Positions 1 through 64,000 of a DNA stretch of 64,000 nt are shown piece after piece. Every line of letters begins with the position of its first letter. Within the stretch, counting starts at the first letter, position 1. The stretch is from an uncultured Verrucomicrobiae bacterium (GTDB lineage: Bacteria; Verrucomicrobiota; Verrucomicrobiia; Chthoniobacterales; Terrimicrobiaceae). Made by a program: the position numbers and the translations under genes. Where the stretch lies: contig CAVPOC010000010.1 in the NCBI GenBank assembly GCA_963706955.1, forward strand, positions 64,001-128,000. Direction: 5' to 3'. Under the pieces are notes generated by a model that made no database searches, was not told the DNA's origin, and worked only from the letters and a program-made list of their open reading frames with translations.

Positions 1-2
1 GG

Positions 3-827
3 ATCACCCACTTCGATCTGGCCAATAACTACGGCCCGCCGCCGGGCTCGGCTGAAACCAATTTTGGCCGAACGTTGCGTGACGACCTCCAAGCCTATCG
101 CGATGAGATCGTTGTCTCAACCAAGGCCGGGTATCTCATGTGGCCTGGTCCATATGGCGAATGGGGGTCTCGCAAGAATCTGCTCGCCAGTCTCGACCAA
201 AGCCTCAGGCGCATGCGACTCGACTACGTCGATATTTTCTATTCGCATCGGCCTGATCACCAAACGCCCCTCGAAGAGACAATGGGAGCACTGGCGCAAG
301 CGGTGCGCAGCGGCAAAGCTCTCCACGCTGGAATTTCGAACTATCAACCAGCTGATGCCCGCAAGGCTGCCGCATTGCTTCGCAGCCTTGGCACACCTTG
401 TTTGATCCATCAACCGTCCTACAGCATGCTGAATCGCTGGATCGAGGACGGCCTCACGACCGTCCTCGAGGAAGAAGGCGTTGGCTGTATCGTCTTTTCG
501 CCGCTCGCTCAAGGACAGCTCACCGGCCGCTACCTCAGGGAAATTCCGGCCAACTCACGTGCAGCCCGAGGCGGTTTCTTGAAAGCGGATCAGGTCCGCA
601 ATAATCTGCCAAAAGTTCAGGCCCTCAGCCAAATCGCGGAAAGACGCGGACAGTCGCTCGCACAAATGGCGATCGCCTGGGTTCTGCGCTTGCCGGCGGT
701 GACCTCCGCGCTCCTCGGCGCCAGCTCGACCGCCCAACTCGAAGAAAATCTTAAAGCCCTCGATCACCTCGACTTTTCAAGCGAAGAACTCACGGAGATT
801 GAGTCCGCCCTGCGCATTGAATCTTAG
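3..827 (+). CDS. mgrA: Aldo/keto reductase, YghZ/MgrA (L-glyceraldehyde 3-phosphate reductase) type; 5' end lies outside the window
   Basis: Frame is open from base 3: ITHFDLANNYGPPPGSAE, then STKAGYLMWPGPYGEWGSRK, DIFYSHRPD, HQPSYSMLNRW, FSPLAQG. These are hallmark motifs of the YghZ subfamily. Confidence 0.9.
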   Translation: MTHFDLANNYGPPPGSAETNFGRTLRDDLQAYRDEIVVSTKAGYLMWPGPYGEWGSRKNLLASLDQSLRRMRLDYVDIFYSHRPDHQTPLEETMGALAQAVRSGKALHAGISNYQPADARKAAALLRSLGTPCLIHQPSYSMLNRWIEDGLTTVLEEEGVGCIVFSPLAQGQLTGRYLREIPANSRAARGGFLKADQVRNNLPKVQALSQIAERRGQSLAQMAIAWVLRLPAVTSALLGASSTAQLEENLKALDHLDFSSEELTEIESALRIES

Positions 828-884
828 CGCCGAGGGCTTCAGCGAATCGCATCCAAAGGCTGAGTTTGCCACGAAACCGAGCGT

Positions 885-1064
885 CTGGGGAGCACACCCG
901 TCCCCGGGTGTGGTGCACGGCGTCTCGCCGGGCACACGGCGTTCGCTACAATGAAGGTACCCTTTGTATCGCCAGACCGCTGACGCAATGTCGTCGACCT
1001 GATCCGAGGCGTTGTCCGGCGGGGACGCCGGCCAATTACACGCGAGGACGCGTGTGCTCCCCAA
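885..1064. repeat. Inverted pair of REP-like hairpin elements (GGGGAGCACAC family)
   Basis: 885-935 reads CTGGGGAGCACACCCGTCCCCGGGTGTGG..CGGCGTCTCGCCG. The reverse complement of 1011-1064 reads TTGGGGAGCACACGCGTCCTCGCGTGT..CCGGCGTCCCCGCCGG. Each copy has two internal hairpins and both are intergenic. Confidence 0.7.
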
Positions 1065-1136
1065 GCCACTGCCCGCGCGGCGGGCACGCAAAAAGCGACC
1101 TTGTTTCCTCGCGGAACTTCGATAAAGGCAACTCCG

Positions 1137-2516
1137 ATGGCCCTGTTGATCAAGAACGGAGAAATCATCACTGCGGACTCGCGCTACGTCGCCGACATCT
1201 GGTGCGAAGGCGAGACAATCACCCGCATTGACCACAATATTCAGGCGCCGGTTCGGGGCGCCGAGGTCATTGATGCTTCTGGCAAATATGTCTTCCCCGG
1301 ATTCATCGACCCACACACCCACATCTATCTTCCCTTCATGGGCACGTTCTCGAAGGACGACTATGAAACGGGAACGAAAGCGGCCCTCGTCGGCGGCACG
1401 ACCACGATCTTCGACATGTGCTGCCCGTCACGCGCTATGGAGCCGAGCGAAGGGTTTGCAACCTGGAAGGCACAGGCGCACGGAAAAGCCGCCTGCGACT
1501 ATTCGTTCCACATGGGAGTGACACGCTTCGATGGCCATTCTGCCGCTCAGCTGAGAGAGATCGTCGCGGCCGGAGTCCAGTCGTTCAAGATCTTCCTGGC
1601 CTACAAGGGGGCCTTCGGAATTGACGACAGCGAACTTTATCAAACACTGAAACTGGCGAAGGAGCTCGGAGTTGTAACTACCGCGCATTGCGAAAACGAA
1701 ACTCTCGTCGCCGAAACGCAAAAAGAGCTTCTCACGCGCGGAACTTCCGGACCGGAAGGGCATCACGACAGCCGCCCTCCGCGGGTGGAAGCCGAAGGTG
1801 TGAATCACCTCATGAGCTTCGCCGAAATGACCGGAGCCCCGGTATATATCGTGCACCTCAGTTGCCGTGAGGCCCTCGAGGAAGCTATTCGCGCGCGCCT
1901 GCGCGGCGTTCAGGTATGGGTGGAGACGCTGATCCAATATCTGCTGCTCGATAAATCGCATGCGGAACTGCCAGAGTTTGAGGGAGCGAAATTCGTGATG
2001 TCCCCTCCCCTGCGCGACAAGGCAAACCAGCCCGTCCTTTGGAATGGTTTGCGCCAAGGTCTGATAAATACCGTCGGCACCGATCACGCCCCATTCGATT
2101 TTTCAGGTCAGAAGGTGATGGGCCGCGATGACTTCACCAAAATCCCAAATGGCATTCCGGCGTTAGAGGATCGGGTCAATCTTCTCTATACCTACGGCGT
2201 CAAGACCGGCCAATTTGACCTGCACACGTTCGTCAAGATCGCCAGCACCAACGCGGCAAAAATTTTTAACCTTTTCCCGCGCAAAGGCACGATCCAGCCG
2301 GGCAGCGACGCGGATTTGGTCATCTACGATCCAACTCATCGCGGGAAACTCTCCGCGGCGACGCACCTGATGAACATCGACTACAACGCGTTCGAAGGCT
2401 GGCCGATCGAAGGCAGACCATCTGTCGTCACCGTGCGCGGCGAAGTGGCTGTGCGCGACGGAAGTTTCGTCGGCACCGTCGGCCGCGGACAGTTCTTGCA
2501 GCGACCGACGCATTGA
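1137..2516 (+). CDS. hydA: Dihydropyrimidinase (D-hydantoinase)
   Basis: MALLIKNGEI start; PGFIDPHTH metal motif, GGTTT, FKIFLAYK (carboxy-Lys), HCEN, VHLS, GTDHAPF, KIPNGIP, KGTIQPGSDADLVI. Confidence 0.92.
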   Translation: MALLIKNGEIITADSRYVADIWCEGETITRIDHNIQAPVRGAEVIDASGKYVFPGFIDPHTHIYLPFMGTFSKDDYETGTKAALVGGTTTIFDMCCPSRAMEPSEGFATWKAQAHGKAACDYSFHMGVTRFDGHSAAQLREIVAAGVQSFKIFLAYKGAFGIDDSELYQTLKLAKELGVVTTAHCENETLVAETQKELLTRGTSGPEGHHDSRPPRVEAEGVNHLMSFAEMTGAPVYIVHLSCREALEEAIRARLRGVQVWVETLIQYLLLDKSHAELPEFEGAKFVMSPPLRDKANQPVLWNGLRQGLINTVGTDHAPFDFSGQKVMGRDDFTKIPNGIPALEDRVNLLYTYGVKTGQFDLHTFVKIASTNAAKIFNLFPRKGTIQPGSDADLVIYDPTHRGKLSAATHLMNIDYNAFEGWPIEGRPSVVTVRGEVAVRDGSFVGTVGRGQFLQRPTH

Positions 2517-2710
2517 TTGTCTTCACTGTGTCCCCCGGGCGCCGAGGCGGGTCCGCGGTGGGTTCGTTAGGCGCGCGCGGATCCAGTTGCACCGAATTCG
2601 CGCTTCGTCAGGTGCATTCGTTAGTTAGGCACGGCTCGCGCCCTACTGCGCGTCATTGTTTCACAGTCGCAAGTCTTTTTAACAGGCCATATTTTATTCG
2701 GATCCTCGGA

Positions 2711-3710
2711 ATGACTACCCTCACCCAGGCGGATGTTATTGTGATTGGTGCAGGACTCAGCGGTCTGCTGGCCGCGCGCAAGCTCGACGCGAGCGGTTAT
2801 CGCGTTGTCGTTTTGGAAAAGGGAAGCGGAGTGGGAGGGCGGCTCGCCACGTGCCGGATGGACGAAGCCGTGTTCGACCATGGGGCGCAATATTTCACGG
2901 TTCTGGACCCGGCTTTCGATAATCTCGTCCAGGATTGGCAGGAGAGGAGGTTAGTGCGGCTTTGGGCCACAGGATTCACCCTGCCCGATGGCACCTTGAA
3001 GCGCGATGGACAGGAACGGTTCTGCTGCGTTTCTGGAATGTCGGGCCTTGCCAGGCATTTGGCCGAAAAACTTGATGTTCGCCTCAACGCCGCGGTTGCC
3101 CACGTCGCAGCCGAAAGTAACGCATGGAAGCTCACCGTGGAGAATGCCGAACCATTTGCTGGGCCGGGCCCTGCTTTTGACACCTCCCGTTCCGCAGAGC
3201 CTTAAGCTCCTGGCCATGGGAAGCACGCCGTTGCCTAAAGCCATCAGAAGGGAACTCCAGCAAATCGAGTATGTTCCGTGTCTTGCCCTGCTGGTTTATC
3301 TCTCTGGGGCAAGCATGGTCCCCGATCCGGGAGGGCTCTGGTTTCCCGGCGAGCCCGTTCGCTGGATCGCCGACAATCATCGCAAAGGAATATCCCCGGG
3401 ATCCAACGGGGCACTAACGATTCATGCAGGAACGGACTATTCCAGGCAAAATTGGAAGACTTCGGCACGGAGAGTAACAGAAGAGTTGCTCGCGGCGGTG
3501 GCTCCTTGGTTGGGGACGACACCCGTCCAGACGCATTTGCATCGTTGGCGGTACAGCCAGCCAATCTCGGTTTATCCTGAGCGCTGCCTGACGGTGAAGT
3601 CACCAGCGCCCCTCGTCTTTGCCGGTGACGCCTTCGGTGGTCCTCGCGTCGAAGGGGCGGTCCTCTCCGGCTTGGCTGCCGCCAGCGCGTTGAACGAACT
3701 CCTAAGTTAA
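2711..3710 (+). CDS. Renalase-like NAD(P)/FAD-dependent oxidoreductase (one frameshift near 3162)
   Basis: N-half: VIGAGLSGLLAA, EKGSGVGGRLAT, FDHGAQYFT. C-half in the next frame: LLTPPVPQ, HRWRYSQP, AGDAFGGPRVEGAVLSG. Removing one G from the GGG near 3162 joins them. Confidence 0.85.
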
Positions 3711-3771
3711 GCAAACAACGAGCACAAACTTCGGCTAGCCTGATGGGCTGGAGCTATGGCGACGCAAGTGT

Positions 3772-4542
3772 CTATTTCTTCGAGAGAAGCGCGATAGCGC
3801 GCAGAGGACCGCCAGTCCCATTGCCGATTTTCATGGGCAGAGCGACGACGATCGCGCCTTCGTCCGGCAGTTTGTCGAGGTTGGTCAGATTCTCGAAAGC
3901 TGGAACGTTCGCGGCAGCCGTGAGCTGATGCACAACGAAGTCTTTCGAGGGCCCGTGGTCAATGCTTGCGGTGTCGACGCCGATGGCGGCAACGTTGCGC
4001 TCCTCGACGAGGAACTTCGCCGCTTCCAATCCGAAGGAAGGGAAGTGGAGCTTGCTTGCGTCGCCCGGTGTATCGTCGCCGAAGTAGCGCTTGCGGTCGG
4101 GATACCGGTTGCTCCAACCCGTGCGCAGCAGGACGATCGTGCCCGGGGCGATCTTCGCGTGCGCTTTTTCCCAAGCTTCGATGTCCGCCACGGTGAGACG
4201 GTAATCGGCGTCCACGTCAGCCTTCGCAGACACGTCAATGACGATCGCCTGTGCGACAAGCTTGTCGAGCGGCACCGTCGCCGACGAGTGGCCGCCTTCG
4301 GAAAAATGGATCGGCGCATCCAGATGCGTCCCGCCGTGCTCCGGCCCGCAGAACGCGGCCGCGCTGTAGAACCAGCCGCCTTGTGTCTTTCCTTTGGTCA
4401 GCATCTTATGCTCGAACCCGGTTGGAGACGTTGGCCAATACAGCGTCTTCTCGTCGAAGGTGTGAGTGAGATCAATCATCTCGGTTCGAGCGGGATCGAA
4501 CAGCAACGCGGCGGCAATCAGGAGTCCAGGCATGGTCGACAT
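3772..4542 (-). CDS. Cyclase-family metal-dependent hydrolase (kynurenine formamidase-like), possibly exported
   Basis: IDLTH, EHGGTHLDAPIHF, LLRTGW, GVDTASID, FENLTNL, LPMKIGNGTGGPLRAIA; short hydrophobic N-terminus. Confidence 0.88.
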   Translation of the reverse strand: MSTMPGLLIAAALLFDPARTEMIDLTHTFDEKTLYWPTSPTGFEHKMLTKGKTQGGWFYSAAAFCGPEHGGTHLDAPIHFSEGGHSSATVPLDKLVAQAIVIDVSAKADVDADYRLTVADIEAWEKAHAKIAPGTIVLLRTGWSNRYPDRKRYFGDDTPGDASKLHFPSFGLEAAKFLVEERNVAAIGVDTASIDHGPSKDFVVHQLTAAANVPAFENLTNLDKLPDEGAIVVALPMKIGNGTGGPLRAIALLSKK

Positions 4543-4889
4543 CCGTGTACAATCGGTCAAGTTCCGCGGCGAGCAACCGCAATGAAGACGCCCTTGGTGA
4601 GGCTTTCAGAGAAGGTGCCGCCTGCCTGATCCAGGTCGCCAGCTGGCTTCTCCGCGATCTGTCCGACTCGCAAAATTCAGGGAGCGCACGTCCTTGAACT
4701 GGCCAACGGGGAGTGCTTGCTCCTTCTCGGTTTTCCGAAACCCGCTCCCTGGCTAGCGAAGCGCATCACGAAGAGTTCTGGCGTCGACATCGTCATGATC
4801 ATCATCATCGTCATCTAAACGGCGATTGGGGACCCGCCCGCAACGAAGGCGCGTAGCCCCCTGCGGGCGTGACATCGTCGCCACAGTTC

Positions 4890-5709
4890 TTAACCCTTGA
4901 TAGCGCCCTCGGTCATTCCTTTGACAAAGAGCCGCATCGAAAAGGTGAAGAGGATGATTACCGGAATGCTGGCGATCGCGTAGCCAGCCATGAGGGGACC
5001 AAAGAACTTGATGTATTCTCCCGCGAGGCGTTGAAGCTGGACCATTACCGGCAGCGAGTCGGCATCCCGAATGACGATCAGCGGAAGGACAAATTCGTTC
5101 CATTCAGAGATGAAATGCATCACTCCCACAGTTCCGAGAATGGGTCCGCAGAGAGGGAGCACGACCATCCACATTTGCTGAAAGTGGTTGGCGCCATCGA
5201 TCTCAGCGGCCTCGAAGAGATCTTGCGGAATATCGGCAACAAAATTTCGCAAGACGAAGATGGCAAAAATCTGTCCCGCGGACGTTCCGACGATGATCAG
5301 CGCAGCGAGTGTGTTGAGCAGGTTGAGGTCAGCGAGCAGCCGAAAGAGCGGAACAAGGTTGGCGACCGAAGGCATCATCAATAAGACCAGCAAGGCATTC
5401 CAGAAGAAGCTGGAAAGGGGCATGCGCAACCTCGCAAAGAAATAGGCGCCGGACAGCGCAAAGAACAGGGTGAGCGCCGTGCCAAGCGTCGAGATGAAGA
5501 TGCTGTTGGCCACACTGGGCGAGATGATGTTCCAGGCAGCGACCCAATTGTGCCAGTGAAACGGCTCCGTCAGCCGTCCCGGGTGCCTCATAGAACTGCT
5601 GATTGGTTTTTAGGCTGACGACCAAAATCAGATAGACGGGGAGGAACGCACACGCGAGCACCGCCCAGATCGCTGCGTGCTTGAAGCCTCGCAGGAACCA
5701 GCCAGTCAC
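4890..5709 (-). CDS. Carbohydrate ABC transporter permease (MalG-like; frameshift near 5585)
   Basis: EAA loop IPQDLFEAAEIDGAN, WNEFVLPLIV, C-terminal FVKGMTEGAIKG. The N-terminus (FLPVYLILVVSLKT) is in an adjacent frame with a GTGA overlap to the upstream permease. Confidence 0.85.
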
Positions 5710-6891
5710 CCGCTCCGCCGCAAGGGAAGTGCTGGTTGCGCGGCGGGGCCTGCGGAATTCGCTCCGACCGAAGTCCGGCGAGCGAACTTGGCAACGAACT
5801 GGCGAACCGTCTGGTAGGGAAACGCCGCCACCACCAGGAAGAGGCCAATCGCGCGCCAGCCAGGTTGCAAAAGCAGGAAGATCCCGCCGCCATCACCGCG
5901 TAGGGTAGCAATTTTCTTACCCGGAGCGCGCGGGGATTTTCTTCGAGAACAAGCGAGCTGAGCTTTTGCAGAGCCATGATCACCACGGTGAGGATGATCC
6001 CAACGGCACAGGCGGCGCCCATCTCCTGGTTGATGAACGCCTTCCGAAGCATGAAGAGAGCGGGCACGGTTGCCTTGCCGCCCGGACCTCCATCCATTCC
6101 CGCCGGTCAGCGCAATGATCATGCCGGCATCCTTGATCGTCCCGATGATGACGAAGACGAGCATCAAGTAGATCGAGCTCATGATGAGCGGCACTTCGAT
6201 CCGCGTAAATTTGGTCCACCAGCTCGCCCCATCGATGCTCGCGGCTTCGTAGATGTCTTTCGGGATGTTCTGGAGCTTGGCTAGGTGCGTCAGAACGGCG
6301 AAGGAACCGACCCAGGGAAATCCCCAAATCACACAGGCGACAAGGATCAAGCGTGGATCGCCGAGCCAGGCCGGGCCGTGTGCCCTCAACAAAAATTCCA
6401 CCCCACCCAAAAAAGGCGTCTAGCTTGCAGAGAAGCGCGAAGAGCCCGGATGCTTCCAGAAATTCATTGAGGTACCCCTGGGTGGCCTCGAAGAAAAATG
6501 ACCTCCAAATCAACGCCACCACCAGCGCGGGGATGACCATCGGAACGACAAACAGCAACCGGTAGATATACTGCATGCGCTCACTGCTGCAGCGGTGAAT
6601 CCATACCGCCACCGCGATGGCAGGGATCATTTTGACCACGTTCCAAAGTCCCAGCAGCAAAGCGACCCGAAAGGACTGCCAGAAATCCGGCGAAGTGAAG
6701 AGCTCGATATAGTTCCTAAGACCGACGAACTCCGAGACGTCGGCACCATTCCAGCGATAGAAGCTATGAAAGATGCCGCTGGCGGCAGGGTAGTATTGAA
6801 ACAGGGCGATGAGAACGAGCGCAGGGACAATGAAGAGGTAGATCTCCCAATGATGCTTAACCTGTTTCCAGCGGATCTTCTTTGCCTGCAT
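5706..6891 (-). CDS. Carbohydrate ABC transporter permease (MalF-like; several frameshifts)
   Basis: YLFIVPAL..FVGLRNY..YRLLFVVPMVIP in one frame, LQNIPKDIYEAASIDGASWW in a second and MGAACAVGIIL in a third. Confidence 0.82.
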
Positions 6892-6897
6892 CAGCCG

Positions 6898-8608
6898 TTA
6901 GTTGCTCGCGTCCGCTTGGACGCCCTCTGCTTCCACAGAGCTGCGGACATTATCCAACGCTTTTCGCTGTATCGGTAAAACGTTTGCCTTTTCAGAGCTT
7001 CCGGGCTCCGTGAAGACAAGTCCCTGAATGATCAGCGTTTTGTCTGCCTCCAGTTGGCGAGTGAACGACGACGTTGCGATATTTATCCAATCGGCCTCGG
7101 CTTTGCGGTCCCTCTCTTTCATTGCCTTTTGGCGGAGTCCGACGGCCAATTGTTCATCCTGAAGCTGCGCGCGGCGGCGGTTGCGAAGGAACTCCCGAAA
7201 ATCTTCGCGACCACGCTGTCCAGAAGAGGCGAATTGCTCCGCCATGTCGTCGTAGCTGAGCTGGTTGATTTGGAATAAGGAATAGAGCTGGCTCCATTTG
7301 ATGAAGCTTTCGCCGCCCGATGGTCGCATCGAAGGCCGGAAGAACTCCTTCAAGGTCGGCTCGAAGGCTTGAGAAAAGGATCGACCTCAGCGCCGACAAC
7401 AATCGGGATCCATTTCAATCTCTTGTTGAATTTCTCGTTCTGGTGCCTGCTCGACGAGAAGAGGAGAAAGTCGACGGCCACGTCGGGATGGCTGGAGGTG
7501 CGCGTGACAGCCATGGGCATGTTCCTTCCGGCAGCTCGTAGCGTGGTCCTTGAATGATCGCGCCATAGTCGGGATCTGATGGGGCTGGCAGCTGGAAAAT
7601 CCATGAGCCCCAGCTCGAACTTTCCCTGCGCCTGCTCTTGAATGCCGCCCGCTTCGTAAATTCCCGCGGCAAGAAAAACGGCCTTTTCCTGCGCGAAATT
7701 GAAGAGGGCCTCGTCTCGGTCCAAGGCCTGACCAACCGCTCGGGAAGCTCCTTGGTGATGTCTCGACCATTTTGAAACTGGCTCGATAGGCGGGATTGGA
7801 AAAATCGACCTTGCCCGCTGGCAAAGCCCATGAACATCTCATCTTTGCTGAAACGTCCATCGCGGTTGAAATCGATCTCGCGAAGCGCGTCGATAGGTCA
7901 GCGGCTTGGCCATGCTGTCCTCCCAACGGATAAAATGGAAACGCGAGCCGGCAATGGCGACGTAGGGCTGGCCATTGGGCTGCTTCTGCGAGCGGATCTT
8001 TTCACACACCTTTAGAAAGGTGCGGTAAGTCCTTGGGCATTTCGTCGAGGCCGGTCAATTTTTTCAAGAGCGACTTGTTATAGAAAAGGCGCAGGCTGAC
8101 AGGGCGAGAGGGATGGTCATGAATTCCTGAGTCTCGTCGATGAACGATCGGCGCATCCCATCCTTGAAGGTGAGAAAGAGCGGGACACCCTCCAGATCTG
8201 TTCCCGCGTTGTAAGGATTCGGCTGCGTTACATAGGGAGAGAGTGGCAATAAAGTAGCGAACGAAGAAGGCTGTCATCAGAGTGAGCGTCGACCATTCCC
8301 GCCTGGACGATGTCGGGCGCGGTTCCTCCCATCAACTGCGTGCTCATCCATTGGCCATAGGTACTTTCCGGGATGGCTTCCTGGATGATGCGCACATTCG
8401 GATGCAGCTTTTCGTATTCGGCGGCAGCCTCCGCCAGGCCCTCGCGCGCTCCGGCTTCCAACTGCCAATGCGCAATGCGAATGCTGGTCACGTCGGATGC
8501 GTCTGCGGCGCGCTTGCGCGTGGCGATGGAAATCACCGCCCAAAGGAAAACAAGCCCAATGACAATCCAAGGCGCCTTGGTCTTGAGCGAGCCCAGGAAC
8601 TCTTTCAT
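6898..8608 (-). CDS. Sugar-binding extracellular solute-binding protein with N-terminal membrane anchor (multiple frameshifts)
   Basis: TM segment then IRIAHWQLE..YEKLHPNVRIIQ..GGTAPDIVQ. Downstream fragments include LFYNKSLLKKLTG and FELGLMDFP..HPDVAVDFL. It sits directly upstream of two permeases. Confidence 0.78.
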
Positions 8609-9519
8609 TGGAGGGCTCCTCCCAGGTATTGGGGCGGGAGGGAGCGACCTTCGCGAACTGCCGCTTCCACCGTATCCATCCTCGCCAAGGCTTTCCGCGA
8701 TGCGAAGACGCGACTCTCGCGCGGAAATTCGTTGATCAGGCGCTGGTAGTATTCACGCGCCAACGCGAAGTTGCCCGCCTCAAACTCCGCCGCGTAGGCA
8801 ATATTCCAATAGGCGGTGGAAAGCTCGAAGAACGGTGTTCTCGGATCCACTTCCCTGGTCTCGATTGCCTTGATCATATAATCGAGGCGCTTCTCCTCTT
8901 CGTTTAACCGGTGAGAGCCTTCTGCCATCAACGTGTAGAGCGAAGAGCGGAAGGGGGTCTTCGGATGCCGATCGAGGAACGCCTCGGTCTCGCCGAGCTT
9001 TTGCCGCGCTTCGTCCGCGGTCGCCGTCGGGAGCGTCAGTCGGATCTGATAGACAAACGCCTCTTCGCCCGCGAGCGAGTCAGGATATTTCTTGTAAACT
9101 TCGCCGTATTCTTGGGCGAGTTTCGAGTAATCGCGCTCTTGATCCGCCCCCGCAAGATGCTTCGCGCGGACGATGTCCAGCGCACACCAGGCGGCCAAAG
9201 GATTCGTCGGCGCTTGCGCGATAACTTCCTGATAGAGGGAGATAGCCTTCGCGGTATCGCGTCCATCGCGCCGGTGATTCCAACACGAGGCCATCCCGAA
9301 GAGGCTCTGTAGATAAGCCTCTGACCCGCGCGGTTGCGATGCCTCCACGGATTCGAAAATATCCAAGGCCTCGCCGAATTCGCTTAATCGATAGCGATTC
9401 CACCCTTCGCGAATCTGCTCTTCCGGCGTTGCCGTCTGCTCGTTGCCGCAGGCGTGGAAGACAAACACCAGCAGTGCAAAGGCGAATCGGAGGCTCCGCT
9501 GGGCTGGAAGCAATCGCAT
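8605..9519 (-). CDS. Tetratricopeptide-repeat protein, probable lipoprotein
   Basis: Signal-like N-terminus ending LVFVFHA-C. Helical repeats include AISLYQEVIAQAP and AREYYQRLINEFP. Its stop overlaps the SBP start (ATGA). Confidence 0.7.
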   Translation of the reverse strand: MRLLPAQRSLRFAFALLVFVFHACGNEQTATPEEQIREGWNRYRLSEFGEALDIFESVEASQPRGSEAYLQSLFGMASCWNHRRDGRDTAKAISLYQEVIAQAPTNPLAAWCALDIVRAKHLAGADQERDYSKLAQEYGEVYKKYPDSLAGEEAFVYQIRLTLPTATADEARQKLGETEAFLDRHPKTPFRSSLYTLMAEGSHRLNEEEKRLDYMIKAIETREVDPRTPFFELSTAYWNIAYAAEFEAGNFALAREYYQRLINEFPRESRVFASRKALARMDTVEAAVREGRSLPPQYLGGALQ

Positions 9520-9640
9520 CTCAAATGATCGAATTTCCCTCACCAAAAAATCAAATGCTTTGCACGATTGACGGACCCTCCTCACACGAAACTCAATTCA
9601 CCTCTTCGTCGAAAAGCAGTTGCATACAGCGTCTCCAGGC

Positions 9641-9700
9641 TTGTAGAGGCCCTTGTGCCAAGGGCCTGTCGACAGGCGGTTGGCACAACCGCCTCTACAA
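9641..9700. repeat. REP doublet (REPIN-like), GTAG-AGGC family
   Basis: TTGTAGAGGCCCTTGTGCCAAGGGCCT-GTCGAC-AGGCGGTTGGCACAACCGCCTCTACAA: two inverted hairpin units, each preceded by GTAG. Confidence 0.8.
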
Positions 9701-9858
9701 CTCGTGCGCAAACTCGGCTTGCGGCAATGCTCCGCCAAGTTGAAATGACGCAAACTCATGGGAACCGCCGAATCTAGGTCCACCCACCCTCGCGTCAACG
9801 GAAAACAAACAACCTGACCGAATTCCGCTCAAGGAGCTCCACTGCGGTCCAAAGGCGA

Positions 9859-10431
9859 TCAGGTACTCGAAGGTGGCGGCGGAAGAGGGACTTTTACTAT
9901 TGGCCCCTTCGCCCCATTTAACAGAAAGCTCACCGTTTGCTTTTGCGGCTCTCTGCCTTCAACCGTCGGCGGTGAAGGCGGCGACGCGAACTGGACCGAA
10001 ACCGTCCTCCCTTCGCCAGGCAAGAGAACGTTGGAAAAACCAGCCGGAAGATATTTTTTCGCCGGTGGCGCAGCAGGTGGTAGGGCCTCATACCGGCGTT
10101 GTGTTTGCTCATCGATCATGACAGCTGAAGCAAGCGAAAATGGTTTCAAATCTTCTTCAGGCACTTCGGTGAGGTTCGCTCCGGCAGGAAGTGGCCTTCC
10201 CATGCCAAGGAAAGTTCCCCCTGGGGAAGATCTGGTAGTCGCAGTGACTCGGACGAAAACCAAAAGGCGGTTATCCTGAATACGTTCAATTCGAGAGATG
10301 GAGAGAAGAACGCCAGCCCATTTAGTTTCCACCTCGCCCAAATTCTCCGCACGACGGCTCCTCTCCTGCGCACCAAGGCTAGTGACCAGGCAAAGAACGA
10401 TGGCCAGGACAGCTGAAGATCGTGGTTTCAT
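9859..10431 (-). CDS. Secreted hypothetical protein (beta-rich, Pro-rich), downstream of the pilin cassette
   Basis: 190-aa ORF with signal peptide MKPRSSAVLAIVLCLVTSLGA-QE; co-oriented with cassette gene A. Confidence 0.65.
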   Translation of the reverse strand: MKPRSSAVLAIVLCLVTSLGAQERSRRAENLGEVETKWAGVLLSISRIERIQDNRLLVFVRVTATTRSSPGGTFLGMGRPLPAGANLTEVPEEDLKPFSLASAVMIDEQTQRRYEALPPAAPPAKKYLPAGFSNVLLPGEGRTVSVQFASPPSPPTVEGREPQKQTVSFLLNGAKGPIVKVPLPPPPSST

Positions 10432-10515
10432 CTGGTTAAGAGGACAGGCTAGTCATTGGACATAATTCCTTTAAGGTCTTGCTACCCCGTTTCAATCCGA
10501 AATAGCTCCCTTCCC

Positions 10516-13500
10516 TTACCGAATCTCTTCGGAAGCTAGAACGCGGTACAAATACCGGGGCTGGAAAGGATGACCACCGGGATCCATCGGGTCGTCGTAG
10601 GTTCCGACCACAGCGTCAGTTCCAGGATTCGCACTGTTTCCGTAGACGTTGTCCGCACCAGGATCCAAATAGCGCTCAATGATGAAACGCAGCCGCACCT
10701 CGGCGAGAACATTGTCCCCAGGTTCGAATTCGTCATATTGCGTATTCGCTGGTTTCTTGTTGACCGCCTGCCCCACTGTCCACACGGAAAAGACATTTCC
10801 TTGTGTCGTGAGTGTGCCAACGATCTGCCGGACGAGATCGTTGCGTGTAGGATTGTTGGTGGCACGAAGATTAGCAATCTCCGGAACATTGCAGATCTCC
10901 GCAGGCATGCGCAGAGGCGCATTGGCGCGAATGTAGTTTTCAATGGCTTGCGCAATCGTGCTCGCATCGACAGCTGAGCCGTTCGTGAAAGTGGCGTTGG
11001 TACTTACGCCGGTGATGGTTTGGTTTATCCAAACGCCACTCAAGACGCTCTCGATGGGCAGCCGTCGAGAAACATTCGTTTGTGCAACATCCGCATTCGT
11101 AGTGTAGATCACCGCTCCATTGGGATTCACCTTGCCGGCAGTCGCTCCGCCGTAAGTGCCATAGTATAGCAGATTGGTAACCGCGGCATTGGTGCTCGGG
11201 GTCGCGGTCGCCGGATTATACGTGCTGCCGAAAGAAGCCAACGTGGAGGGAATGTAAAACAAATCCAAAAGCGCCCAGTCGGGATATGGGACGCTGGCAG
11301 AGTTAGTGGTTCTTTGCGCACTCGCCTCTGTCGATGGCGCGTAGCTCAGAAGGCGGAAAGGAGTCCCCTTCTGATCGGCGTAGGCCACTGTTTCATCATC
11401 CGGTATGATCCCACTACGAACATACTGAAGATAACCTATATTGGGCATTCGCGCGCTGCGGGGGATCTGTGTTTGAATCGCCACATCCGCAATCGATGTA
11501 CATAGCCCGGCGTCCGCTTGCGGCATCCAATAGGAATCAGGATCCGCGAGCCTGTCGCGGAAGTTTCCACTCATGGAATCGATGTCGTAATACTTATTAA
11601 CACTCGGAGAGATCGTGCTGGATGAAGAAATTATCCAGTCCCCCGGAAACTTATTTACCAGAGGGTCCTCCACGGCAGCCGCGACAACTTGGCCCGGTCC
11701 CTCCACGACAACATTCGCGCTGACTGGTATTACAGAGACCAAAACTCGCTCCCGCAAAGTGCCCTCGCCAGGTGTGTTGGTCTCCCACTCCGCATCGATT
11801 TGAGTCTCGGACCTATTTCCCTGGAAATTCGTGTACGGCTCTTCGGTAGTTACTCCGTCAACGTCGTAAGGGCCCCGGATCGCCTCGAGGGGGACCGGAT
11901 CCGGATCGCTCAGAAAGCCCCCCTTCATCTGGGTCTTGACGGCGATTCCGCCTTCGATCACCAAGGTCGAATTCGTGCTAACACTTGTCTGCATGGAGTA
12001 TCGGTAAGGGCTTCCACCGGTTTCAGCGTCGCCAAGCATGGACCGAATGACACGCATCTCTCCAGGTTGCCACTCATCGGCCGGCGAGGCGTTCGGCTCA
12101 AGGTGGGTCATAAAAAAAGGGCTTGCATAATCCTTGAATGTTCCCGAGGGCAAAAAGGAAGGCGCCTGCCCATCACCCCTCCATGGACCTGCCGCATTGG
12201 CTAGATCGAAACGAGCATACGGATCGTGAAATTTTTGCGCCAAAATCTGAGAATTATCTTCTCTGGGATTGGGATTGCCCTGAATGATGCCGGGATTTCC
12301 CGCAAGATCGATGCCCTGGTTGTTCCGCAAGAGCTGATCGGCCCAAAACCCGTCGATCTCGGGACTGTTAGCGTCAGGCTGGCGCGGAAGGGGGGCTGCG
12401 AATCGATTAGGCGTTGAGGGCTCCCCAGGCGCCCGCGGCATATCGACGACATTCAAAGTTGATTTCATTGAGCGATGCCCGACATAAGACTCAGAAGCCA
12501 GAAAATTGAGCTCTTTCCTCCCTCCGAAGTAACCAACTGGCAACCACCACTCCACCCAGATGTCAAAAGTGGCAAAGGGCGGCTCGTAATTGGGATCTTG
12601 CGGAGAATTAGTGGGAGTCGGCGAAGCAAACCCCGCAATCTCCATGTACATTTGGGTAACTTTCGGGGAGCGTCCAATCCCGTTTACCCACTTCCCGCTG
12701 AGCCAGCCGGGGAAAAGGTAAGGGACCACCATAAAGCGGTGGCCGATTTGCTCGCCAACACCGCTAGGGGTACCAGAGATATTAGGATAGTCGGACGAAA
12801 TTGCCTTCGAACCAATACTTAATATCTGAGCAATCAGGCTGTCCAACTGCCTCAGAGAGTATTTCCCGGCAAAACCGCCCGTCGACGATCCCGGAAAAAC
12901 CGGCCAAGTTAATGGACGCCCAACGTCGTTGATCCCGGCAAGATAATTAGCAAGGAGAAAGCCTTGATTGTAGGAGTAATTTGGGGAATCCCGCGGACCC
13001 TCTCGCAACGCATACGCGTAGGGATGGAACAGGTTGACACCAGTCGGATAGACGCCAAGCTCACCTCTTAGAGCGAGAGGCCAGGGATGATTGCGAGACG
13101 TTCCTGGGTCGATGTCGTAGCGACTTCTAATCACGAAAGGTCGCAACTGTGCCGGCGTTGGGTAGAACTCACGCGGCGGCAGTAACGTCAGGCTGTTCAA
13201 GATCATGTTGCTCGAATCCAATCCGTCGTGGCCCAAGAGCGGCGCGACAGATATCGTCGGCTCACCGAAGACGTTAAGCTCAGGGCTCCGACTGTGCGCG
13301 GTCAGTGAGAAGACATTGTCTGCAAACGCGGCATTCGTGACGCCAGAGACTCGCAGAATTTCGCGCGGAGAGGTAAAGCCATTTGTTCGCGCCATCTGAA
13401 CCACCTGTTTTGCCGGTCCGTTTGTATTGTTTCCCAAGAGGACGCCCAGACTGACCTCACTCGGCGTTCCGATTCCCAGCGAATTGGTGGTGTATTTCTC

Positions 13501-14070
13501 CGTTCCATCAGCCGTGTTGACATTGATCTTTGCGCCTTCGTCATCGACCCAAAAAGCATAGCGACCGATGATCGCATTGTTGGAACCTGCGGACTGTGTG
13601 GGATCGCGCAGCACGCTCGCCCACTTGACCGAGACTTCTGGCGCATTCGACCCGCCAATGATCGGATAGGATCCATCAATGAGCTGACGGTTGAGGTTCA
13701 CCAGGGCTGTCCCGGGGGATTCCGAAAACAACCCGATGTTCGTGAGCGGGTTTACGCTCGAATACGACCAGCGGGTGATGCGTCCGGGCGAGAGAGACCA
13801 ATAGAAGGGAGGGTTGCTAGCGGCAAAATTCTTATACGGATCATCCCAGGGGCCAAGCGCGTCGCGGATTTTAGCCAGGGCTTGGTGCGCTCCCACCATC
13901 GCGATGCCGTAGGCTCTCTCCTGGTCCAAACTCGAGCCGGCCGTCTTTGTCTCGAGCATGACACTCGCGAGATAGCCCACGGTCACCACGGTGATCAGGA
14001 CGATGATCACGAGGGTCATCACCAAGGCCGAGCCGAGGCGTTTGGAGAGCGGGTTTCCTCGAGGTTTCAT
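10516..14070 (-). CDS. Verru_Chthon cassette protein A (large PilX-like pilin/adhesin)
   Basis: 1184 aa; G-SALVMTLVIIVLITVV N-terminus, GRYAFWVDDEGAKINVN, PDWALLDLF, GKVNPN, LTTQGNVFSVWTVGQ, E-R---IERYLDP, YRVL. These are the conserved blocks of this family. Confidence 0.88.
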   Translation of the reverse strand: MKPRGNPLSKRLGSALVMTLVIIVLITVVTVGYLASVMLETKTAGSSLDQERAYGIAMVGAHQALAKIRDALGPWDDPYKNFAASNPPFYWSLSPGRITRWSYSSVNPLTNIGLFSESPGTALVNLNRQLIDGSYPIIGGSNAPEVSVKWASVLRDPTQSAGSNNAIIGRYAFWVDDEGAKINVNTADGTEKYTTNSLGIGTPSEVSLGVLLGNNTNGPAKQVVQMARTNGFTSPREILRVSGVTNAAFADNVFSLTAHSRSPELNVFGEPTISVAPLLGHDGLDSSNMILNSLTLLPPREFYPTPAQLRPFVIRSRYDIDPGTSRNHPWPLALRGELGVYPTGVNLFHPYAYALREGPRDSPNYSYNQGFLLANYLAGINDVGRPLTWPVFPGSSTGGFAGKYSLRQLDSLIAQILSIGSKAISSDYPNISGTPSGVGEQIGHRFMVVPYLFPGWLSGKWVNGIGRSPKVTQMYMEIAGFASPTPTNSPQDPNYEPPFATFDIWVEWWLPVGYFGGRKELNFLASESYVGHRSMKSTLNVVDMPRAPGEPSTPNRFAAPLPRQPDANSPEIDGFWADQLLRNNQGIDLAGNPGIIQGNPNPREDNSQILAQKFHDPYARFDLANAAGPWRGDGQAPSFLPSGTFKDYASPFFMTHLEPNASPADEWQPGEMRVIRSMLGDAETGGSPYRYSMQTSVSTNSTLVIEGGIAVKTQMKGGFLSDPDPVPLEAIRGPYDVDGVTTEEPYTNFQGNRSETQIDAEWETNTPGEGTLRERVLVSVIPVSANVVVEGPGQVVAAAVEDPLVNKFPGDWIISSSSTISPSVNKYYDIDSMSGNFRDRLADPDSYWMPQADAGLCTSIADVAIQTQIPRSARMPNIGYLQYVRSGIIPDDETVAYADQKGTPFRLLSYAPSTEASAQRTTNSASVPYPDWALLDLFYIPSTLASFGSTYNPATATPSTNAAVTNLLYYGTYGGATAGKVNPNGAVIYTTNADVAQTNVSRRLPIESVLSGVWINQTITGVSTNATFTNGSAVDASTIAQAIENYIRANAPLRMPAEICNVPEIANLRATNNPTRNDLVRQIVGTLTTQGNVFSVWTVGQAVNKKPANTQYDEFEPGDNVLAEVRLRFIIERYLDPGADNVYGNSANPGTDAVVGTYDDPMDPGGHPFQPRYLYRVLASEEIR

Positions 14071-14075
14071 TTGAG

Positions 14076-14996
14076 CTAGCGCGGAGCGGTTTGAAGGTCG
14101 ATTACAGTGCTGTAGACGCGGGCTCCCTGTTTGATCCCAGGAACGAGACCGTTATAAAAGGTATTTACGTCATTGGTCATGTCAGCCGTTCGCGGTGCGG
14201 GCCGTTCACTTCCGGTCAGGCGTTTGGCCGTGCGAGCGTCCACGGCGACGACGGCCACCTCAACGCTCGCCGGCAGAGCGCGCGCGAAGGTGTGGGGACC
14301 AACATTCGTTCCGTTCGTCAGGACTGTGCGGTATCCCGTTGTGGAGTCAAACTCGCCATTCGGGTAGGCGGCATTGCTGGCGTTGGTAGTGATCGGCCTC
14401 CGCGCCTGATCGAGCGGCTGCATCCAAATCCCGAGGATGTTCTCGGCCAATTGGCCCTCATAGCCGGATGCCTTGTTGGCCGGAGCGTTAGCGGTAATCA
14501 ACGCGTCGTTAACCCAATCCGAAGGCTTCTGGAACTGGAAATTCGTCGAGTCGATTATGAGCCGGCAGAGTTTGGGAACCGATCCATTCGACTCGGCGAC
14601 CCACTGCACGAAGTAGCCGACCAGTGCCATGTCGCCGCGCGTGCGGTCGCTCGCCACCGGCGCCTGCCAAAAAGCCGCCTGCGGGAGTCTGTAGTTCGCG
14701 CCGACGTTCGTCGGGTTGATGACGAATTGGAAATTGGTGGACGCAGGGTTGACCGGTGCCGCTGCGAAGCGCAAATCCCGCGCCATGCGCGAAAATGCGG
14801 CTAGGACGGAGGACCGCCGCTCGTTATGAGAAATGCCCATCTGCCAAAACGACGAGAGCGAGCCCGCAATCGACAAGAGAATCAGCGCCAGACCGACAAA
14901 GACCGCTGTCGCCACCAGGAGTTCCAACAGCGAGAAGGCGCCGATCATCCGAACAAGCCTCCTATTGGTAGTTGAAGAGCGAGATGACGCTGACAT
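14076..14996 (-). CDS. Verru_Chthon cassette protein C (prepilin-type, PulJ/PilW-like)
   Basis: GA|FSLLELLVATAVF prepilin motif; FWQAP, VGYFVQW, LAENILG, ALPASVEVAVVAVD. Confidence 0.85.
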   Translation of the reverse strand: MSASSRSSTTNRRLVRMIGAFSLLELLVATAVFVGLALILLSIAGSLSSFWQMGISHNERRSSVLAAFSRMARDLRFAAAPVNPASTNFQFVINPTNVGANYRLPQAAFWQAPVASDRTRGDMALVGYFVQWVAESNGSVPKLCRLIIDSTNFQFQKPSDWVNDALITANAPANKASGYEGQLAENILGIWMQPLDQARRPITTNASNAAYPNGEFDSTTGYRTVLTNGTNVGPHTFARALPASVEVAVVAVDARTAKRLTGSERPAPRTADMTNDVNTFYNGLVPGIKQGARVYSTVIDLQTAPR

Positions 14997-15525
14997 TTGT
15001 GGAGGTCAGTTGCGGGCTTGGCCACCGGGTCCGCACCTGAAGCAAGGCGATGTAATTGATCGGATAGTTCGCGTTCGTCGGATTCGTCGGCGTCACGTTG
15101 GAAACGTCGCCAACAAAATAGACGTTCGGAGAATTCACGGGAACCGGCATGCCTTCGTAATCCCAAGACAAATTGGTGGGAAGACTTGCCAGCGCATTAG
15201 AAAAGCGCTGGCTCTGATATTCGGAAGTCACCTGCTCGGTAATCCAGGCCAGGCGGGCCTTGAGATCTGCATTCTTGGTCTCATTGGCAGCTATCGCGAC
15301 CAGTCCGAGAATCGCGGTCAGGACAAAGGCAACCAGCCCGACAGCGATTACTACTTCAATCAAGGTGAACGCAGCCGAGCTCCTGAGACCTAGCGAGCCC
15401 CTCGGTTCCGCACCGCTCGTAGAAGCAACCGCTCTCCGAATCAGGAAGCCTCTCGTCTCTCGGCAAGATCGCTCTGGTTCGGAAGCAACTTGGGGGGTAG
15501 CTCCGTTCGACACAACCGATTTCAA
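14962..15525 (-). CDS. Verru_Chthon cassette protein B (prepilin-type, PilV-like); start uncertain
   Basis: AA|FTLIEVVIAVGLVAFVLTAILGL, WDYEG, V-TRWP. Confidence 0.82.
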   Translation of the reverse strand: MKSVVSNGATPQVASEPERSCRETRGFLIRRAVASTSGAEPRGSLGLRSSAAFTLIEVVIAVGLVAFVLTAILGLVAIAANETKNADLKARLAWITEQVTSEYQSQRFSNALASLPTNLSWDYEGMPVPVNSPNVYFVGDVSNVTPTNPTNANYPINYIALLQVRTRWPSPQLTSTNVSVISLFNYQ

Positions 15526-15533
15526 AAGAAGAT

Positions 15534-15561
15534 ACTGTAGGACGTCGCGAGCTCTTGTAAA
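15534..15561 (-). promoter_or_regulatory. Possible sigma70-type promoter for the B-C-A operon
   Basis: Minus strand reads TTTACA-N16-TACAGT just upstream of the TTG at 15525. Consensus resemblance only. Confidence 0.3.
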
Positions 15562-16010
15562 GCTCAGAATATATCAGAATGGGATCGATTGTCTTTTTGA
15601 TGCTTATTCTCGCGGCCGTAGGGCATCCGCCCCGTAGTGCACGATCAAACTATTAGCTTAGCGCACCTTTGCTGTCGTTTGTACGAGAGCCAATTCGTGC
15701 AGCGATTTTTCCAACCGCGATTTTGAAATCAAACAAATCCTAATATCCGGGACCTTGATTTCGACCCGATTAGCCCGGCGTTGGAACCCGTTGAATGTTA
15801 GCTTGCCGGCGGAATAGATGAAGGCACACCACTGAGCAGAGGCGGGTGCCGCCAACGCCGGCGAAGCAAGACAGAATCTAGCTGTAGTGCGGGCTACCCA
15901 ATCAACATGAGGCGACGATTGCCTCTTGAAAACATAAAGCAGACACGTAAAACTTTTCTTGCATTTTGGTAGGGAACTCTCGACAGTGCGTTATCTCCCC
16001 GATTTGATAG

Positions 16011-16682
16011 ATGCGAATGCCTCCCCTCTCTCGTGTGACGGCTCATCGCCGGGCATACTCCCTTATTGAACTGTTGGCCGTAATGGCAATCATTTCTGCG
16101 CTGGCCGGCTTGACGGTCGGCTCCCTCTCGCCCGTGAAGGCGAATGCGCTCACAGCAGGCGGCAACCAAGTCGCGGACCTTTTCACTGCGGCGAGGCAAA
16201 ACTCCCTTGCGCGGCACGCTTTTACCGCCGTGATCATCAAAACTGCGGGGGATGCCCGTTATTCGGCCTTCTGCCTCTTCGAACTGACCCGCAACGACGA
16301 CGGTACCTTCTCCAATTGGAAGATGGCAGCTCCATGGCGGTTGCTTCCCGATGGAATACGCTTTGATCCGGACCTGACGGTTGCGACTCCCACATTGAAT
16401 TTTGCGGATTCTAGCAATAATCCTGGCCTGCCGGTTGCGCTCCCCTCCGTGCCTTTTCGGGGTCAAGCGGTCAACTTGAGCTCGGAGGCGGCCTTCCAAA
16501 TCTTCGCACCAGATGGAACGTTGACAAAGGGAGCTCCAATGCGGCTCCGACTCCTGGAGGGCGCAGAGGACTCTGGCTCTGGAATAATCTACACCGGACA
16601 GAGAAACGGTGCGGATCCGGCCAATTATTACGATATCGTGCTCCTACGCGAGACCGGCCAAGCCAAAGTCGAGCGCTTCTAA
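16011..16682 (+). CDS. Verru_Chthon cassette protein D (prepilin-type, FimT/PulH-like), divergent from B-C-A
   Basis: RA|YSLIELLAVMAIISALAGL, ARQNS, W-LLPDG, F-PDG, C-terminal NYYDIVLLRETGQAKVER. Confidence 0.85.
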   Translation: MRMPPLSRVTAHRRAYSLIELLAVMAIISALAGLTVGSLSPVKANALTAGGNQVADLFTAARQNSLARHAFTAVIIKTAGDARYSAFCLFELTRNDDGTFSNWKMAAPWRLLPDGIRFDPDLTVATPTLNFADSSNNPGLPVALPSVPFRGQAVNLSSEAAFQIFAPDGTLTKGAPMRLRLLEGAEDSGSGIIYTGQRNGADPANYYDIVLLRETGQAKVERF

Positions 16683-16690
16683 GGCCTTTT

Positions 16691-16903
16691 CTGTAGCGGC
16701 GATGTCCTCATCGCCGAAATTCGCCCAACGTCGCGACACCTCTACGGCCGCTTAAGTAATCATGTGCCGGCGATCACCGATTCGGAAAATTTATAGAGGC
16801 GCTTGTGCCAAGCGCCTGTGGATTTCGCTGGGCGCCTGACACAAGCGCCCCTACAACGCGGCGATCGCTTCAGCGCCTGCCGGGCGCGGCATCGCCGCTA
16901 CAA
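16691..16903. repeat. Composite REP cluster between convergent genes: an inverted GTAGCGGCGATG pair enclosing a GTAG-AGGC doublet
   Basis: 16691-16716 CTGTAGCGGCGATGTCCTCATCGCCG; 16791-16856 TTATAGAGGCGCTTGTGCCAAGCGCCT..GGCGCCTGACACAAGCGCCCCTACAA; 16888-16903 GGCATCGCCGCTACAA. Confidence 0.75.
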
Positions 16904-16915
16904 ATTTCGACGAAC

Positions 16916-18181
16916 TCAGGGAGCTGCGATGCTCACCGGCGGCATGTTCGGGCGAGTCTTGCTGGCTGGAAACGCCGAGTTGCGAATAATGAGCTCGGGG
17001 GAGACCATGCGCCGTTGGCCCTTCTCGAAGAGCTCACCATCCATGCGCTGCTTCAACAGGAACATCAATTCGGTGCCGATCGCGAGATTTTTCTTGTCAA
17101 CCGTGGCGACTGGACCCAGCGGCTCCCACTGCCGTGTCTCCATGTCATCCCACATATTGTCGTATCCCACCAGGAGGACATCCCGATTGGGTTGCTTGCC
17201 GTGGACCCGCAAGGCGGCGCAAAGGTGTCCGATAATGGCGTCGCTGGGCGCCATGATGGCATCGATGGCATTGGGCCCATGCAGGTGTTCGACCAGGTAG
17301 CCGGCCATGAGACGAGACTGAAGCTTGAAGTCCTCCTCGGTGTTATCAAAATTGTGGTAGCCGGGGTCGAACACCTCGACTGGCGGTAGCGGTTCGAGGC
17401 CTGCCTCGCGCATGGCTCTCTCGTAGCCGGCGTTTCGCTGGGCTAGCCACGGCTGGACCTCGGAGGGACCGCTCACGGCAAGCTGCCAAAAGCGCAGGAT
17501 GCGTTTGCGTCCCTGGCTGATCAGCCACTTGGTCAGGGCGTGGGCGCCGGCCTCATGGTCGGAGGTAACCGCGTCGATCTCTGAAGCGAAGTGGGGGTTA
17601 TCGCGAGCGAGTCCCATGTCGCCATAGATGACAAAGGGGATGTTGCCCTCGCGAAGGGCCCGACCGATATGCTCGCCCGATTTGTCCTGGACGACACCGC
17701 ACAAGACAATGGCTCCGCCCGGCCGCTCCATGATCAAGCGCTGGAGCATATCTCCCGCAATCCGCTTGGGATGCACCGTCAGAGCATCATGGCCCGCCAT
17801 GCGAACGGCATGAACCGCACCCGCAAGGATGAAATTGATGTGCCAGGTGTTGTGCATCTTCTCGGAAAATTCATGCTGAGCGGGCGGCTCCATAATCAAC
17901 GCAATCGCGTCAGATAAGAACGTCTTCTGCGCCTTGACCGTCCCATTGACGATGCGACGCCGGCTCTCACAATGGATCATTCCCTGTCTCTCCAAATCCT
18001 CCAACGCCAGGCGCACGGTTGTCCGCGACACGTTGAGCTTGGAAGCCAACCGCATCTCGGAAGGGAGGCGAGAGCCCGCGGCCAGACGACCGTCTGTGAT
18101 CCATTCCTGAATATGGCGAATGGCTCTCGCGCGAGGACTGTTGTTGATGATCCCTAGGGTATCGGACTTTTCCAAAGCCAT
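16916..18181 (-). CDS. GntR-family wHTH plus LacI-type sugar-binding domain transcriptional regulator (AraR-like architecture)
   Basis: RLPSEMRLASKLNVSRTTVRLALEDLERQG (GntR HTH); VTSDHEAGA, LISQGRKRI, RNAGYERAM, DVLLVGYDN (periplasmic-binding-protein fold). Confidence 0.9.
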   Translation of the reverse strand: MALEKSDTLGIINNSPRARAIRHIQEWITDGRLAAGSRLPSEMRLASKLNVSRTTVRLALEDLERQGMIHCESRRRIVNGTVKAQKTFLSDAIALIMEPPAQHEFSEKMHNTWHINFILAGAVHAVRMAGHDALTVHPKRIAGDMLQRLIMERPGGAIVLCGVVQDKSGEHIGRALREGNIPFVIYGDMGLARDNPHFASEIDAVTSDHEAGAHALTKWLISQGRKRILRFWQLAVSGPSEVQPWLAQRNAGYERAMREAGLEPLPPVEVFDPGYHNFDNTEEDFKLQSRLMAGYLVEHLHGPNAIDAIMAPSDAIIGHLCAALRVHGKQPNRDVLLVGYDNMWDDMETRQWEPLGPVATVDKKNLAIGTELMFLLKQRMDGELFEKGQRRMVSPELIIRNSAFPASKTRPNMPPVSIAAP

Positions 18182-18583
18182 AACTATAAGAAAAAATTAA
18201 ACTGCGATCGACCTGTCGTGCCGGAGAGGGCAAGGGAGAACGTGTTGTTTTTGGACCATAATTGGGGGGATAAATCGTTTCTGTTCACGAAATGGCCGCT
18301 TCTCCAGTTGGCACCGAAATTCCTCCAGATCGACAGAAAACTCGCACCCTCTGCAAATAGCGCACATCCAACAAGGCAGGGATAGCTTACAAGCACACAG
18401 AGAGGCAAACACTTTTTAAGGGGCGCTTATGGCTAATATAGCATAGAACCGGAATGCGTTGGTTGGGAACCGAACATCGCCGCACTTCCCGAGCTACAGC
18501 TGAGGACTGCGGAAATGCCGCCCCCACAAATGCTTTTTTTGTTTGACAGGTATGCAAATTGTTTCCTGAACTGGTGACGCAAT

Positions 18584-20257
18584 ATGTCAACTCCCTCGGT
18601 CTTGGAAGTTTCGGAAGATCCCACTGCACGTAACGCGCCCTTACGCGCCACCCGGCGATCGATTCGCCCGGCCTTGCCGGGGGAGCGAATTCAATTTTCT
18701 GCCCAGCGTGAAGCGATTCCTCTACAGCATTTCTGGAGCTTCTGTTCGACGGCGGGACGGGCCAACGAGGGATTGCGGGAAGGTTGGCGTGAACATCTGC
18801 GCCTGACTGTAAAGCATTGCGGAACTCGCCGGCTGCGATTTCACGGACTTTTCCACGACGACATGTTTGCGTGCCGGCGTAATGGAAACGGCGAGCTGGT
18901 CTTCAATTTTCAGTATATCGATGACCTCTTCGATGCTCTGCTAGCCGCGAACGTTCGCCCGTTCGTGGAATTTGGTTTTTTCCCGAAGGACTTGGCGCCG
19001 GCGTCGGACATCCGCTGCTTTTGGTGGCAGGCGCACGTGACGCCGCCGGACGACTTGCGCGAGTGGAGCCACTTGGTGGAGAGTGCGGTTCGGCACTTCA
19101 TCCAACGCTATGGACGCGATGAGGTCCGCAGTTGGTACTTTGAAGTTTGGAACGAGCCAAATCTCTGGTTTTTCTTCAATGCCACCAAGAGCAAGTATTT
19201 CGAGCTTTATCGCGCGACGGCGCTGGCGGTGAAAGGGGTCGATCGCGAACTGAAGGTGGGAGGTCCCGCCACTAGCAACTTCGTTCCCGATGATCGCTTT
19301 GATGGGGAGCAACAGGAGGGTCACAAGGCCATAACCCACCAACTGGAGGACCTTGGGACGGTCAAATGGCGAGGAGTCTGGATCGAAGAGTTTCTTGAGT
19401 ATTGTGCCAAAGAAGGCCTACCGGTCGACTTCGTCTCCACACATCCTTATCCGACGGATATTCCCTTCGGACACGACATCACCGGAATGCGCACGCGTCC
19501 CTCCGACGCGACCTTGAGCGACATGAAGTGGCTGCGCACGGCGATCGACCACAGCGCGTTTCCGTCTGCCGAGATTCATTTGACTGAGTGGAGCACAAGT
19601 CCCTCGGCTCGCGATTTTACGCACGATTACCCGCAGTCCGCCGCTTACATCCTCACGACCAATATCGCCGCGGCGGGCTTGGTTGATTCTCTGGCCTACT
19701 GGACGTTTACCGATGTTTTTGAAGAGCACGGCGCAGGCGATGCTGCCTTTCATGGGGGCTTCGGGCTCATCAACTACCAAGGGATCGTCAAGCCCGCCTT
19801 TCACGCTTACCGCTTCCTTAACCAGCTCGGGACAGAAGAGATTTTTCGGAGTGATGGATTTCTCGCCACGCGTTCGAAACACGCGGGCCATGTCCGCGCG
19901 GTCATCTGCCATTATCCTGACCAATACCCAGGCAGCCCGCCGTTTGCGTTGTCGCTGGAAGAGGCCGAGAAGATCCTTGCCATTGGCGAGCCGACTACCC
20001 GCAGCATTCTGATCCATGATCTTCCGCCACAAACTCCTTATCTCGTCGAGACAGTCGATGCGGAGCATGGCTTCGCGGTGCGGGCATGGCAGGCAATGGG
20101 TCAACCGCAGTCGCCCTCACCGGATCAACTCACTCTGCTTCGCGATCTCGGCTGGGATACCCGTCGCGAAATCATCCGGGTCGACGATGAGGGCCTGTTG
20201 CGCCTCGATTTAAAACTTTTGCCCTGGGCAATTGCGCTCGTTCGCGAGATCGCGTAA
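18584..20257 (+). CDS. Glycoside hydrolase family 39 (beta-xylosidase-like), no signal peptide
   Basis: RFHGLFHDDM, RPFVEFGFFP, YFEVWNEPN (acid/base), DFVSTHPYPTD, HLTEW (nucleophile), YWTFTDVFEE, FHGGFGL. Confidence 0.92.
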   Translation: MSTPSVLEVSEDPTARNAPLRATRRSIRPALPGERIQFSAQREAIPLQHFWSFCSTAGRANEGLREGWREHLRLTVKHCGTRRLRFHGLFHDDMFACRRNGNGELVFNFQYIDDLFDALLAANVRPFVEFGFFPKDLAPASDIRCFWWQAHVTPPDDLREWSHLVESAVRHFIQRYGRDEVRSWYFEVWNEPNLWFFFNATKSKYFELYRATALAVKGVDRELKVGGPATSNFVPDDRFDGEQQEGHKAITHQLEDLGTVKWRGVWIEEFLEYCAKEGLPVDFVSTHPYPTDIPFGHDITGMRTRPSDATLSDMKWLRTAIDHSAFPSAEIHLTEWSTSPSARDFTHDYPQSAAYILTTNIAAAGLVDSLAYWTFTDVFEEHGAGDAAFHGGFGLINYQGIVKPAFHAYRFLNQLGTEEIFRSDGFLATRSKHAGHVRAVICHYPDQYPGSPPFALSLEEAEKILAIGEPTTRSILIHDLPPQTPYLVETVDAEHGFAVRAWQAMGQPQSPSPDQLTLLRDLGWDTRREIIRVDDEGLLRLDLKLLPWAIALVREIA

Positions 20258-20352
20258 AGACCCCTCTTGAAGATTTCGGAACAGCGCAGGACGGCGGCAG
20301 AATGCCGCGTTTTACTAGTTGGCAATCGGGCACGCATCGATAAAGGGGAGCA

Positions 20353-23300
20353 ATGAGGTTGCTAGGATCCCGCTGCGGGCCTCTCGTCTCCTCGATCGCG
20401 TGGCGGTTCAGTTTGCGTTCGGCGCGCCTGGCATTTTGCACATTGCTGACCATCGTTACCGGAGGAAGAGCGTGGAGCGTGGCCCCTCTGCTTTCGCAGC
20501 TTCGCGTCGAGCAAAAAATCGAAAACGACAATAACCTCCATCGGGCGCAGCCGGACCTGAACATTTCCTTCGCCTTGGCGGAGCCATCCGAGGTCACGAT
20601 GACGATCGCGCGTCATCTGGCCGGCTACGACGAGTATAAATGGCCGTATTTGGCGCAGCCATTTCCGGTGCGGACTCTCCGACTGGGCAAATTGCCGGCC
20701 GGCAACCACTCGGTCACTTGGGATGGACTCGATGAAAAAGGCGAGCCGATCGTCGAGGTGCAGAATGTCACGCCTGCGGAACTTGAACGGCTGAAGCTTA
20801 CCACAGCCACACCGGAAGAACTGACAAGAACACTCCCCGTTAATCTCCTGCAGGTGGCCGTTGAAGCAGGCAAGGAGCGTCTCTTCGTCAACTTTGAACG
20901 GGCGGCCGATACGTTGCGCCCGAATCGCAGCGTCCGGCCGTTTACGATGGCTGTCTTGGATCGGCAGGGAAACTATTTGGTTGCCGATTTTCAAGGAGGG
21001 AGCGTTCTGCGCTACTCGCCGGAATGGGTCCTCCTGGATCGGTGGCCCAGAGACCACAGCCGGGGCCAGGGCTACGAGCCAATGGAATGTCAGGAGGCGG
21101 GAATCGATAGCAAAGGCAACGTCTTCGCCATGACCGGCAACGGAGTTTACCGCTATGGAGCCAACGATGGCGGAGAGCCATCTCCATGGCCCGAACAATC
21201 CGAATACACCAAGTCTCAAAATTTCGGCCATGTGCTCGGATTCAAAACCGACAATCCCGAGTTGGCCAAAAAGCCTGGTTTCGCGGAGCGGTTCTCCGGG
21301 TTCGCGATTGACAATCAGGACAACATCTATCTGGGGCGACCGAGTCCAGAGCCGTGTATTCAAGTCTTTAACAACGCGGGCAAGTTTCTGCGCACCCTCC
21401 AGCTTCCGGAAGGCCGCCGGCCAGCGAAGATTCGTTGGCTCGGGAATGGAACCCTCGCGGTCGCAGCCATTGGTTCCAATCCCGAGGGAGTGGTTTTCTT
21501 AGTGGATGCCGAGAGCGGCCAGGTAAAAAAACGCATCGAAGAGAACAACCCCATCGTGCTTTGGTCGGGTCCGGATGGATCTTTCATTACGGGTCACGAC
21601 GGCACCATCGTGCGACGCTACACGAGGACCGGGGACCCTTTGCCATTTGGTCCTGACGTAACTAATGCGAAGGAAAATGAGATACGGTTTGCACCACACG
21701 AATTCGGGCTTCCCAAGAACGCTCCCGGATATCCGGCGAATGCCAAAGGATATGCAATGGCGGTTGACGGCAGTTTTTCCGTCTCCGAGGGCTCTGAATC
21801 CAATAGTGCCATAGAAAAGACCGACCTCCTCACCTTTTCGAAGGACGGGACCTACCAGCCCCAAACGATCCAAACGCGCCTTGGCCAGCGAGTGCCCGGA
21901 AACGTCTTTCTCGACAATGCTTCGGCGGTCTTCGACTTGTTCGTGACGAACTTCTCGGAACAGGCGCAACCACTGGCGGTTCGTTGGACGCTCACTGACT
22001 TCGACGGAAAGACAACCACTGGGGTCTCTCAATTGACAGCGACGCCACTGTCTCGGCAGACACTTCCGCTGGCGGTCAATGCGCCGATCCCCGGCCATTA
22101 CCGTCTTGCTGTAGAAGTCCGCCAGGGCGAGAAGCTGCTCGAGGGAATGAAGGCGCAGCTCGCGCGCATCCCCTCGCGGGAGACAAAGGCGAATCGCTAT
22201 TCTCCCTTCGCGATGTGCGCTGTCGGGGAGTTCGAAGTGATGAAGTTGGCCGGAGTCAAGAGCCAGCGCGCAGACTCCGCCTCTTGGGCTCGCCAACTCG
22301 AGCCTCTCAACGGCATTTTCTACCCTAATCGTCCTGAAGCGGTCCAGTTCGGACGGGGTGGGGCCGATAGCTTGCGGGCATTTGCCCGGCAAGAGGGCTT
22401 TCTCGTGCTCAATGGCCTGAACTATGGCGAAGGCTGGCTGGGAGGCGACTGGGTGGGGCGCCCAACGCACTTCGTCTACAGCTACGACCGCTTTTACGAA
22501 TATTGCCTGCGAATTCTCGACCTGTTCTCCGGAAAGGGAGAGGCCTTTTATCAATTCTGGAACGAACCCGATAACTTCTGGCGCCCGCGAGGGCGATTCG
22601 GTCTCGAGCACTTTGCCCTCGTGCAGAAGCACGTTTGGAGCATGGTTAAGGCTCGCGACAAGGACGCGTTGGCGGTAGCGGATGGCGATGCGGGCGGTCT
22701 GAAAACCATGGAGGAGTTCACCAAGATGGGCGTTTCGGATTGGAATGACAGCGTGCAAATGCACTACCCGGCCGCCACCGTCTATGCCTGGGATAACATG
22801 AAGTTTCCCGACCTGCCCGAGACCAAGGTGCCAGCGATCGCCAAACTGGTGCAGATCCGCAACAATTCGGCTCCGGGGAAGGAAGTGTGGAACACGGAAG
22901 ACACAGTTCCCGCAAATCCTAAAACCGCCGAAGTAGCGGCCGCCAACTTGCCGCGCATGTTCATCTCACAGATCGCCGCCGGCGTGGATAAGATTTACCT
23001 GTTCTTACAGACGGGCTCGAACAGCAGCCGCCATGACGTCACCAGTTGCCTGGACGAGAACGGCCACCCGTTCCCAACCTTCGTGAGTTACGCCACGACG
23101 TCTCACCTGATCGATGGCGCCGTTTATGCGGGACAGGCCGACCTTGGAGAGAACGCGCGCGGATACCTCTTCGCGCGCGGGCAGGACTTCGTCTTCGCTG
23201 CCAACACCATCTCCGGAACACGGGAAGTAAGCCTGGATGTGGGCGTTCCCAGTGTGACGATCGTCGACATCATGGGCCGTGCGCGAGAGGTGCCCGCGCC

Positions 23301-24168
23301 CGGAGGACGGCTCCGATTCGCCTTATCTTCTCAGGTTCAATACCTCTTGCTACCGCGCAATAATCCTGCGGCGTTGAAGATCGCCACCGCAGAACTTAGG
23401 AGCCGCCTGGGAGCTCTACAGATCACCGCCGCCGAATTGCAGGCCAGGATCTCGGAGGCAGCACGTGGAGCCGCCGCAGACCCGACCATGATGAATCGCC
23501 TGTATCATTTGGTCCGAGCCACCGAAGTTGCGGCCATCACCACGGCGACGCCTCAAGGCAAAGTGGACGTATCCCTTCTTGCCCAGGCTGCTCGCCAGGC
23601 GGTGCAGAAGCGCGAAGGAGCCGCGGGATACCTTCGAAACGCGCGCCTTGCCTTGGATTGGACAGAGCGGCTTGCCCAGCAAGCCGAGCGGGATCCGCGA
23701 TTAGCCAGGCCGGCGTGGATGGCCGCGCAAGCGACGCAGAGCCTCGCGGCCATCGAGCAGCCGATGTATCCTGGAGTAGTGGTAAACGCCTTCATCGGCG
23801 AGCCGGGAGAAATCCAGAAAATTCGCTCCATTGTTCCCGTGGCGAATGAGCCGGCCACTTCCATAGATGACAAATTCAGATTTGAGATCGAACGAAAGCC
23901 CGGCGAATCCTTCGAACTGGAACTGACCGTCAGCAATTATTACCGGCACAGGATCCAGGGCGTGTTGTCACCTCGTCTGCCCGAAGGTTGGAAAGTCGCG
24001 CAGGGACCGACCAACTACTCGCTCGAACCTGGGCGCTGGCAGCGCGTTCTCTTTACCATCCAAATCCCCGAGTCCGCCAAAGTCGAAGAGATCTACGACG
24101 TGGGCGGCCAAACTCTCTATCAAGGCAGCCCTGTAAAAGAAATCCATGCCTCTCGTGTGAAACTGTGA
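20353..24168 (+). CDS. Large secreted multidomain protein: FlgD-Ig-like, NHL beta-propeller, Ig-like, clan GH-A barrel, helical region, NEW3-like C-terminus
   Basis: 1271 aa; signal-like N-terminus; PAGNHSVTWDGLDEKG; GIDSKGNVF, AIDNQDNIY; FWNEPDN, MHYP, VWNTED; C-terminal LPEGWKV..LEPG. Confidence 0.72.
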   Translation: MRLLGSRCGPLVSSIAWRFSLRSARLAFCTLLTIVTGGRAWSVAPLLSQLRVEQKIENDNNLHRAQPDLNISFALAEPSEVTMTIARHLAGYDEYKWPYLAQPFPVRTLRLGKLPAGNHSVTWDGLDEKGEPIVEVQNVTPAELERLKLTTATPEELTRTLPVNLLQVAVEAGKERLFVNFERAADTLRPNRSVRPFTMAVLDRQGNYLVADFQGGSVLRYSPEWVLLDRWPRDHSRGQGYEPMECQEAGIDSKGNVFAMTGNGVYRYGANDGGEPSPWPEQSEYTKSQNFGHVLGFKTDNPELAKKPGFAERFSGFAIDNQDNIYLGRPSPEPCIQVFNNAGKFLRTLQLPEGRRPAKIRWLGNGTLAVAAIGSNPEGVVFLVDAESGQVKKRIEENNPIVLWSGPDGSFITGHDGTIVRRYTRTGDPLPFGPDVTNAKENEIRFAPHEFGLPKNAPGYPANAKGYAMAVDGSFSVSEGSESNSAIEKTDLLTFSKDGTYQPQTIQTRLGQRVPGNVFLDNASAVFDLFVTNFSEQAQPLAVRWTLTDFDGKTTTGVSQLTATPLSRQTLPLAVNAPIPGHYRLAVEVRQGEKLLEGMKAQLARIPSRETKANRYSPFAMCAVGEFEVMKLAGVKSQRADSASWARQLEPLNGIFYPNRPEAVQFGRGGADSLRAFARQEGFLVLNGLNYGEGWLGGDWVGRPTHFVYSYDRFYEYCLRILDLFSGKGEAFYQFWNEPDNFWRPRGRFGLEHFALVQKHVWSMVKARDKDALAVADGDAGGLKTMEEFTKMGVSDWNDSVQMHYPAATVYAWDNMKFPDLPETKVPAIAKLVQIRNNSAPGKEVWNTEDTVPANPKTAEVAAANLPRMFISQIAAGVDKIYLFLQTGSNSSRHDVTSCLDENGHPFPTFVSYATTSHLIDGAVYAGQADLGENARGYLFARGQDFVFAANTISGTREVSLDVGVPSVTIVDIMGRAREVPAPGGRLRFALSSQVQYLLLPRNNPAALKIATAELRSRLGALQITAAELQARISEAARGAAADPTMMNRLYHLVRATEVAAITTATPQGKVDVSLLAQAARQAVQKREGAAGYLRNARLALDWTERLAQQAERDPRLARPAWMAAQATQSLAAIEQPMYPGVVVNAFIGEPGEIQKIRSIVPVANEPATSIDDKFRFEIERKPGESFELELTVSNYYRHRIQGVLSPRLPEGWKVAQGPTNYSLEPGRWQRVLFTIQIPESAKVEEIYDVGGQTLYQGSPVKEIHASRVKL

Positions 24169-24244
24169 CACTCCCGGCCTTCAATCCTCCTGAAAGGCGA
24201 CCAGCAACACACGAGGTGCAAACTCCAACGAGAAGGAAAAACCA

Positions 24245-25282
24245 ATGAAAGAAATACTCTCCGACGTCCTGCAACGTAATTCGTGGCTCGCTTTGCTCTG
24301 CGCTGTTTCGTGGCTCATCTCCGAAGGCCAAGCAGCGGAGGCAACGGATCAGGCCAGCCAGCCAGCGACAGAGACCCAGCCCCCCGGCGCGTCTCCTATC
24401 TTCAGCGTCATCTTTGACGATCCGAACCAGCTCTTTGCCTCCTTTTCCGAAGGAATCTCCGGAGCCGACATGCAGAACAATTCCGACCTACAAAGTAAAG
24501 AGGTCGCTACCGGGACCGGCGGAACTGCGAAAATGGAGGTCGGCGGCGGGGACAGGGACGAGGGAAGTGGCGAGCCGCCAAAGGCATTCGCTTGGTTGGC
24601 AAATCCGGACGAGGGCATCAAGTCGGCCCTTCAAGTCAACGGCAACAAGACGGTTTCGGGAACAAGTGGAGTCATCCGCATCAAGCCCGAGGCGGAGGGC
24701 AACTCGATGGCGGCAATCTCGCAGTTTAAGGACGGGAAGATAATTCTGAATGGTGGGATCGACATGTTCTTCCGCTACTCCGAAGAACCCGCGCCCCTTG
24801 AGCTGGTGCCTTTCATCTTTAGCTCACAAGGTCCGGGACTTCATTTCGCCATCCACGCGGCCGAGGGGAGCGTCATCGCCTTCCTGAACGATTCCGAGGG
24901 TCAACAAGTATTCGACACCGACCTTGATGGGACTGCCGATGCAGAGAGGGTTGATACTGCTAAAGTCAATTCAGCCGCGTTTGACCCCGAGAAATTCCAG
25001 CACCTCGCCATTTGGTTTCAAACGGCAGACGACGGGACCGTCACCATGAAAGTCTTTTTCAAGGTTGGAGCCGGTCCGATCAATACCGCCGAAGATGTCG
25101 ATTTGGTTTCGTCAACTTCCTTCCGCATCCTGACGGACCAATCTTCCAAACTCCTTCAACATGATTCCTTGGCCATTGCGGCGAACTCAAGGAGCACCCC
25201 CGAGGTCATCCATAACGACGTGGCGGCCTTCCGGCTGTTCGCGCCGGCGCCCGCGGTCTTTCCAGGCCTCACCGCCGAGTAA
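24245..25282 (+). CDS. Secreted acidic hypothetical protein (possible LamG/concanavalin-like fold)
   Basis: 345 aa, signal peptide ending GQA-AE; DTDLDGTADAE Ca-binding-like loop; FQHLAIWF. Confidence 0.6.
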   Translation: MKEILSDVLQRNSWLALLCAVSWLISEGQAAEATDQASQPATETQPPGASPIFSVIFDDPNQLFASFSEGISGADMQNNSDLQSKEVATGTGGTAKMEVGGGDRDEGSGEPPKAFAWLANPDEGIKSALQVNGNKTVSGTSGVIRIKPEAEGNSMAAISQFKDGKIILNGGIDMFFRYSEEPAPLELVPFIFSSQGPGLHFAIHAAEGSVIAFLNDSEGQQVFDTDLDGTADAERVDTAKVNSAAFDPEKFQHLAIWFQTADDGTVTMKVFFKVGAGPINTAEDVDLVSSTSFRILTDQSSKLLQHDSLAIAANSRSTPEVIHNDVAAFRLFAPAPAVFPGLTAE

Positions 25283-25299
25283 TAGCGCAGCCGAAATCG

Positions 25300-27708
25300 A
25301 TGATTCCTAGGATCGCTATCCAGCTCGCGCACGAAACTCTTAGTGCCTTGAAAGTTCGCCTCCTCTCGTGTCTTTGCGTTGTCACGTGGTGCATTGGGCA
25401 GGGCACGCTTGAGGCTACCCCAGCTCGCTCTCTTGATGTGACGACCGGGGGCGATTGTCAGATTAGCAGTCAAATTTTTGACCTCCAAGGAAAGCTGGTG
25501 CGCTCCTTACGACCCTTCGGACCGGTGAGCGCCGGAACTCATAAGCTTCAATGGGACGGTCTGGATGATAGCGGCAACCAAATGCCCCCGGGCGAATACG
25601 AGTGCCGAATTGTCTTAAACCCAACCATCTACGCCACCGCGGGAGCTCTCGGGAACACCGCCCGGCCGCCGACGGTTAACCTAAACCCCTCCGAGATTCA
25701 GTCGGTGGCCGTCGATGCCGAAGGCCATGTCTATACGGCCAATTTTTGGGAGGAAGCCGCGCAGGATTTTCGCAAGTGGAACCGTGACGATGGGTTCCAT
25801 GTCTTCAACGCGCAGGCACGCATCCGTAACGGCAACCCAGACGCGCTGCCCTATGCGATCGCTGTCGATGAGAAATACATCTACTGTTCGACTTATTCCC
25901 ACAGGGTAAACGCACAACAGCATATTCGTCGTTTCCGACTCAAGGATGGAGAGTCGGCGCCGTTTCCTGCCGCCGCGGCAACGAAAGGGTTTATTTTAGT
26001 TCATGATAACCCCGAGGAGAAAGCTGCAAAAGCGGGAAAAGCTGGCCCTGAAGATCTTTGGAAGCTGCCGTTGCGGGCCCTTGCCGTATCGCGTGGGAAG
26101 CTCTTCGTCACCGACGCTTTGGACGGAAGAGTGCTCTCCTTCGACAAGGAGACCGGTGCGCCGCTCGGTTCGTTCAAGGTCAACTTTCCCCACGCGCTCG
26201 CCATCGACTCGGTCGGGAACCTTTGGGTGGCACACGAAGACGGAGCGATCACCGTATTTAGCCAGGATGGTCAACGTTCTGTCCCAGTCCTAAAAACCTT
26301 GAAACATATTCGGGCGCTTGCTTTCGGTCCAAACAATCTGCTCTACGTCGCCGACAGCGGGACCAACAAGGTGCACATCTTCCGGGTCGATCCCGCCAAG
26401 GCAACCGCCACTTTCCTGCTCAGCTTCGGCCAGCAGGCAAAGCCCGGCGACTACGCGCCGGACCGCTTTCACGAACTTAAAGGAATTGCCGTGGACTCCG
26501 CGGGAAATTTTACGATTGCCCAGGGCCTGGAAGTCACCGGAGCGCGCCTGACCCGGTTCGCGCCGGACGGGCGCGTTATCTGGGACCACGTCGGCGCTGA
26601 GTTTACCAACACCGCGAGCATCTCCAAAGAACATCCCGACGAGGTAATCTCGCAGGTCTTTCATCGCTACAAGGTAGACAAGAAGACCGGAGCTTGGGAG
26701 TTCCGCGGCAGCGTGCTGGATGGCGACCCGAAATATATTCGCTGGATGCACGGCCCCATGCGGCTGCAAAAGCTGGGCGAAACCGAATTCGCATTTCAAG
26801 GTTACGGCGATGGGCTGCAAGTCTATCGGCGCGAGGGCGATCTCTATCGTCCGGCCTCCATGTTTGGCCGTGGCAATCCCTTTCCTGATGGTATCTATCA
26901 CGATGCCATGAAAGAAGGGGAACGACGCCCTAAAGAGGCGATCTGGTCATGGACGGATGTGAATGGAAACGCCAAGGTCGATGAGGAGGAAGTCACCTGG
27001 ATCACGGACCGAGAGTTCGTATCACCCTTCCATAATTTTGGAGTCAGCATCGACGCTGATGGCAATGCCCTCATCTGCAACGACGCGATCACCGAAATTC
27101 CGATGACCGGCTTCGATGGTCGGGGAAATCCCATATACGACCTGACCAAGATGCGGACAATCGTCCCGCGCGACACCTCCGAGAATCCTCTCTTCGCGAA
27201 TCCGGTCATGGCAATCCGCTCCGATGACGGCAGCATCTACGTCCAAACTCGCTCGAAACACTTTCCCAAACCCCAGGAGGCCGAGGGTGGCTGGATGGCG
27301 GGATGGGTGCTCATGCGTTTTGACAAGGATGGCAAAATGCTCTGGTACCGCCAACTGCCGGCAGCCTGCCCGGGAATGGACGTGATCCCAGGAGGTGGCG
27401 GAGTCATGCTCGTAAACATCAAGTTGGAGAAAGAAGGCTGTGACATCTACCATTACAATCAAGACGGCTCATTGATTGGTATAACCAGGCCTTCAGCCGC
27501 GTTCAGGAGCCCGGGCGGAATTCCCGATAACACTGCTTCGCTGGTCATTAGTCGAGATACCCGAGACGGTATAATCGATATGTTTGTTGAGGATTGCATC
27601 GGCAATCGCTTCTACTGGATGCGAGTCGACGATCGTAAAAAGCCCGAGGTCCGCAGCATTCGCTTGCGTCTAGAAGAGCCCGATTCAAACCTCACCAACA
27701 ATCGGTAG
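25300..27708 (+). CDS. Secreted FlgD-Ig plus NHL/SMP-30 beta-propeller protein
   Basis: 802 aa; IFDLQGKLVRSL..AGTHKLQWDGLDDSGNQMPPGEY (FlgD Ig); repeats VAVDAEGHVY, LAIDSVGNLWV, LYVADSG, IAVDSAGN; DVNGNAKVDEEE. Confidence 0.78.
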   Translation: MIPRIAIQLAHETLSALKVRLLSCLCVVTWCIGQGTLEATPARSLDVTTGGDCQISSQIFDLQGKLVRSLRPFGPVSAGTHKLQWDGLDDSGNQMPPGEYECRIVLNPTIYATAGALGNTARPPTVNLNPSEIQSVAVDAEGHVYTANFWEEAAQDFRKWNRDDGFHVFNAQARIRNGNPDALPYAIAVDEKYIYCSTYSHRVNAQQHIRRFRLKDGESAPFPAAAATKGFILVHDNPEEKAAKAGKAGPEDLWKLPLRALAVSRGKLFVTDALDGRVLSFDKETGAPLGSFKVNFPHALAIDSVGNLWVAHEDGAITVFSQDGQRSVPVLKTLKHIRALAFGPNNLLYVADSGTNKVHIFRVDPAKATATFLLSFGQQAKPGDYAPDRFHELKGIAVDSAGNFTIAQGLEVTGARLTRFAPDGRVIWDHVGAEFTNTASISKEHPDEVISQVFHRYKVDKKTGAWEFRGSVLDGDPKYIRWMHGPMRLQKLGETEFAFQGYGDGLQVYRREGDLYRPASMFGRGNPFPDGIYHDAMKEGERRPKEAIWSWTDVNGNAKVDEEEVTWITDREFVSPFHNFGVSIDADGNALICNDAITEIPMTGFDGRGNPIYDLTKMRTIVPRDTSENPLFANPVMAIRSDDGSIYVQTRSKHFPKPQEAEGGWMAGWVLMRFDKDGKMLWYRQLPAACPGMDVIPGGGGVMLVNIKLEKEGCDIYHYNQDGSLIGITRPSAAFRSPGGIPDNTASLVISRDTRDGIIDMFVEDCIGNRFYWMRVDDRKKPEVRSIRLRLEEPDSNLTNNR

Positions 27709-27987
27709 CGCGGCGAGCTTGGACTGCAGAGAAAGGTGCGGAGAGATCGCTCTTAAACTACACCATCTGGTCCATTCGGATCATTGGGATTGCAGATCCC
27801 TTTCTGAGTAGTAACGTGCCGGCCAACGCAACTGCCAGCCCGGCGAACGCTCAATTTTGTCTCACGAGCATGTCGAGCTTGATTTGCCGGCGAAAGCCTC
27901 CAAACTGCTCTTTCTTGTTGCACGAATACTAAAATTGTCTCTATTGGCTTTGATCTACTCAGGACACCTTTTTTCTTCCCCAGGCTT

Positions 27988-30802
27988 GTGAAGAATCGAC
28001 GATTGATAGGGACGTTGGCATCGTCTGTTGGAAGGCGAGCGGCAACCGCTTGTGTCTTCGCCTGCGTGCTGGCGGTGGGGTTCTCATTTTTGGGGCTGGC
28101 CAATTCGAATGCTCAAGAACAGGCGCCAGCCGCGGAGTTCGAACAGGTGTCGACCGCGGAGCTTGAGAAGCAGGCGAGCTTCATGGTGGGAGCTCAAAAG
28201 TATGATGCGGCCGTTCCGCTTCTCACGGAGCTGGTAACCAGACTCGGCGAGTCCACAGATCCCCAGTTGCAATCCAAGGTAGAAGGGTTCCGCTATTTTC
28301 TGGGCCTGGGACACGTTTTCACTGACCAATGGGACGCGGCCGCGCAGGTATTCGAAAGTTTCCTCAAGGCTCATCCGAAGAGCAATCGGTATCGCAAGGT
28401 CCTGGAGCTCCATGGCGATACGCTGGTGCAATCAAAGCGATACCCGGAGGCGGCCGAGCAATACAAGAAGCTTCTCGAGATGAAGCTGCCGGAGACCGAG
28501 ATTTTCCCGATCATGGAGAAGCTCGCCTCGTGCTACATGCGCGATCAAAAATGGACCGAGGCGATCCCAGTCCTGCAGACGATGCTGCAGAAGAGCTGGA
28601 CTCCGGAGCAGCGAGAGCAAGCGGTCGTTTGGCTTGCGCAATCTTATATTGAGTCCGACCAAGGGGCCAAAGTGGTCGAGCTTCTGCCCGACATGCTCAC
28701 GAAGGCCCCGCGGGCAAGACTGAGTATCGACTTCAATCTGGCGTTGCTGAACGGAGGCGACAAGATGTTCGCGGCGCAACAGGACGTTCTCGCGCTCCTT
28801 TTCTACAATCTGGTCCTGCCGCCGGCGCGACTCCTCGAAGCCAACAAGAAATATCAAGCCGAGCTGGAGTGGTGGAGAGAGCAAGTGCGCAAGTCAGGAC
28901 AGCAGCTCGAGCTGGTGGTCGATATCAATCGGCGCATCCAGGATCTGCAGAACGAACGCACCCAACTGGAGGCAATTCCAGATTTTTCCGAAGACCTCCT
29001 CATGCGCATCGCCCAGGCCTATTTCTCCGCCGGCACGCCTTTACGAGACGTTCTGGACCTACTGGAAAATCTATGAGGACTTATCCGAACGGAAAGCTGG
29101 CCGAGGATTCGTGTTACGGCGCGTTTGCGCTTGCCGCTCAGCTCGAGCAGGACACCAAGGCGAAAGAAGCGGGGCTGAAGTATCTCTCGTCGTTCCCAGA
29201 AGGAAAGCAGTGGGAAGATGTCAGTCTCCAGCTAGGCCAGGTCTTCGTTCGCAACCGGGAATACGCTACGGCGATCGATTACTACAACGAGATCCTCAAG
29301 GTCCGGCCGGAGCATGCCTACAAAGATCAGATTCTTTACATGCTCGGATTTTCCGAGTTTCAGGATGCGCGCTTTGCGGAGGCCCGACAGACATTTCAGA
29401 CCCTCAGCCGCGAGTTCCCGAGCAGCGACAAGGCGTCGCCCGGTCTCTACTGGGTCGGCATGACATTTCTTTTTGAGGATAACTATAAGGATGCCCTCGA
29501 AGCGTTTAATCGATTCACTGAGAAGAGCACTGACGGCAGGCTCTATCAGGACGCCAGCTTCCGAAAGGCTGTCTGCCTCTACGGCTTGGAGAACTACACG
29601 TCGGCGGCGGAGAACCTAGAGAGATTTCTCAAAGAGTTTCCTACCGACACGCTCACCCCGGAGGCGCATACGCTCCTGGCCGACTGTTATGGCGCGATTG
29701 GAGAGCTCGAGAAGGCTCTTGATCACTACAAGCAGGTCGAAGATTGCGCGGTGAAGCAAAGCCAGATCGACTACGCGGCGCTTCAGATCGGTCGCATTCA
29801 CGAACAACTCGAGCAGTTCAAGGAGATGGAGGAGTGGTTCGCTCGATATCTGGAGAAATACGGGCTCAAGGGCGACTACACCCAGGCAATCTACCGCAAA
29901 GGTTTTGCGCAACAGGCTCAGGGGAAATCAAGAGAGGCTATCGACACCTACTGGCAGGCGATTGAGAAATACGGCAATGACCCCAAAGCAATGGGCATTG
30001 ATATCATCATCGATGCCTACTGCGAGGAAGGTCGCTCCGTCCAAGGTCTCCAGCCGCTCGAGATTATTCGCTCGGCTGCCCTCACCGCTGAACAGCAAAA
30101 CGAACGCACCCGCGCTCTTCGCTTCCAGCGCGCGCTCGCGCAACTTGATCCGAAAGCAATTCCACCTGTGCTGAGCGCGGAGGACGTTGCGCTGGCCAGC
30201 CCAGCCGTCTTGCTTTGGATGGCGGAAGTCCTCGAAAAGACCAACCCGACGCTCGGAGAGAGCGCTGCCCGCGCTGCCATCGACAACTTCGGTCCGACCC
30301 AATGGACCGGCGAGGCTTTCTTCAAACTCGGTAATTTCGCTTTCGACCGCCGAGACTGGAAACAGGCCGAAACTGGATTCAACAAAGCGATCAGAACGTC
30401 TCCCATGAATGACGTCGCCGCGCGAGCCACGATGCGATTGGGCGACGTCAAGCGCGCAGCAGGGGCACTTCGACGAGGCGATCAAACGCTACCAAGAAGT
30501 TCTCCAGGTCAAGGAATGGAAGGGCGAGCTCTGGCCCGCAAGCCCTCTACTTCCTCGGCGAAAGCCTCCGCGAGCAGGACAAGGAAAAGGAAGCCTACGC
30601 CTACTTTCAGCGCATCTACGTCCTCTATCCCCATTACAAGGAGTGGACCGCCAAAGCCTATCTTCGTTGCGCCGAGATTTCCGAAAAGCTCGGCTTGAAA
30701 GACGATGCTGTGCGGACGCTCGGGGAAATGCTCGCCAATCAATCTCTGCGCTCGACGCCCGAATACGCTGCGGCTGAGCAAAGACTCAAGGAGCTGCAGT
30801 AA
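27988..30802 (+). CDS. Large exported TPR-repeat protein (roughly 930 aa after joining about 4 frameshifts)
   Basis: Signal peptide, then many TPR units (AAQVFESFLKAHPKS, ARQTFQTLSREFPSS, FLKEFPTD). Frames join near 29034, 29081, 30457 and 30540. It ends AYFQRIYVLYP..EQRLKELQ* at 30802. Confidence 0.8.
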
Positions 30803-30804
30803 TC

Positions 30805-31902
30805 ATGAGGACCGCACTTGCCGCTCTTTTCTTGTTCGCCGCGCTGGCCGCCTCAAACGGCCAGACACCCGGTCAAACACCTCCCGCTCCGCCTGTTTCC
30901 GGCTACCGGGTAACGATCACCGATAGCAAGTCGGGGAAGACCAGCAACGTCCACGCTTCCAAGGCTTGCCGGAGGTCAGTTTTACCTTGTGGCAAGTGGT
31001 GGCACGATTGCCATTCCCGCCAGCACCATCTCCGCCGCCGAGTTCGAACTGCCCACGGCAGTGAGGCAGGCCTCGGAAGCATACCGCTCCGGTGATGTGG
31101 AAAAAGCCGTCTCGCTTTATCCGGCCATCGAACCGATGCGCAGCTTTGTCGCGCTGCCCAAGTGCAATGTCACCGAGGAGTTTCTCAACTTCGCCGACGC
31201 CTACCGTCAGACACGCAAGTATGCCGAAGCCGAGGCTTTGTTGCGTTCTCTGAACTTCGGTGAGAACAAGGAAGCGCCGCTCCGCGCAACCTTGATACGC
31301 GCCTTTATTCTCTGCGACAAGAACGAGACCGCCAAGGCCGAAGCTCTCATGAAGGATTTTCCTCACACCAATCCGGAGGACTTGAATTTTCCGCTCGACC
31401 GCATTGTGCGAACGCGCATTTTCCTGGCGAATGGAAAATTTCACGAGGCGGCCCTTGAAGCGGGCGAAGCCGTCGCCATCACGCGCATCGAGGCACCGGT
31501 TTATCCAGAATCTCTCTATCTGGCAGCCGCATGCTACGAGAAGATGGGAGAAGTAGTGGAAAAGCAAAAGGCCGGTCGCGACCGGACGGAGAGCGAGAAG
31601 ATCATGGACGAGACCATCGATTACGCGGCCGTCAGCAACTCGGTGCGACAGCAGTTGGCGCTTCTTTTCTCGAACAACTACTGGGCGAAGAAAGAACCCG
31701 TCAACGTCGAGGAACTCCTCGCCGCGGCCGCCGGGGTAACTCTCAAGTCCGCCAAGAAAACCGAATTCCGCTGCCACCAGCGAGGAACAACAGCCCCAGA
31801 CTGCCGAACAAGCTCGAAGAAAAAGAAAAGCCCGTTTGGGAGAACTTTCTCAAACAACCAGAAGCCAAACCAGATAATGAAGAAATCGATAGTCAACTCT
31901 AG
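30805..31902 (+). CDS. Exported TPR-like protein (frameshifts near 30950 and 31770-31815)
   Basis: Signal peptide MRTALAALFLFAALAASNGQ; helical repeats (ESLYLAAACYEKMG). The likely true C-terminus is EEKEKPVWENFLKQPEAKPDNEEIDSQL*. Confidence 0.65.
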
Positions 31903-32776
31903 ATCCGTCGCCGGCGTTCTCGGTCTCACGACGATGGCCGTCCTGCTTGGATTCCTTCCGTTCGTGACGGATTCGCAGGCACAAGAGTCCCCTGCTCCGG
32001 CGGAACAGACCTCGCCGGAACCAGCAGGCGAACAGGCGGCCGCGCCGAAACATAAGGACAAGACCTTCTTCCAAGTCTTAAGGGAGGGCGGCATCGTCAT
32101 GATCCCGCTGGCCGCCGTTTCCGTATACATGCTCACGCTCATTATCGACAGCGTGCGCCGGATTCAGAATAAGGTGGTCTGTCCTCCCGATATCGTTAAT
32201 CTCCTGCGCTCTCAGTTCAGCGCCGGAGACTACAACGCCGCCTTCCAAACGTGCCGCTCGAAGTCCTGCTTTCTGACGAACGTCGTTAGGGCCGGACTAA
32301 GCATGCTTGGTCAGGGAAAAGAAGTCACCGAGAAGTCGATGGAAGACGTGATGGCCAAAGAGATCGCCTCGATGAATACGCGTATCTATTACCTGAATTT
32401 GATTGGTGTGGTTACTCCGATGATTGGTCTCACCGGAACCGTGCTGGGAATGATGAGCGCCTTCAAGACGCTCGGCACAAGCGGCATCGGCGATCCGTCT
32501 GCGCTTGCCGGCGCGATCGGTGAAGTTCTCGTGGCTACCGCTACCGGTCTCTTCGTCGCCATCCCCGGTTTCGCGAGCTACTATTTCTTCCGCAATCGCA
32601 TCCAGGCAGTCGCCAGCCATACCGAAGAGGTGATTAACAATCTCTTCCGCGGCATGCCATATGCCTACCTGGCGGGAATGAACATCGGCGACGATCCTAT
32701 CTACGCCGCCATCCCCAAGGAATACATGGCTGCCAACGAGCAGCCAGCGGAGTTTGCGGAGCAGCAATCCGCGTAG
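31877..32776 (+). CDS. exbB: MotA/TolQ/ExbB proton-channel protein
   Basis: GGIVMIPL, LIGVVTPMIGLTGTVLGMMSAF, LAGAIGEVLVATATGLFVAIP; N-terminal signal-like extension. Confidence 0.9.
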   Translation: MKKSIVNSRSVAGVLGLTTMAVLLGFLPFVTDSQAQESPAPAEQTSPEPAGEQAAAPKHKDKTFFQVLREGGIVMIPLAAVSVYMLTLIIDSVRRIQNKVVCPPDIVNLLRSQFSAGDYNAAFQTCRSKSCFLTNVVRAGLSMLGQGKEVTEKSMEDVMAKEIASMNTRIYYLNLIGVVTPMIGLTGTVLGMMSAFKTLGTSGIGDPSALAGAIGEVLVATATGLFVAIPGFASYYFFRNRIQAVASHTEEVINNLFRGMPYAYLAGMNIGDDPIYAAIPKEYMAANEQPAEFAEQQSA

Positions 32777-32790
32777 GTTCTTGGGGTGCC

Positions 32791-33219
32791 ATGAAGATCA
32801 GATCGCCACATGCGGAGGAGCTTGGGTTCCAAATCGCTCCCATGTGCGACGTCCTCCTCGTTTTGCTCGTCTTCTTCATTTCGATAACCGCCACCAGCGC
32901 CCTGCGCTCCGACCGTGCCATCGAACTGCCGGTGGGACCCAATGCGACAAAAAAGGCCACCGCACGTTCCGAAGCTCTCATCAACGTCAAGTGGGTTCCG
33001 GAAAAGTCCGCTGGAGTGGTCGCCCTCGAGAGCAAGGTTATCACCGAGCTTCCCGCGGTGACCGAAATGCTGGCCCCGCGCTCGAAAGCCGATCCCAATT
33101 ACCGCGTCGTCATTCGGGCGGACCGGAAGACTCCCGCCCAATATGTCGAGAAGGTCATGGCTGCGTGCGCTGAAGCCGGCATCACCGACATCGCCTTCTC
33201 GGTTTTGAACCGCGACTAG
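32791..33219 (+). CDS. exbD: ExbD/TolR biopolymer transport protein
   Basis: FQIAPMCDVLLVLLVFF with the conserved Asp; VVIRAD; AGITDIAFS. Confidence 0.9.
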   Translation: MKIRSPHAEELGFQIAPMCDVLLVLLVFFISITATSALRSDRAIELPVGPNATKKATARSEALINVKWVPEKSAGVVALESKVITELPAVTEMLAPRSKADPNYRVVIRADRKTPAQYVEKVMAACAEAGITDIAFSVLNRD

Positions 33220-33222
33220 TCC

Positions 33223-33663
33223 ATGCGCATCCACTCCGAACCCGAAGGAAATCTGGATTTTCAGATCGCTCCGATGGTCGATGTGATCTTCATCCTCATC
33301 CTTTTCTTCATGTGCTCGGCGGGCGCTACCAAGGTCGAGAATGAACTGAGCCTCAAGTTGCCAGGCCGCGTCTCGCAGGATCAGCCCATGCGCATGCTCG
33401 ACGAACAGATCATCGAAATCGAAGAGAATGGTCAGATCATTTTGAATGATCAGCAAATGGACACCGCGGCGCTGGCGGGAACACTCCAGCGCTATAAGGC
33501 CATTTCGGATGACGCGAAGTCCGGGACGGTTATCACCATCCTCACCGCCAGGAACACGAAATACCAGCGGATCATCGACGTGCTCAATGAATGCGCCGCC
33601 GCAAAGATCGAATCGGTCACCTTCATGACGCGACCAGACGAAAACAAGCTGGCCTCCCGATGA
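33223..33663 (+). CDS. exbD: ExbD/TolR biopolymer transport protein (second copy)
   Basis: FQIAPMVDVIFILILFFM; YQRIIDVLNECAAAKI. Confidence 0.9.
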   Translation: MRIHSEPEGNLDFQIAPMVDVIFILILFFMCSAGATKVENELSLKLPGRVSQDQPMRMLDEQIIEIEENGQIILNDQQMDTAALAGTLQRYKAISDDAKSGTVITILTARNTKYQRIIDVLNECAAAKIESVTFMTRPDENKLASR

Positions 33664-35053
33664 GCGACACGACCGCAAATCCTCAGGACTTCGTCACCAA
33701 GCGCAAGCAACCGCTTCTTGGCACGTTTTCGATCAGCGTTCTCATCCATGCGGCCATGATCGCGCTGCTCGGAGGTGTCGTCGTCTTCAAGGTCCTGGAA
33801 CGACCGCCTGCTCAATTCAAGCCGCCTCCGCCGCCGGCAAAGGTCACCAAACTCGAGCCGAGAAAGCTCCAGCATAAGATCAAGATTCGCGAGCAGCAGC
33901 AAAATAGCGGCCGGCCGCGCGTCTCCCCGCGCCTGACCGCTAACCGCGTCTCCGGCATCTCGCTGCCGGAGATCGAGGTGGACCCGATGGCCGAGCCGGT
34001 CAAGACAAACATTCGCAAGAGCCTCGGCAAGAATTTCTCCAAAGATGGTCTTGGCACGGGATTCGGGAGCGGAACCGGCTCCGGGGGACTTGGCCTGGGC
34101 ACCTCTACCGTAAGCTTCTTCGGAATCAACGCCAAAGGGGAACGAATTGCCTTTATCATCGATCTCTCGCGCAGCATGGTGGAAGACGAGAAAGGGGGGT
34201 TAAATGGCATCGTTGTCCTGAAGAACGAGCTCAAGAAGATGGTTGAAAAGCTCAACGATGGCACCTTCTTTAATCTTATTTTCTTCGACGACAGCGTTGA
34301 CATCTTCAAACCAAAGCTGGTCGTCGCCAAGAGCGACACGAAGAAAGAGGCCGACGCGTTCATTTCCCCTTATTACTCAGAATACGGCAAAGAACTGCTC
34401 GCAGAACTATTCCGAAGACAAGCGGAGTTGGCCCTCGGCAACGCGCCTGCGCAACTACACGATGCCGATGATGGAATCCCGAGGGAAATACGTCTCCGAT
34501 GGTGGCCACACGAACAGCCAAATCGATGCTCCTCTCGTCGCCGCCTTTCAAATGCAGGCAGACACCATCTTCATCATCAGCGACGGAGCCCCGATTTTTG
34601 AACGTGCCCTCTTTGGCAAAGAGCTCGAAGGTATACGAAAAGAAGGTGGCGGAAGCGCAGGAGAGATGGGCGAAGGTGATGGAAAAGGACCACGCAAAGA
34701 TCGAGAAAGCCAATAAGGAGAGCACGGAAAAATATTGGAAAGAAGTCGATGCGGAGAACGCCAAGCGAGCCCGTCAAGGATTGCCGCCAAAGGTTGCCGA
34801 ACAAGGAGGACCAGTCGGACTGGGCATGAGCGTCGGACGTCCGAACCTATCCACCACCGAGACCATTGACTACATTCGGGCTCTGGCGGCCGAGCTCTAC
34901 GGCGACGACAAACGAAAGTTTCCCAGAATTTATACGGTCTCCTACGGGGCCGACGCCGCCGGCGAAGCGTTCTTGAAAGCCCTCGCTCAGGAATTTCACG
35001 GGAAGTTCAAGAGGATTCGCGGCTTGGCCGATCCGGTGAAAGTTAAAGGCTAA
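33660..35053 (+). CDS. Membrane-anchored Pro/Gly-rich vWA-domain protein (frameshifts at about 34410 and 34630)
   Basis: TM SVLIHAAMIALLGG, PPAQFKPPPPP, Gly-rich linker, FFGI, MIDAS-like FIIDLSRSM, FNLIFF, DTIFIISDG, FLKALAQEFHGKF. ATGA overlap with exbD. Confidence 0.78.
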
Positions 35054-35109
35054 GAACGCCGAGCCTACGCGCTTTTCGGAGCACGTCGCTTCGCTGCGAT
35101 GCATAGAAT

Positions 35110-35266
35110 TTGTAGAAGCGCTTGTGCCAAGCGTCTGTGGATTTCGCCGGGCGTTTGACCATGCGTCCCTATAACTCGTCGATCTCGACGATTCGTTTCC
35201 CTGTAGCGGCGGCGTCCCCGCCGCCGATCCAAGAACCCTCGACGATGGGGACATCGTCGCTACAGG
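35110..35266. repeat. Two adjacent REP doublets (GTAG-AGGC family, then GTAGCGGCG family)
   Basis: 35110-35174 closely matches 16791-16856, including the GTGGATTTCGC spacer. 35200-35266 reads CTGTAGCGGCGGCGTCCCCGCCGCCG..CGACGATGGGGACATCGTCGCTACAG. Confidence 0.78.
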
Positions 35267-35337
35267 ACCTCGATCGTGCGCTGGGAAGGTGGCCTACCCG
35301 GAGCGCCGGAAATCAGAGCGCCCCAGCCCAGGACAGG

Positions 35338-35372
35338 AAAACCGCTCGGCGGAGTGTCCCCCGAGCGGTTTT
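35338..35372. terminator. Bidirectional intrinsic terminator between convergent operons
   Basis: AAAACCGCTCGG-N11-CCGAGCGGTTTT is a perfect 12-bp inverted repeat with short T tails on both strands. Confidence 0.65.
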
Positions 35373-35419
35373 GATCTGAATTAGCTTAGAGATCAGCCAG
35401 GCGTCGTTCGCCCAGCCGA

Positions 35420-36435
35420 TCAAAGGCCTGACGGGATCCGAAATTTGGGATTGCCGTTCTGGTCCCAAAGTCCCCAATGCGGCTCCCATTGACTTCCCTT
35501 CTTCCAAGGCTCATCAAAAGCCTCGAAGAGGAAAGTGGATCCGATCTGGCCGTCTTTGACGGCATTGACCATGTCGGTCGTATAGATCTTCTCATTTTCG
35601 ACGCTGGTAACCGCCTTACCATTGTCGTGCGTCTGGTCCGGCTTGAACAGCGTCCATCGCTCGGCCAGCCGACCTCCCCCAGGAGAACAGGTTTTCCATT
35701 GGCGACGTTAGCTATGGCGTAGTCATACCAGTATTTGGTGTTCTTTTTGCCTTCTTCCACCGGGAGCTTCCCATAGAACGGATAGACGGTGAACATCAAG
35801 GAATCGGCTCTCGATTCCTTCATGATCCGCTTTCCGTAATCTTTGCCCGCCCGGTAATAAGGGTTAGGACTGCCATCCTCCATCTTTTGAGGGTTGAGAC
35901 CCGAATGGAAGCCTAGGCAGGTGGTAACCTTGACATTCGCGGGGACGCTTTGCTTAACCTTATTAATATCGGCGATCAGCTGCTCAACTGAGACCGCGCC
36001 ATCCGCAAAGTCCTGGTCCAGGCATTCGTTACCGACAATGACATACTCGACGATATTCGGATACTTATTGGCCAGTTCGATGGCCTTGGTCATTTGCTCT
36101 TCAGTCGCTCCACGCCACTTGGAAGATTCATAAATTCCCAAATAGACGTTCAAGTGCGGGTAATTTTGCGCAATGAAAGGAACCAACCCTAAGACACGCT
36201 TTTCCGTCCCGTAGGTTCGGATGTACCCAAACTTCTGGACAATCTTGCTGAGATCCTCCCGATACTGAGCGTCAGTAATCGGGGGGTCGTCAGGCCGGTC
36301 AGGCGTCTGACCAGGCTTGTGGTAGGGGCCGTAGTTGACCCCGACGAATCCGGGGGCCGCGTAACTACAAGTCTCCCCCACCCCAAGCATGACCAGGCCT
36401 GCGGCGACGAACTTGCTGATAATTTTTATCTTCAT
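35420..36435 (-). CDS. Glycoside hydrolase family 17 (beta-1,3-glucanase/glucanosyltransferase), exported; frameshift near 35650
   Basis: GVNYGPY, IRTYG, VIVGNEC, GEVGWPSDG. The alternate frame continues FLFEAFDEPWK..EPHWGLWD..IPSGL*. Confidence 0.85.
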
Positions 36436-36633
36436 TTTGTTAGTTGTAATTGATTTTTGCGCATGAGATCCCCTGAAGGATTCAAGCTTCACCGAGAATA
36501 AAGTGCCGGCGTCTTTTCTTCTACGACAACGAACCGATGTTTTGCGCCAATTTGGGGTTCAGCTTGACGCTCGCCGGCGGAACTTGGTCGTTGCCTAACA
36601 GGTTGCCCGAAAAAGTCAATCAAGCTCAAAAGC

Positions 36634-36672
36634 AAAAAAACCGCTCAACGGAGCGCTGCTGCGTTGGGCGGT
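36634..36672 (-). terminator. Intrinsic terminator downstream of the lipoprotein gene
   Basis: Minus strand reads ACCGCCCAACG-N11-CGTTGAGCGGT followed by a T-run. Confidence 0.65.
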
Positions 36673-36749
36673 CGGGAGAAGACAACAACCGGTTTTCGGG
36701 TCGGAGATCTACTTACATGTCCCGGCGTGATTCGCACGGAATCCTAATC

Positions 36750-37437
36750 TTATGGTTCTTTCTTCGGCGTGGGAGATGGCGTTGGACTCGGGACTGGCTG
36801 GCGTTGGGGAACTCGTGGCGATTTCGCTGAGCTTTGCTCCGGCCGCTTCGACGAGTTTCGTGGTCATATCCTCTTTGTTTAAAGGAGCTATTGCCACCAC
36901 CCTCCAGACGCGTGGAATTTCGCTCTCCGATGCCAAGGGTGCGTTCAACCAAACATCCTTAGATATCGCGGTGACCATCAAGCCGATTCTTGGCTCTTCC
37001 TGTTCCGGCAGCGTTCTGAACTCAAAGCCAAGCTTTCGCATGGCTTGTTGAGATTCCCCTAAGCTGGTTTGTCCCGTCCCGTGGGAAATATCGAACGGAC
37101 GTCGCATCCTGAGTGGAATTCTCGAAGCTGCTGTCGTCGTCGAGCGCTCGAGAGTCGGAATAACAATGAGCTCGGCCTTTTCCTCTGTGTCGTTGATCTG
37201 AAATCCCAATGCAGCCAGCTTTCCGCGGACGAGCTCGGCCACGACGTCCGCTTCGGCGGTATCACTCATGAACGAATCGGGCACGACCATTACGGAGCGA
37301 TTCGCCGCCTGGCCCGGATCGATCACCTCCGCGGTGACTTTCACCTGCGAAGTGGTGGCGCAGCTGAAAAATGCCAGAGATAGCCCGAGAGTTAGCCCCA
37401 GCGGCCACCTGTGCAGCCGCAGATCCTTGAACTTCAT
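36750..37437 (-). CDS. Hypothetical lipoprotein with Ser/Pro/Thr tail (frameshift near 36790)
   Basis: LSLAFFS-C lipobox-like signal. One base correction gives the C-terminus SSPTPASPSPTPSPTPKKEP*. Confidence 0.65.
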
Positions 37438-37588
37438 ATTAGAACGTCAAAGGTCCGCTAAACGCATCCAAAAGAAGAAACGACCTCGTAGCCTGAAGAA
37501 TCTTCAGTTCGTTGAGGTCGTGGCGTCATGCCCAATCAGGTCTTAGTTCAACCGGCGCGCCAGCGTCCTGCAGCCCTACCTGCCGGCG

Positions 37589-38998
37589 TCAGTAGGCGGT
37601 CTTCGGAGGCCTGAATACCTGATACATCGTACTAAAGATGATGTAGAAATCGAGAGGCAATGACCAGTCCTCGATATATCTGATGTCCAGCTTGGCACGG
37701 TCGACGACATCCTGATCATTCTTGGCTTCCCCGCGAAAGCCGCTCATTTGCGCCAAACCGGTAATCCCGGGCTTGGCAAACGTCCGGACATGGTATTCTC
37801 GCATAACTTCGCTGAATCGCCTGTTGTGAATGATCATATGCGGTCGCGGGCCCACCACGCTCATGTCTCCGAAAAAGACATTCAGGAACTGTGGAATTTC
37901 ATCCAGACTGGTTTTTCGAAGAATTCGCCCCATCGGGTAAATACGCGGATCCCCGGCAGTGGCTTGCTTGGAAGCTTCATCGCCTTTGTCAGCACGCATC
38001 GTCCGAAACTTAAAGATGCGGAAAGGCAAGTTGTTGAGGCCCGCCCGTGTCTGTCGATAGAAGAGCGGACCGGGAGATTGAATTGACTGGAAAATCTTCA
38101 CCACCAGGCAGAGTGGAGGCAAAACAAGCACGACCACCGGAAGACTCATCAAGAAGTCTACTGTCCGCTTGATCATACGATTGAAGGGATCTTCGAGCGG
38201 CTCATCCCTCAGACTGATAAACTCCTTGTCATGGAGTTTGAAGGTCGAGATGTCGTGGCGAAAGAGCTCGGACAGGTTGTTGAGAACCAAGAGCCGGACG
38301 CCCGCCTTGTTGGCGGCATTGACGACCAGATTAAGAGCGTCCGGATCGAGAGGCAATTCGAGCAGAAGGATTTGACGTATCCCTTCATGCCGGATGATGC
38401 GGTCAAGCATCGAAACACTCGATACGCGCGGCACATGGAGCACGCGCCCCTCCTCCTCGTCGCCTTCGCTGGGTTTACCACGTAAGCCGAACCCAAACGC
38501 CGACGTCTCAAGAATCCACCTGTTCATCGCCCTCGCTTTGTCGACGGGACCCACCAGCAGCGTTCTTTGCTCGTGTTGCTCGGAAAAAAGCTGATCGGCA
38601 AGTTTACCGGGAATGAGGAAATGGCAGATTAAAAAAGCCACGTAAACGCAGCCCAAGAACGCAAAAAACAAGGCGATGCGCATGTGCCTAAATTCAGGTT
38701 CCATGCCGAGCGCTAACGTAAGAAGCAGCACCACCCCGATGTAAACTGTCTGCTTGAGAGCCAGTTTGTGATAGTTAACAAAGCCTCCAACTAACAGTGT
38801 CGCCGCGCTGGACCGATTCCGGATCGCTCCGATGATCAATCCAAAGACCGCGGCAACGTTATAGAGGATGAACGGCGGGTAATGGGCCACCGGCATCGGA
38901 GATAACGCGATCAAAAAGACCCAATAGAGTACGGTGAGAACGAGCGCGAGAATGGCGTGGTAAACGTTCCACAAACCTCTAATGCGATTCTTAAGCAT
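37589..38998 (-). CDS. Priming polyprenyl-phosphate sugar phosphotransferase (WcaJ/WbaP family)
   Basis: N-terminal TMs; [65 protein letters not shown]. Confidence 0.92.
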
Positions 38999-39209
38999 CT
39001 GTTATTCAAGATTAAGCAGTCACAGACTGCCAAATGCGTAATGCGCCGCTGGAGCCCACGCGCCCGCGCCAGCATACAGCCCGAGCGAGATCCGATTTTG
39101 ACGCGTGGACGCTTATCGACATCGTCAGCTTCATCAAAAAGCTCGTGTCGTTCCTCTAAGAAGGACGTGCTCTACGGCAGGTTCAAGATCCACAGCTCGA
39201 CTTGCGCGT

Positions 39210-39647
39210 TTAGTTATCCCCTCGCCGCGTTGCCAGGCCAGTTTTTAAGCCTTCGCGGCTCACAATTTTCCACAAGCCCCGAACGGCCAAATACAGCAGG
39301 CAGGCCAATCCGAGACCGAGCCACCCGTTCAGCACATCGTCGATGTCGACATGCCGTTCCGGCATCCAAATTTGCGCAAATTCCAAGAACGGAATGAGCA
39401 GCGCAATCGCGGCAATCGCCACAATCTGCTTCACGTTCAAGATACGCCGCCCCATCAGTAGCAGGAGCGCAGTGATCCCAAACACTCCGAAGGCCAACTG
39501 ATTACGAAATGCGTCAAACGTGTTAAAAAAAACCCGCACGTCGTCCGGGGCCATGCCCTTGGGAACTTCGGGATTTGGTTTCAAGGCGAAGAAAAGGATG
39601 ATCCCCAACCATCCGATGAACAGGAGGGACCGAAGGAACTTCGTCAT
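39210..39647 (-). CDS. VanZ-like membrane protein
   Basis: Four hydrophobic segments with LEFAQIWMPERHVDIDDVLNGWLG. Confidence 0.75.
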   Translation of the reverse strand: MTKFLRSLLFIGWLGIILFFALKPNPEVPKGMAPDDVRVFFNTFDAFRNQLAFGVFGITALLLLMGRRILNVKQIVAIAAIALLIPFLEFAQIWMPERHVDIDDVLNGWLGLGLACLLYLAVRGLWKIVSREGLKTGLATRRGDN

Positions 39648-39728
39648 GAAACTAGGGTCAGCGTAGATGTGCGAATAGTCGTCGGACGTCACAAATAAAG
39701 CGCCATTTCACTCCCGCTTTCAACCGCC

Positions 39729-40868
39729 TCACAATCCGAGGGAGGCCTCCCAACCCTGGCAATTCCTCCGCACGAAATCTGCAAACCTCTGCCTAAACAC
39801 TTCTGCGCTGAATTTTCCGGCCTGTTGCCGAATCTCCGCGGGTGAAAAGGTTCCTGTTTCAAACAGGCGCACCGCGCCCGCCAGTGATTCCACGGATTGT
39901 TCGTAAAACAAGATCCCGGTCTTACCCGGGATTACCGTTTCAGCGACACCACCTCGACCAAAGGCGATCACGGGCGTCCCGCAGGCTTGCGCTTCCACGG
40001 GAACGATTCCGAAATCTTCCTCTGCCACGAAGACAAAAGCCTTTGCGCGTTGCAGGTGAGATCGCAAGGTCGCATTATCCCTGTAACCGAGGAGCTCAAC
40101 GTTCGATCCCGCCTTTGCCCGCACCTTGTCCATTTCCGGTCCATCGCCGATGATGATCAGCTTTTTCTCCGGCATTCGACTAAATGCCTCGGCGATGAGA
40201 TCGATCTTTTTGTAGGGAACCATGCGGGAAGCCGTCAGATAAAAGTCCTCTTTTCTCTCCTCGATCTGGAAATTCTCGATCGCCACTGGAGGGTAGATCA
40301 CCTCCGCCTCGCGGCGATAAACCTTCATGATCCTCCGCGCGATGTAAGCTGAATTGGCCGCGAAGGCGTCCACACCAGCGGCGGTGCGATAGTCCCAGAG
40401 ACGAACGTAGTGAAGCAAAAATCGCACGATGAAGCTTTTCAATCCCTTGGTGAGACCCGACTGCTCGAGATATTGATGCTGCATATCCCAGGCATATCGG
40501 ATCGGGGAATGACAATAGCAAAGGTGTCGCTGGTCTGGACCTGTGAGGACCCCTTTCGCGAAGGAATAGCTGCTCGAAATGACCAGATCGTAAGGAGAAA
40601 GGTCAAACTGCTCGACCGCCAGGGGCATGATGGGAAAATAAGATCTATATCGGGTCTTACCGCCCGGCAGCCTCTGAACGAAGGACGTTGTGACAGGTTT
40701 GTTTTGCAGAAAACCACGCTGCTCCGGTGGAATCGCGTCGATCATGCTGAAAATATCGGCTTGCGGAAGGACCAGAAGGATCTGTTCCAGGACGCGTTCG
40801 GCGCCCCCGTAAAGCGGAAGCCAATCGTGCACGATGGCGATTTTGCGAACAGAAGGTGAGTGGGTCAT
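39729..40868 (-). CDS. GT4 glycosyltransferase (WbaZ-like)
   Basis: IAIVHDWL..GGAERVL, YCHSPIRYAWD, SRMVPYKK, EDFGIVPVEAQACG. Confidence 0.92.
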   Translation of the reverse strand: MTHSPSVRKIAIVHDWLPLYGGAERVLEQILLVLPQADIFSMIDAIPPEQRGFLQNKPVTTSFVQRLPGGKTRYRSYFPIMPLAVEQFDLSPYDLVISSSYSFAKGVLTGPDQRHLCYCHSPIRYAWDMQHQYLEQSGLTKGLKSFIVRFLLHYVRLWDYRTAAGVDAFAANSAYIARRIMKVYRREAEVIYPPVAIENFQIEERKEDFYLTASRMVPYKKIDLIAEAFSRMPEKKLIIIGDGPEMDKVRAKAGSNVELLGYRDNATLRSHLQRAKAFVFVAEEDFGIVPVEAQACGTPVIAFGRGGVAETVIPGKTGILFYEQSVESLAGAVRLFETGTFSPAEIRQQAGKFSAEVFRQRFADFVRRNCQGWEASLGL

Positions 40869-42070
40869 TCGATAGTTACGATATCCTTGAGCAGCTGGCG
40901 GATGCGGCCGACTGTCTTTTCCATCGAGAATCTCTCACGGGAACTCGCAAGAGCCGCCGACGATACCTTCGCGGCCAAGTCCGGATCCTGAATGATCTTG
41001 CCAACCGCCAAGGCCAGCGCCGGCGGATCGGCGGGAGGAACCAAAAATCCGTCCTGACCGTCGGTGATGATTTCATCAACTCCGCCGCCCCGCGTCGCGA
41101 CGACCGGCGTTCCAGCAAGCATTGATTCGACAATCACACGCCCGAACGGCTCGGCGGCAACCGAGCAATGAACAACCACATCCATTGCTTGCAGCAATGC
41201 GGTCACATCAGAGCGAAATCCGAGAAAATGCACACGCCCTTGCAAGCCCGGCTCTTCGGCTGTGCGCTGCAATTCCTCGCGATAAGCACGGTCGTCCTCG
41301 GTAAACAGTGCCTCCCCAACAATGACCAGATGGACTCCTGGCAAGGAGCGCAGGGCCTCAAGGGCGATGTGCTGACCCTTCCAGCGAGTCAGGCGTCCAA
41401 AGATTCCGATCAGGCGACCGGTAGGAAGACCAAGTTGCGCGCGCAAGGCAGATGGCACAAGATCTTTGGACCGCGCGAAAAGCTCCGGCTCGAAGCCATT
41501 GTAGACTACCTCGACGAGGGCGCGTCTTCCACCCGTGGCGACGAACGTCTCGGCCGTAGCGTTTGAGTTGGCAATCACCAGACCGGCTCTACGCGCAAAG
41601 AACTGGAGCAGCTTCAAGTTCATCGGGCTAAAATGCTCGTCGGTAAGGAGGTCATGAAGATGAACGACCAAATTGCGTCTGGAAAGCCAAGCGATCAGGC
41701 CACCAAGCACAATTGCCTTCGGCGTGTTGCAATAGACAAGATTGGCGTCCTCAAGCCGCCGGCGAACTTCCTGATAGAAGGCAAGCAACTGGGGAGCGGC
41801 CTTCAAAAGCGATCCAACTCCAGCGCTCTTGCTGACGGACTTCGCCTCCCCAGGCATCGATATGGTTTCAACCAAAACGCCTCTTTCCAGAAGCATCTCG
41901 ACAAAGGGCCCGTCTTCAAGAAGCAGAACGCGCGACCATTCGGAACATGCCTCCGCCAGGTCCGCCAGAAAAAGCTCGGCACCCCCAATCTGGCCGCTTT
42001 GATCTAAAAAGACCACTGGCATGGCCGTTTGAGAACGATCAGTGCTACGAGTCGCTATTTCTGAAGGCAT
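40865..42070 (-). CDS. GT4 glycosyltransferase
   Basis: FLDQSGQIGGAE, GRLTRWKGQH, EPFGRVIVESMLAG. Confidence 0.9.
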   Translation of the reverse strand: MPSEIATRSTDRSQTAMPVVFLDQSGQIGGAELFLADLAEACSEWSRVLLLEDGPFVEMLLERGVLVETISMPGEAKSVSKSAGVGSLLKAAPQLLAFYQEVRRRLEDANLVYCNTPKAIVLGGLIAWLSRRNLVVHLHDLLTDEHFSPMNLKLLQFFARRAGLVIANSNATAETFVATGGRRALVEVVYNGFEPELFARSKDLVPSALRAQLGLPTGRLIGIFGRLTRWKGQHIALEALRSLPGVHLVIVGEALFTEDDRAYREELQRTAEEPGLQGRVHFLGFRSDVTALLQAMDVVVHCSVAAEPFGRVIVESMLAGTPVVATRGGGVDEIITDGQDGFLVPPADPPALALAVGKIIQDPDLAAKVSSAALASSRERFSMEKTVGRIRQLLKDIVTIE

Positions 42071-43191
42071 TTTTCGTAAACTCCTATAACTTTCTTAGCG
42101 ATTACCGGCCAATCAAAGTTGTCTTTCGCGTAAGCCTGGCAGGCACTATCCGATGGGAGTTTTCCCAGTGCGCTGAGGCGTGCTGCCAAGCCATCGGCGA
42201 TCTGAGCTGGCGAGGACCCCTCCAGGATCAGATCTTTTGAAAGGCCGCTGACCACCTCCGGCAGTCCGCCAACCGGCGTGACAATCACCGGCGTGCCCGC
42301 GGCGAGCGACTCAAGGACGATCAAGCCGAATCCTTCCAGAGAAATTGACGGAACTACGCTTACGTCGGCTGCTCGATAGGCAACCGGCAAGTCGGCATCC
42401 GGAACAAATCCCACTAGTTTGACATGTTCTTGCAAGTTCTTTCGCTCGACGAGAGCAGCCAGCTCGCCCGCCAATGGACCTGTTCCCGCCAAAACAGCCA
42501 AAATACCTTGCTCCTTCTCGCGAAGTTGGGCTACAGCCTCGATGAAGTTTTCCAAGCCCATCCGTCGCGCCAGACGCCGAACAGTCAGGAGGATGATCCG
42601 ATCCTTCGGCCAGCCAAGCCTCTCTCTCGCCTCGGCGCGCGACAGACCGGTGTTAAAAACATCCGCCTGCACTCCTCCGGGCACGACATCAATACGATCC
42701 TCCCGAATTTGGTATCGCGTGACCAAGACGTCACGAAAAGCTTTGGAGAGAACCACGAACCGCCGAGCGGTCGCATAAGTTATACGTTCGATTGCTTGCT
42801 TGAAGTAGACCGCGCGGCTGCCCTCGCCTTCGGCCGCCGACTCGTCCGCCCAGGGGCCATGGAAATGCACGACGTGAGGATGCCGCCAGAGGAAGTCAAG
42901 CAACGGAAAGACGTATAAGGAAAAGTGCGAAGCAATTAGGGCCGGGCGTGTTCCACGTGCCAACTCCTCCTTCACGCCCTTGCGCAGTTTGAGAAAACGG
43001 TGCCGTAAAGATTGGTCCCGGCTTCCCAGGAAGCGCACATGCGATCCCACAGGTGATTTGCCTTCGCCGAAAACAAAGGCCTTCATCGCGTAATCCTGAT
43101 GCGCCAACTCCGAAACCAAGCCGTAAAAGTAGCGATCTGCTCCGCCACCGCCCTCCGGAAACCAATGCATACCAACCTCGAGAATATGCAT
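42055..43191 (-). CDS. GT4 glycosyltransferase
   Basis: GMHWFPEGGGGADRY, HFHGPWA, VRRLARRMG, EGFGLIVLESLAAG. Confidence 0.9.
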   Translation of the reverse strand: MHILEVGMHWFPEGGGGADRYFYGLVSELAHQDYAMKAFVFGEGKSPVGSHVRFLGSRDQSLRHRFLKLRKGVKEELARGTRPALIASHFSLYVFPLLDFLWRHPHVVHFHGPWADESAAEGEGSRAVYFKQAIERITYATARRFVVLSKAFRDVLVTRYQIREDRIDVVPGGVQADVFNTGLSRAEARERLGWPKDRIILLTVRRLARRMGLENFIEAVAQLREKEQGILAVLAGTGPLAGELAALVERKNLQEHVKLVGFVPDADLPVAYRAADVSVVPSISLEGFGLIVLESLAAGTPVIVTPVGGLPEVVSGLSKDLILEGSSPAQIADGLAARLSALGKLPSDSACQAYAKDNFDWPVIAKKVIGVYEKCLQK

Positions 43192-43193
43192 GC

Positions 43194-43600
43194 TTAGACT
43201 ACTCGAATTAAACACCCGTCCATGGTAACTTCGTGCCTCCACCGCCACTGCCTTTCCGTGCGGCAATACGCCCGAAACATGCGCATCAGCCAAACCTCTT
43301 CCTCAGATCTCCAAACAACCGACGATATTCGGCCACGGGATCGCCGCGGATAAACGGCTCTCCCACGAAAACTAACTAAGTTCTTAGAAAGCGGGCCAAC
43401 TAGACGAAAATCGTCCACCGCGAGTCGCCTGCACTGAACTTCTCCAGCAACTTGCCGCCGAGGAAATAGCCAATTAGGACAAAGACCAAAGTGGACACCG
43501 TTGTCCCCGCCCAAGACGGTCTTGCCTGTCTGATCTCTGCTATTCCCAACCAGATCCTAAGCTTAGGGGGCACACCGACGCGGAGGTCTCCACTATTCAA
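43194..43600 (-). CDS. Small hypothetical membrane protein (probably one frameshifted gene)
   Basis: Two overlapping short ORFs (43400-43600, 43194-43514) exactly fill the gap between GT genes; hydrophobic TLVFVLIGYFLGG. Confidence 0.4.
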
Positions 43601-44751
43601 ACCTGTTGTGGCGCACGTCCGGCGACATTTTCCAACGTGTGAGCCATTTTTCTAGCGACTGCGGCGAGGGAAACCTCCCGTTCAACCCACCTGCGACCGT
43701 TGTCGGCGTATCTCGCGCGCAATTCGCTTTGCGTCATCAGCGCGCGCAGGCACGCGGCGAACTCCTCCGCATTCTTCTCGGGAAAGATAAGACCTCCATC
43801 GGCTTTCTGAATGAGGTTAGGAATTTCGCCCGAGGATGAACCAACCACGGGTGTGCCCGCAGCCATGGCTTCGGTAATGACACGACCAAACTGCTCCTTC
43901 CAATTCGGCTGTGTTTCGGAGGGGACCACAAGGATATCGAAAGCGCTAAGATACCGGGGCGTTTCCACATGGGGCACAAACCCCAAAAAGGTGACGCGGT
44001 CTATTACGCCTCCCTCTTGCAGCAGCTGCCGGAACGTCTCCTCGAAGTCGCCCTTTCCGATCACCACCAGCTTCCAGCGTAGATCGCGTAGCTTGGGCAG
44101 CGTCGCGGCTAGCGTCCGGAACCCCTTTGGTTCGACGATGCGTCCGACATAGCCGATGATTATCTCACCTTCCTCCCTTGGAATCAGCTGCCGGTCCTCA
44201 TCGCCGCCTCTTGGTCGATAGATCTTAGGATCAAGCGGCAGCGGACACACCTCGGTCTGCCCTCGAAAATTCTTGGCACGCAATACTTCCTCAACCGCCT
44301 CGGTGATCGGGAACGCGTATGCGCTCTGTCGATAAACCATCCTCTCAAGCCAGCTAAACGGCGGAGGATATTGCTTGAGAATGTTCTGCGCAGAGTAGAA
44401 CCCGAACGGTGCTCTGAGGGATCGGGCATTCGCCCAGCAGATCTGAGCTGCCGCTAAGGCATAGGGCTCATTTTGGACATAGATCGCGTCAAAGCGGTTT
44501 TGCTTAAGATAGTTTCCCCAAGCTCGCTTATAAATATGGAGGATGATGTGCCCGTTCTTCCAAACCGGAACCCTCTCTATGCTCGCCTGGAGGCCTGGCC
44601 AAACTCCTCCTTCGAGCACATTGCCAAACTCATCCTTCCATTGATCGGGTATGATCAGCGATATCTTCCAGCCGGTTTGCTGCTCGAGCTCGGCGTAGAT
44701 CTGCTGATTGATGGGAGTGGTGGAAGGATGGCTGACGACAAGAAGATGCAT
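43597..44751 (-). CDS. GT4 glycosyltransferase
   Basis: LLVVSH, GYVGRIVEPKG, PSETQPNWKEQFGRVITEAMAAG. Confidence 0.9.
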   Translation of the reverse strand: MHLLVVSHPSTTPINQQIYAELEQQTGWKISLIIPDQWKDEFGNVLEGGVWPGLQASIERVPVWKNGHIILHIYKRAWGNYLKQNRFDAIYVQNEPYALAAAQICWANARSLRAPFGFYSAQNILKQYPPPFSWLERMVYRQSAYAFPITEAVEEVLRAKNFRGQTEVCPLPLDPKIYRPRGGDEDRQLIPREEGEIIIGYVGRIVEPKGFRTLAATLPKLRDLRWKLVVIGKGDFEETFRQLLQEGGVIDRVTFLGFVPHVETPRYLSAFDILVVPSETQPNWKEQFGRVITEAMAAGTPVVGSSSGEIPNLIQKADGGLIFPEKNAEEFAACLRALMTQSELRARYADNGRRWVEREVSLAAVARKMAHTLENVAGRAPQQV

Positions 44752-44753
44752 CT

Positions 44754-45926
44754 TCAGCTTGCCTCGGAAGTTTTCCATCCGAGATATTCCTTGTAGGCAT
44801 TCTCCGTCTGCTCGGTGACACGATCCCAGGTGTAGTTTTGTTCGACCAATTTCCGGGCGTTTCGTCCCATTTCCTGCCGCTTGCCGGCATCCTGAACCAA
44901 CGGTTCAATGACTTTGGCAATATGCTTGGGATCGCTTTCGACGAAATCTCCGTTGACCCCGGGCTGAATGAAGTCCTCGGTGCCATTGATGGACGTTGCG
45001 ACCACCGGTAGGCCACAGGCGGCTGCCTCAATCGTTGCCAGGCTGAATGCCTCATACCAGCTGGGAAAAAGGAAAATATCTGAGCTCGCCAAGGCCAGCG
45101 GGACATCCTTTCGAAAACCACCAAAAACTACACGGTTGGTCACCTGATTCTCATCCGCGAGTGCCTTCAGGGTTTCTTTGGCCGGATCATCGCCCGCGAT
45201 GAAAAGCTTCGCCTTGGGATCAGGAAGCAGAGGCAGCGCGCGAATCGCCAGGTCCAAACCTTTCCGCACCCATTCGCCGCCGGCGAAGATGAGCACCACA
45301 TCGTCCGCTCCAAGGCCGTTTTCACGTCTCCAAGCGAGCCTTTGCTCTTCAGAGATCGGTTTGAAAATGCTCAGATCGGCGGCATTGGGAACAATTCTCA
45401 CCGGCGCGGGACCGATGTCGTAGTTCTCCCGGAGCTCGCGCTCGACGCCGCGCGAAACAGGCAAGAAGAGTGGCGGTCGCCTTCCCGGCCGATGCGTGTA
45501 GAGCTTAAACTCGGCATCGCTTGTCACTCTAAGATAGGAGGCGCGCGTCATTCGCCGGAAGGGAGATATTTTCTCGAGACTTCCGAGCCGATCCAGGATC
45601 TTCTTCTTGGCCGGCTGGATGTTCTGAATCGTTATGACATTGGCACGTAGCGTATTGCAACCGATGCCGTGAATAATGTCGAAAAACCGATCGGGAATCG
45701 TGCGGTTGACGAGGACATGATAACTTAGGAAATCGGCCACTTCGGGCCACCCGGGACCAGGCACTTTATGCCACCGGACCTTACCGAGATCTAAGTCTTC
45801 GGCTTTTCGTGCAAAGAGATGCACTTCGTTGCCCCGATCGGAAAGCCTTTCCGCTACTTCGTTGACCGCCCGGGCACTTCCGTCCCGGCGGTTGCAATTG
45901 ATCATTGAGAATGCAATTCTTAACAT
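44754..45926 (-). CDS. GT4 glycosyltransferase
   Basis: VPNAAD, RKGLDLAIRAL, PSWYEAFSLATIEAAACG. Confidence 0.9.
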   Translation of the reverse strand: MLRIAFSMINCNRRDGSARAVNEVAERLSDRGNEVHLFARKAEDLDLGKVRWHKVPGPGWPEVADFLSYHVLVNRTIPDRFFDIIHGIGCNTLRANVITIQNIQPAKKKILDRLGSLEKISPFRRMTRASYLRVTSDAEFKLYTHRPGRRPPLFLPVSRGVERELRENYDIGPAPVRIVPNAADLSIFKPISEEQRLAWRRENGLGADDVVLIFAGGEWVRKGLDLAIRALPLLPDPKAKLFIAGDDPAKETLKALADENQVTNRVVFGGFRKDVPLALASSDIFLFPSWYEAFSLATIEAAACGLPVVATSINGTEDFIQPGVNGDFVESDPKHIAKVIEPLVQDAGKRQEMGRNARKLVEQNYTWDRVTEQTENAYKEYLGWKTSEAS

Positions 45927-46180
45927 GTCATTTTTACCAAGTTGTCCGTTCTTGAGCGATTCCAATCGTGATACTTCCCCTCCGGACCTATCCGAACTCG
46001 TTCGGGATCGTTCTAAATCAAGCGCTCTACGCTTCTATTTTCTCCGGGCTGCCAGATGAGTGATGGGCAGCTTCCCCGAATACCCTCCCTACGCGACAAA
46101 GCCCGAGTGACTCTTATACCCGAGGATCTCCCCCCTCAGGTCAAGAATCCGCCCGACGTCGGAAAGAACTGGGCGGCAGC

Positions 46181-47542
46181 TCAAGCCGGCTGGCCGGCTA
46201 CGCCAGGCGGAACGGAAGGCGCCTCCGCCTTCTTCAACATCTGCAGCTTCTGGACAAAGACGCCTAAGGCTCTTGGATCGAGCGCTGAGCCGAATATGAT
46301 CCAAAGGATTGAAAATTGCGTGATCATGTTTCCGACGAAACACGCCGGGATTAAAGCGATGATGAATGCGCGAGCGAGCATTACCTCAGTAGGCCGGTAG
46401 CCGATCTTGAATCGAATCGCTAACTGCTTCCACATAGCCCAGAGCGCGTAGACGATCGCAATGGCCCCGAGCCAGCCATACTGCGCCACGATCTCCACAT
46501 AACCGGCGTCCGTAATGACGGCTGTGTTCGACTCGTCGCCGGTATTAATGCGGCTCGAAATACCCGTGGCCCCCAAGCCAAAGCCAAGCGGATTGAGCAG
46601 AATCGTGGATACGCCATATGAATAAATATCCATCCGGGCCTGGAAAGATCCGTCCTCCTGCATGTTGCCAAGCGTGGAAAAGCGATCCTTCAGCTTCTCG
46701 GAGCCAGGCATCTTATCCATGCCAAACCAGGCTGCCCCACCAATAACCGCCATGGCGATCAACATCTGGAAAAATCCGGTTCCTTTGTTAATCATGACGT
46801 AAATGAGGATTGTGAGGGTCGCCAGGATGATACCTGTGCGTGTTTGGGCGAGTAGGATATTCGAGAGAACAAGAATGACGCCTAACCAACTAAGCGGGGT
46901 ACGCCATTTCGGCGAAATAATCATCGGAACGATCGCCAACCCCAAAAATCCTCCGAAAACGCCGCGCTCAGCCATCGTGGAGAAGACTGACATCTTCATC
47001 GGCTCCAAAATTCCCATATAGCCTTCAAAGCCTACCGCCCTAACCCAGAAGGCATCCCAAGGCGGAATAGTAAAGTATTGATACCAGCCGTAAGCCGAAG
47101 CGATGATCGCGCACCACGCCGAAGTGCGAAGCCAACGATCCTTGGTATTCTGATCCGCACCGAGCGTAAGAATATAGCCGAACATCGCGATCGGGGCGAG
47201 GACCTCCGCCAGCGCATAGATGGCAGCGAATTGCACACGAATGAATCCGATGGCAAATCCATACGCCATGGCACCGAGAAAGCAGGTTAGAATTGTCTTG
47301 TGCGACTTGGGCAACGTACTGAACCGCCCAAGAAAGGGCAGCAGCATCAGCATGGTGATCGCCAGGGGCGTCAGGCTAACTGGCGAGAGCGGATTGAAAG
47401 CGCCGGCGTTGTAGTCGAGGATGCGGCGTAATCCTCTGTTAAACACGAAAATTACAATAACATAGTCGACGAGAAAGCTGGATCTTTGGAAGGCATAGTA
47501 CGCACCAATTCCAATAATGATGGCGGCGACTACCCAGTCCAT
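46181..47542 (-). CDS. O-antigen ligase / Wzy-like polysaccharide polymerase
   Basis: 453 aa with many hydrophobic segments; QTRTG, S-QAR, NPLGFGLG, DAGY..YGWLG typical of the Wzy_C region. Confidence 0.8.
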   Translation of the reverse strand: MDWVVAAIIIGIGAYYAFQRSSFLVDYVIVIFVFNRGLRRILDYNAGAFNPLSPVSLTPLAITMLMLLPFLGRFSTLPKSHKTILTCFLGAMAYGFAIGFIRVQFAAIYALAEVLAPIAMFGYILTLGADQNTKDRWLRTSAWCAIIASAYGWYQYFTIPPWDAFWVRAVGFEGYMGILEPMKMSVFSTMAERGVFGGFLGLAIVPMIISPKWRTPLSWLGVILVLSNILLAQTRTGIILATLTILIYVMINKGTGFFQMLIAMAVIGGAAWFGMDKMPGSEKLKDRFSTLGNMQEDGSFQARMDIYSYGVSTILLNPLGFGLGATGISSRINTGDESNTAVITDAGYVEIVAQYGWLGAIAIVYALWAMWKQLAIRFKIGYRPTEVMLARAFIIALIPACFVGNMITQFSILWIIFGSALDPRALGVFVQKLQMLKKAEAPSVPPGVAGQPA

Positions 47543-47607
47543 GAAAGCTTATGTAGTATAGACAGTTTCTTGGCGAGCCGCAACGCGTTTCGACCCCGGT
47601 TTGTCGA

Positions 47608-48730
47608 TCAGGCGGCGCCCTTCTTCACCAGCTTCCTTAAGGCGTCGCCGACGCGGGCCGCGGTACTTCTCCATGGTGTATTCCTGGCTGCGTTGCTTGG
47701 CCCGTTCGCCCACCGAGCGCGCCCAATCCAGATCCTGCAGGTATTTAAGGATGGCTGCGGCCATTTCCTCCGGTTGATTCCAAGTGACCAGCTGGCCATC
47801 GACGCCATGCGTGATAATCTCGTCCGGCCCGCCGGGCTTTGTGGCGATGACCGGCTTTCCGAGAGACATGGCTTCGATCACGACGATTCCGAAAGGCTCG
47901 CTTTCCGAGGCATGCACGAAGACATCCATCGCTTGCATCCATTCGGGAACGTTTCGCTGCATTCCAACCATTCGAATCTTTTCCTCCATGCCGAGTTCCT
48001 TGACTCTGGCACGCAGCCACGGTTCGTATTCGGGCTCTAGCTTGAACATTCCGCCAACGATGACCCCTTCGGCGTTAGGCACCTTTTCAAACACGCGAGC
48101 CATGGCGTCCACAAAGACATGCATCCCTTTCCAGCGCTGCATTCGGCCGACAATCCCCACGATAAAGCGATTTGGCTCCAGCCCTAAGCGTCGCCTGATT
48201 TCTTCAGGGGACTGTTTCTCGGCTTCGGAAAAGCGAGTAAAATCAGCTGCCAGCGGGACGCCGATCACCCGATGCCGGACAAGCGCCTGTTGGAGAATGG
48301 CCGCAAAGTTTGAACAGGTGAGAGCGCCTGCCGCTGGAATCACTCGCGAGAGTCGATCGACAGGGCCGTTATCAGGCAGACCCATTTGGAAGTAAACGGC
48401 GGGCACTCCCAGCATCCGGGCGGCGGCTCCGCCGTAGATGTGTGCCTTGGTCATCCAAGCGAGCACAAGGTCCGGGCGATGTTCAGTTATTAAATCGCGA
48501 ATCTTGAAAATGGCTGTCGCGATCTTCCACGGTTGGCGCAGCCGCCCGCTATCGACGACCTCCACCCGCACTCCCGTCTTCTCGAAAACTTCCTTGAGCT
48601 CCCCCTCTTCGAGCAAGACTACAAGAACCGACGAAAGTCCCGCAGCTTCACGGTACCGAAGAAGATGGATTAACGCCTCTTCCGCACCACCATGGAGATG
48701 GGCGGACGGCATGACGATTACAACCCTCAT
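47608..48730 (-). CDS. GT4 glycosyltransferase (probable frameshift near 47660; uncorrected ORF runs to 47549)
   Basis: MRVVIVMP..GGAE, VGRMQRWKG, EPFGIVVIEAMSLG. A natural end, AARVGDALRKLVKKGAA*, lies in the adjacent frame. Confidence 0.88.
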
Positions 48731-48749
48731 GGCAGGCAGGTTGGCAGTT

Positions 48750-49877
48750 TCACTCTCGCAGCCCCTCCAGCGTCTTTTGGGCAATCTTCGGCCAAGCGAA
48801 GTATCGCTCGAAAAACGCTTCCATCTCTTCGCGGCCGCGTTGTTGGTTTTTCCATTTTGAGACGATCCATTGATTGATTCGATCGGTGAAGGCCTTTTGA
48901 TCATCGCGCGGGGCGAGAATCAGACTGCTCGGGGCATCGTTCCGCAACAACGCATCGGTGTGATCCGCCCAGGTGGAAGCAACTGCCACACCATGTTGAA
49001 AGCCAGCTATTGCCGACCCTCTCCGCGTCGAGATGCCATCGATAAATGGAGAGATCAGAACGTCCATGGCCCGCATCCGGTCGGCGGCGGCTTCCGCCGG
49101 CAAAGGCCCCTCGTCCATGAAAGGAAACCCCGCGCAGACTTCGCGAAAGCTTTTCCCGTCCTTCCCGACATAGAGAACGACCAGTTTGTCCTGCACGCCT
49201 GCTGCGCCCTGAACCGCCGCGCCCATCCAATCAGTCATCCGACTCGGGTGGGAGGAACCAAACATCCCCACGACCAACGTATCGGCAGAGATTCTGAGCT
49301 TTTCCCGCGCCGCCTCCCAGGAGAGCGGCGACTGGGGCAGATTTGAGCCAACCGGCAGGTGGTGACAGACCGCTTCCGGGAAAACGGCCTTGATTTCGTC
49401 AATCCACCGCGTTGTTGAGACGAAAATCGCGTCCGCAAGTTTGGCCAAGGCACGAAGTTGGCGGTTCTGCCACTGACGCATTACCCAAAATTTCCATGGA
49501 CGAGTGGGAACTTGGGTCTCGTGGAACATGACCGCGACCTGAGCTTGGCCCGTTTTCTTCAGCTTCCGGGCTGTATCCACTAGCCAGGGACAATATCCCC
49601 ATCGGCCAAAGCCGAACGGATTATATTCGACTTTCAGCCAATCGAGGCCGCCTCCCTGGGCCAGCAGAGCGGGGAGTTGCTTGATGGACTGCGGGTTGTC
49701 GGGCTCGAAGAAGGGATGGACCTCGGCCTCATCACAGCGCGCCCGCTGACGGCCTTTTGAGGTCCAGACGCTTGTCTGAACACCCTTTTCTGCCAGGGCC
49801 TTGGCCAGCCAATAGGTATAATCGCCGATACCGTCAAAATCCGGTGGGAAGGCGGCGCTTAGAAGGCCGATTTTCAA
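48750..49877 (-). CDS. GT4-type glycosyltransferase
   Basis: FPPDFDGIGDYT, HE, PVGSN, PFIDGISTRRGSAIAG. Confidence 0.82.
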   Translation of the reverse strand: MKIGLLSAAFPPDFDGIGDYTYWLAKALAEKGVQTSVWTSKGRQRARCDEAEVHPFFEPDNPQSIKQLPALLAQGGGLDWLKVEYNPFGFGRWGYCPWLVDTARKLKKTGQAQVAVMFHETQVPTRPWKFWVMRQWQNRQLRALAKLADAIFVSTTRWIDEIKAVFPEAVCHHLPVGSNLPQSPLSWEAAREKLRISADTLVVGMFGSSHPSRMTDWMGAAVQGAAGVQDKLVVLYVGKDGKSFREVCAGFPFMDEGPLPAEAAADRMRAMDVLISPFIDGISTRRGSAIAGFQHGVAVASTWADHTDALLRNDAPSSLILAPRDDQKAFTDRINQWIVSKWKNQQRGREEMEAFFERYFAWPKIAQKTLEGLRE

Positions 49878-49963
49878 GGCAATTGAATGGCTGCCGATCA
49901 GAGAAAGAGAGGTCGGAGGAAAGTCGTCTTTGGATCTTCCTTAGTCGACCTCGATAGCTGACC

Positions 49964-50506
49964 TTAAAAGAAGTGGCGCACCACCTTGGTGTTGTAGGCA
50001 AATTTCGCAGTGCGCATGGCGATCTTTCGCGCCGGAATTCCGGCAACTATTTCTCTTGGGCCGACAGACTTGGTGACAACCGCGCCGGCGGCGACGACGG
50101 CTCCCTCTCCGATATCGACTCCCGGAAGGATGGTTGCACGGCTGCCAACGAAAACGAAGTCCCCGATGGTCACAGGTCGTTCTCGTCCGCCGATATCGTC
50201 TGTGGAAATATCGTGGTCTGCGGTGATAATATGCACTTCCGGTGAGATTGACACATTCTTCCCGATGGTGATGAAGCCTCTGGCGTCAAGGCGGCACCGT
50301 TGATTGATCACCGAGTTCTCTCCAATCACCAGCTGTCTGCGGCAATCAAGCCAAAGACCTGAATGGAAAAAAACTCCCGGTCCCATTTCCACCTGCATGA
50401 CCTGCTGGTAGAAGAGTTTGCGCAGCCGTGCGCTCGGAAGATTCGCGACCACGATGTTGCAAATGTAGAGCAGAGCATCGAAGCGGACTGCAGCCCAATG
50501 ACTCAT
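49964..50506 (-). CDS. Left-handed beta-helix O-acetyltransferase
   Basis: Hexapeptide repeats IGENSVI, IGKNVSI, IGDFVFVG, IGEGAVVAAGAVVTK, VAGIPA. Confidence 0.9.
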   Translation of the reverse strand: MSHWAAVRFDALLYICNIVVANLPSARLRKLFYQQVMQVEMGPGVFFHSGLWLDCRRQLVIGENSVINQRCRLDARGFITIGKNVSISPEVHIITADHDISTDDIGGRERPVTIGDFVFVGSRATILPGVDIGEGAVVAAGAVVTKSVGPREIVAGIPARKIAMRTAKFAYNTKVVRHFF

Positions 50507-51447
50507 TTTCCCAGGAGGCGGTGCTTCACGGTCCGGGCGATGCCCCGCAGTGAGGAAGGCTCAGCAATAGCTCGACCGGCCAGCCTTTTTGCGTTCGTCA
50601 TCCAGCGTTTTCCCCGGGCGCGGTCACCGGCCAAAAACGCTTCCAATCCCAGAAGGAAGAGATCCTTTCCAAGCATCACTCGAAGCCTCTTCGCCAGGTC
50701 CGCTCCTCGCGGATGAGGTCGAAAAAGACTCTCGGCATCGTCGGCAAACACGATCATCTCATCTTGGAGTCGTCCCGAAGTTGAGAAGACAGACGTCACA
50801 CCTCCAACGTTTTGCCGATAGCGAACCAAAACCTTGGGTATTGCGCGACACCGCCGTGAAGCCATCGCTAGTTGCAGGTAATAGCGTCGATCGCAAACCA
50901 TTCCAAAGCGCGGGTCGGGCGACCCGGCACGATTCGAAGCTTCGCGGGTGAAGGCACTAGCCGAAGGCAGCGCATGGTTATTATCCAATAGCCAGACAGA
51001 GGCATCCTCGCCACTCATTTCCTTCGCGACGGTCACCGGCGCTGAGCGCTGACGAAATTTCAAGCTTGGATCGTAGTAGTCCCAATTTGTCCAAACCAGA
51101 TCCAAATCCCTCTGCTTCTGAAAGGCATCCGCAAACGTCTGCAAAGCATCCGGCTCCCAGGCATCATCCGCATGCAGCGTCGTCAGAATGGGTGCTGAGG
51201 TATTTGCGATCGTAAAAGCCCAGTTGTTTGCCTGCCTGAGATTCTCGCGTTGGTAAACATAGCGAACCCGGCGGTCCTTCAAATAGGGAGTTACCACGTC
51301 CGACGTGTTGTCGGTTGAGGCATCGTCGGAAATGAGCAGCTCCCAATTCTGGAAAGTTTGTGCACAAACACTGTCCAAGGCGGTCTTGATAAAGGCCGCA
51401 CTGTTATGTGCCAGCATACAAACGCTAATATAGGGCGAGCTATCCAA
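50503..51447 (-). CDS. GT2 glycosyltransferase
   Basis: ISVCMLAHN, QTFQNWELLISDDASTD, LHADD. Confidence 0.9.
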   Translation of the reverse strand: MDSSPYISVCMLAHNSAAFIKTALDSVCAQTFQNWELLISDDASTDNTSDVVTPYLKDRRVRYVYQRENLRQANNWAFTIANTSAPILTTLHADDAWEPDALQTFADAFQKQRDLDLVWTNWDYYDPSLKFRQRSAPVTVAKEMSGEDASVWLLDNNHALPSASAFTREASNRAGSPDPRFGMVCDRRYYLQLAMASRRCRAIPKVLVRYRQNVGGVTSVFSTSGRLQDEMIVFADDAESLFRPHPRGADLAKRLRVMLGKDLFLLGLEAFLAGDRARGKRWMTNAKRLAGRAIAEPSSLRGIARTVKHRLLGK

Positions 51448-51510
51448 AGAGAGAATTGTTTCGCTGAAAGAGCGGGTCTTCTAAGCCAAGCAAAAAGATT
51501 GTTCCCAAGA

Positions 51511-52371
51511 TTACGGTCGCGGCGGTGACTTTTTCTGCCAGATAAAGGAGAGGAAGGCGGCGAGCCGTTCCAACTTACGAAGGCGGGGTTGATCGGGCTT
51601 GATGCGACCAGCTTTCATCTCGAGCTCCCAACGCTTTGCCCAGCAAAGAAAATAGTATTGGGCAAAGAACAGCGACATGATAAGTCCAAAGGCGCCTTCG
51701 CGATAACTTCCCTTGTAAACATAGAGGTTGAGAAATGTGTGGATGATACCACGCAACGGAGATTTCGGCATCGGCGCACCATCGGCGACCGCCTGCTCTG
51801 CTTCCAGGCTGGTATAACGATTCTGTGTTGCCAGGTAATCGCTGATGGAATCCTTCGAGAAGTGGAGCAGATAGCCATTCAGACTCTCAGTCCTTCCCTC
51901 CGTGATCAAGCCCTCATGGACAAGACGTGAATCCCACCTGGTAGCACCTCGTCGTTGCATTCGCGTTTGCCAGGCTTCACCATGAGTATACGGAGTGTAG
52001 ACCCCAAAGTAATGTTCGCGGCGACGCACTCTAAAGATCGTGATGTCGGCGGGAATTCCGTCGCGCAAGCGCTTTCGCACTTCGGTCGCGAGCTCCGGCG
52101 TGAAGTGTTCATCAGCATCGAGAAAGAAAACCCACTCGCAGGTTGACTGGTCCAGTCCGTAGTTGCGCTGATCGGCAAACCCCCCGGGCTTGGTCGGTCC
52201 CAATCGATCGCTAAGGAATACTTTGTCCGTGAACTTCCGTGCTACTTCGACGGTATTGTCGGTGCTGTAACCATCCACCACTATCACTTCATCACACCAA
52301 GTCGCGCTAGCCAAACAATCCGGAAGGCGAGCTGCTTCGTTGTAGGTCAGGATGATCGCCGAGATAGTCAT
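51511..52371 (-). CDS. GT2 glycosyltransferase (WaaE/KdtX-like)
   Basis: ISAIILTYNE, VVDGYSTD, QRNYGL, FLDADE, VHE, NRYTSLEA. Confidence 0.9.
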   Translation of the reverse strand: MTISAIILTYNEAARLPDCLASATWCDEVIVVDGYSTDNTVEVARKFTDKVFLSDRLGPTKPGGFADQRNYGLDQSTCEWVFFLDADEHFTPELATEVRKRLRDGIPADITIFRVRRREHYFGVYTPYTHGEAWQTRMQRRGATRWDSRLVHEGLITEGRTESLNGYLLHFSKDSISDYLATQNRYTSLEAEQAVADGAPMPKSPLRGIIHTFLNLYVYKGSYREGAFGLIMSLFFAQYYFLCWAKRWELEMKAGRIKPDQPRLRKLERLAAFLSFIWQKKSPPRP

Positions 52372-52431
52372 TGAATCATGAAAATGGAGTATGAGTCTGC
52401 TTCAACGCTGCCTGCCTCCCGGGCAACCCGC

Positions 52432-53691
52432 CTATGTTAGTTGCGTGGCAGCTTGGACGGCTTCGACGTGAACCCTGGCCACGCTTTCTGTGGTAAAATC
52501 GCGTTGCTGACGTGCGCGGCCGTCGCGTCCAAGCCGCTCGCGGAAATCGGGCTGCTCCAGCAACGACAAGATCTTCTTCGCAAGTGAAGCCGGCTCCTGG
52601 TCCGCCCAGACCCCGGTGACGCCGTCCTGGATCAACTCGCGACAGGCGGCAGCCAGCCCGCAGATCACCGGTTTGCCATAGGCCCAAGCCTCGACGTAGG
52701 CAATGCCGAAGGCCTCATGAGCGGAAGGAAGACAAAAGATGTCGCAAGCGGCCAAAGCATCAGCTTTCCCAAGCTCGTCCGGCACCCCAAGATCGCGCAA
52801 CGATTCCGCGGGAATCGCCCCCTTCAACTTTTCATAATCGGATCCACCGGGACCCGCGAGAAGCAAAACCGCCGACGGGAACGCCTCCAAAACCATTGGC
52901 CAGGCTCTCAGAAGTGCCGGATATCCTTTTCCTTCATCCCTGCGGCCCAGAAATAGCACTGTCGGCGTCTCAGGCGGGATCTTATACCTCGCGCGAAAGC
53001 GTTGCCCGTCTCCATCCATCCTGCACATCGGCGGCAGACCGCACCAGACCAGCTTCTCATGCGGCACACCCAAAGCTCCCAAGTGCGTTTTCTCATGTTT
53101 GCTTTGGCAGAAGATCGCGTCGGCGCCAGCATACAAACGAACATCAATAATATCATCCCCCCACGAGCGCGGGTGGACTGCCGGCCAAATCGTAAATTTT
53201 TTTCCCTGGCGGCGGGCCCAATGAAGGAGAGAAAAGCTAAAAAAATCCCATCCGGTCCCAACGAAGTGAATCCAATCGCCCATTCCATCAACTCGCTTGA
53301 AAGAGGCTGTCGGAACCAGCCATCCTGCCAATCGCTCTAACAGGGGGTGCAGGAGTGGCCGGGAAGCCATCGAGCTTAGCACCCGTTGCGCTTTCGTCCA
53401 TACGGGTCGCACTTCGAGGGTTTCCACAGGCCAAGGGACTGGCTCATCGGATTTCTCCAGAGTCGGATGCTCCGGTTTGACTGCGAGGAAGACGCCTTCG
53501 ATTCCAAAGTGCTCCTGAAGTGCACGCGCCAGAAAACGCTGATACGCGCCTAAGCCTCCCACGTAACTCGGTGCGATCCCTGAAACAATAACCGCCTTCT
53601 TCGTTCCGTGCGCCGGGGTCCCGAGCTGCGTCGATACGGAGCGGCTTTGGACGGTTGATTCAGAGCGAGCGTGTACGCCTGAGCGACACAT
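52432..53691 (-). CDS. GT4 glycosyltransferase (start uncertain; may be the C-terminal half of a fused GT4-GT4)
   Basis: YVGGLGAY, FLGRRDEGKG, PSAHEAFGIAYVEAWAYG. Confidence 0.85.
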   Translation of the reverse strand: MCRSGVHARSESTVQSRSVSTQLGTPAHGTKKAVIVSGIAPSYVGGLGAYQRFLARALQEHFGIEGVFLAVKPEHPTLEKSDEPVPWPVETLEVRPVWTKAQRVLSSMASRPLLHPLLERLAGWLVPTASFKRVDGMGDWIHFVGTGWDFFSFSLLHWARRQGKKFTIWPAVHPRSWGDDIIDVRLYAGADAIFCQSKHEKTHLGALGVPHEKLVWCGLPPMCRMDGDGQRFRARYKIPPETPTVLFLGRRDEGKGYPALLRAWPMVLEAFPSAVLLLAGPGGSDYEKLKGAIPAESLRDLGVPDELGKADALAACDIFCLPSAHEAFGIAYVEAWAYGKPVICGLAAACRELIQDGVTGVWADQEPASLAKKILSLLEQPDFRERLGRDGRARQQRDFTTESVARVHVEAVQAATQLT

Positions 53692-54971
53692 TCCGCAGAC
53701 TTCTCCCAGGAGAACTTGGCCGCTTGCTCGACGCTAAGGCTCTTCAGCTCTTCACGTCGAGCAGGATTGTTGATGAGATCTACAATCGCTTGAGTTACCG
53801 CTGCCTCATCACTCGGATCGACGAGAATCGCCGCTGGGCCAGCGACCTCTGGCAGCGAGCTTCGATTCGAGCAGATAACCGGCGCCGCGCACTGCAGCGC
53901 CTCCAGCACCGGCAGTCCAAAGCCTTCATAGGTGGAGGGAAAAAGAAATGCCTCGCATTCCGAATAGAGGCAGGCGAGATCCTCGTCCGGCACCCCACTG
54001 GCCCGCAAGATCCGATTTGCGAGTTCCGGTCGTTTCGCAATTTCCTGATCTGTGGTTTCCGCCGCGTGTCCAGCCTTGGGATTGCCGACGAGAACCAATT
54101 TGCCGGTCCACGAGGGAAGCTGACTGGCGGCGCTGAAGAATGACCGCACGACTAAGGGAATGTTCTTTCGCGGCTGAGGGTTGGCCACCGATAAAAGAAA
54201 TGGGGTATTTCCCAGACCCCATCGCGAGCGAACTCGGCCGATCATGGCCTGATCTTGCACAGGTCTAAAGATTGGTCCTGCCGAAAGATGTGCAACGACA
54301 ACCCGCTCTGACGGAAATCCCGAAAGTTCGCAAAAATCATCTTTGGTGAATTGGGAAACGGCGACCACCACATCCCTGGTCGGGTTCAGCGCGGCCAGGA
54401 CCGTTTTCAACATGCCAGCCGCATCCGGGCCCGCCTCCTCAGCATGCCTCAGTGGGATCACATCATGAATGGTGACCACGCGGGGGATCGAGCGATGAAG
54501 CCACTCCGGCGGCGCTCGAAAGGGTGCATGAAACAGATCAATCTCATCCGGACCAACTCCGACTTTCACGGAGGCGTGGACGATCCGACGGACCAACGCT
54601 GTCACGAGCAGCAGAGCCCGCCGGCGAATGCCAGAGGCGTGCGCACTTCGATTCGCCCGCTTTTCGAGGCGATAGAGCAGATCGGCGGCAGCTTTGCCGA
54701 GCGCAGACTTAGTCTTGAAAGTTCGCAAACTTGCTATCGGTGGCACACAGCTATGCGCCGCCCATCGCTCGGTTGCGATACTGGTGACGACGGGATTCCA
54801 GTCCTCTGCGAAAGCTCCGACCACCCGAAGATTTAAGCCTGGGTTGTTTCGGAGACGGGCCAGATGTTCTTCGATGACCCGCCCAATTCCGGTGACCATG
54901 CGGCTGGTCCCAGGCGGAGGCACCACCGAAGACACCTCGTAGCCAACTCGCGCCATACCTCGATCGCTCAT
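53550..54971 (-). CDS. GT4 glycosyltransferase (MtfB-like mannosyltransferase group)
   Basis: TGIGRV, TIHDVIP, VSQFTK, PRKN, FPSTYEGFGLPVLEALQC, SSLPEVAG, FSWEKSA. Confidence 0.9.
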   Translation of the reverse strand: MSDRGMARVGYEVSSVVPPPGTSRMVTGIGRVIEEHLARLRNNPGLNLRVVGAFAEDWNPVVTSIATERWAAHSCVPPIASLRTFKTKSALGKAAADLLYRLEKRANRSAHASGIRRRALLLVTALVRRIVHASVKVGVGPDEIDLFHAPFRAPPEWLHRSIPRVVTIHDVIPLRHAEEAGPDAAGMLKTVLAALNPTRDVVVAVSQFTKDDFCELSGFPSERVVVAHLSAGPIFRPVQDQAMIGRVRSRWGLGNTPFLLSVANPQPRKNIPLVVRSFFSAASQLPSWTGKLVLVGNPKAGHAAETTDQEIAKRPELANRILRASGVPDEDLACLYSECEAFLFPSTYEGFGLPVLEALQCAAPVICSNRSSLPEVAGPAAILVDPSDEAAVTQAIVDLINNPARREELKSLSVEQAAKFSWEKSAECVAQAYTLALNQPSKAAPYRRSSGPRRTERRRRLLFQGSHRVTWEA

Positions 54972-55018
54972 CCTAGAAACGACTACGCCACCTCCCAGGC
55001 CAAAGCGCATCCACCTGG

Positions 55019-55927
55019 CTAAAATTTTGGTTGCACATGGAAGCGTCGATCCAGCAGGCGAACCAGAAAGTTCAGGGCCCGAATGGGCAAGGGCCATTTT
55101 ACCAACCAACGCAGCGCAGCTCGCTTGCGCTGAATCCTCGCGTCCCACTCCCGCTTTTCTGCCACCGTCAGGTACGACGTAAACAGCTCGGTGAGAAAAT
55201 GGCCCTTCTCAAAAGCTGGACCGGCAAAGTGAAGGAAAGCCGGGGCGGAAGGAGCTGACAATATGGGCGCCGCATCGCTGCGGTCTTCATAGTCCTCAAC
55301 CATCGTCGATTCCATAGTCTGTGGCGGCAGATTGAAGTTGAAAATATCCCGCCGCTTCAGCAGCACCAGCCAGTTGAAAGAGGGCTGATCGATCGGACTT
55401 GATTTTCGATCAAGACAGGTCGCTCGCATCTCCGGCGACTGGACAAGCGCAATCAATTCTTCTTCCTCATACAACGGCGTCTCAAACGCAAAGAATCCCG
55501 AGTTGAACGTCAAGAGAGGCCACCGAGACGAAAGTGTCCTGAGAAAGCGACGGGATTCCACCGAAAACGTCCATCGGTTTCTGGCCCATTCGGTGTCGGC
55601 AACGGCAAAAGAGCACGGCGGCGCCGCCGGGAGCCACTCTCGCGGATCGCGCAAGACGACGATGTCGGTGTCGAAATACGCGCACTCGCTTTGCAGGAGA
55701 GCTTCATACTTGCAATACAGCGGATGCGCTCCCTCCTCTTTAAGGAAGGAGAAAAGTTTGCTATCCTCGATCCAACTACAACCGGCTGGAGGCTCCAGAT
55801 CGGCTGCTCCGCAGGGAATAATCCACACCGGGAGATCACATCCAACGTTTCGGAGCGACCTGAGGAAAACCCGGAGTTGGAGTTCTACATTCTTGTTCGC
55901 CAGGACTAGAATCTTCGCTATGGTCAT
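55019..55927 (-). CDS. GT8-like (GT-A fold) glycosyltransferase
   Basis: YFDTDIVV (DxD), FNSGFF, DQPSFN, LHFAG follow the GT8 motif order. Confidence 0.7.
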   Translation of the reverse strand: MTIAKILVLANKNVELQLRVFLRSLRNVGCDLPVWIIPCGAADLEPPAGCSWIEDSKLFSFLKEEGAHPLYCKYEALLQSECAYFDTDIVVLRDPREWLPAAPPCSFAVADTEWARNRWTFSVESRRFLRTLSSRWPLLTFNSGFFAFETPLYEEEELIALVQSPEMRATCLDRKSSPIDQPSFNWLVLLKRRDIFNFNLPPQTMESTMVEDYEDRSDAAPILSAPSAPAFLHFAGPAFEKGHFLTELFTSYLTVAEKREWDARIQRKRAALRWLVKWPLPIRALNFLVRLLDRRFHVQPKF

Positions 55928-56025
55928 CCGCTAAGCTCGCTTTGCGTTTGCACGCAGACAGGCGCCCCTCCTTGTCATCCACTTGCCCGCTCAGCAAGAA
56001 TCTTATACTGGCATCAACAATGAAT

Positions 56026-57198
56026 TCAGCTACGGCTGGAAACTCCGCCCTGATCACGAGTTCTTAACGAAAGAAGTCGTGCGCTGACGGTTTCTAAGGA
56101 ACAGCGGCCTCTCCATTCAGCCGCAATCTTCTCAGAATCGCGCAGGCCCTTTCTTCGCCGGTCGATCTCTTGCTGGAGCGCCCGCACGCAGTCCACGGCT
56201 GAACTCCCGCTGAAGGTCTCGCCAAACACACCGTCGCCAATGAGCGACTTGTAACCTGGAACCCGATCGGAGGCAACTAACGTGCAGCCTTGACAAAGCG
56301 CCTCCAGCCCCTGAACGGGCGTGGACTCGAAGCGGGAGGTCGAGAGGAGCACTTGCGCATCCGCCAACCGACCGCACAAGACCTTGGGCGGAGTATTCTT
56401 GAAGAGCTGGAGCTTCTTATTGTTCTCGGCAAGCCGTTCGAGATTGGGAGCATCACCTCGAATGTGCAACTCCACTGGCACCGGATCAGGCGTGTCGAAA
56501 TATCGTCGCAACGCCTCTTCCAAAAGAAAGGGATCTTTCTGTTGAGCACCCAGTCGTCCCGCCGCGATAACTAAGTCCTGACGATCGCCTTTCACCGGGC
56601 CCTCGGTGAAGCTGCGCCTGACCGCAAAGGGAATGACGACAATTTTCTTCGCCAGATCCGATCGACCTCTTCGTGCCAGGAACTCGCGAAGGATTCGCGC
56701 AGGTTCCTCGGATTCGATCTTGAGATAATCCGCGAGCTCGAATGAATCGAAGACAGCCTTGTCCTGCTCTTTCCCCTCGATCAACCAACTATGCAACCAC
56801 GCCTTGAGAATCTTCGCTTTCTTCGGATAGCTGTAGCTTGGATGCCACATCGTTACCCTAAGAAACCTAAGCGGATCCTGCCGAACCGAAAAATATCCAT
56901 CGCTGTCACATTCCATGACCACGGAGGCACCCGCTTCTCGGGCAAGTTTTAATATTGCTGGCTCGAAGCGGCCTACTGAGTAGAAGATCGCGATATCCAG
57001 AGCCTCCCCGCGCCACCATTCGGGGTTCTTCAACTGGTCAAGTTTGATTTCGGTCTTCGGTATGGAATCATCGATCCCTTGAAACCCCTTGGCATATATC
57101 CGCCCGCTATGACCCATTTCCGCAAATTGACGGCACAGATCGGTGTGGCAGATCGCTCCGTCTGTCGCGATTGCGTTAATCAAGATTCCTACTTTCAT
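56026..57198 (-). CDS. GT4-type glycosyltransferase
   Basis: AAGRLGAQQKD, TSRFESTPVQGLEALCQG. Confidence 0.8.
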   Translation of the reverse strand: MKVGILINAIATDGAICHTDLCRQFAEMGHSGRIYAKGFQGIDDSIPKTEIKLDQLKNPEWWRGEALDIAIFYSVGRFEPAILKLAREAGASVVMECDSDGYFSVRQDPLRFLRVTMWHPSYSYPKKAKILKAWLHSWLIEGKEQDKAVFDSFELADYLKIESEEPARILREFLARRGRSDLAKKIVVIPFAVRRSFTEGPVKGDRQDLVIAAGRLGAQQKDPFLLEEALRRYFDTPDPVPVELHIRGDAPNLERLAENNKKLQLFKNTPPKVLCGRLADAQVLLSTSRFESTPVQGLEALCQGCTLVASDRVPGYKSLIGDGVFGETFSGSSAVDCVRALQQEIDRRRKGLRDSEKIAAEWRGRCSLETVSARLLSLRTRDQGGVSSRS

Positions 57199-57329
57199 CC
57201 CCGCTCTACAAACGAACTTGGAACTATCGAAGTGTCTCCACGGCGTCCAACAACTACAGAGAATTGGAACGCCATGGGCAATCTTGGGCGGCTTTGCGGA
57301 ATCGGTTGATGGCCGACTGCTGCGAATGC

Positions 57330-59171
57330 TTAGCCGACCGAAGCACTCGCCAATCGGAAGAATTCCGACTTTGACTCCATCAACTCGTCGTAAGTGCCAG
57401 CCTCTCCAACCTTGCCATTTATCAGAACATAGATTGCATCACACCCCCGGACGGTCGTCAGTCGATGAGCAATGGAGATAATCGTAATTTCACCCTGGAG
57501 GGCCTCGACCGCCTGCATGAACTTTGCTTCTGTCTCATTGTCCAGGGCGCTCGTCCCCTCGTCCAGGATGAGCATCTCAGGATCGAAATAAAGCGCCCTC
57601 GCGAGACCCACCCGTTGGCGTTGCCCTCCGCTCAACATCACGCCGCGTTCACCAACTTGCGTCTCGAGTCCATTCGGCATCTTAGCAATCACCTCTTGAA
57701 GTTGCGCCGAAGCGATCGCGCCATCCAGGCGTTGACGATCGATTTTGTCATCGGGAATGCCGAGGGCAATGTTTCGAACCAGACTGTCGTCGAGCAGGAA
57801 AATTTCTTGTGGGACATAGCCGATCCGCAGTTGCCATTTTAGGGGCACAGGCTTGCTGAGCGGTTTGCCATCAACGAGGATTTCACCCTGGGTGGGCTCA
57901 TAGAGACCAAGAAGGATGTTAATCAACGTTGATTTGCCTGATCCTGTCTGACCGACAAAGCCGATTGATGTGCCCCTCTCGATCCGAAGATCGATCCCCT
58001 GGATCGTCGGGCGCTCGACACCGGGATAATTAAAGGTGAGATCGCGAAGCTCGATAGAGTCTGTGAAAAGTGGTCCCTGATCGACTGGTTCGACCGTGTC
58101 CGGAGTCCACCTGGGGATCGAAACGGGATACGCCTGTGATGAAAAGTTCAGCTCCTCGGCCAACTCCTCCATCGTGTACCGATTCGTCGTGACCAAATGG
58201 AGGCTGTTGTAGAGTTGTTGAACATTCGGCAAAAGTCGAAAACCGGCCATCGCCATGACGCCGAGTGTCGGCAGGACGGCATCGAGGCGACCCGCCGCCA
58301 GAGCCGCCATAGCCCAAATGATCGTGCCCGCGAAGGCGATTGGCTCGATCAAGTTGCGCGGCAGTCCGCTGATCCACGCACTCATCACCTGCGCCTTGAC
58401 GCCACGACTGGAAAGTTCCCCCACTTTGCTAAGAAAGAACGGACCGGCGCCTCGCAATTTGATGTCCCGCATCCCGGCGATGAACTGCTGGACGAGTCGG
58501 CTGAGGCCCGCGCTTGTCTCTCGGGAGACTTCGTTGATCGAACGCACTCTCTTCCGAGTAATCTGCATGAAAATCAAATAGAACCCTGCAAAGAAGAAGC
58601 CTGCTATCAAAGTGACGACCGGTTCCAGGATGAGCAGTCCGGCAACAATTACCGCGGTGATGAAAAGACGTGCGGTAAAATCGCAAAGAGGAGTAAGCAA
58701 GAACGCGGTGAACAGGTTGACGTCCGCATTCGCCTTCTTGGTGAGCACTGCAGAGTTGCGCGACACGAAATACAAGTAAGGTTGGCTATAATACTTGGCA
58801 ATCAACTGCATCCTTAGCCAGTGGCCGAGATCGCCAACATAACGGGCCGTCATGATCTGGCTAAAGATCGTGGAAGCACTCGCCACCACCAGCGAGATAA
58901 TCGCGAGAGTTCCGGTTGCATACACCAATTGTCGCGAGTCCGTGATGTTAAACCAGGCGATCAGTAAGGAACCATATTTCGAAGCAGCAAAGCCCTCCGG
59001 ATTCGCCGCCACCGACAGGAACGGCAGTACGGAGGCCACTCCGCCCAATTGCAAGACGGCCACGACAACCATGCTCACCACCACGAAAACGAACCGCCGC
59101 CGGCTAAACGGAAGAACCACGCTTAGGATCTTGCCGAGAAACGCCGAACCTCTGGATAGGGACGAAAGCAT
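57330..59171 (-). CDS. ABC transporter fused permease/ATPase, PglK/HepA-like glycan flippase
   Basis: N-terminal TMD; GQTGSGKST, GYVPQ, GERGVMLSGGQRQR, LILDEGTSALD, IAHRL. Confidence 0.9.
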   Translation of the reverse strand: MLSSLSRGSAFLGKILSVVLPFSRRRFVFVVVSMVVVAVLQLGGVASVLPFLSVAANPEGFAASKYGSLLIAWFNITDSRQLVYATGTLAIISLVVASASTIFSQIMTARYVGDLGHWLRMQLIAKYYSQPYLYFVSRNSAVLTKKANADVNLFTAFLLTPLCDFTARLFITAVIVAGLLILEPVVTLIAGFFFAGFYLIFMQITRKRVRSINEVSRETSAGLSRLVQQFIAGMRDIKLRGAGPFFLSKVGELSSRGVKAQVMSAWISGLPRNLIEPIAFAGTIIWAMAALAAGRLDAVLPTLGVMAMAGFRLLPNVQQLYNSLHLVTTNRYTMEELAEELNFSSQAYPVSIPRWTPDTVEPVDQGPLFTDSIELRDLTFNYPGVERPTIQGIDLRIERGTSIGFVGQTGSGKSTLINILLGLYEPTQGEILVDGKPLSKPVPLKWQLRIGYVPQEIFLLDDSLVRNIALGIPDDKIDRQRLDGAIASAQLQEVIAKMPNGLETQVGERGVMLSGGQRQRVGLARALYFDPEMLILDEGTSALDNETEAKFMQAVEALQGEITIISIAHRLTTVRGCDAIYVLINGKVGEAGTYDELMESKSEFFRLASASVG

Positions 59172-59366
59172 TACGAAATCATCGGTTCAGGCACCGGGCA
59201 AGACCATCGCGGCCAGCAAAATCGGGAACGATCTCGGCGGTAGCTGGCGGAGCGACTGGAGAGGAGAACGGCCTGGCTGTTTTTTAGCGTCGCCCTCCAC
59301 GCCCAAGACCTGCCAAAAATCCAAGAGGATGTATTGCGAGCGAGAGAAAGCTGTAGATCGGCCCAT

Positions 59367-60771
59367 CTAAATCGAATGTGGCTTTCCAGTACCTGTAGAC
59401 GTAAAAGCCTAAGCTTTTCAGCTTAGCCATATCGAGGACGTTCCGACCATCAAAGACCCAGGCAGGCTTGTGCATATCCTGGTAGATCTTCGCAAAATCA
59501 AGATCGCGAAATTCGTCCCATTCCGTCAGGACCATGACCCCGTGCGCGCCGTGGGCGGCTTGCATCGCATTCGAGCAAATCTCGATGCGTGGATCATCGG
59601 ATTTGACTTCCAGGTCGGCGAAAATCTGATCCGCCTCGACCTTGGGATCGTAAATGGCCAGCCGCGCCTGTTCGTCGAGCAAGGCCTTACACACCGAGAT
59701 TGCCGGGGACTCGCGGGTATCGTTAGTGTCCTTTTTGAAGGCAAAGCCAAGTACTGCCAGGCGCTTGCCCGAGACGGTATTAAAGAGCGTTCTGATCACG
59801 CGGGTGACAAACCGGCTCTTTTGCCAGTCGTTGAGCTTGACGACATGTTCCCAGTAGTCCGCCACCTCAGGGATGCCAAAAAATCCGCAGAGATAAACTA
59901 AATTGAGAATATCCTTTTGAAAACATGATCCACCGAAGCCCACGGAAGCCTTGAGGAACTTCGGACCGATGCGGGAGTCGGTGCCGATCGCACGCGCGAC
60001 CTCGTCGACGTCCGCCCCGGTCGTTTCGCAAAGAGCTGAGATCGAATTGATCGAGGAAATGCGCTGCGCCAGAAAAGCATTGGCCACGAGCTTGGCCAAC
60101 TCCGACGACCAAAGATTCGTGGTCAAGATGCGCTCGCGGGGAACCCACCTCGCATAGACGGAAACAAGCTTCTCGATGGCCGCCAATCCTCCAGGAGTCT
60201 GTTCGCCGCCAATCAGGATGCGATCAGGAGCTTCCAGGTCGGCGACGGCCGTGCCCTCGGCGAGAAACTCGGGGTTGGAAAGGACCTGGTGGTTCAACTT
60301 CTTTCCACTTGCACTGAGAATTGTCAGGATCGTTTCGGCGGTCTTCACCGGAATGGTGCTCTTCTCGACAATAATCTTGGGCTCGTCCGCAACCTCCGCA
60401 ATCATCCGGGCGACCGCCTCGATGAAGCGCACATCGGCGGCGCGCCCCGCTCCGATCCCAAAGGTCTTCGTGGGCGTGTTGACACTGACAAAGACAATGT
60501 CGGCGCCTCGGACCGCATCCTGAACTCCCGTGGTGAAGAACAAGTTGCGGCCACGCGCGGATTTGACGACCTCGTCCAATCCGGGTTCATAGACCGGGAG
60601 GTTGCCGGAATTCCAGGCGTCAATTCTCTGCTGATTGAGATCGACCACCTCCACCCGAATATCGGGACATTTCGAGGCGATCATGGCCATGGTCGGTCCG
60701 CCGACATAGCCGGCTCCGACGCAGCAAATCTTCAAAGCAAAATCGGTTGTTGGTGATGTTTGTTGAGCCAT
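59367..60771 (-). CDS. ugd: UDP-glucose 6-dehydrogenase (probable frameshift near 59393; uncorrected ORF ends 59284)
   Basis: [62 protein letters not shown]. Confidence 0.95.
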
Positions 60772-60808
60772 AAAGGGAAGTTAGAGCGGCGTTAGTTTTG
60801 AAAAGGTC

Positions 60809-61735
60809 TCAGATAGCTTGACGAAAATAAGCAATGGTGCGGTCCAAGCCTTCCTCGAGCGGAACTTTTGGCTCCCAGCCAAGGGTTTCCTTAGCTAAGG
60901 AAATGTCGGGCCGTCTTTGCTTCGGATCATCGGCAGGCAGAGGAAGATTGGTCACCTTCGATTTTCCGCCGACCTTTTTGAGAACGAGTTCCGCCAACTC
61001 CAGCATGGTAAACTCCCCCGGGTTGCCTATGTTCACTGGCCCGACCGTCTTTTCCTGATTCATCAAGCGAACGAACCCGTCAATCAGATCGTCCACGTAG
61101 CAAAAGGAACGTGTTTGCGAGCCGTCTCCATAAACGGTGAGATTCTCGCCCTTCAGCGCCTGGACGATGAAGTTGGAGACCACCCGCCCATCGTCGGCCA
61201 GCATTCGGGGACCGTAGGTATTGAAGATTCTAACCACGCGAATATCGACCCCATTTTCACGATGATAATCGAAGAATAAGGTCTCTGCACAACGCTTGCC
61301 CTCGTCATAGCACGAACGGCGGCCAATCGGATTTACATTCCCCCAGTAGGACTCATCCTGCGGGTGCACCGTCGGATCACCGTAGACTTCCGAGGTGGAG
61401 GCGAGGAAGACCCGCGCCCGGACGCGCTTGGCCAGACCCAGACAGTTGATCGCCCCCATGACTGAGGTCTTGGTCGTCTTGATCGGGTTGTATTGATAAT
61501 GGGGAGGCGACGCCGGACACGCCAGATTATAAATCTGATCAACTTCCACCTTGAAGGGATCGATGACATCGTGCCGGATCAACTCAAACTTCGGGTCCTG
61601 AAGGAGGTGAGCAATATTTTGCCTTCGACCAGTGAAGAAATTGTCGAGACATAAGATCTCATGGCCCTCATTGATAAGCCGATCACACAAATGCGAGCCG
61701 AGAAAGCCCGCGCCGCCAGTGACTAAGATGCGCAT
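60809..61735 (-). CDS. uxs: UDP-glucuronate decarboxylase (UDP-xylose synthase)
   Basis: [65 protein letters not shown]. Confidence 0.93.
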
Positions 61736-62037
61736 ATATTTAGTTTAAAGCATGCTCAAACCGACGGGACCGTCGCAAGCCAAAAATGACTTAGGCAATG
61801 CCGGTCAAACGAACAATATGGGAGAGAGCCGATCGTGAGGTCGCCGTTCTAACGTTTCCACTTCGATTGATTACTAAGCAAACTTTTGAGACAAGCTGCC
61901 GCCCCTGGTCGTTCTCCACCTGGTGTGTCGAGACCACTTTCATTCCCTTTGGCTACTCTGGCGAAGTTTGAGATCTCCGCGTTCAATGCGAACCGGATAA
62001 TCGATTCTTCCTTCGCCTGAATTTCGCTACAGAGCGC

Positions 62038-64000
62038 TTATGCATGGCCGCCCGTAGAACTCTTCTTCGAGCCCTGAGAAGCCTTGGCGTCGGAACCTCC
62101 ATAAGCGTAATGATAAAAGTAATAAGCGGAATCGCGTCCGAGATGGACCCTGTTCAAGATGAAGCCGGCGAGCCTTCCTTTGGCATTCTCGAGGAGCTTC
62201 TTCGCGCGCGCGAGCGCCTTCTTCGGAGTTTTCGCTGCCCGCACGACCAAGCAAACATAATTCGCCAGGGGAGTGATGCGCAAGGTATCGCTGACCGCGT
62301 TGACGGGAGCTGAATCGATGATGACACGGTCGAATCTCTCGGTGAGGGTCTTCATCAGCTTGTCAAAACCGTCGGCACCGAGGAGCTCGCCGGGATTACT
62401 GGTCTTCCCGCCGGCACAGATCACCGAAAGATTCTCCTGCGGACCTGCCATGATAATGCGATCAATCTCCACATCTCCTGAAAGGAAATCTGCGAGGCCA
62501 GCATGTCGTCGCGCTCCTTCGGCGTCAGAAAAAATCTTGTGCACCGCGGGCATGCGCAGGTCGGCATCGACCAAGATCGTCTTTTGACCTTCGGCAGCAA
62601 ATGCCATGGCCGCATTGTAGGCACAAAAGGTCTTCCCCTCCCCGGGGATAGCGCTGGTCACCAGAAACGAACGACGATGCGCTTCGTCACCCATCAGCGA
62701 AAGCGTCGTGCGCATGCTCCGGAAAGCTTCGGCTTGCTGGCTCTGGCCGGCATCGGCGAAAACACTTGGAATTTTGTCACCACGCTGGTTGGGTAGATCT
62801 GAGACGACGGCGAGAACCGGAAGCTTAAGAAAGCTCTCGGCTTGGTCGACGTAGCGCAGGCTGCTATCGAGCATGTCCAAACCGAAGATGGTTCCGGCAC
62901 CCAGCGCGAGTCCGAGAAATAAGCCAAGGCCGAGCATTTTCAGCAACGGACGTGGAACTGGTTTGGCGGCTAACGGCTCCTGGACAATCCGAAACGGTGT
63001 TGATTCGACGCCGAGAGATACATTGGTCTCACGGAGGCGAGCATTGACGGCGTCATACATGGCGCGGTCGGAGTCGACTTCCCGCTGGAGCACATTGTAG
63101 GGGATAGCAATTTTATTAAGCTCGAGGGCGTCCTGTTCCTGCTCCTTGAGGGCTTCGTTCAATTTGGTTTCCGCATCGACCGCCGCTTGATATTGGGTAT
63201 TGAGAATCTCGCCCGCGTTCTTGAGCGTATCGTGAAGAGATGTCCTCAGCTGCTCGAGCTGAGTGGTCGCTTGGATGGTCCGGGGATGCTGCGGCAAGTA
63301 GCGCTTCGCGGTCGCCGCCAAATCCGCGTCGGCCGTGTTGACCTGGGCACGGAGAGCCTGAACCTCCGGGATCGCGCTGACACTCGGGATTTGCAGCATT
63401 TGATCGATGTCTGCGTCAGGTATCTTCCGGAGGAGATCCATATCGGACTCCAGCTTGATACGCTGGTTCCTCGCCTCACCGACTTGGACACTCAGCTCCT
63501 TAAGCTTTGCGACGGTGATGTTCTGATCCTCTTGCAGAGAGACGGCATTCTGCTCTTCCTTATACTTCTGGAGCTTTTGTTCGGAGGCCTCCAACTTTAC
63601 CTTGAGCTTCTCTGCTTCATCGCGGAGGAAATCGTTAGCGACCTGCGCCGCCGCCATCCGCTGCTCAATTGTTTGGCGCATGAATTCCTTGACCACGGTC
63701 TGCGCGATCAACTGCGCCCGTTCCGGATTGGTATCGGTCGCGGCCACATCGATGAGCCGGGTCCCTCGACGCACCGTCGCCGAGACCATCGCGCGCATGC
63801 GATCGGCAATCTCGGCATCTGAATAGGGCTCCGCGCGAGGCTCAATGAATTCAGGATCGTTCAGCAGATTGGTGGCCTTGGCGACGCGCACCAGAAACGA
63901 ATCGCCGGTCAACGTCGCCACCATGGTGGTCAAATAGTCGGCCGCCTCGAGTCGGACGGTTTCTTCCGTTTTGAGAACGCGCTGCTCCTGCTGCTCGACT
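62038..64000 (-). CDS. wzc: Polysaccharide co-polymerase / tyrosine autokinase (Wzc/GumC); 5' end outside the window
   Basis: Periplasmic coiled coil (YLPQHP), TM, AEAFRSMRT, Walker A SAIPGEGKT, DADLR, IIDSAP, Tyr cluster YYFYHYAY. Confidence 0.92.
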   Translation of the reverse strand, partial: VEQQEQRVLKTEETVRLEAADYLTTMVATLTGDSFLVRVAKATNLLNDPEFIEPRAEPYSDAEIADRMRAMVSATVRRGTRLIDVAATDTNPERAQLIAQTVVKEFMRQTIEQRMAAAQVANDFLRDEAEKLKVKLEASEQKLQKYKEEQNAVSLQEDQNITVAKLKELSVQVGEARNQRIKLESDMDLLRKIPDADIDQMLQIPSVSAIPEVQALRAQVNTADADLAATAKRYLPQHPRTIQATTQLEQLRTSLHDTLKNAGEILNTQYQAAVDAETKLNEALKEQEQDALELNKIAIPYNVLQREVDSDRAMYDAVNARLRETNVSLGVESTPFRIVQEPLAAKPVPRPLLKMLGLGLFLGLALGAGTIFGLDMLDSSLRYVDQAESFLKLPVLAVVSDLPNQRGDKIPSVFADAGQSQQAEAFRSMRTTLSLMGDEAHRRSFLVTSAIPGEGKTFCAYNAAMAFAAEGQKTILVDADLRMPAVHKIFSDAEGARRHAGLADFLSGDVEIDRIIMAGPQENLSVICAGGKTSNPGELLGADGFDKLMKTLTERFDRVIIDSAPVNAVSDTLRITPLANYVCLVVRAAKTPKKALARAKKLLENAKGRLAGFILNRVHLGRDSAYYFYHYAYGGSDAKASQGSKKSSTGGHA

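Follow-up and report, generated by a model that had tools for sequence, protein, structure and literature searches.

How glycans enter the cell without SusC/D is the question raised by the present locus, found in the Verrucomicrobiota, bacteria with a major share in glycan degradation both in soils and in the sea. In Bacteroidota, SusC/D polysaccharide utilisation loci (PULs) unite a regulator with GHs and transport functions; their enzymes are swappable and a proton-driven motor is used. The DNA analysed here (the window, 64,000 nt; positions 64,001-128,000 of contig CAVPOC010000010.1) is from a MAG of an uncultured Verrucomicrobiae bacterium of Terrimicrobiaceae (GCA_963706955.1, designated G000, 92.5% complete), and the block under study covers positions 4890..35053 of the window. 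An earlier note on this DNA had recognised neither a TonB-dependent receptor nor SusD. This observation held, as no match to PF00593 or PF07715 was detected in the whole MAG, and none to the SusD family among the 56 window ORFs scanned. PF00593 was without a match in G000, G001, G006, G011 and G013 (92-97% complete), so that a receptor elsewhere explaining ExbBD was ruled out for the MAG by both families and for four other carriers, each at least 92% complete, by PF00593. In carriers that do have receptors, none is located within the block. Three TonB_C matches exist, two of them beside ExbB/D pairs of their own.

In soil Terrimicrobiaceae, the block is a locus for sugar utilisation that is conserved across the genus. 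The order of pilin cassette, regulator, GH39, cargo and motor was kept, at 50-97% identity, in nine of the ten loci of the genus that were retrieved around cassette A (the remaining one is a contig of 8.8 kb), and the order of regulator, GH39 and motor was found in three further loci on contigs ending at the regulator; all these genus loci represent one inherited locus, not independent events. Two cargo slots have swappable content (GH3/4/31/35, CBM9 proteins and also glycosyltransferases), and the adjacency of GH39 and motor survives every cargo swap, with direct contact in G006 and G009. The sugar function proposed earlier was supported by the regulator, GH39, and SBP and sugar-type permease domains, all found by Pfam/NCBIfam. 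The SBP, permease, both motor TPR genes and vWA gene are frameshifted in this assembly, as might be seen if the block were chimeric in assembly or made up of decaying pseudogenes. This reading is very improbable and largely refuted: the orthologues are intact, the identical gene order recurs in eight other genomes, against the chimera that the earlier note had named as a refuting condition, and short-read contigs of near-identical organisms lack the seven extra single bases that lie between 29034 and 34630, in a comparison that covered these breaks of the motor operon, with no single contig spanning the compared stretch.

The left end of the block, on the minus strand, encodes a fused double permease (MalF+MalG-like; 4890..6891; 665 aa in the orthologue) of a carbohydrate ABC importer and a membrane-anchored sugar-binding protein (SBP_bac_1/8; 6898..8608; 568 aa in the orthologue). 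The sugar ABC importer claimed for this region was thus found in its SBP and sugar-type permease domains, with the corrections that the permease is a single fused gene and that no gene for an ABC ATPase is present in the block. A TPR protein with a lipobox-like Cys, read by eye (8605..9585, minus strand), is kept as the gene immediately preceding the SBP in orthologues too. The left cargo slot (9586..9858) is empty here; in relatives it extends over 2-9 kb and holds a DUF6259-like protein of ~720 aa, GH35, FlgD/NHL, CBM9 proteins and GT8/GT2. In G006, the 9 kb to the left of the cassette contain no ABC importer.

The suspected GntR/LacI regulator (16916..18181, minus strand; 89-97% identical across genus loci) was confirmed by Pfam/NCBIfam to carry a GntR-HTH and a LacI-type sugar-sensing domain. 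GH39 (18584..20257, plus strand) was likewise verified by a family match to PF01229 (E 1e-99); its best PDB matches are beta-xylosidases (E 1e-92), and both catalytic Glu motifs (NEP and TEWS) are present. Judged from its sequence, GH39 looks cytoplasmic. Since no signal peptide was seen by eye, the enzyme is predicted to act after ABC uptake, in disagreement with the order of hydrolysis and then ABC uptake claimed earlier. Conserved upstream elements precede GH39 (18540..18564, plus strand; TTGACA plus RTAY-N6-TGTYT) and the motor operon (27917..27940, plus strand), the latter with the core pattern of the GH39 element, though this sharing was not significant in cross-validation. The RTAY-N6-TGTYT pattern, which was drawn up after the sites had been seen, gave five matches in the window against 1.1 expected, and 3.7 per locus against 0.5 per 40 kb; one site class inside coding sequence was dropped. 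The held-out operator test was passed only by the GH39 site, at P 0.005 with three training classes, and by the cargo site, at P 0.03, and failed for the motor site (P 0.13-0.45) and the pilin D site (P about 1), and an operator shared across the block was rejected by this failure. Scanning for sigma-70 promoters and terminators indicated no excess over shuffles.

The pilin cassette consists of a Verru_Chthon A-like gene for a predicted pilus-tip subunit with a PilX/GspK-type N-terminus and a body of ~1100 aa (10516..14070, minus strand), a C-like minor pilin (14076..14996, minus strand; weak GspJ match), a B-like minor pilin (14962..15525, minus strand; weak match to GspI/XpsI, with the true start probably inside the ORF) and a D-like minor pilin (16011..16682, plus strand). 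The identification as Verru_Chthon pilins is tentative, in that all four TIGRFAM models match while all scores are under the cut-offs (A 119/332, C 46/257, B 40/51 and D 24/70 bits), and D is opposite to B-C-A. This divergence of D was observed in all genus loci, and D is co-directional in G024, G023, G035, G028, G020 and G025; the arrangement here is not a co-directional four-gene operon. Next after cassette A, in every genus locus and also in G023, comes the secreted 190-aa protein (9859..10431, minus strand), for which neither Pfam nor PDB gave a match. Structure searches found no solved relative of cassette A or the 190-aa protein, and a literature search found no paper naming the Verru_Chthon cassette or its accessions. 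By TIGR02600 search one such cassette was detected in the MAG; at E 1e-25, matches were obtained in 3 of 71 class genomes, with at most seven candidates scored per genome, too small a set for a comparison across the class. Among nine near-complete genus genomes, the cassette A orthologue is present in seven and the motor in all nine; the cassette A gene of G006 is split by insertion sequences.

The cassette had also been taken for the pilus locus of the MUL system. This candidate was rejected: the true MUL2 orthologue, with matches over cut-off, is located on a different contig of the MAG (G000:C8:248-258 kb), and no match to the Amuc_1098/1101/1102 families was found among 25 block proteins. 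The pilus platform is encoded outside the block, by the MUL2 orthologue, two secretins, PilC, four PilT/U and prepilin peptidase; PilB was not found in this MAG, G001 or G009, and is present in six of nine genomes.

Three secreted cargo proteins are encoded on the plus strand between GH39 and the motor. For the 1271-aa protein (20353..24168), which carries FlgD-Ig, propeller-like repeats, a predicted GH-A barrel and a NEW3 domain, the proposed GH-A nature agrees with NEP/E motifs (E738, E849) and Atlas look-alikes, whereas Pfam and PDB gave no match for GH-A; no solved relative was found. The 345-aa protein (24245..25282), once described as lectin-like, has no Pfam or PDB match even when searched with an alignment, which leaves that description unsupported. 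The FlgD-Ig/NHL propeller protein of 802 aa (25300..27708) was confirmed by Pfam/NCBIfam. Across the genus, the slots hold GH35, GH3, GH4, CBM9-bearing and DUF6259-like proteins together with GT2, GT4, GT8 and GT47 (GT47/RXYLT1-like), and at two loci GH31 and an MGH1-like GH closely follow the vWA gene.

The motor operon on the plus strand encodes a large exported TPR protein of ~970 aa, Mul1A-like (27988..30802), a small exported beta-domain plus TPR protein of ~360 aa, Mul1B-like (30805..31899; frameshifted into the ExbB frame here), an ExbB/TolQ-type proton channel subunit (31877..32776; Pfam/NCBIfam), two ExbD/TolR proteins (32791..33219 and 33223..33663), each with the transmembrane Asp, and a TonB-like force transducer (33660..35053; 463 aa in the orthologue) with a TM helix bearing S-x-x-x-H, a Pro/Gly-rich linker and a MIDAS-type vWA head. 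The TPR-TPR-ExbB-ExbD-ExbD-vWA operon described previously was confirmed for ExbB, both ExbD, TPR and vWA, and was corrected in that ORFs 27988 and 28869 form one gene and the second TPR gene is that at 30805. The vWA fold was confirmed by a structure model and Foldseek (top matches vWA domains, E 8e-8). Among 85 homologues, His of the modelled TM helix (20-46) is conserved in 80 and Ser at −4 in 68, and the MIDAS residues D, S and S in 82, 66 and 65; the linker (75-153) is of low confidence in the structure model. The operon has the gene order, two different tolR-like genes, TM His, Pro-rich linker and vWA C-terminal domain of the vWA force-transducer loci of PVC bacteria (TPR - tolQ-like - two tolR-like - vWA) found in silico (Williams-Jones et al. 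2025, PMC12204202), and from its sequence is such a locus, docking and force transduction being putative. The accessible text of that paper establishes no function, proposes gliding, and mentions neither a glycan link nor Akkermansia.

Relation of the motor operon to MUL1 of Akkermansia had also been suggested. MUL1 consists of mul1A (amuc_0544), mul1B (amuc_0543) and ExbB/D (Davey et al. 2023, as cited in the accessible parts of PMC13174399, PMC12570417 and 10.1101/2024.03.27.586211); the accessible text of PMC12570417 names Mul1A as a mucin transport gene, and nine CAZymes associate with Mul1A according to the portion available of 10.1101/2024.03.27.586211. The suggested relation proved to be remote, through profile homology of the small TPR family with the 347-aa protein of A. 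muciniphila (hhalign 94%, E 1e-7, 244 columns; control TPR 2%), a likeness that fell short of E 1e-3 in HMM search. The large TPR protein aligned with Mul1A at hhalign 99.4% over 846 columns, a level at which generic TPR proteins score equally. The order in G087, whose locus is equated with A. muciniphila MUL1 from its gene content, and in G079 is ExbB-ExbD-ExbD-TPR-347aa without vWA, differing from the block in order and content. The vWA gene therefore had to be removed from the proposed MUL1 set, as none is present in the A. muciniphila locus; a TM/Gly-rich protein suspected as the vWA candidate in Akkermansia has a toroid-type domain instead.

Co-localisation with sugar genes was found for the cassettes and, outside the genus, mostly not for the motor operons. 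A GH/CE/PL/CBM family was present at 9 of 10 cassette loci against 3 of 10 controls (p=0.01, two genomes), and cassettes in other families are accompanied by catabolic GHs, esterases and sugar transporters, with no polysaccharide synthesis cluster. Motor operons outside the genus are mostly located beside housekeeping genes; in the stretches fetched, a pilin gene was near 2 and a recognised sugar gene near 4 of 17 intact operons, both lower bounds from scanning selected ORFs. None of seven cassette loci in G083 has a motor operon within about 8 kb, and the vWA match lies more than 100 kb from any. Three independent co-locations were identified: cassette A, RhaT, a LacI-like gene and the motor operon in G024; a prepilin, GH78, CE15 and the motor operon in G086; and, in G073, a solitary vWA arm flanked by a sugar ABC importer and GH127.

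Beyond the gene content, order, conservation, cargo swapping and lack of TonB-dependent receptors, which are direct observations, we consider it close to an even chance, if slightly short of it, that the locus forages on xylose-containing glycans without SusC/D and that the proton motor powers an envelope step. A retractile type IV pilus would carry minor pilins A-D as its tip, specific for the substrate, and secreted cargo including the 1271-aa GH-A protein is predicted to cut the glycan. By homology to MUL1, ExbB-ExbD-ExbD may convert proton flow into a force acting on the vWA arm; the arm would then pull on the two TPR scaffolds so that fragments reach the periplasm, most plausibly by way of a secretin because the block encodes no outer-membrane pore. 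The SBP and fused permease are then predicted to import oligosaccharides with a shared MalK-like ATPase, cytoplasmic GH39 to release xylose, and the GntR/LacI protein would switch the locus. The pathway is not self-contained, as the earlier note had supposed, since ATPase and pore are missing from the block and the platform is encoded elsewhere; the rarity of pilin genes near motor operons outside the genus, the negative search for PilB and the failed shared operator also count against that idea. More speculatively, and with some doubt, the locus could be a PUL equivalent of Verrucomicrobiota, in which a swappable Verru_Chthon minor-pilin tip replaces SusD, a secretin replaces SusC, and glycan fragments are drawn into the periplasm by the vWA-armed ExbBD motor together with TPR scaffolds of MUL1 type; MUL1 would then be the gut version of a class-wide machine, not an Akkermansia speciality, and this locus the first in which a single regulator stands over tip, motor, enzymes and importer alike.

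The same genes might form an ordinary pilin-tipped sugar locus beside a general-purpose vWA operon for envelope upkeep or other roles, with oligosaccharides entering motor-free via porins or secretin. We regard this as a doubtful yet real possibility, given that the operon is common in the class, where 19 of 71 genomes have matches to the vWA-arm profile, and lies mostly beside housekeeping genes, has its own conserved upstream element, is pinned beside lipoprotein-wcaJ genes across the genus, and is given no sugar link in the accessible text of PMC12204202. Against this, the MAG already has another copy, found order-wide (C8:311-318 kb), so the block copy is an extra one; the persistence of its GH39 contact and the three co-locations in other lineages also argue against it.

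Both motor operons of the MAG adjoin a FlgD/NHL protein, the accessible text of PMC12204202 suggests gliding for vWA arms, and CAZymes associate with Mul1A (10.1101/2024.03.27.586211, available portion), so that motor and TPR scaffolds might, instead of importing sugar, export or display the secreted proteins of the FlgD/NHL and GH kinds, or power movement of the cell across the surface of glycan particles. This is unlikely: the right slot is without FlgD/NHL in four of nine loci, none was detected beside operons outside the genus, and the block has no dedicated outer-membrane translocon. A 25-kb polysaccharide synthesis cluster (wcaJ/GT/Wzy) begins 2.5 kb past the right end of the block, GT8, GT2, GT4 and GT47/RXYLT1-like genes occur in cargo slots, and the core pattern is found upstream of GT8 in two loci; trimming or recycling of the cell's own xylose-containing capsule or exopolysaccharide is nevertheless quite improbable, as cassettes of other families lie with catabolic genes and no such cluster, and GH4, GH3, GH31, GH35 and the importer fit catabolism. 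In the foraging reading, which we prefer, the locus gives cassette and motor, two orphan modules, a substrate class, an inducer to seek and assayable enzymes, and the vWA transducers, left without function in the accessible text of PMC12204202, gain a sugar-locus context. In PMC13174399, the failure to find a Mul1B homologue in aquatic Akkermansiaceae led to MUL1 being read as gut-specific; the remote Mul1B-like family in other families questions the extent of this specificity.

Compared with the SusC/D PULs of Bacteroidota, the block is alike in the union of regulator, GHs and transport, swappable enzymes and a proton-driven motor, and differs in having no SusC, SusD or TonB C-terminal domain, with pilins and an ABC importer instead. 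It resembles Verru_Chthon cassettes (TIGR02600, 02598, 02599, 02596) in four pilin-like genes with A of about 1200 aa and matches to all four models, and differs in the sub-threshold scores and inverted D. With Akkermansia MUL2 (amuc_1098-1102; PMC13174399), around which no carbohydrate-binding genes were found (PMC13174399), it has in common a pilus of type IV-like kind that is linked to the use of glycans; MUL2 is a platform, whereas the block has a minor-pilin tip set. MUL1 is similar in ExbB, two ExbD, a TPR protein of ~1000 aa with a protein of ~350 aa encoded immediately behind it, a receptor-free locus and remote profile homology; its motor comes first in permuted order, it has no vWA gene, pilins, GHs or importer, and identities are near 11-17%. 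The PVC vWA locus, as described in the accessible text of PMC12204202, agrees in gene order, TM His of SHLS type, disordered linker and vWA head; in the block, the motor genes come after two TPR genes, and the operon has a fixed place in a sugar locus amid pilins, GHs and an ABC importer. The motor operon type is thus already described in silico, and what is new is the location of Verru_Chthon cassettes beside glycan-degrading genes, here sharing a sugar locus with the motor. The block is a variant assembled of known parts, suited as a test case for SusCD-independent uptake.

The window corresponds to G000:C10:64001-128000 of the source MAG (4.16 Mb in 15 contigs, 92.5% complete). Searches of the window ORFs with Pfam and NCBIfam confirmed the gene classes proposed in the earlier note for the block at 4890-35053, and soil and rhizosphere runs were found to contain DNA near-identical to it. 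By six-frame reading, broken reading frames were observed in the SBP, the permease, both TPR genes and the vWA gene. Short-read contigs from four runs of three studies, compared over 15600-35500, carry one base fewer at each of seven frame breaks (29034, 29077, 30961, 31756, 31815, 34400/1 and 34630), indicating that these breaks are most likely assembly errors. An amine-oxidase-like gene at 2513-3710, spread over two frames, is another likely assembly frameshift. A blastn search of the MAG gave 38 matches to a short GC-rich repeat element (16785-16857 and about 35107-35265), at which the read data show many loose ends.

Of the proposed sugar ABC importer, the SBP (568 aa in intact orthologues) and the permease (665 aa, a single fused gene) stood, but no ABC ATPase gene was found within the block; MalK-like genes are encoded outside it, one of them, at C6:259863, without adjoining permeases. 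The TPR-TPR-ExbB-ExbD-ExbD-vWA operon kept its gene classes, and the TPR pair was redrawn from orthologues as one large gene (972 aa) and one of about 360 aa, with ExbB and two ExbD genes between these and the vWA gene (463 aa).

Cassettes were predicted to co-locate with CAZymes, and this was supported by comparison of 20-kb stretches centred on 10 cassettes (G083 and G024) with 10 control stretches picked by hand (Pfam at E 1e-12; 96 and 117 ORFs; 11 cassette-A-region ORFs excluded). A GH, CE, PL or CBM family was found in 9/10 versus 3/10 stretches (p=0.01) in these two genomes with a crude ORF picker; one control contained a cassette A gene, and regrouping gave 10/11 versus 2/9. Closer cassette homologues outside the genus likewise sit among GHs and sugar transporters, and the cassette A relatives bearing names belong to Terrimicrobiaceae and Chthoniobacterales. 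The nearest solved structures to GH39 are beta-xylosidases; both catalytic motifs are kept, and no signal peptide was seen by eye. The 1271-aa protein keeps GH-A-type motifs, with look-alikes in GH5/39/42; a fragmented paralogue lies at G000:C6:200918-204581, followed by ORFs that are PA14-like by eye. Conserved elements precede GH39, the motor operon and, in both directions, the pilins (pilin D is divergent from B-C-A); a common operator is not established. Assignment of the block as a sugar locus is well supported.

Cassette A was examined in 10 genus copies, each with about 40 kb of surrounding sequence. Nine of them (8 genomes; G017 counted twice) have the cassette, regulator, GH39 and motor operon in the order seen in the window, the tenth contig being 8.8 kb long. 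The importer lies on the left in seven of the nine, and also in G018; none was found within 9 kb left of the cassette in G006, and the stretch from G009 ends short of its position. Three further loci carry regulator-GH39-motor, the contig end falling at the regulator. Since all of these are one locus, passed on by descent and flanked by a hydantoinase gene and the wcaJ cluster, its conservation is evidence of stability, not of repeated assembly. Two positions vary. The left slot is occupied by a DUF6259-like protein, GH35, FlgD/NHL proteins or GT8/GT2; the right slot holds the window trio (1271, 345 and 802 aa) in 5/9 loci, and elsewhere GH3, GH4, an AraC regulator, CBM9-bearing secreted proteins, GT2/4/8/47, or nothing.

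The block is present twice, on different contigs, in G017 (including locus L034) and in G003, and at L041 (G006:C3:346006-352355) transposase-like and reverse-transcriptase-like ORFs, read by eye, split cassette A. Directly after the vWA gene, a GH17-like protein (35386-36492, minus strand; read by eye, no Pfam match at 1e-3) is encoded, as also in G017, G008 and G016; in the distant G073 a Pfam GH17 follows the motor operon. A large exopolysaccharide cluster (37589-63933, minus strand) comprises WcaJ-like, many GT4/GT2, Wzy, ABC exporter, UDP-sugar dehydrogenase and Wzc-like genes.

In the reading that we tentatively consider most likely, the pilus tip would capture glycan on a retractile pilus, cargo enzymes would cleave it, the motor would assist entry of the fragments, and the ABC importer would take them in for hydrolysis in the cytoplasm. 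The weak link is the motor serving the sugar locus. The main rival, in which the motor has a general envelope function and simply adjoins the sugar locus, we consider somewhat less likely. Outside the genus, the stretches fetched around 17 intact motor operons, in which selected ORFs only were scanned, contained a pilin in 2/17 and a recognised sugar gene in 4/17. The MAG encodes six ExbB homologues, among them that of another TPR-TPR-ExbB-ExbD-ExbD-vWA operon, located at C8:311-318 kb. The absence of a TonB-dependent receptor noted for the block held across the 92.5% complete MAG, where profile search gave no PF00593 or PF07715 match, and hence no receptor elsewhere to explain ExbBD. PF00593 was matched in 19/41 genomes searched; block carriers G001, G006, G011 and G013 (94-97% complete) gave none, and G004, G009, G010 and G003 gave 1-5 each, none inside the block.

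For the capture step, pilins A, B, C and D resemble PilX/GspK, GspI, GspJ and FimU/GspH types, respectively, which we take from the roles of these proteins to be a pilus-tip set. The cassette had been likened to the MUL pilus locus, but Amuc_1102, 1101 and two 1098-family secretins, all over cut-off, were found instead at C8:248-258 kb, in MUL2 order and separate from the block's pilins. The pilus platform is thus encoded outside the block, as are PilC, four PilT/U and a prepilin peptidase. PilB gave no match in G000, G001 and G009 (3/9 near-complete genus genomes), despite the presence of PilC, four PilT/U and secretins, and forms a tandem pair in 9/18 other genus genomes; the gap may be either a missing contig or a real loss. 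A second, more distant minor-pilin cassette (L146, G000:C3:674707-679477), with C and B matches and an 898-aa A-like gene, adjoins myo-inositol catabolism genes.

The component parts are known already or described in silico. No published account of a cassette-glycan link, or of a sugar locus joining cassette and motor, was found in a literature search that lay outside Davey 2023 and Hughes 2025. In the vWA protein, a TM helix, whose His is kept in 80/85 homologues, is joined by a Pro/Gly-rich linker to a vWA head of MIDAS type (structure model mean pLDDT 59). The motor is already described in silico, since PMC12204202 gives a force-transducer class of PVC bacteria, presented as new and of unknown function, with the same architecture and gene order. 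At L083, L085, L091 and L093 (G084, G092, G067 and G055), two or three vWA arms stand in tandem behind one motor operon, and lone copies occur elsewhere; the arms may be swappable specificity units.

Profile matches to the vWA arm were found in 19/71 class genomes and in 0/7 genomes of the A. muciniphila (G087) genus. The G087 locus, taken to be MUL1, has the order ExbB-ExbD-ExbD-TPR(1077)-347 aa and no vWA gene. Profile alignment reached 94% between the small TPR family and the 347-aa protein (control 2%), and 99.4%, but without specificity, between the large TPR and the MUL1 TPR; judged from these alignments, the window operon and MUL1 are probably distantly related. Thus the likeness to Akkermansia suggested in the earlier note survives as remote TPR/ExbBD kinship but not in the vWA gene: gene order and content place the window operon outside MUL1, with which it may be compared as possibly working alike.
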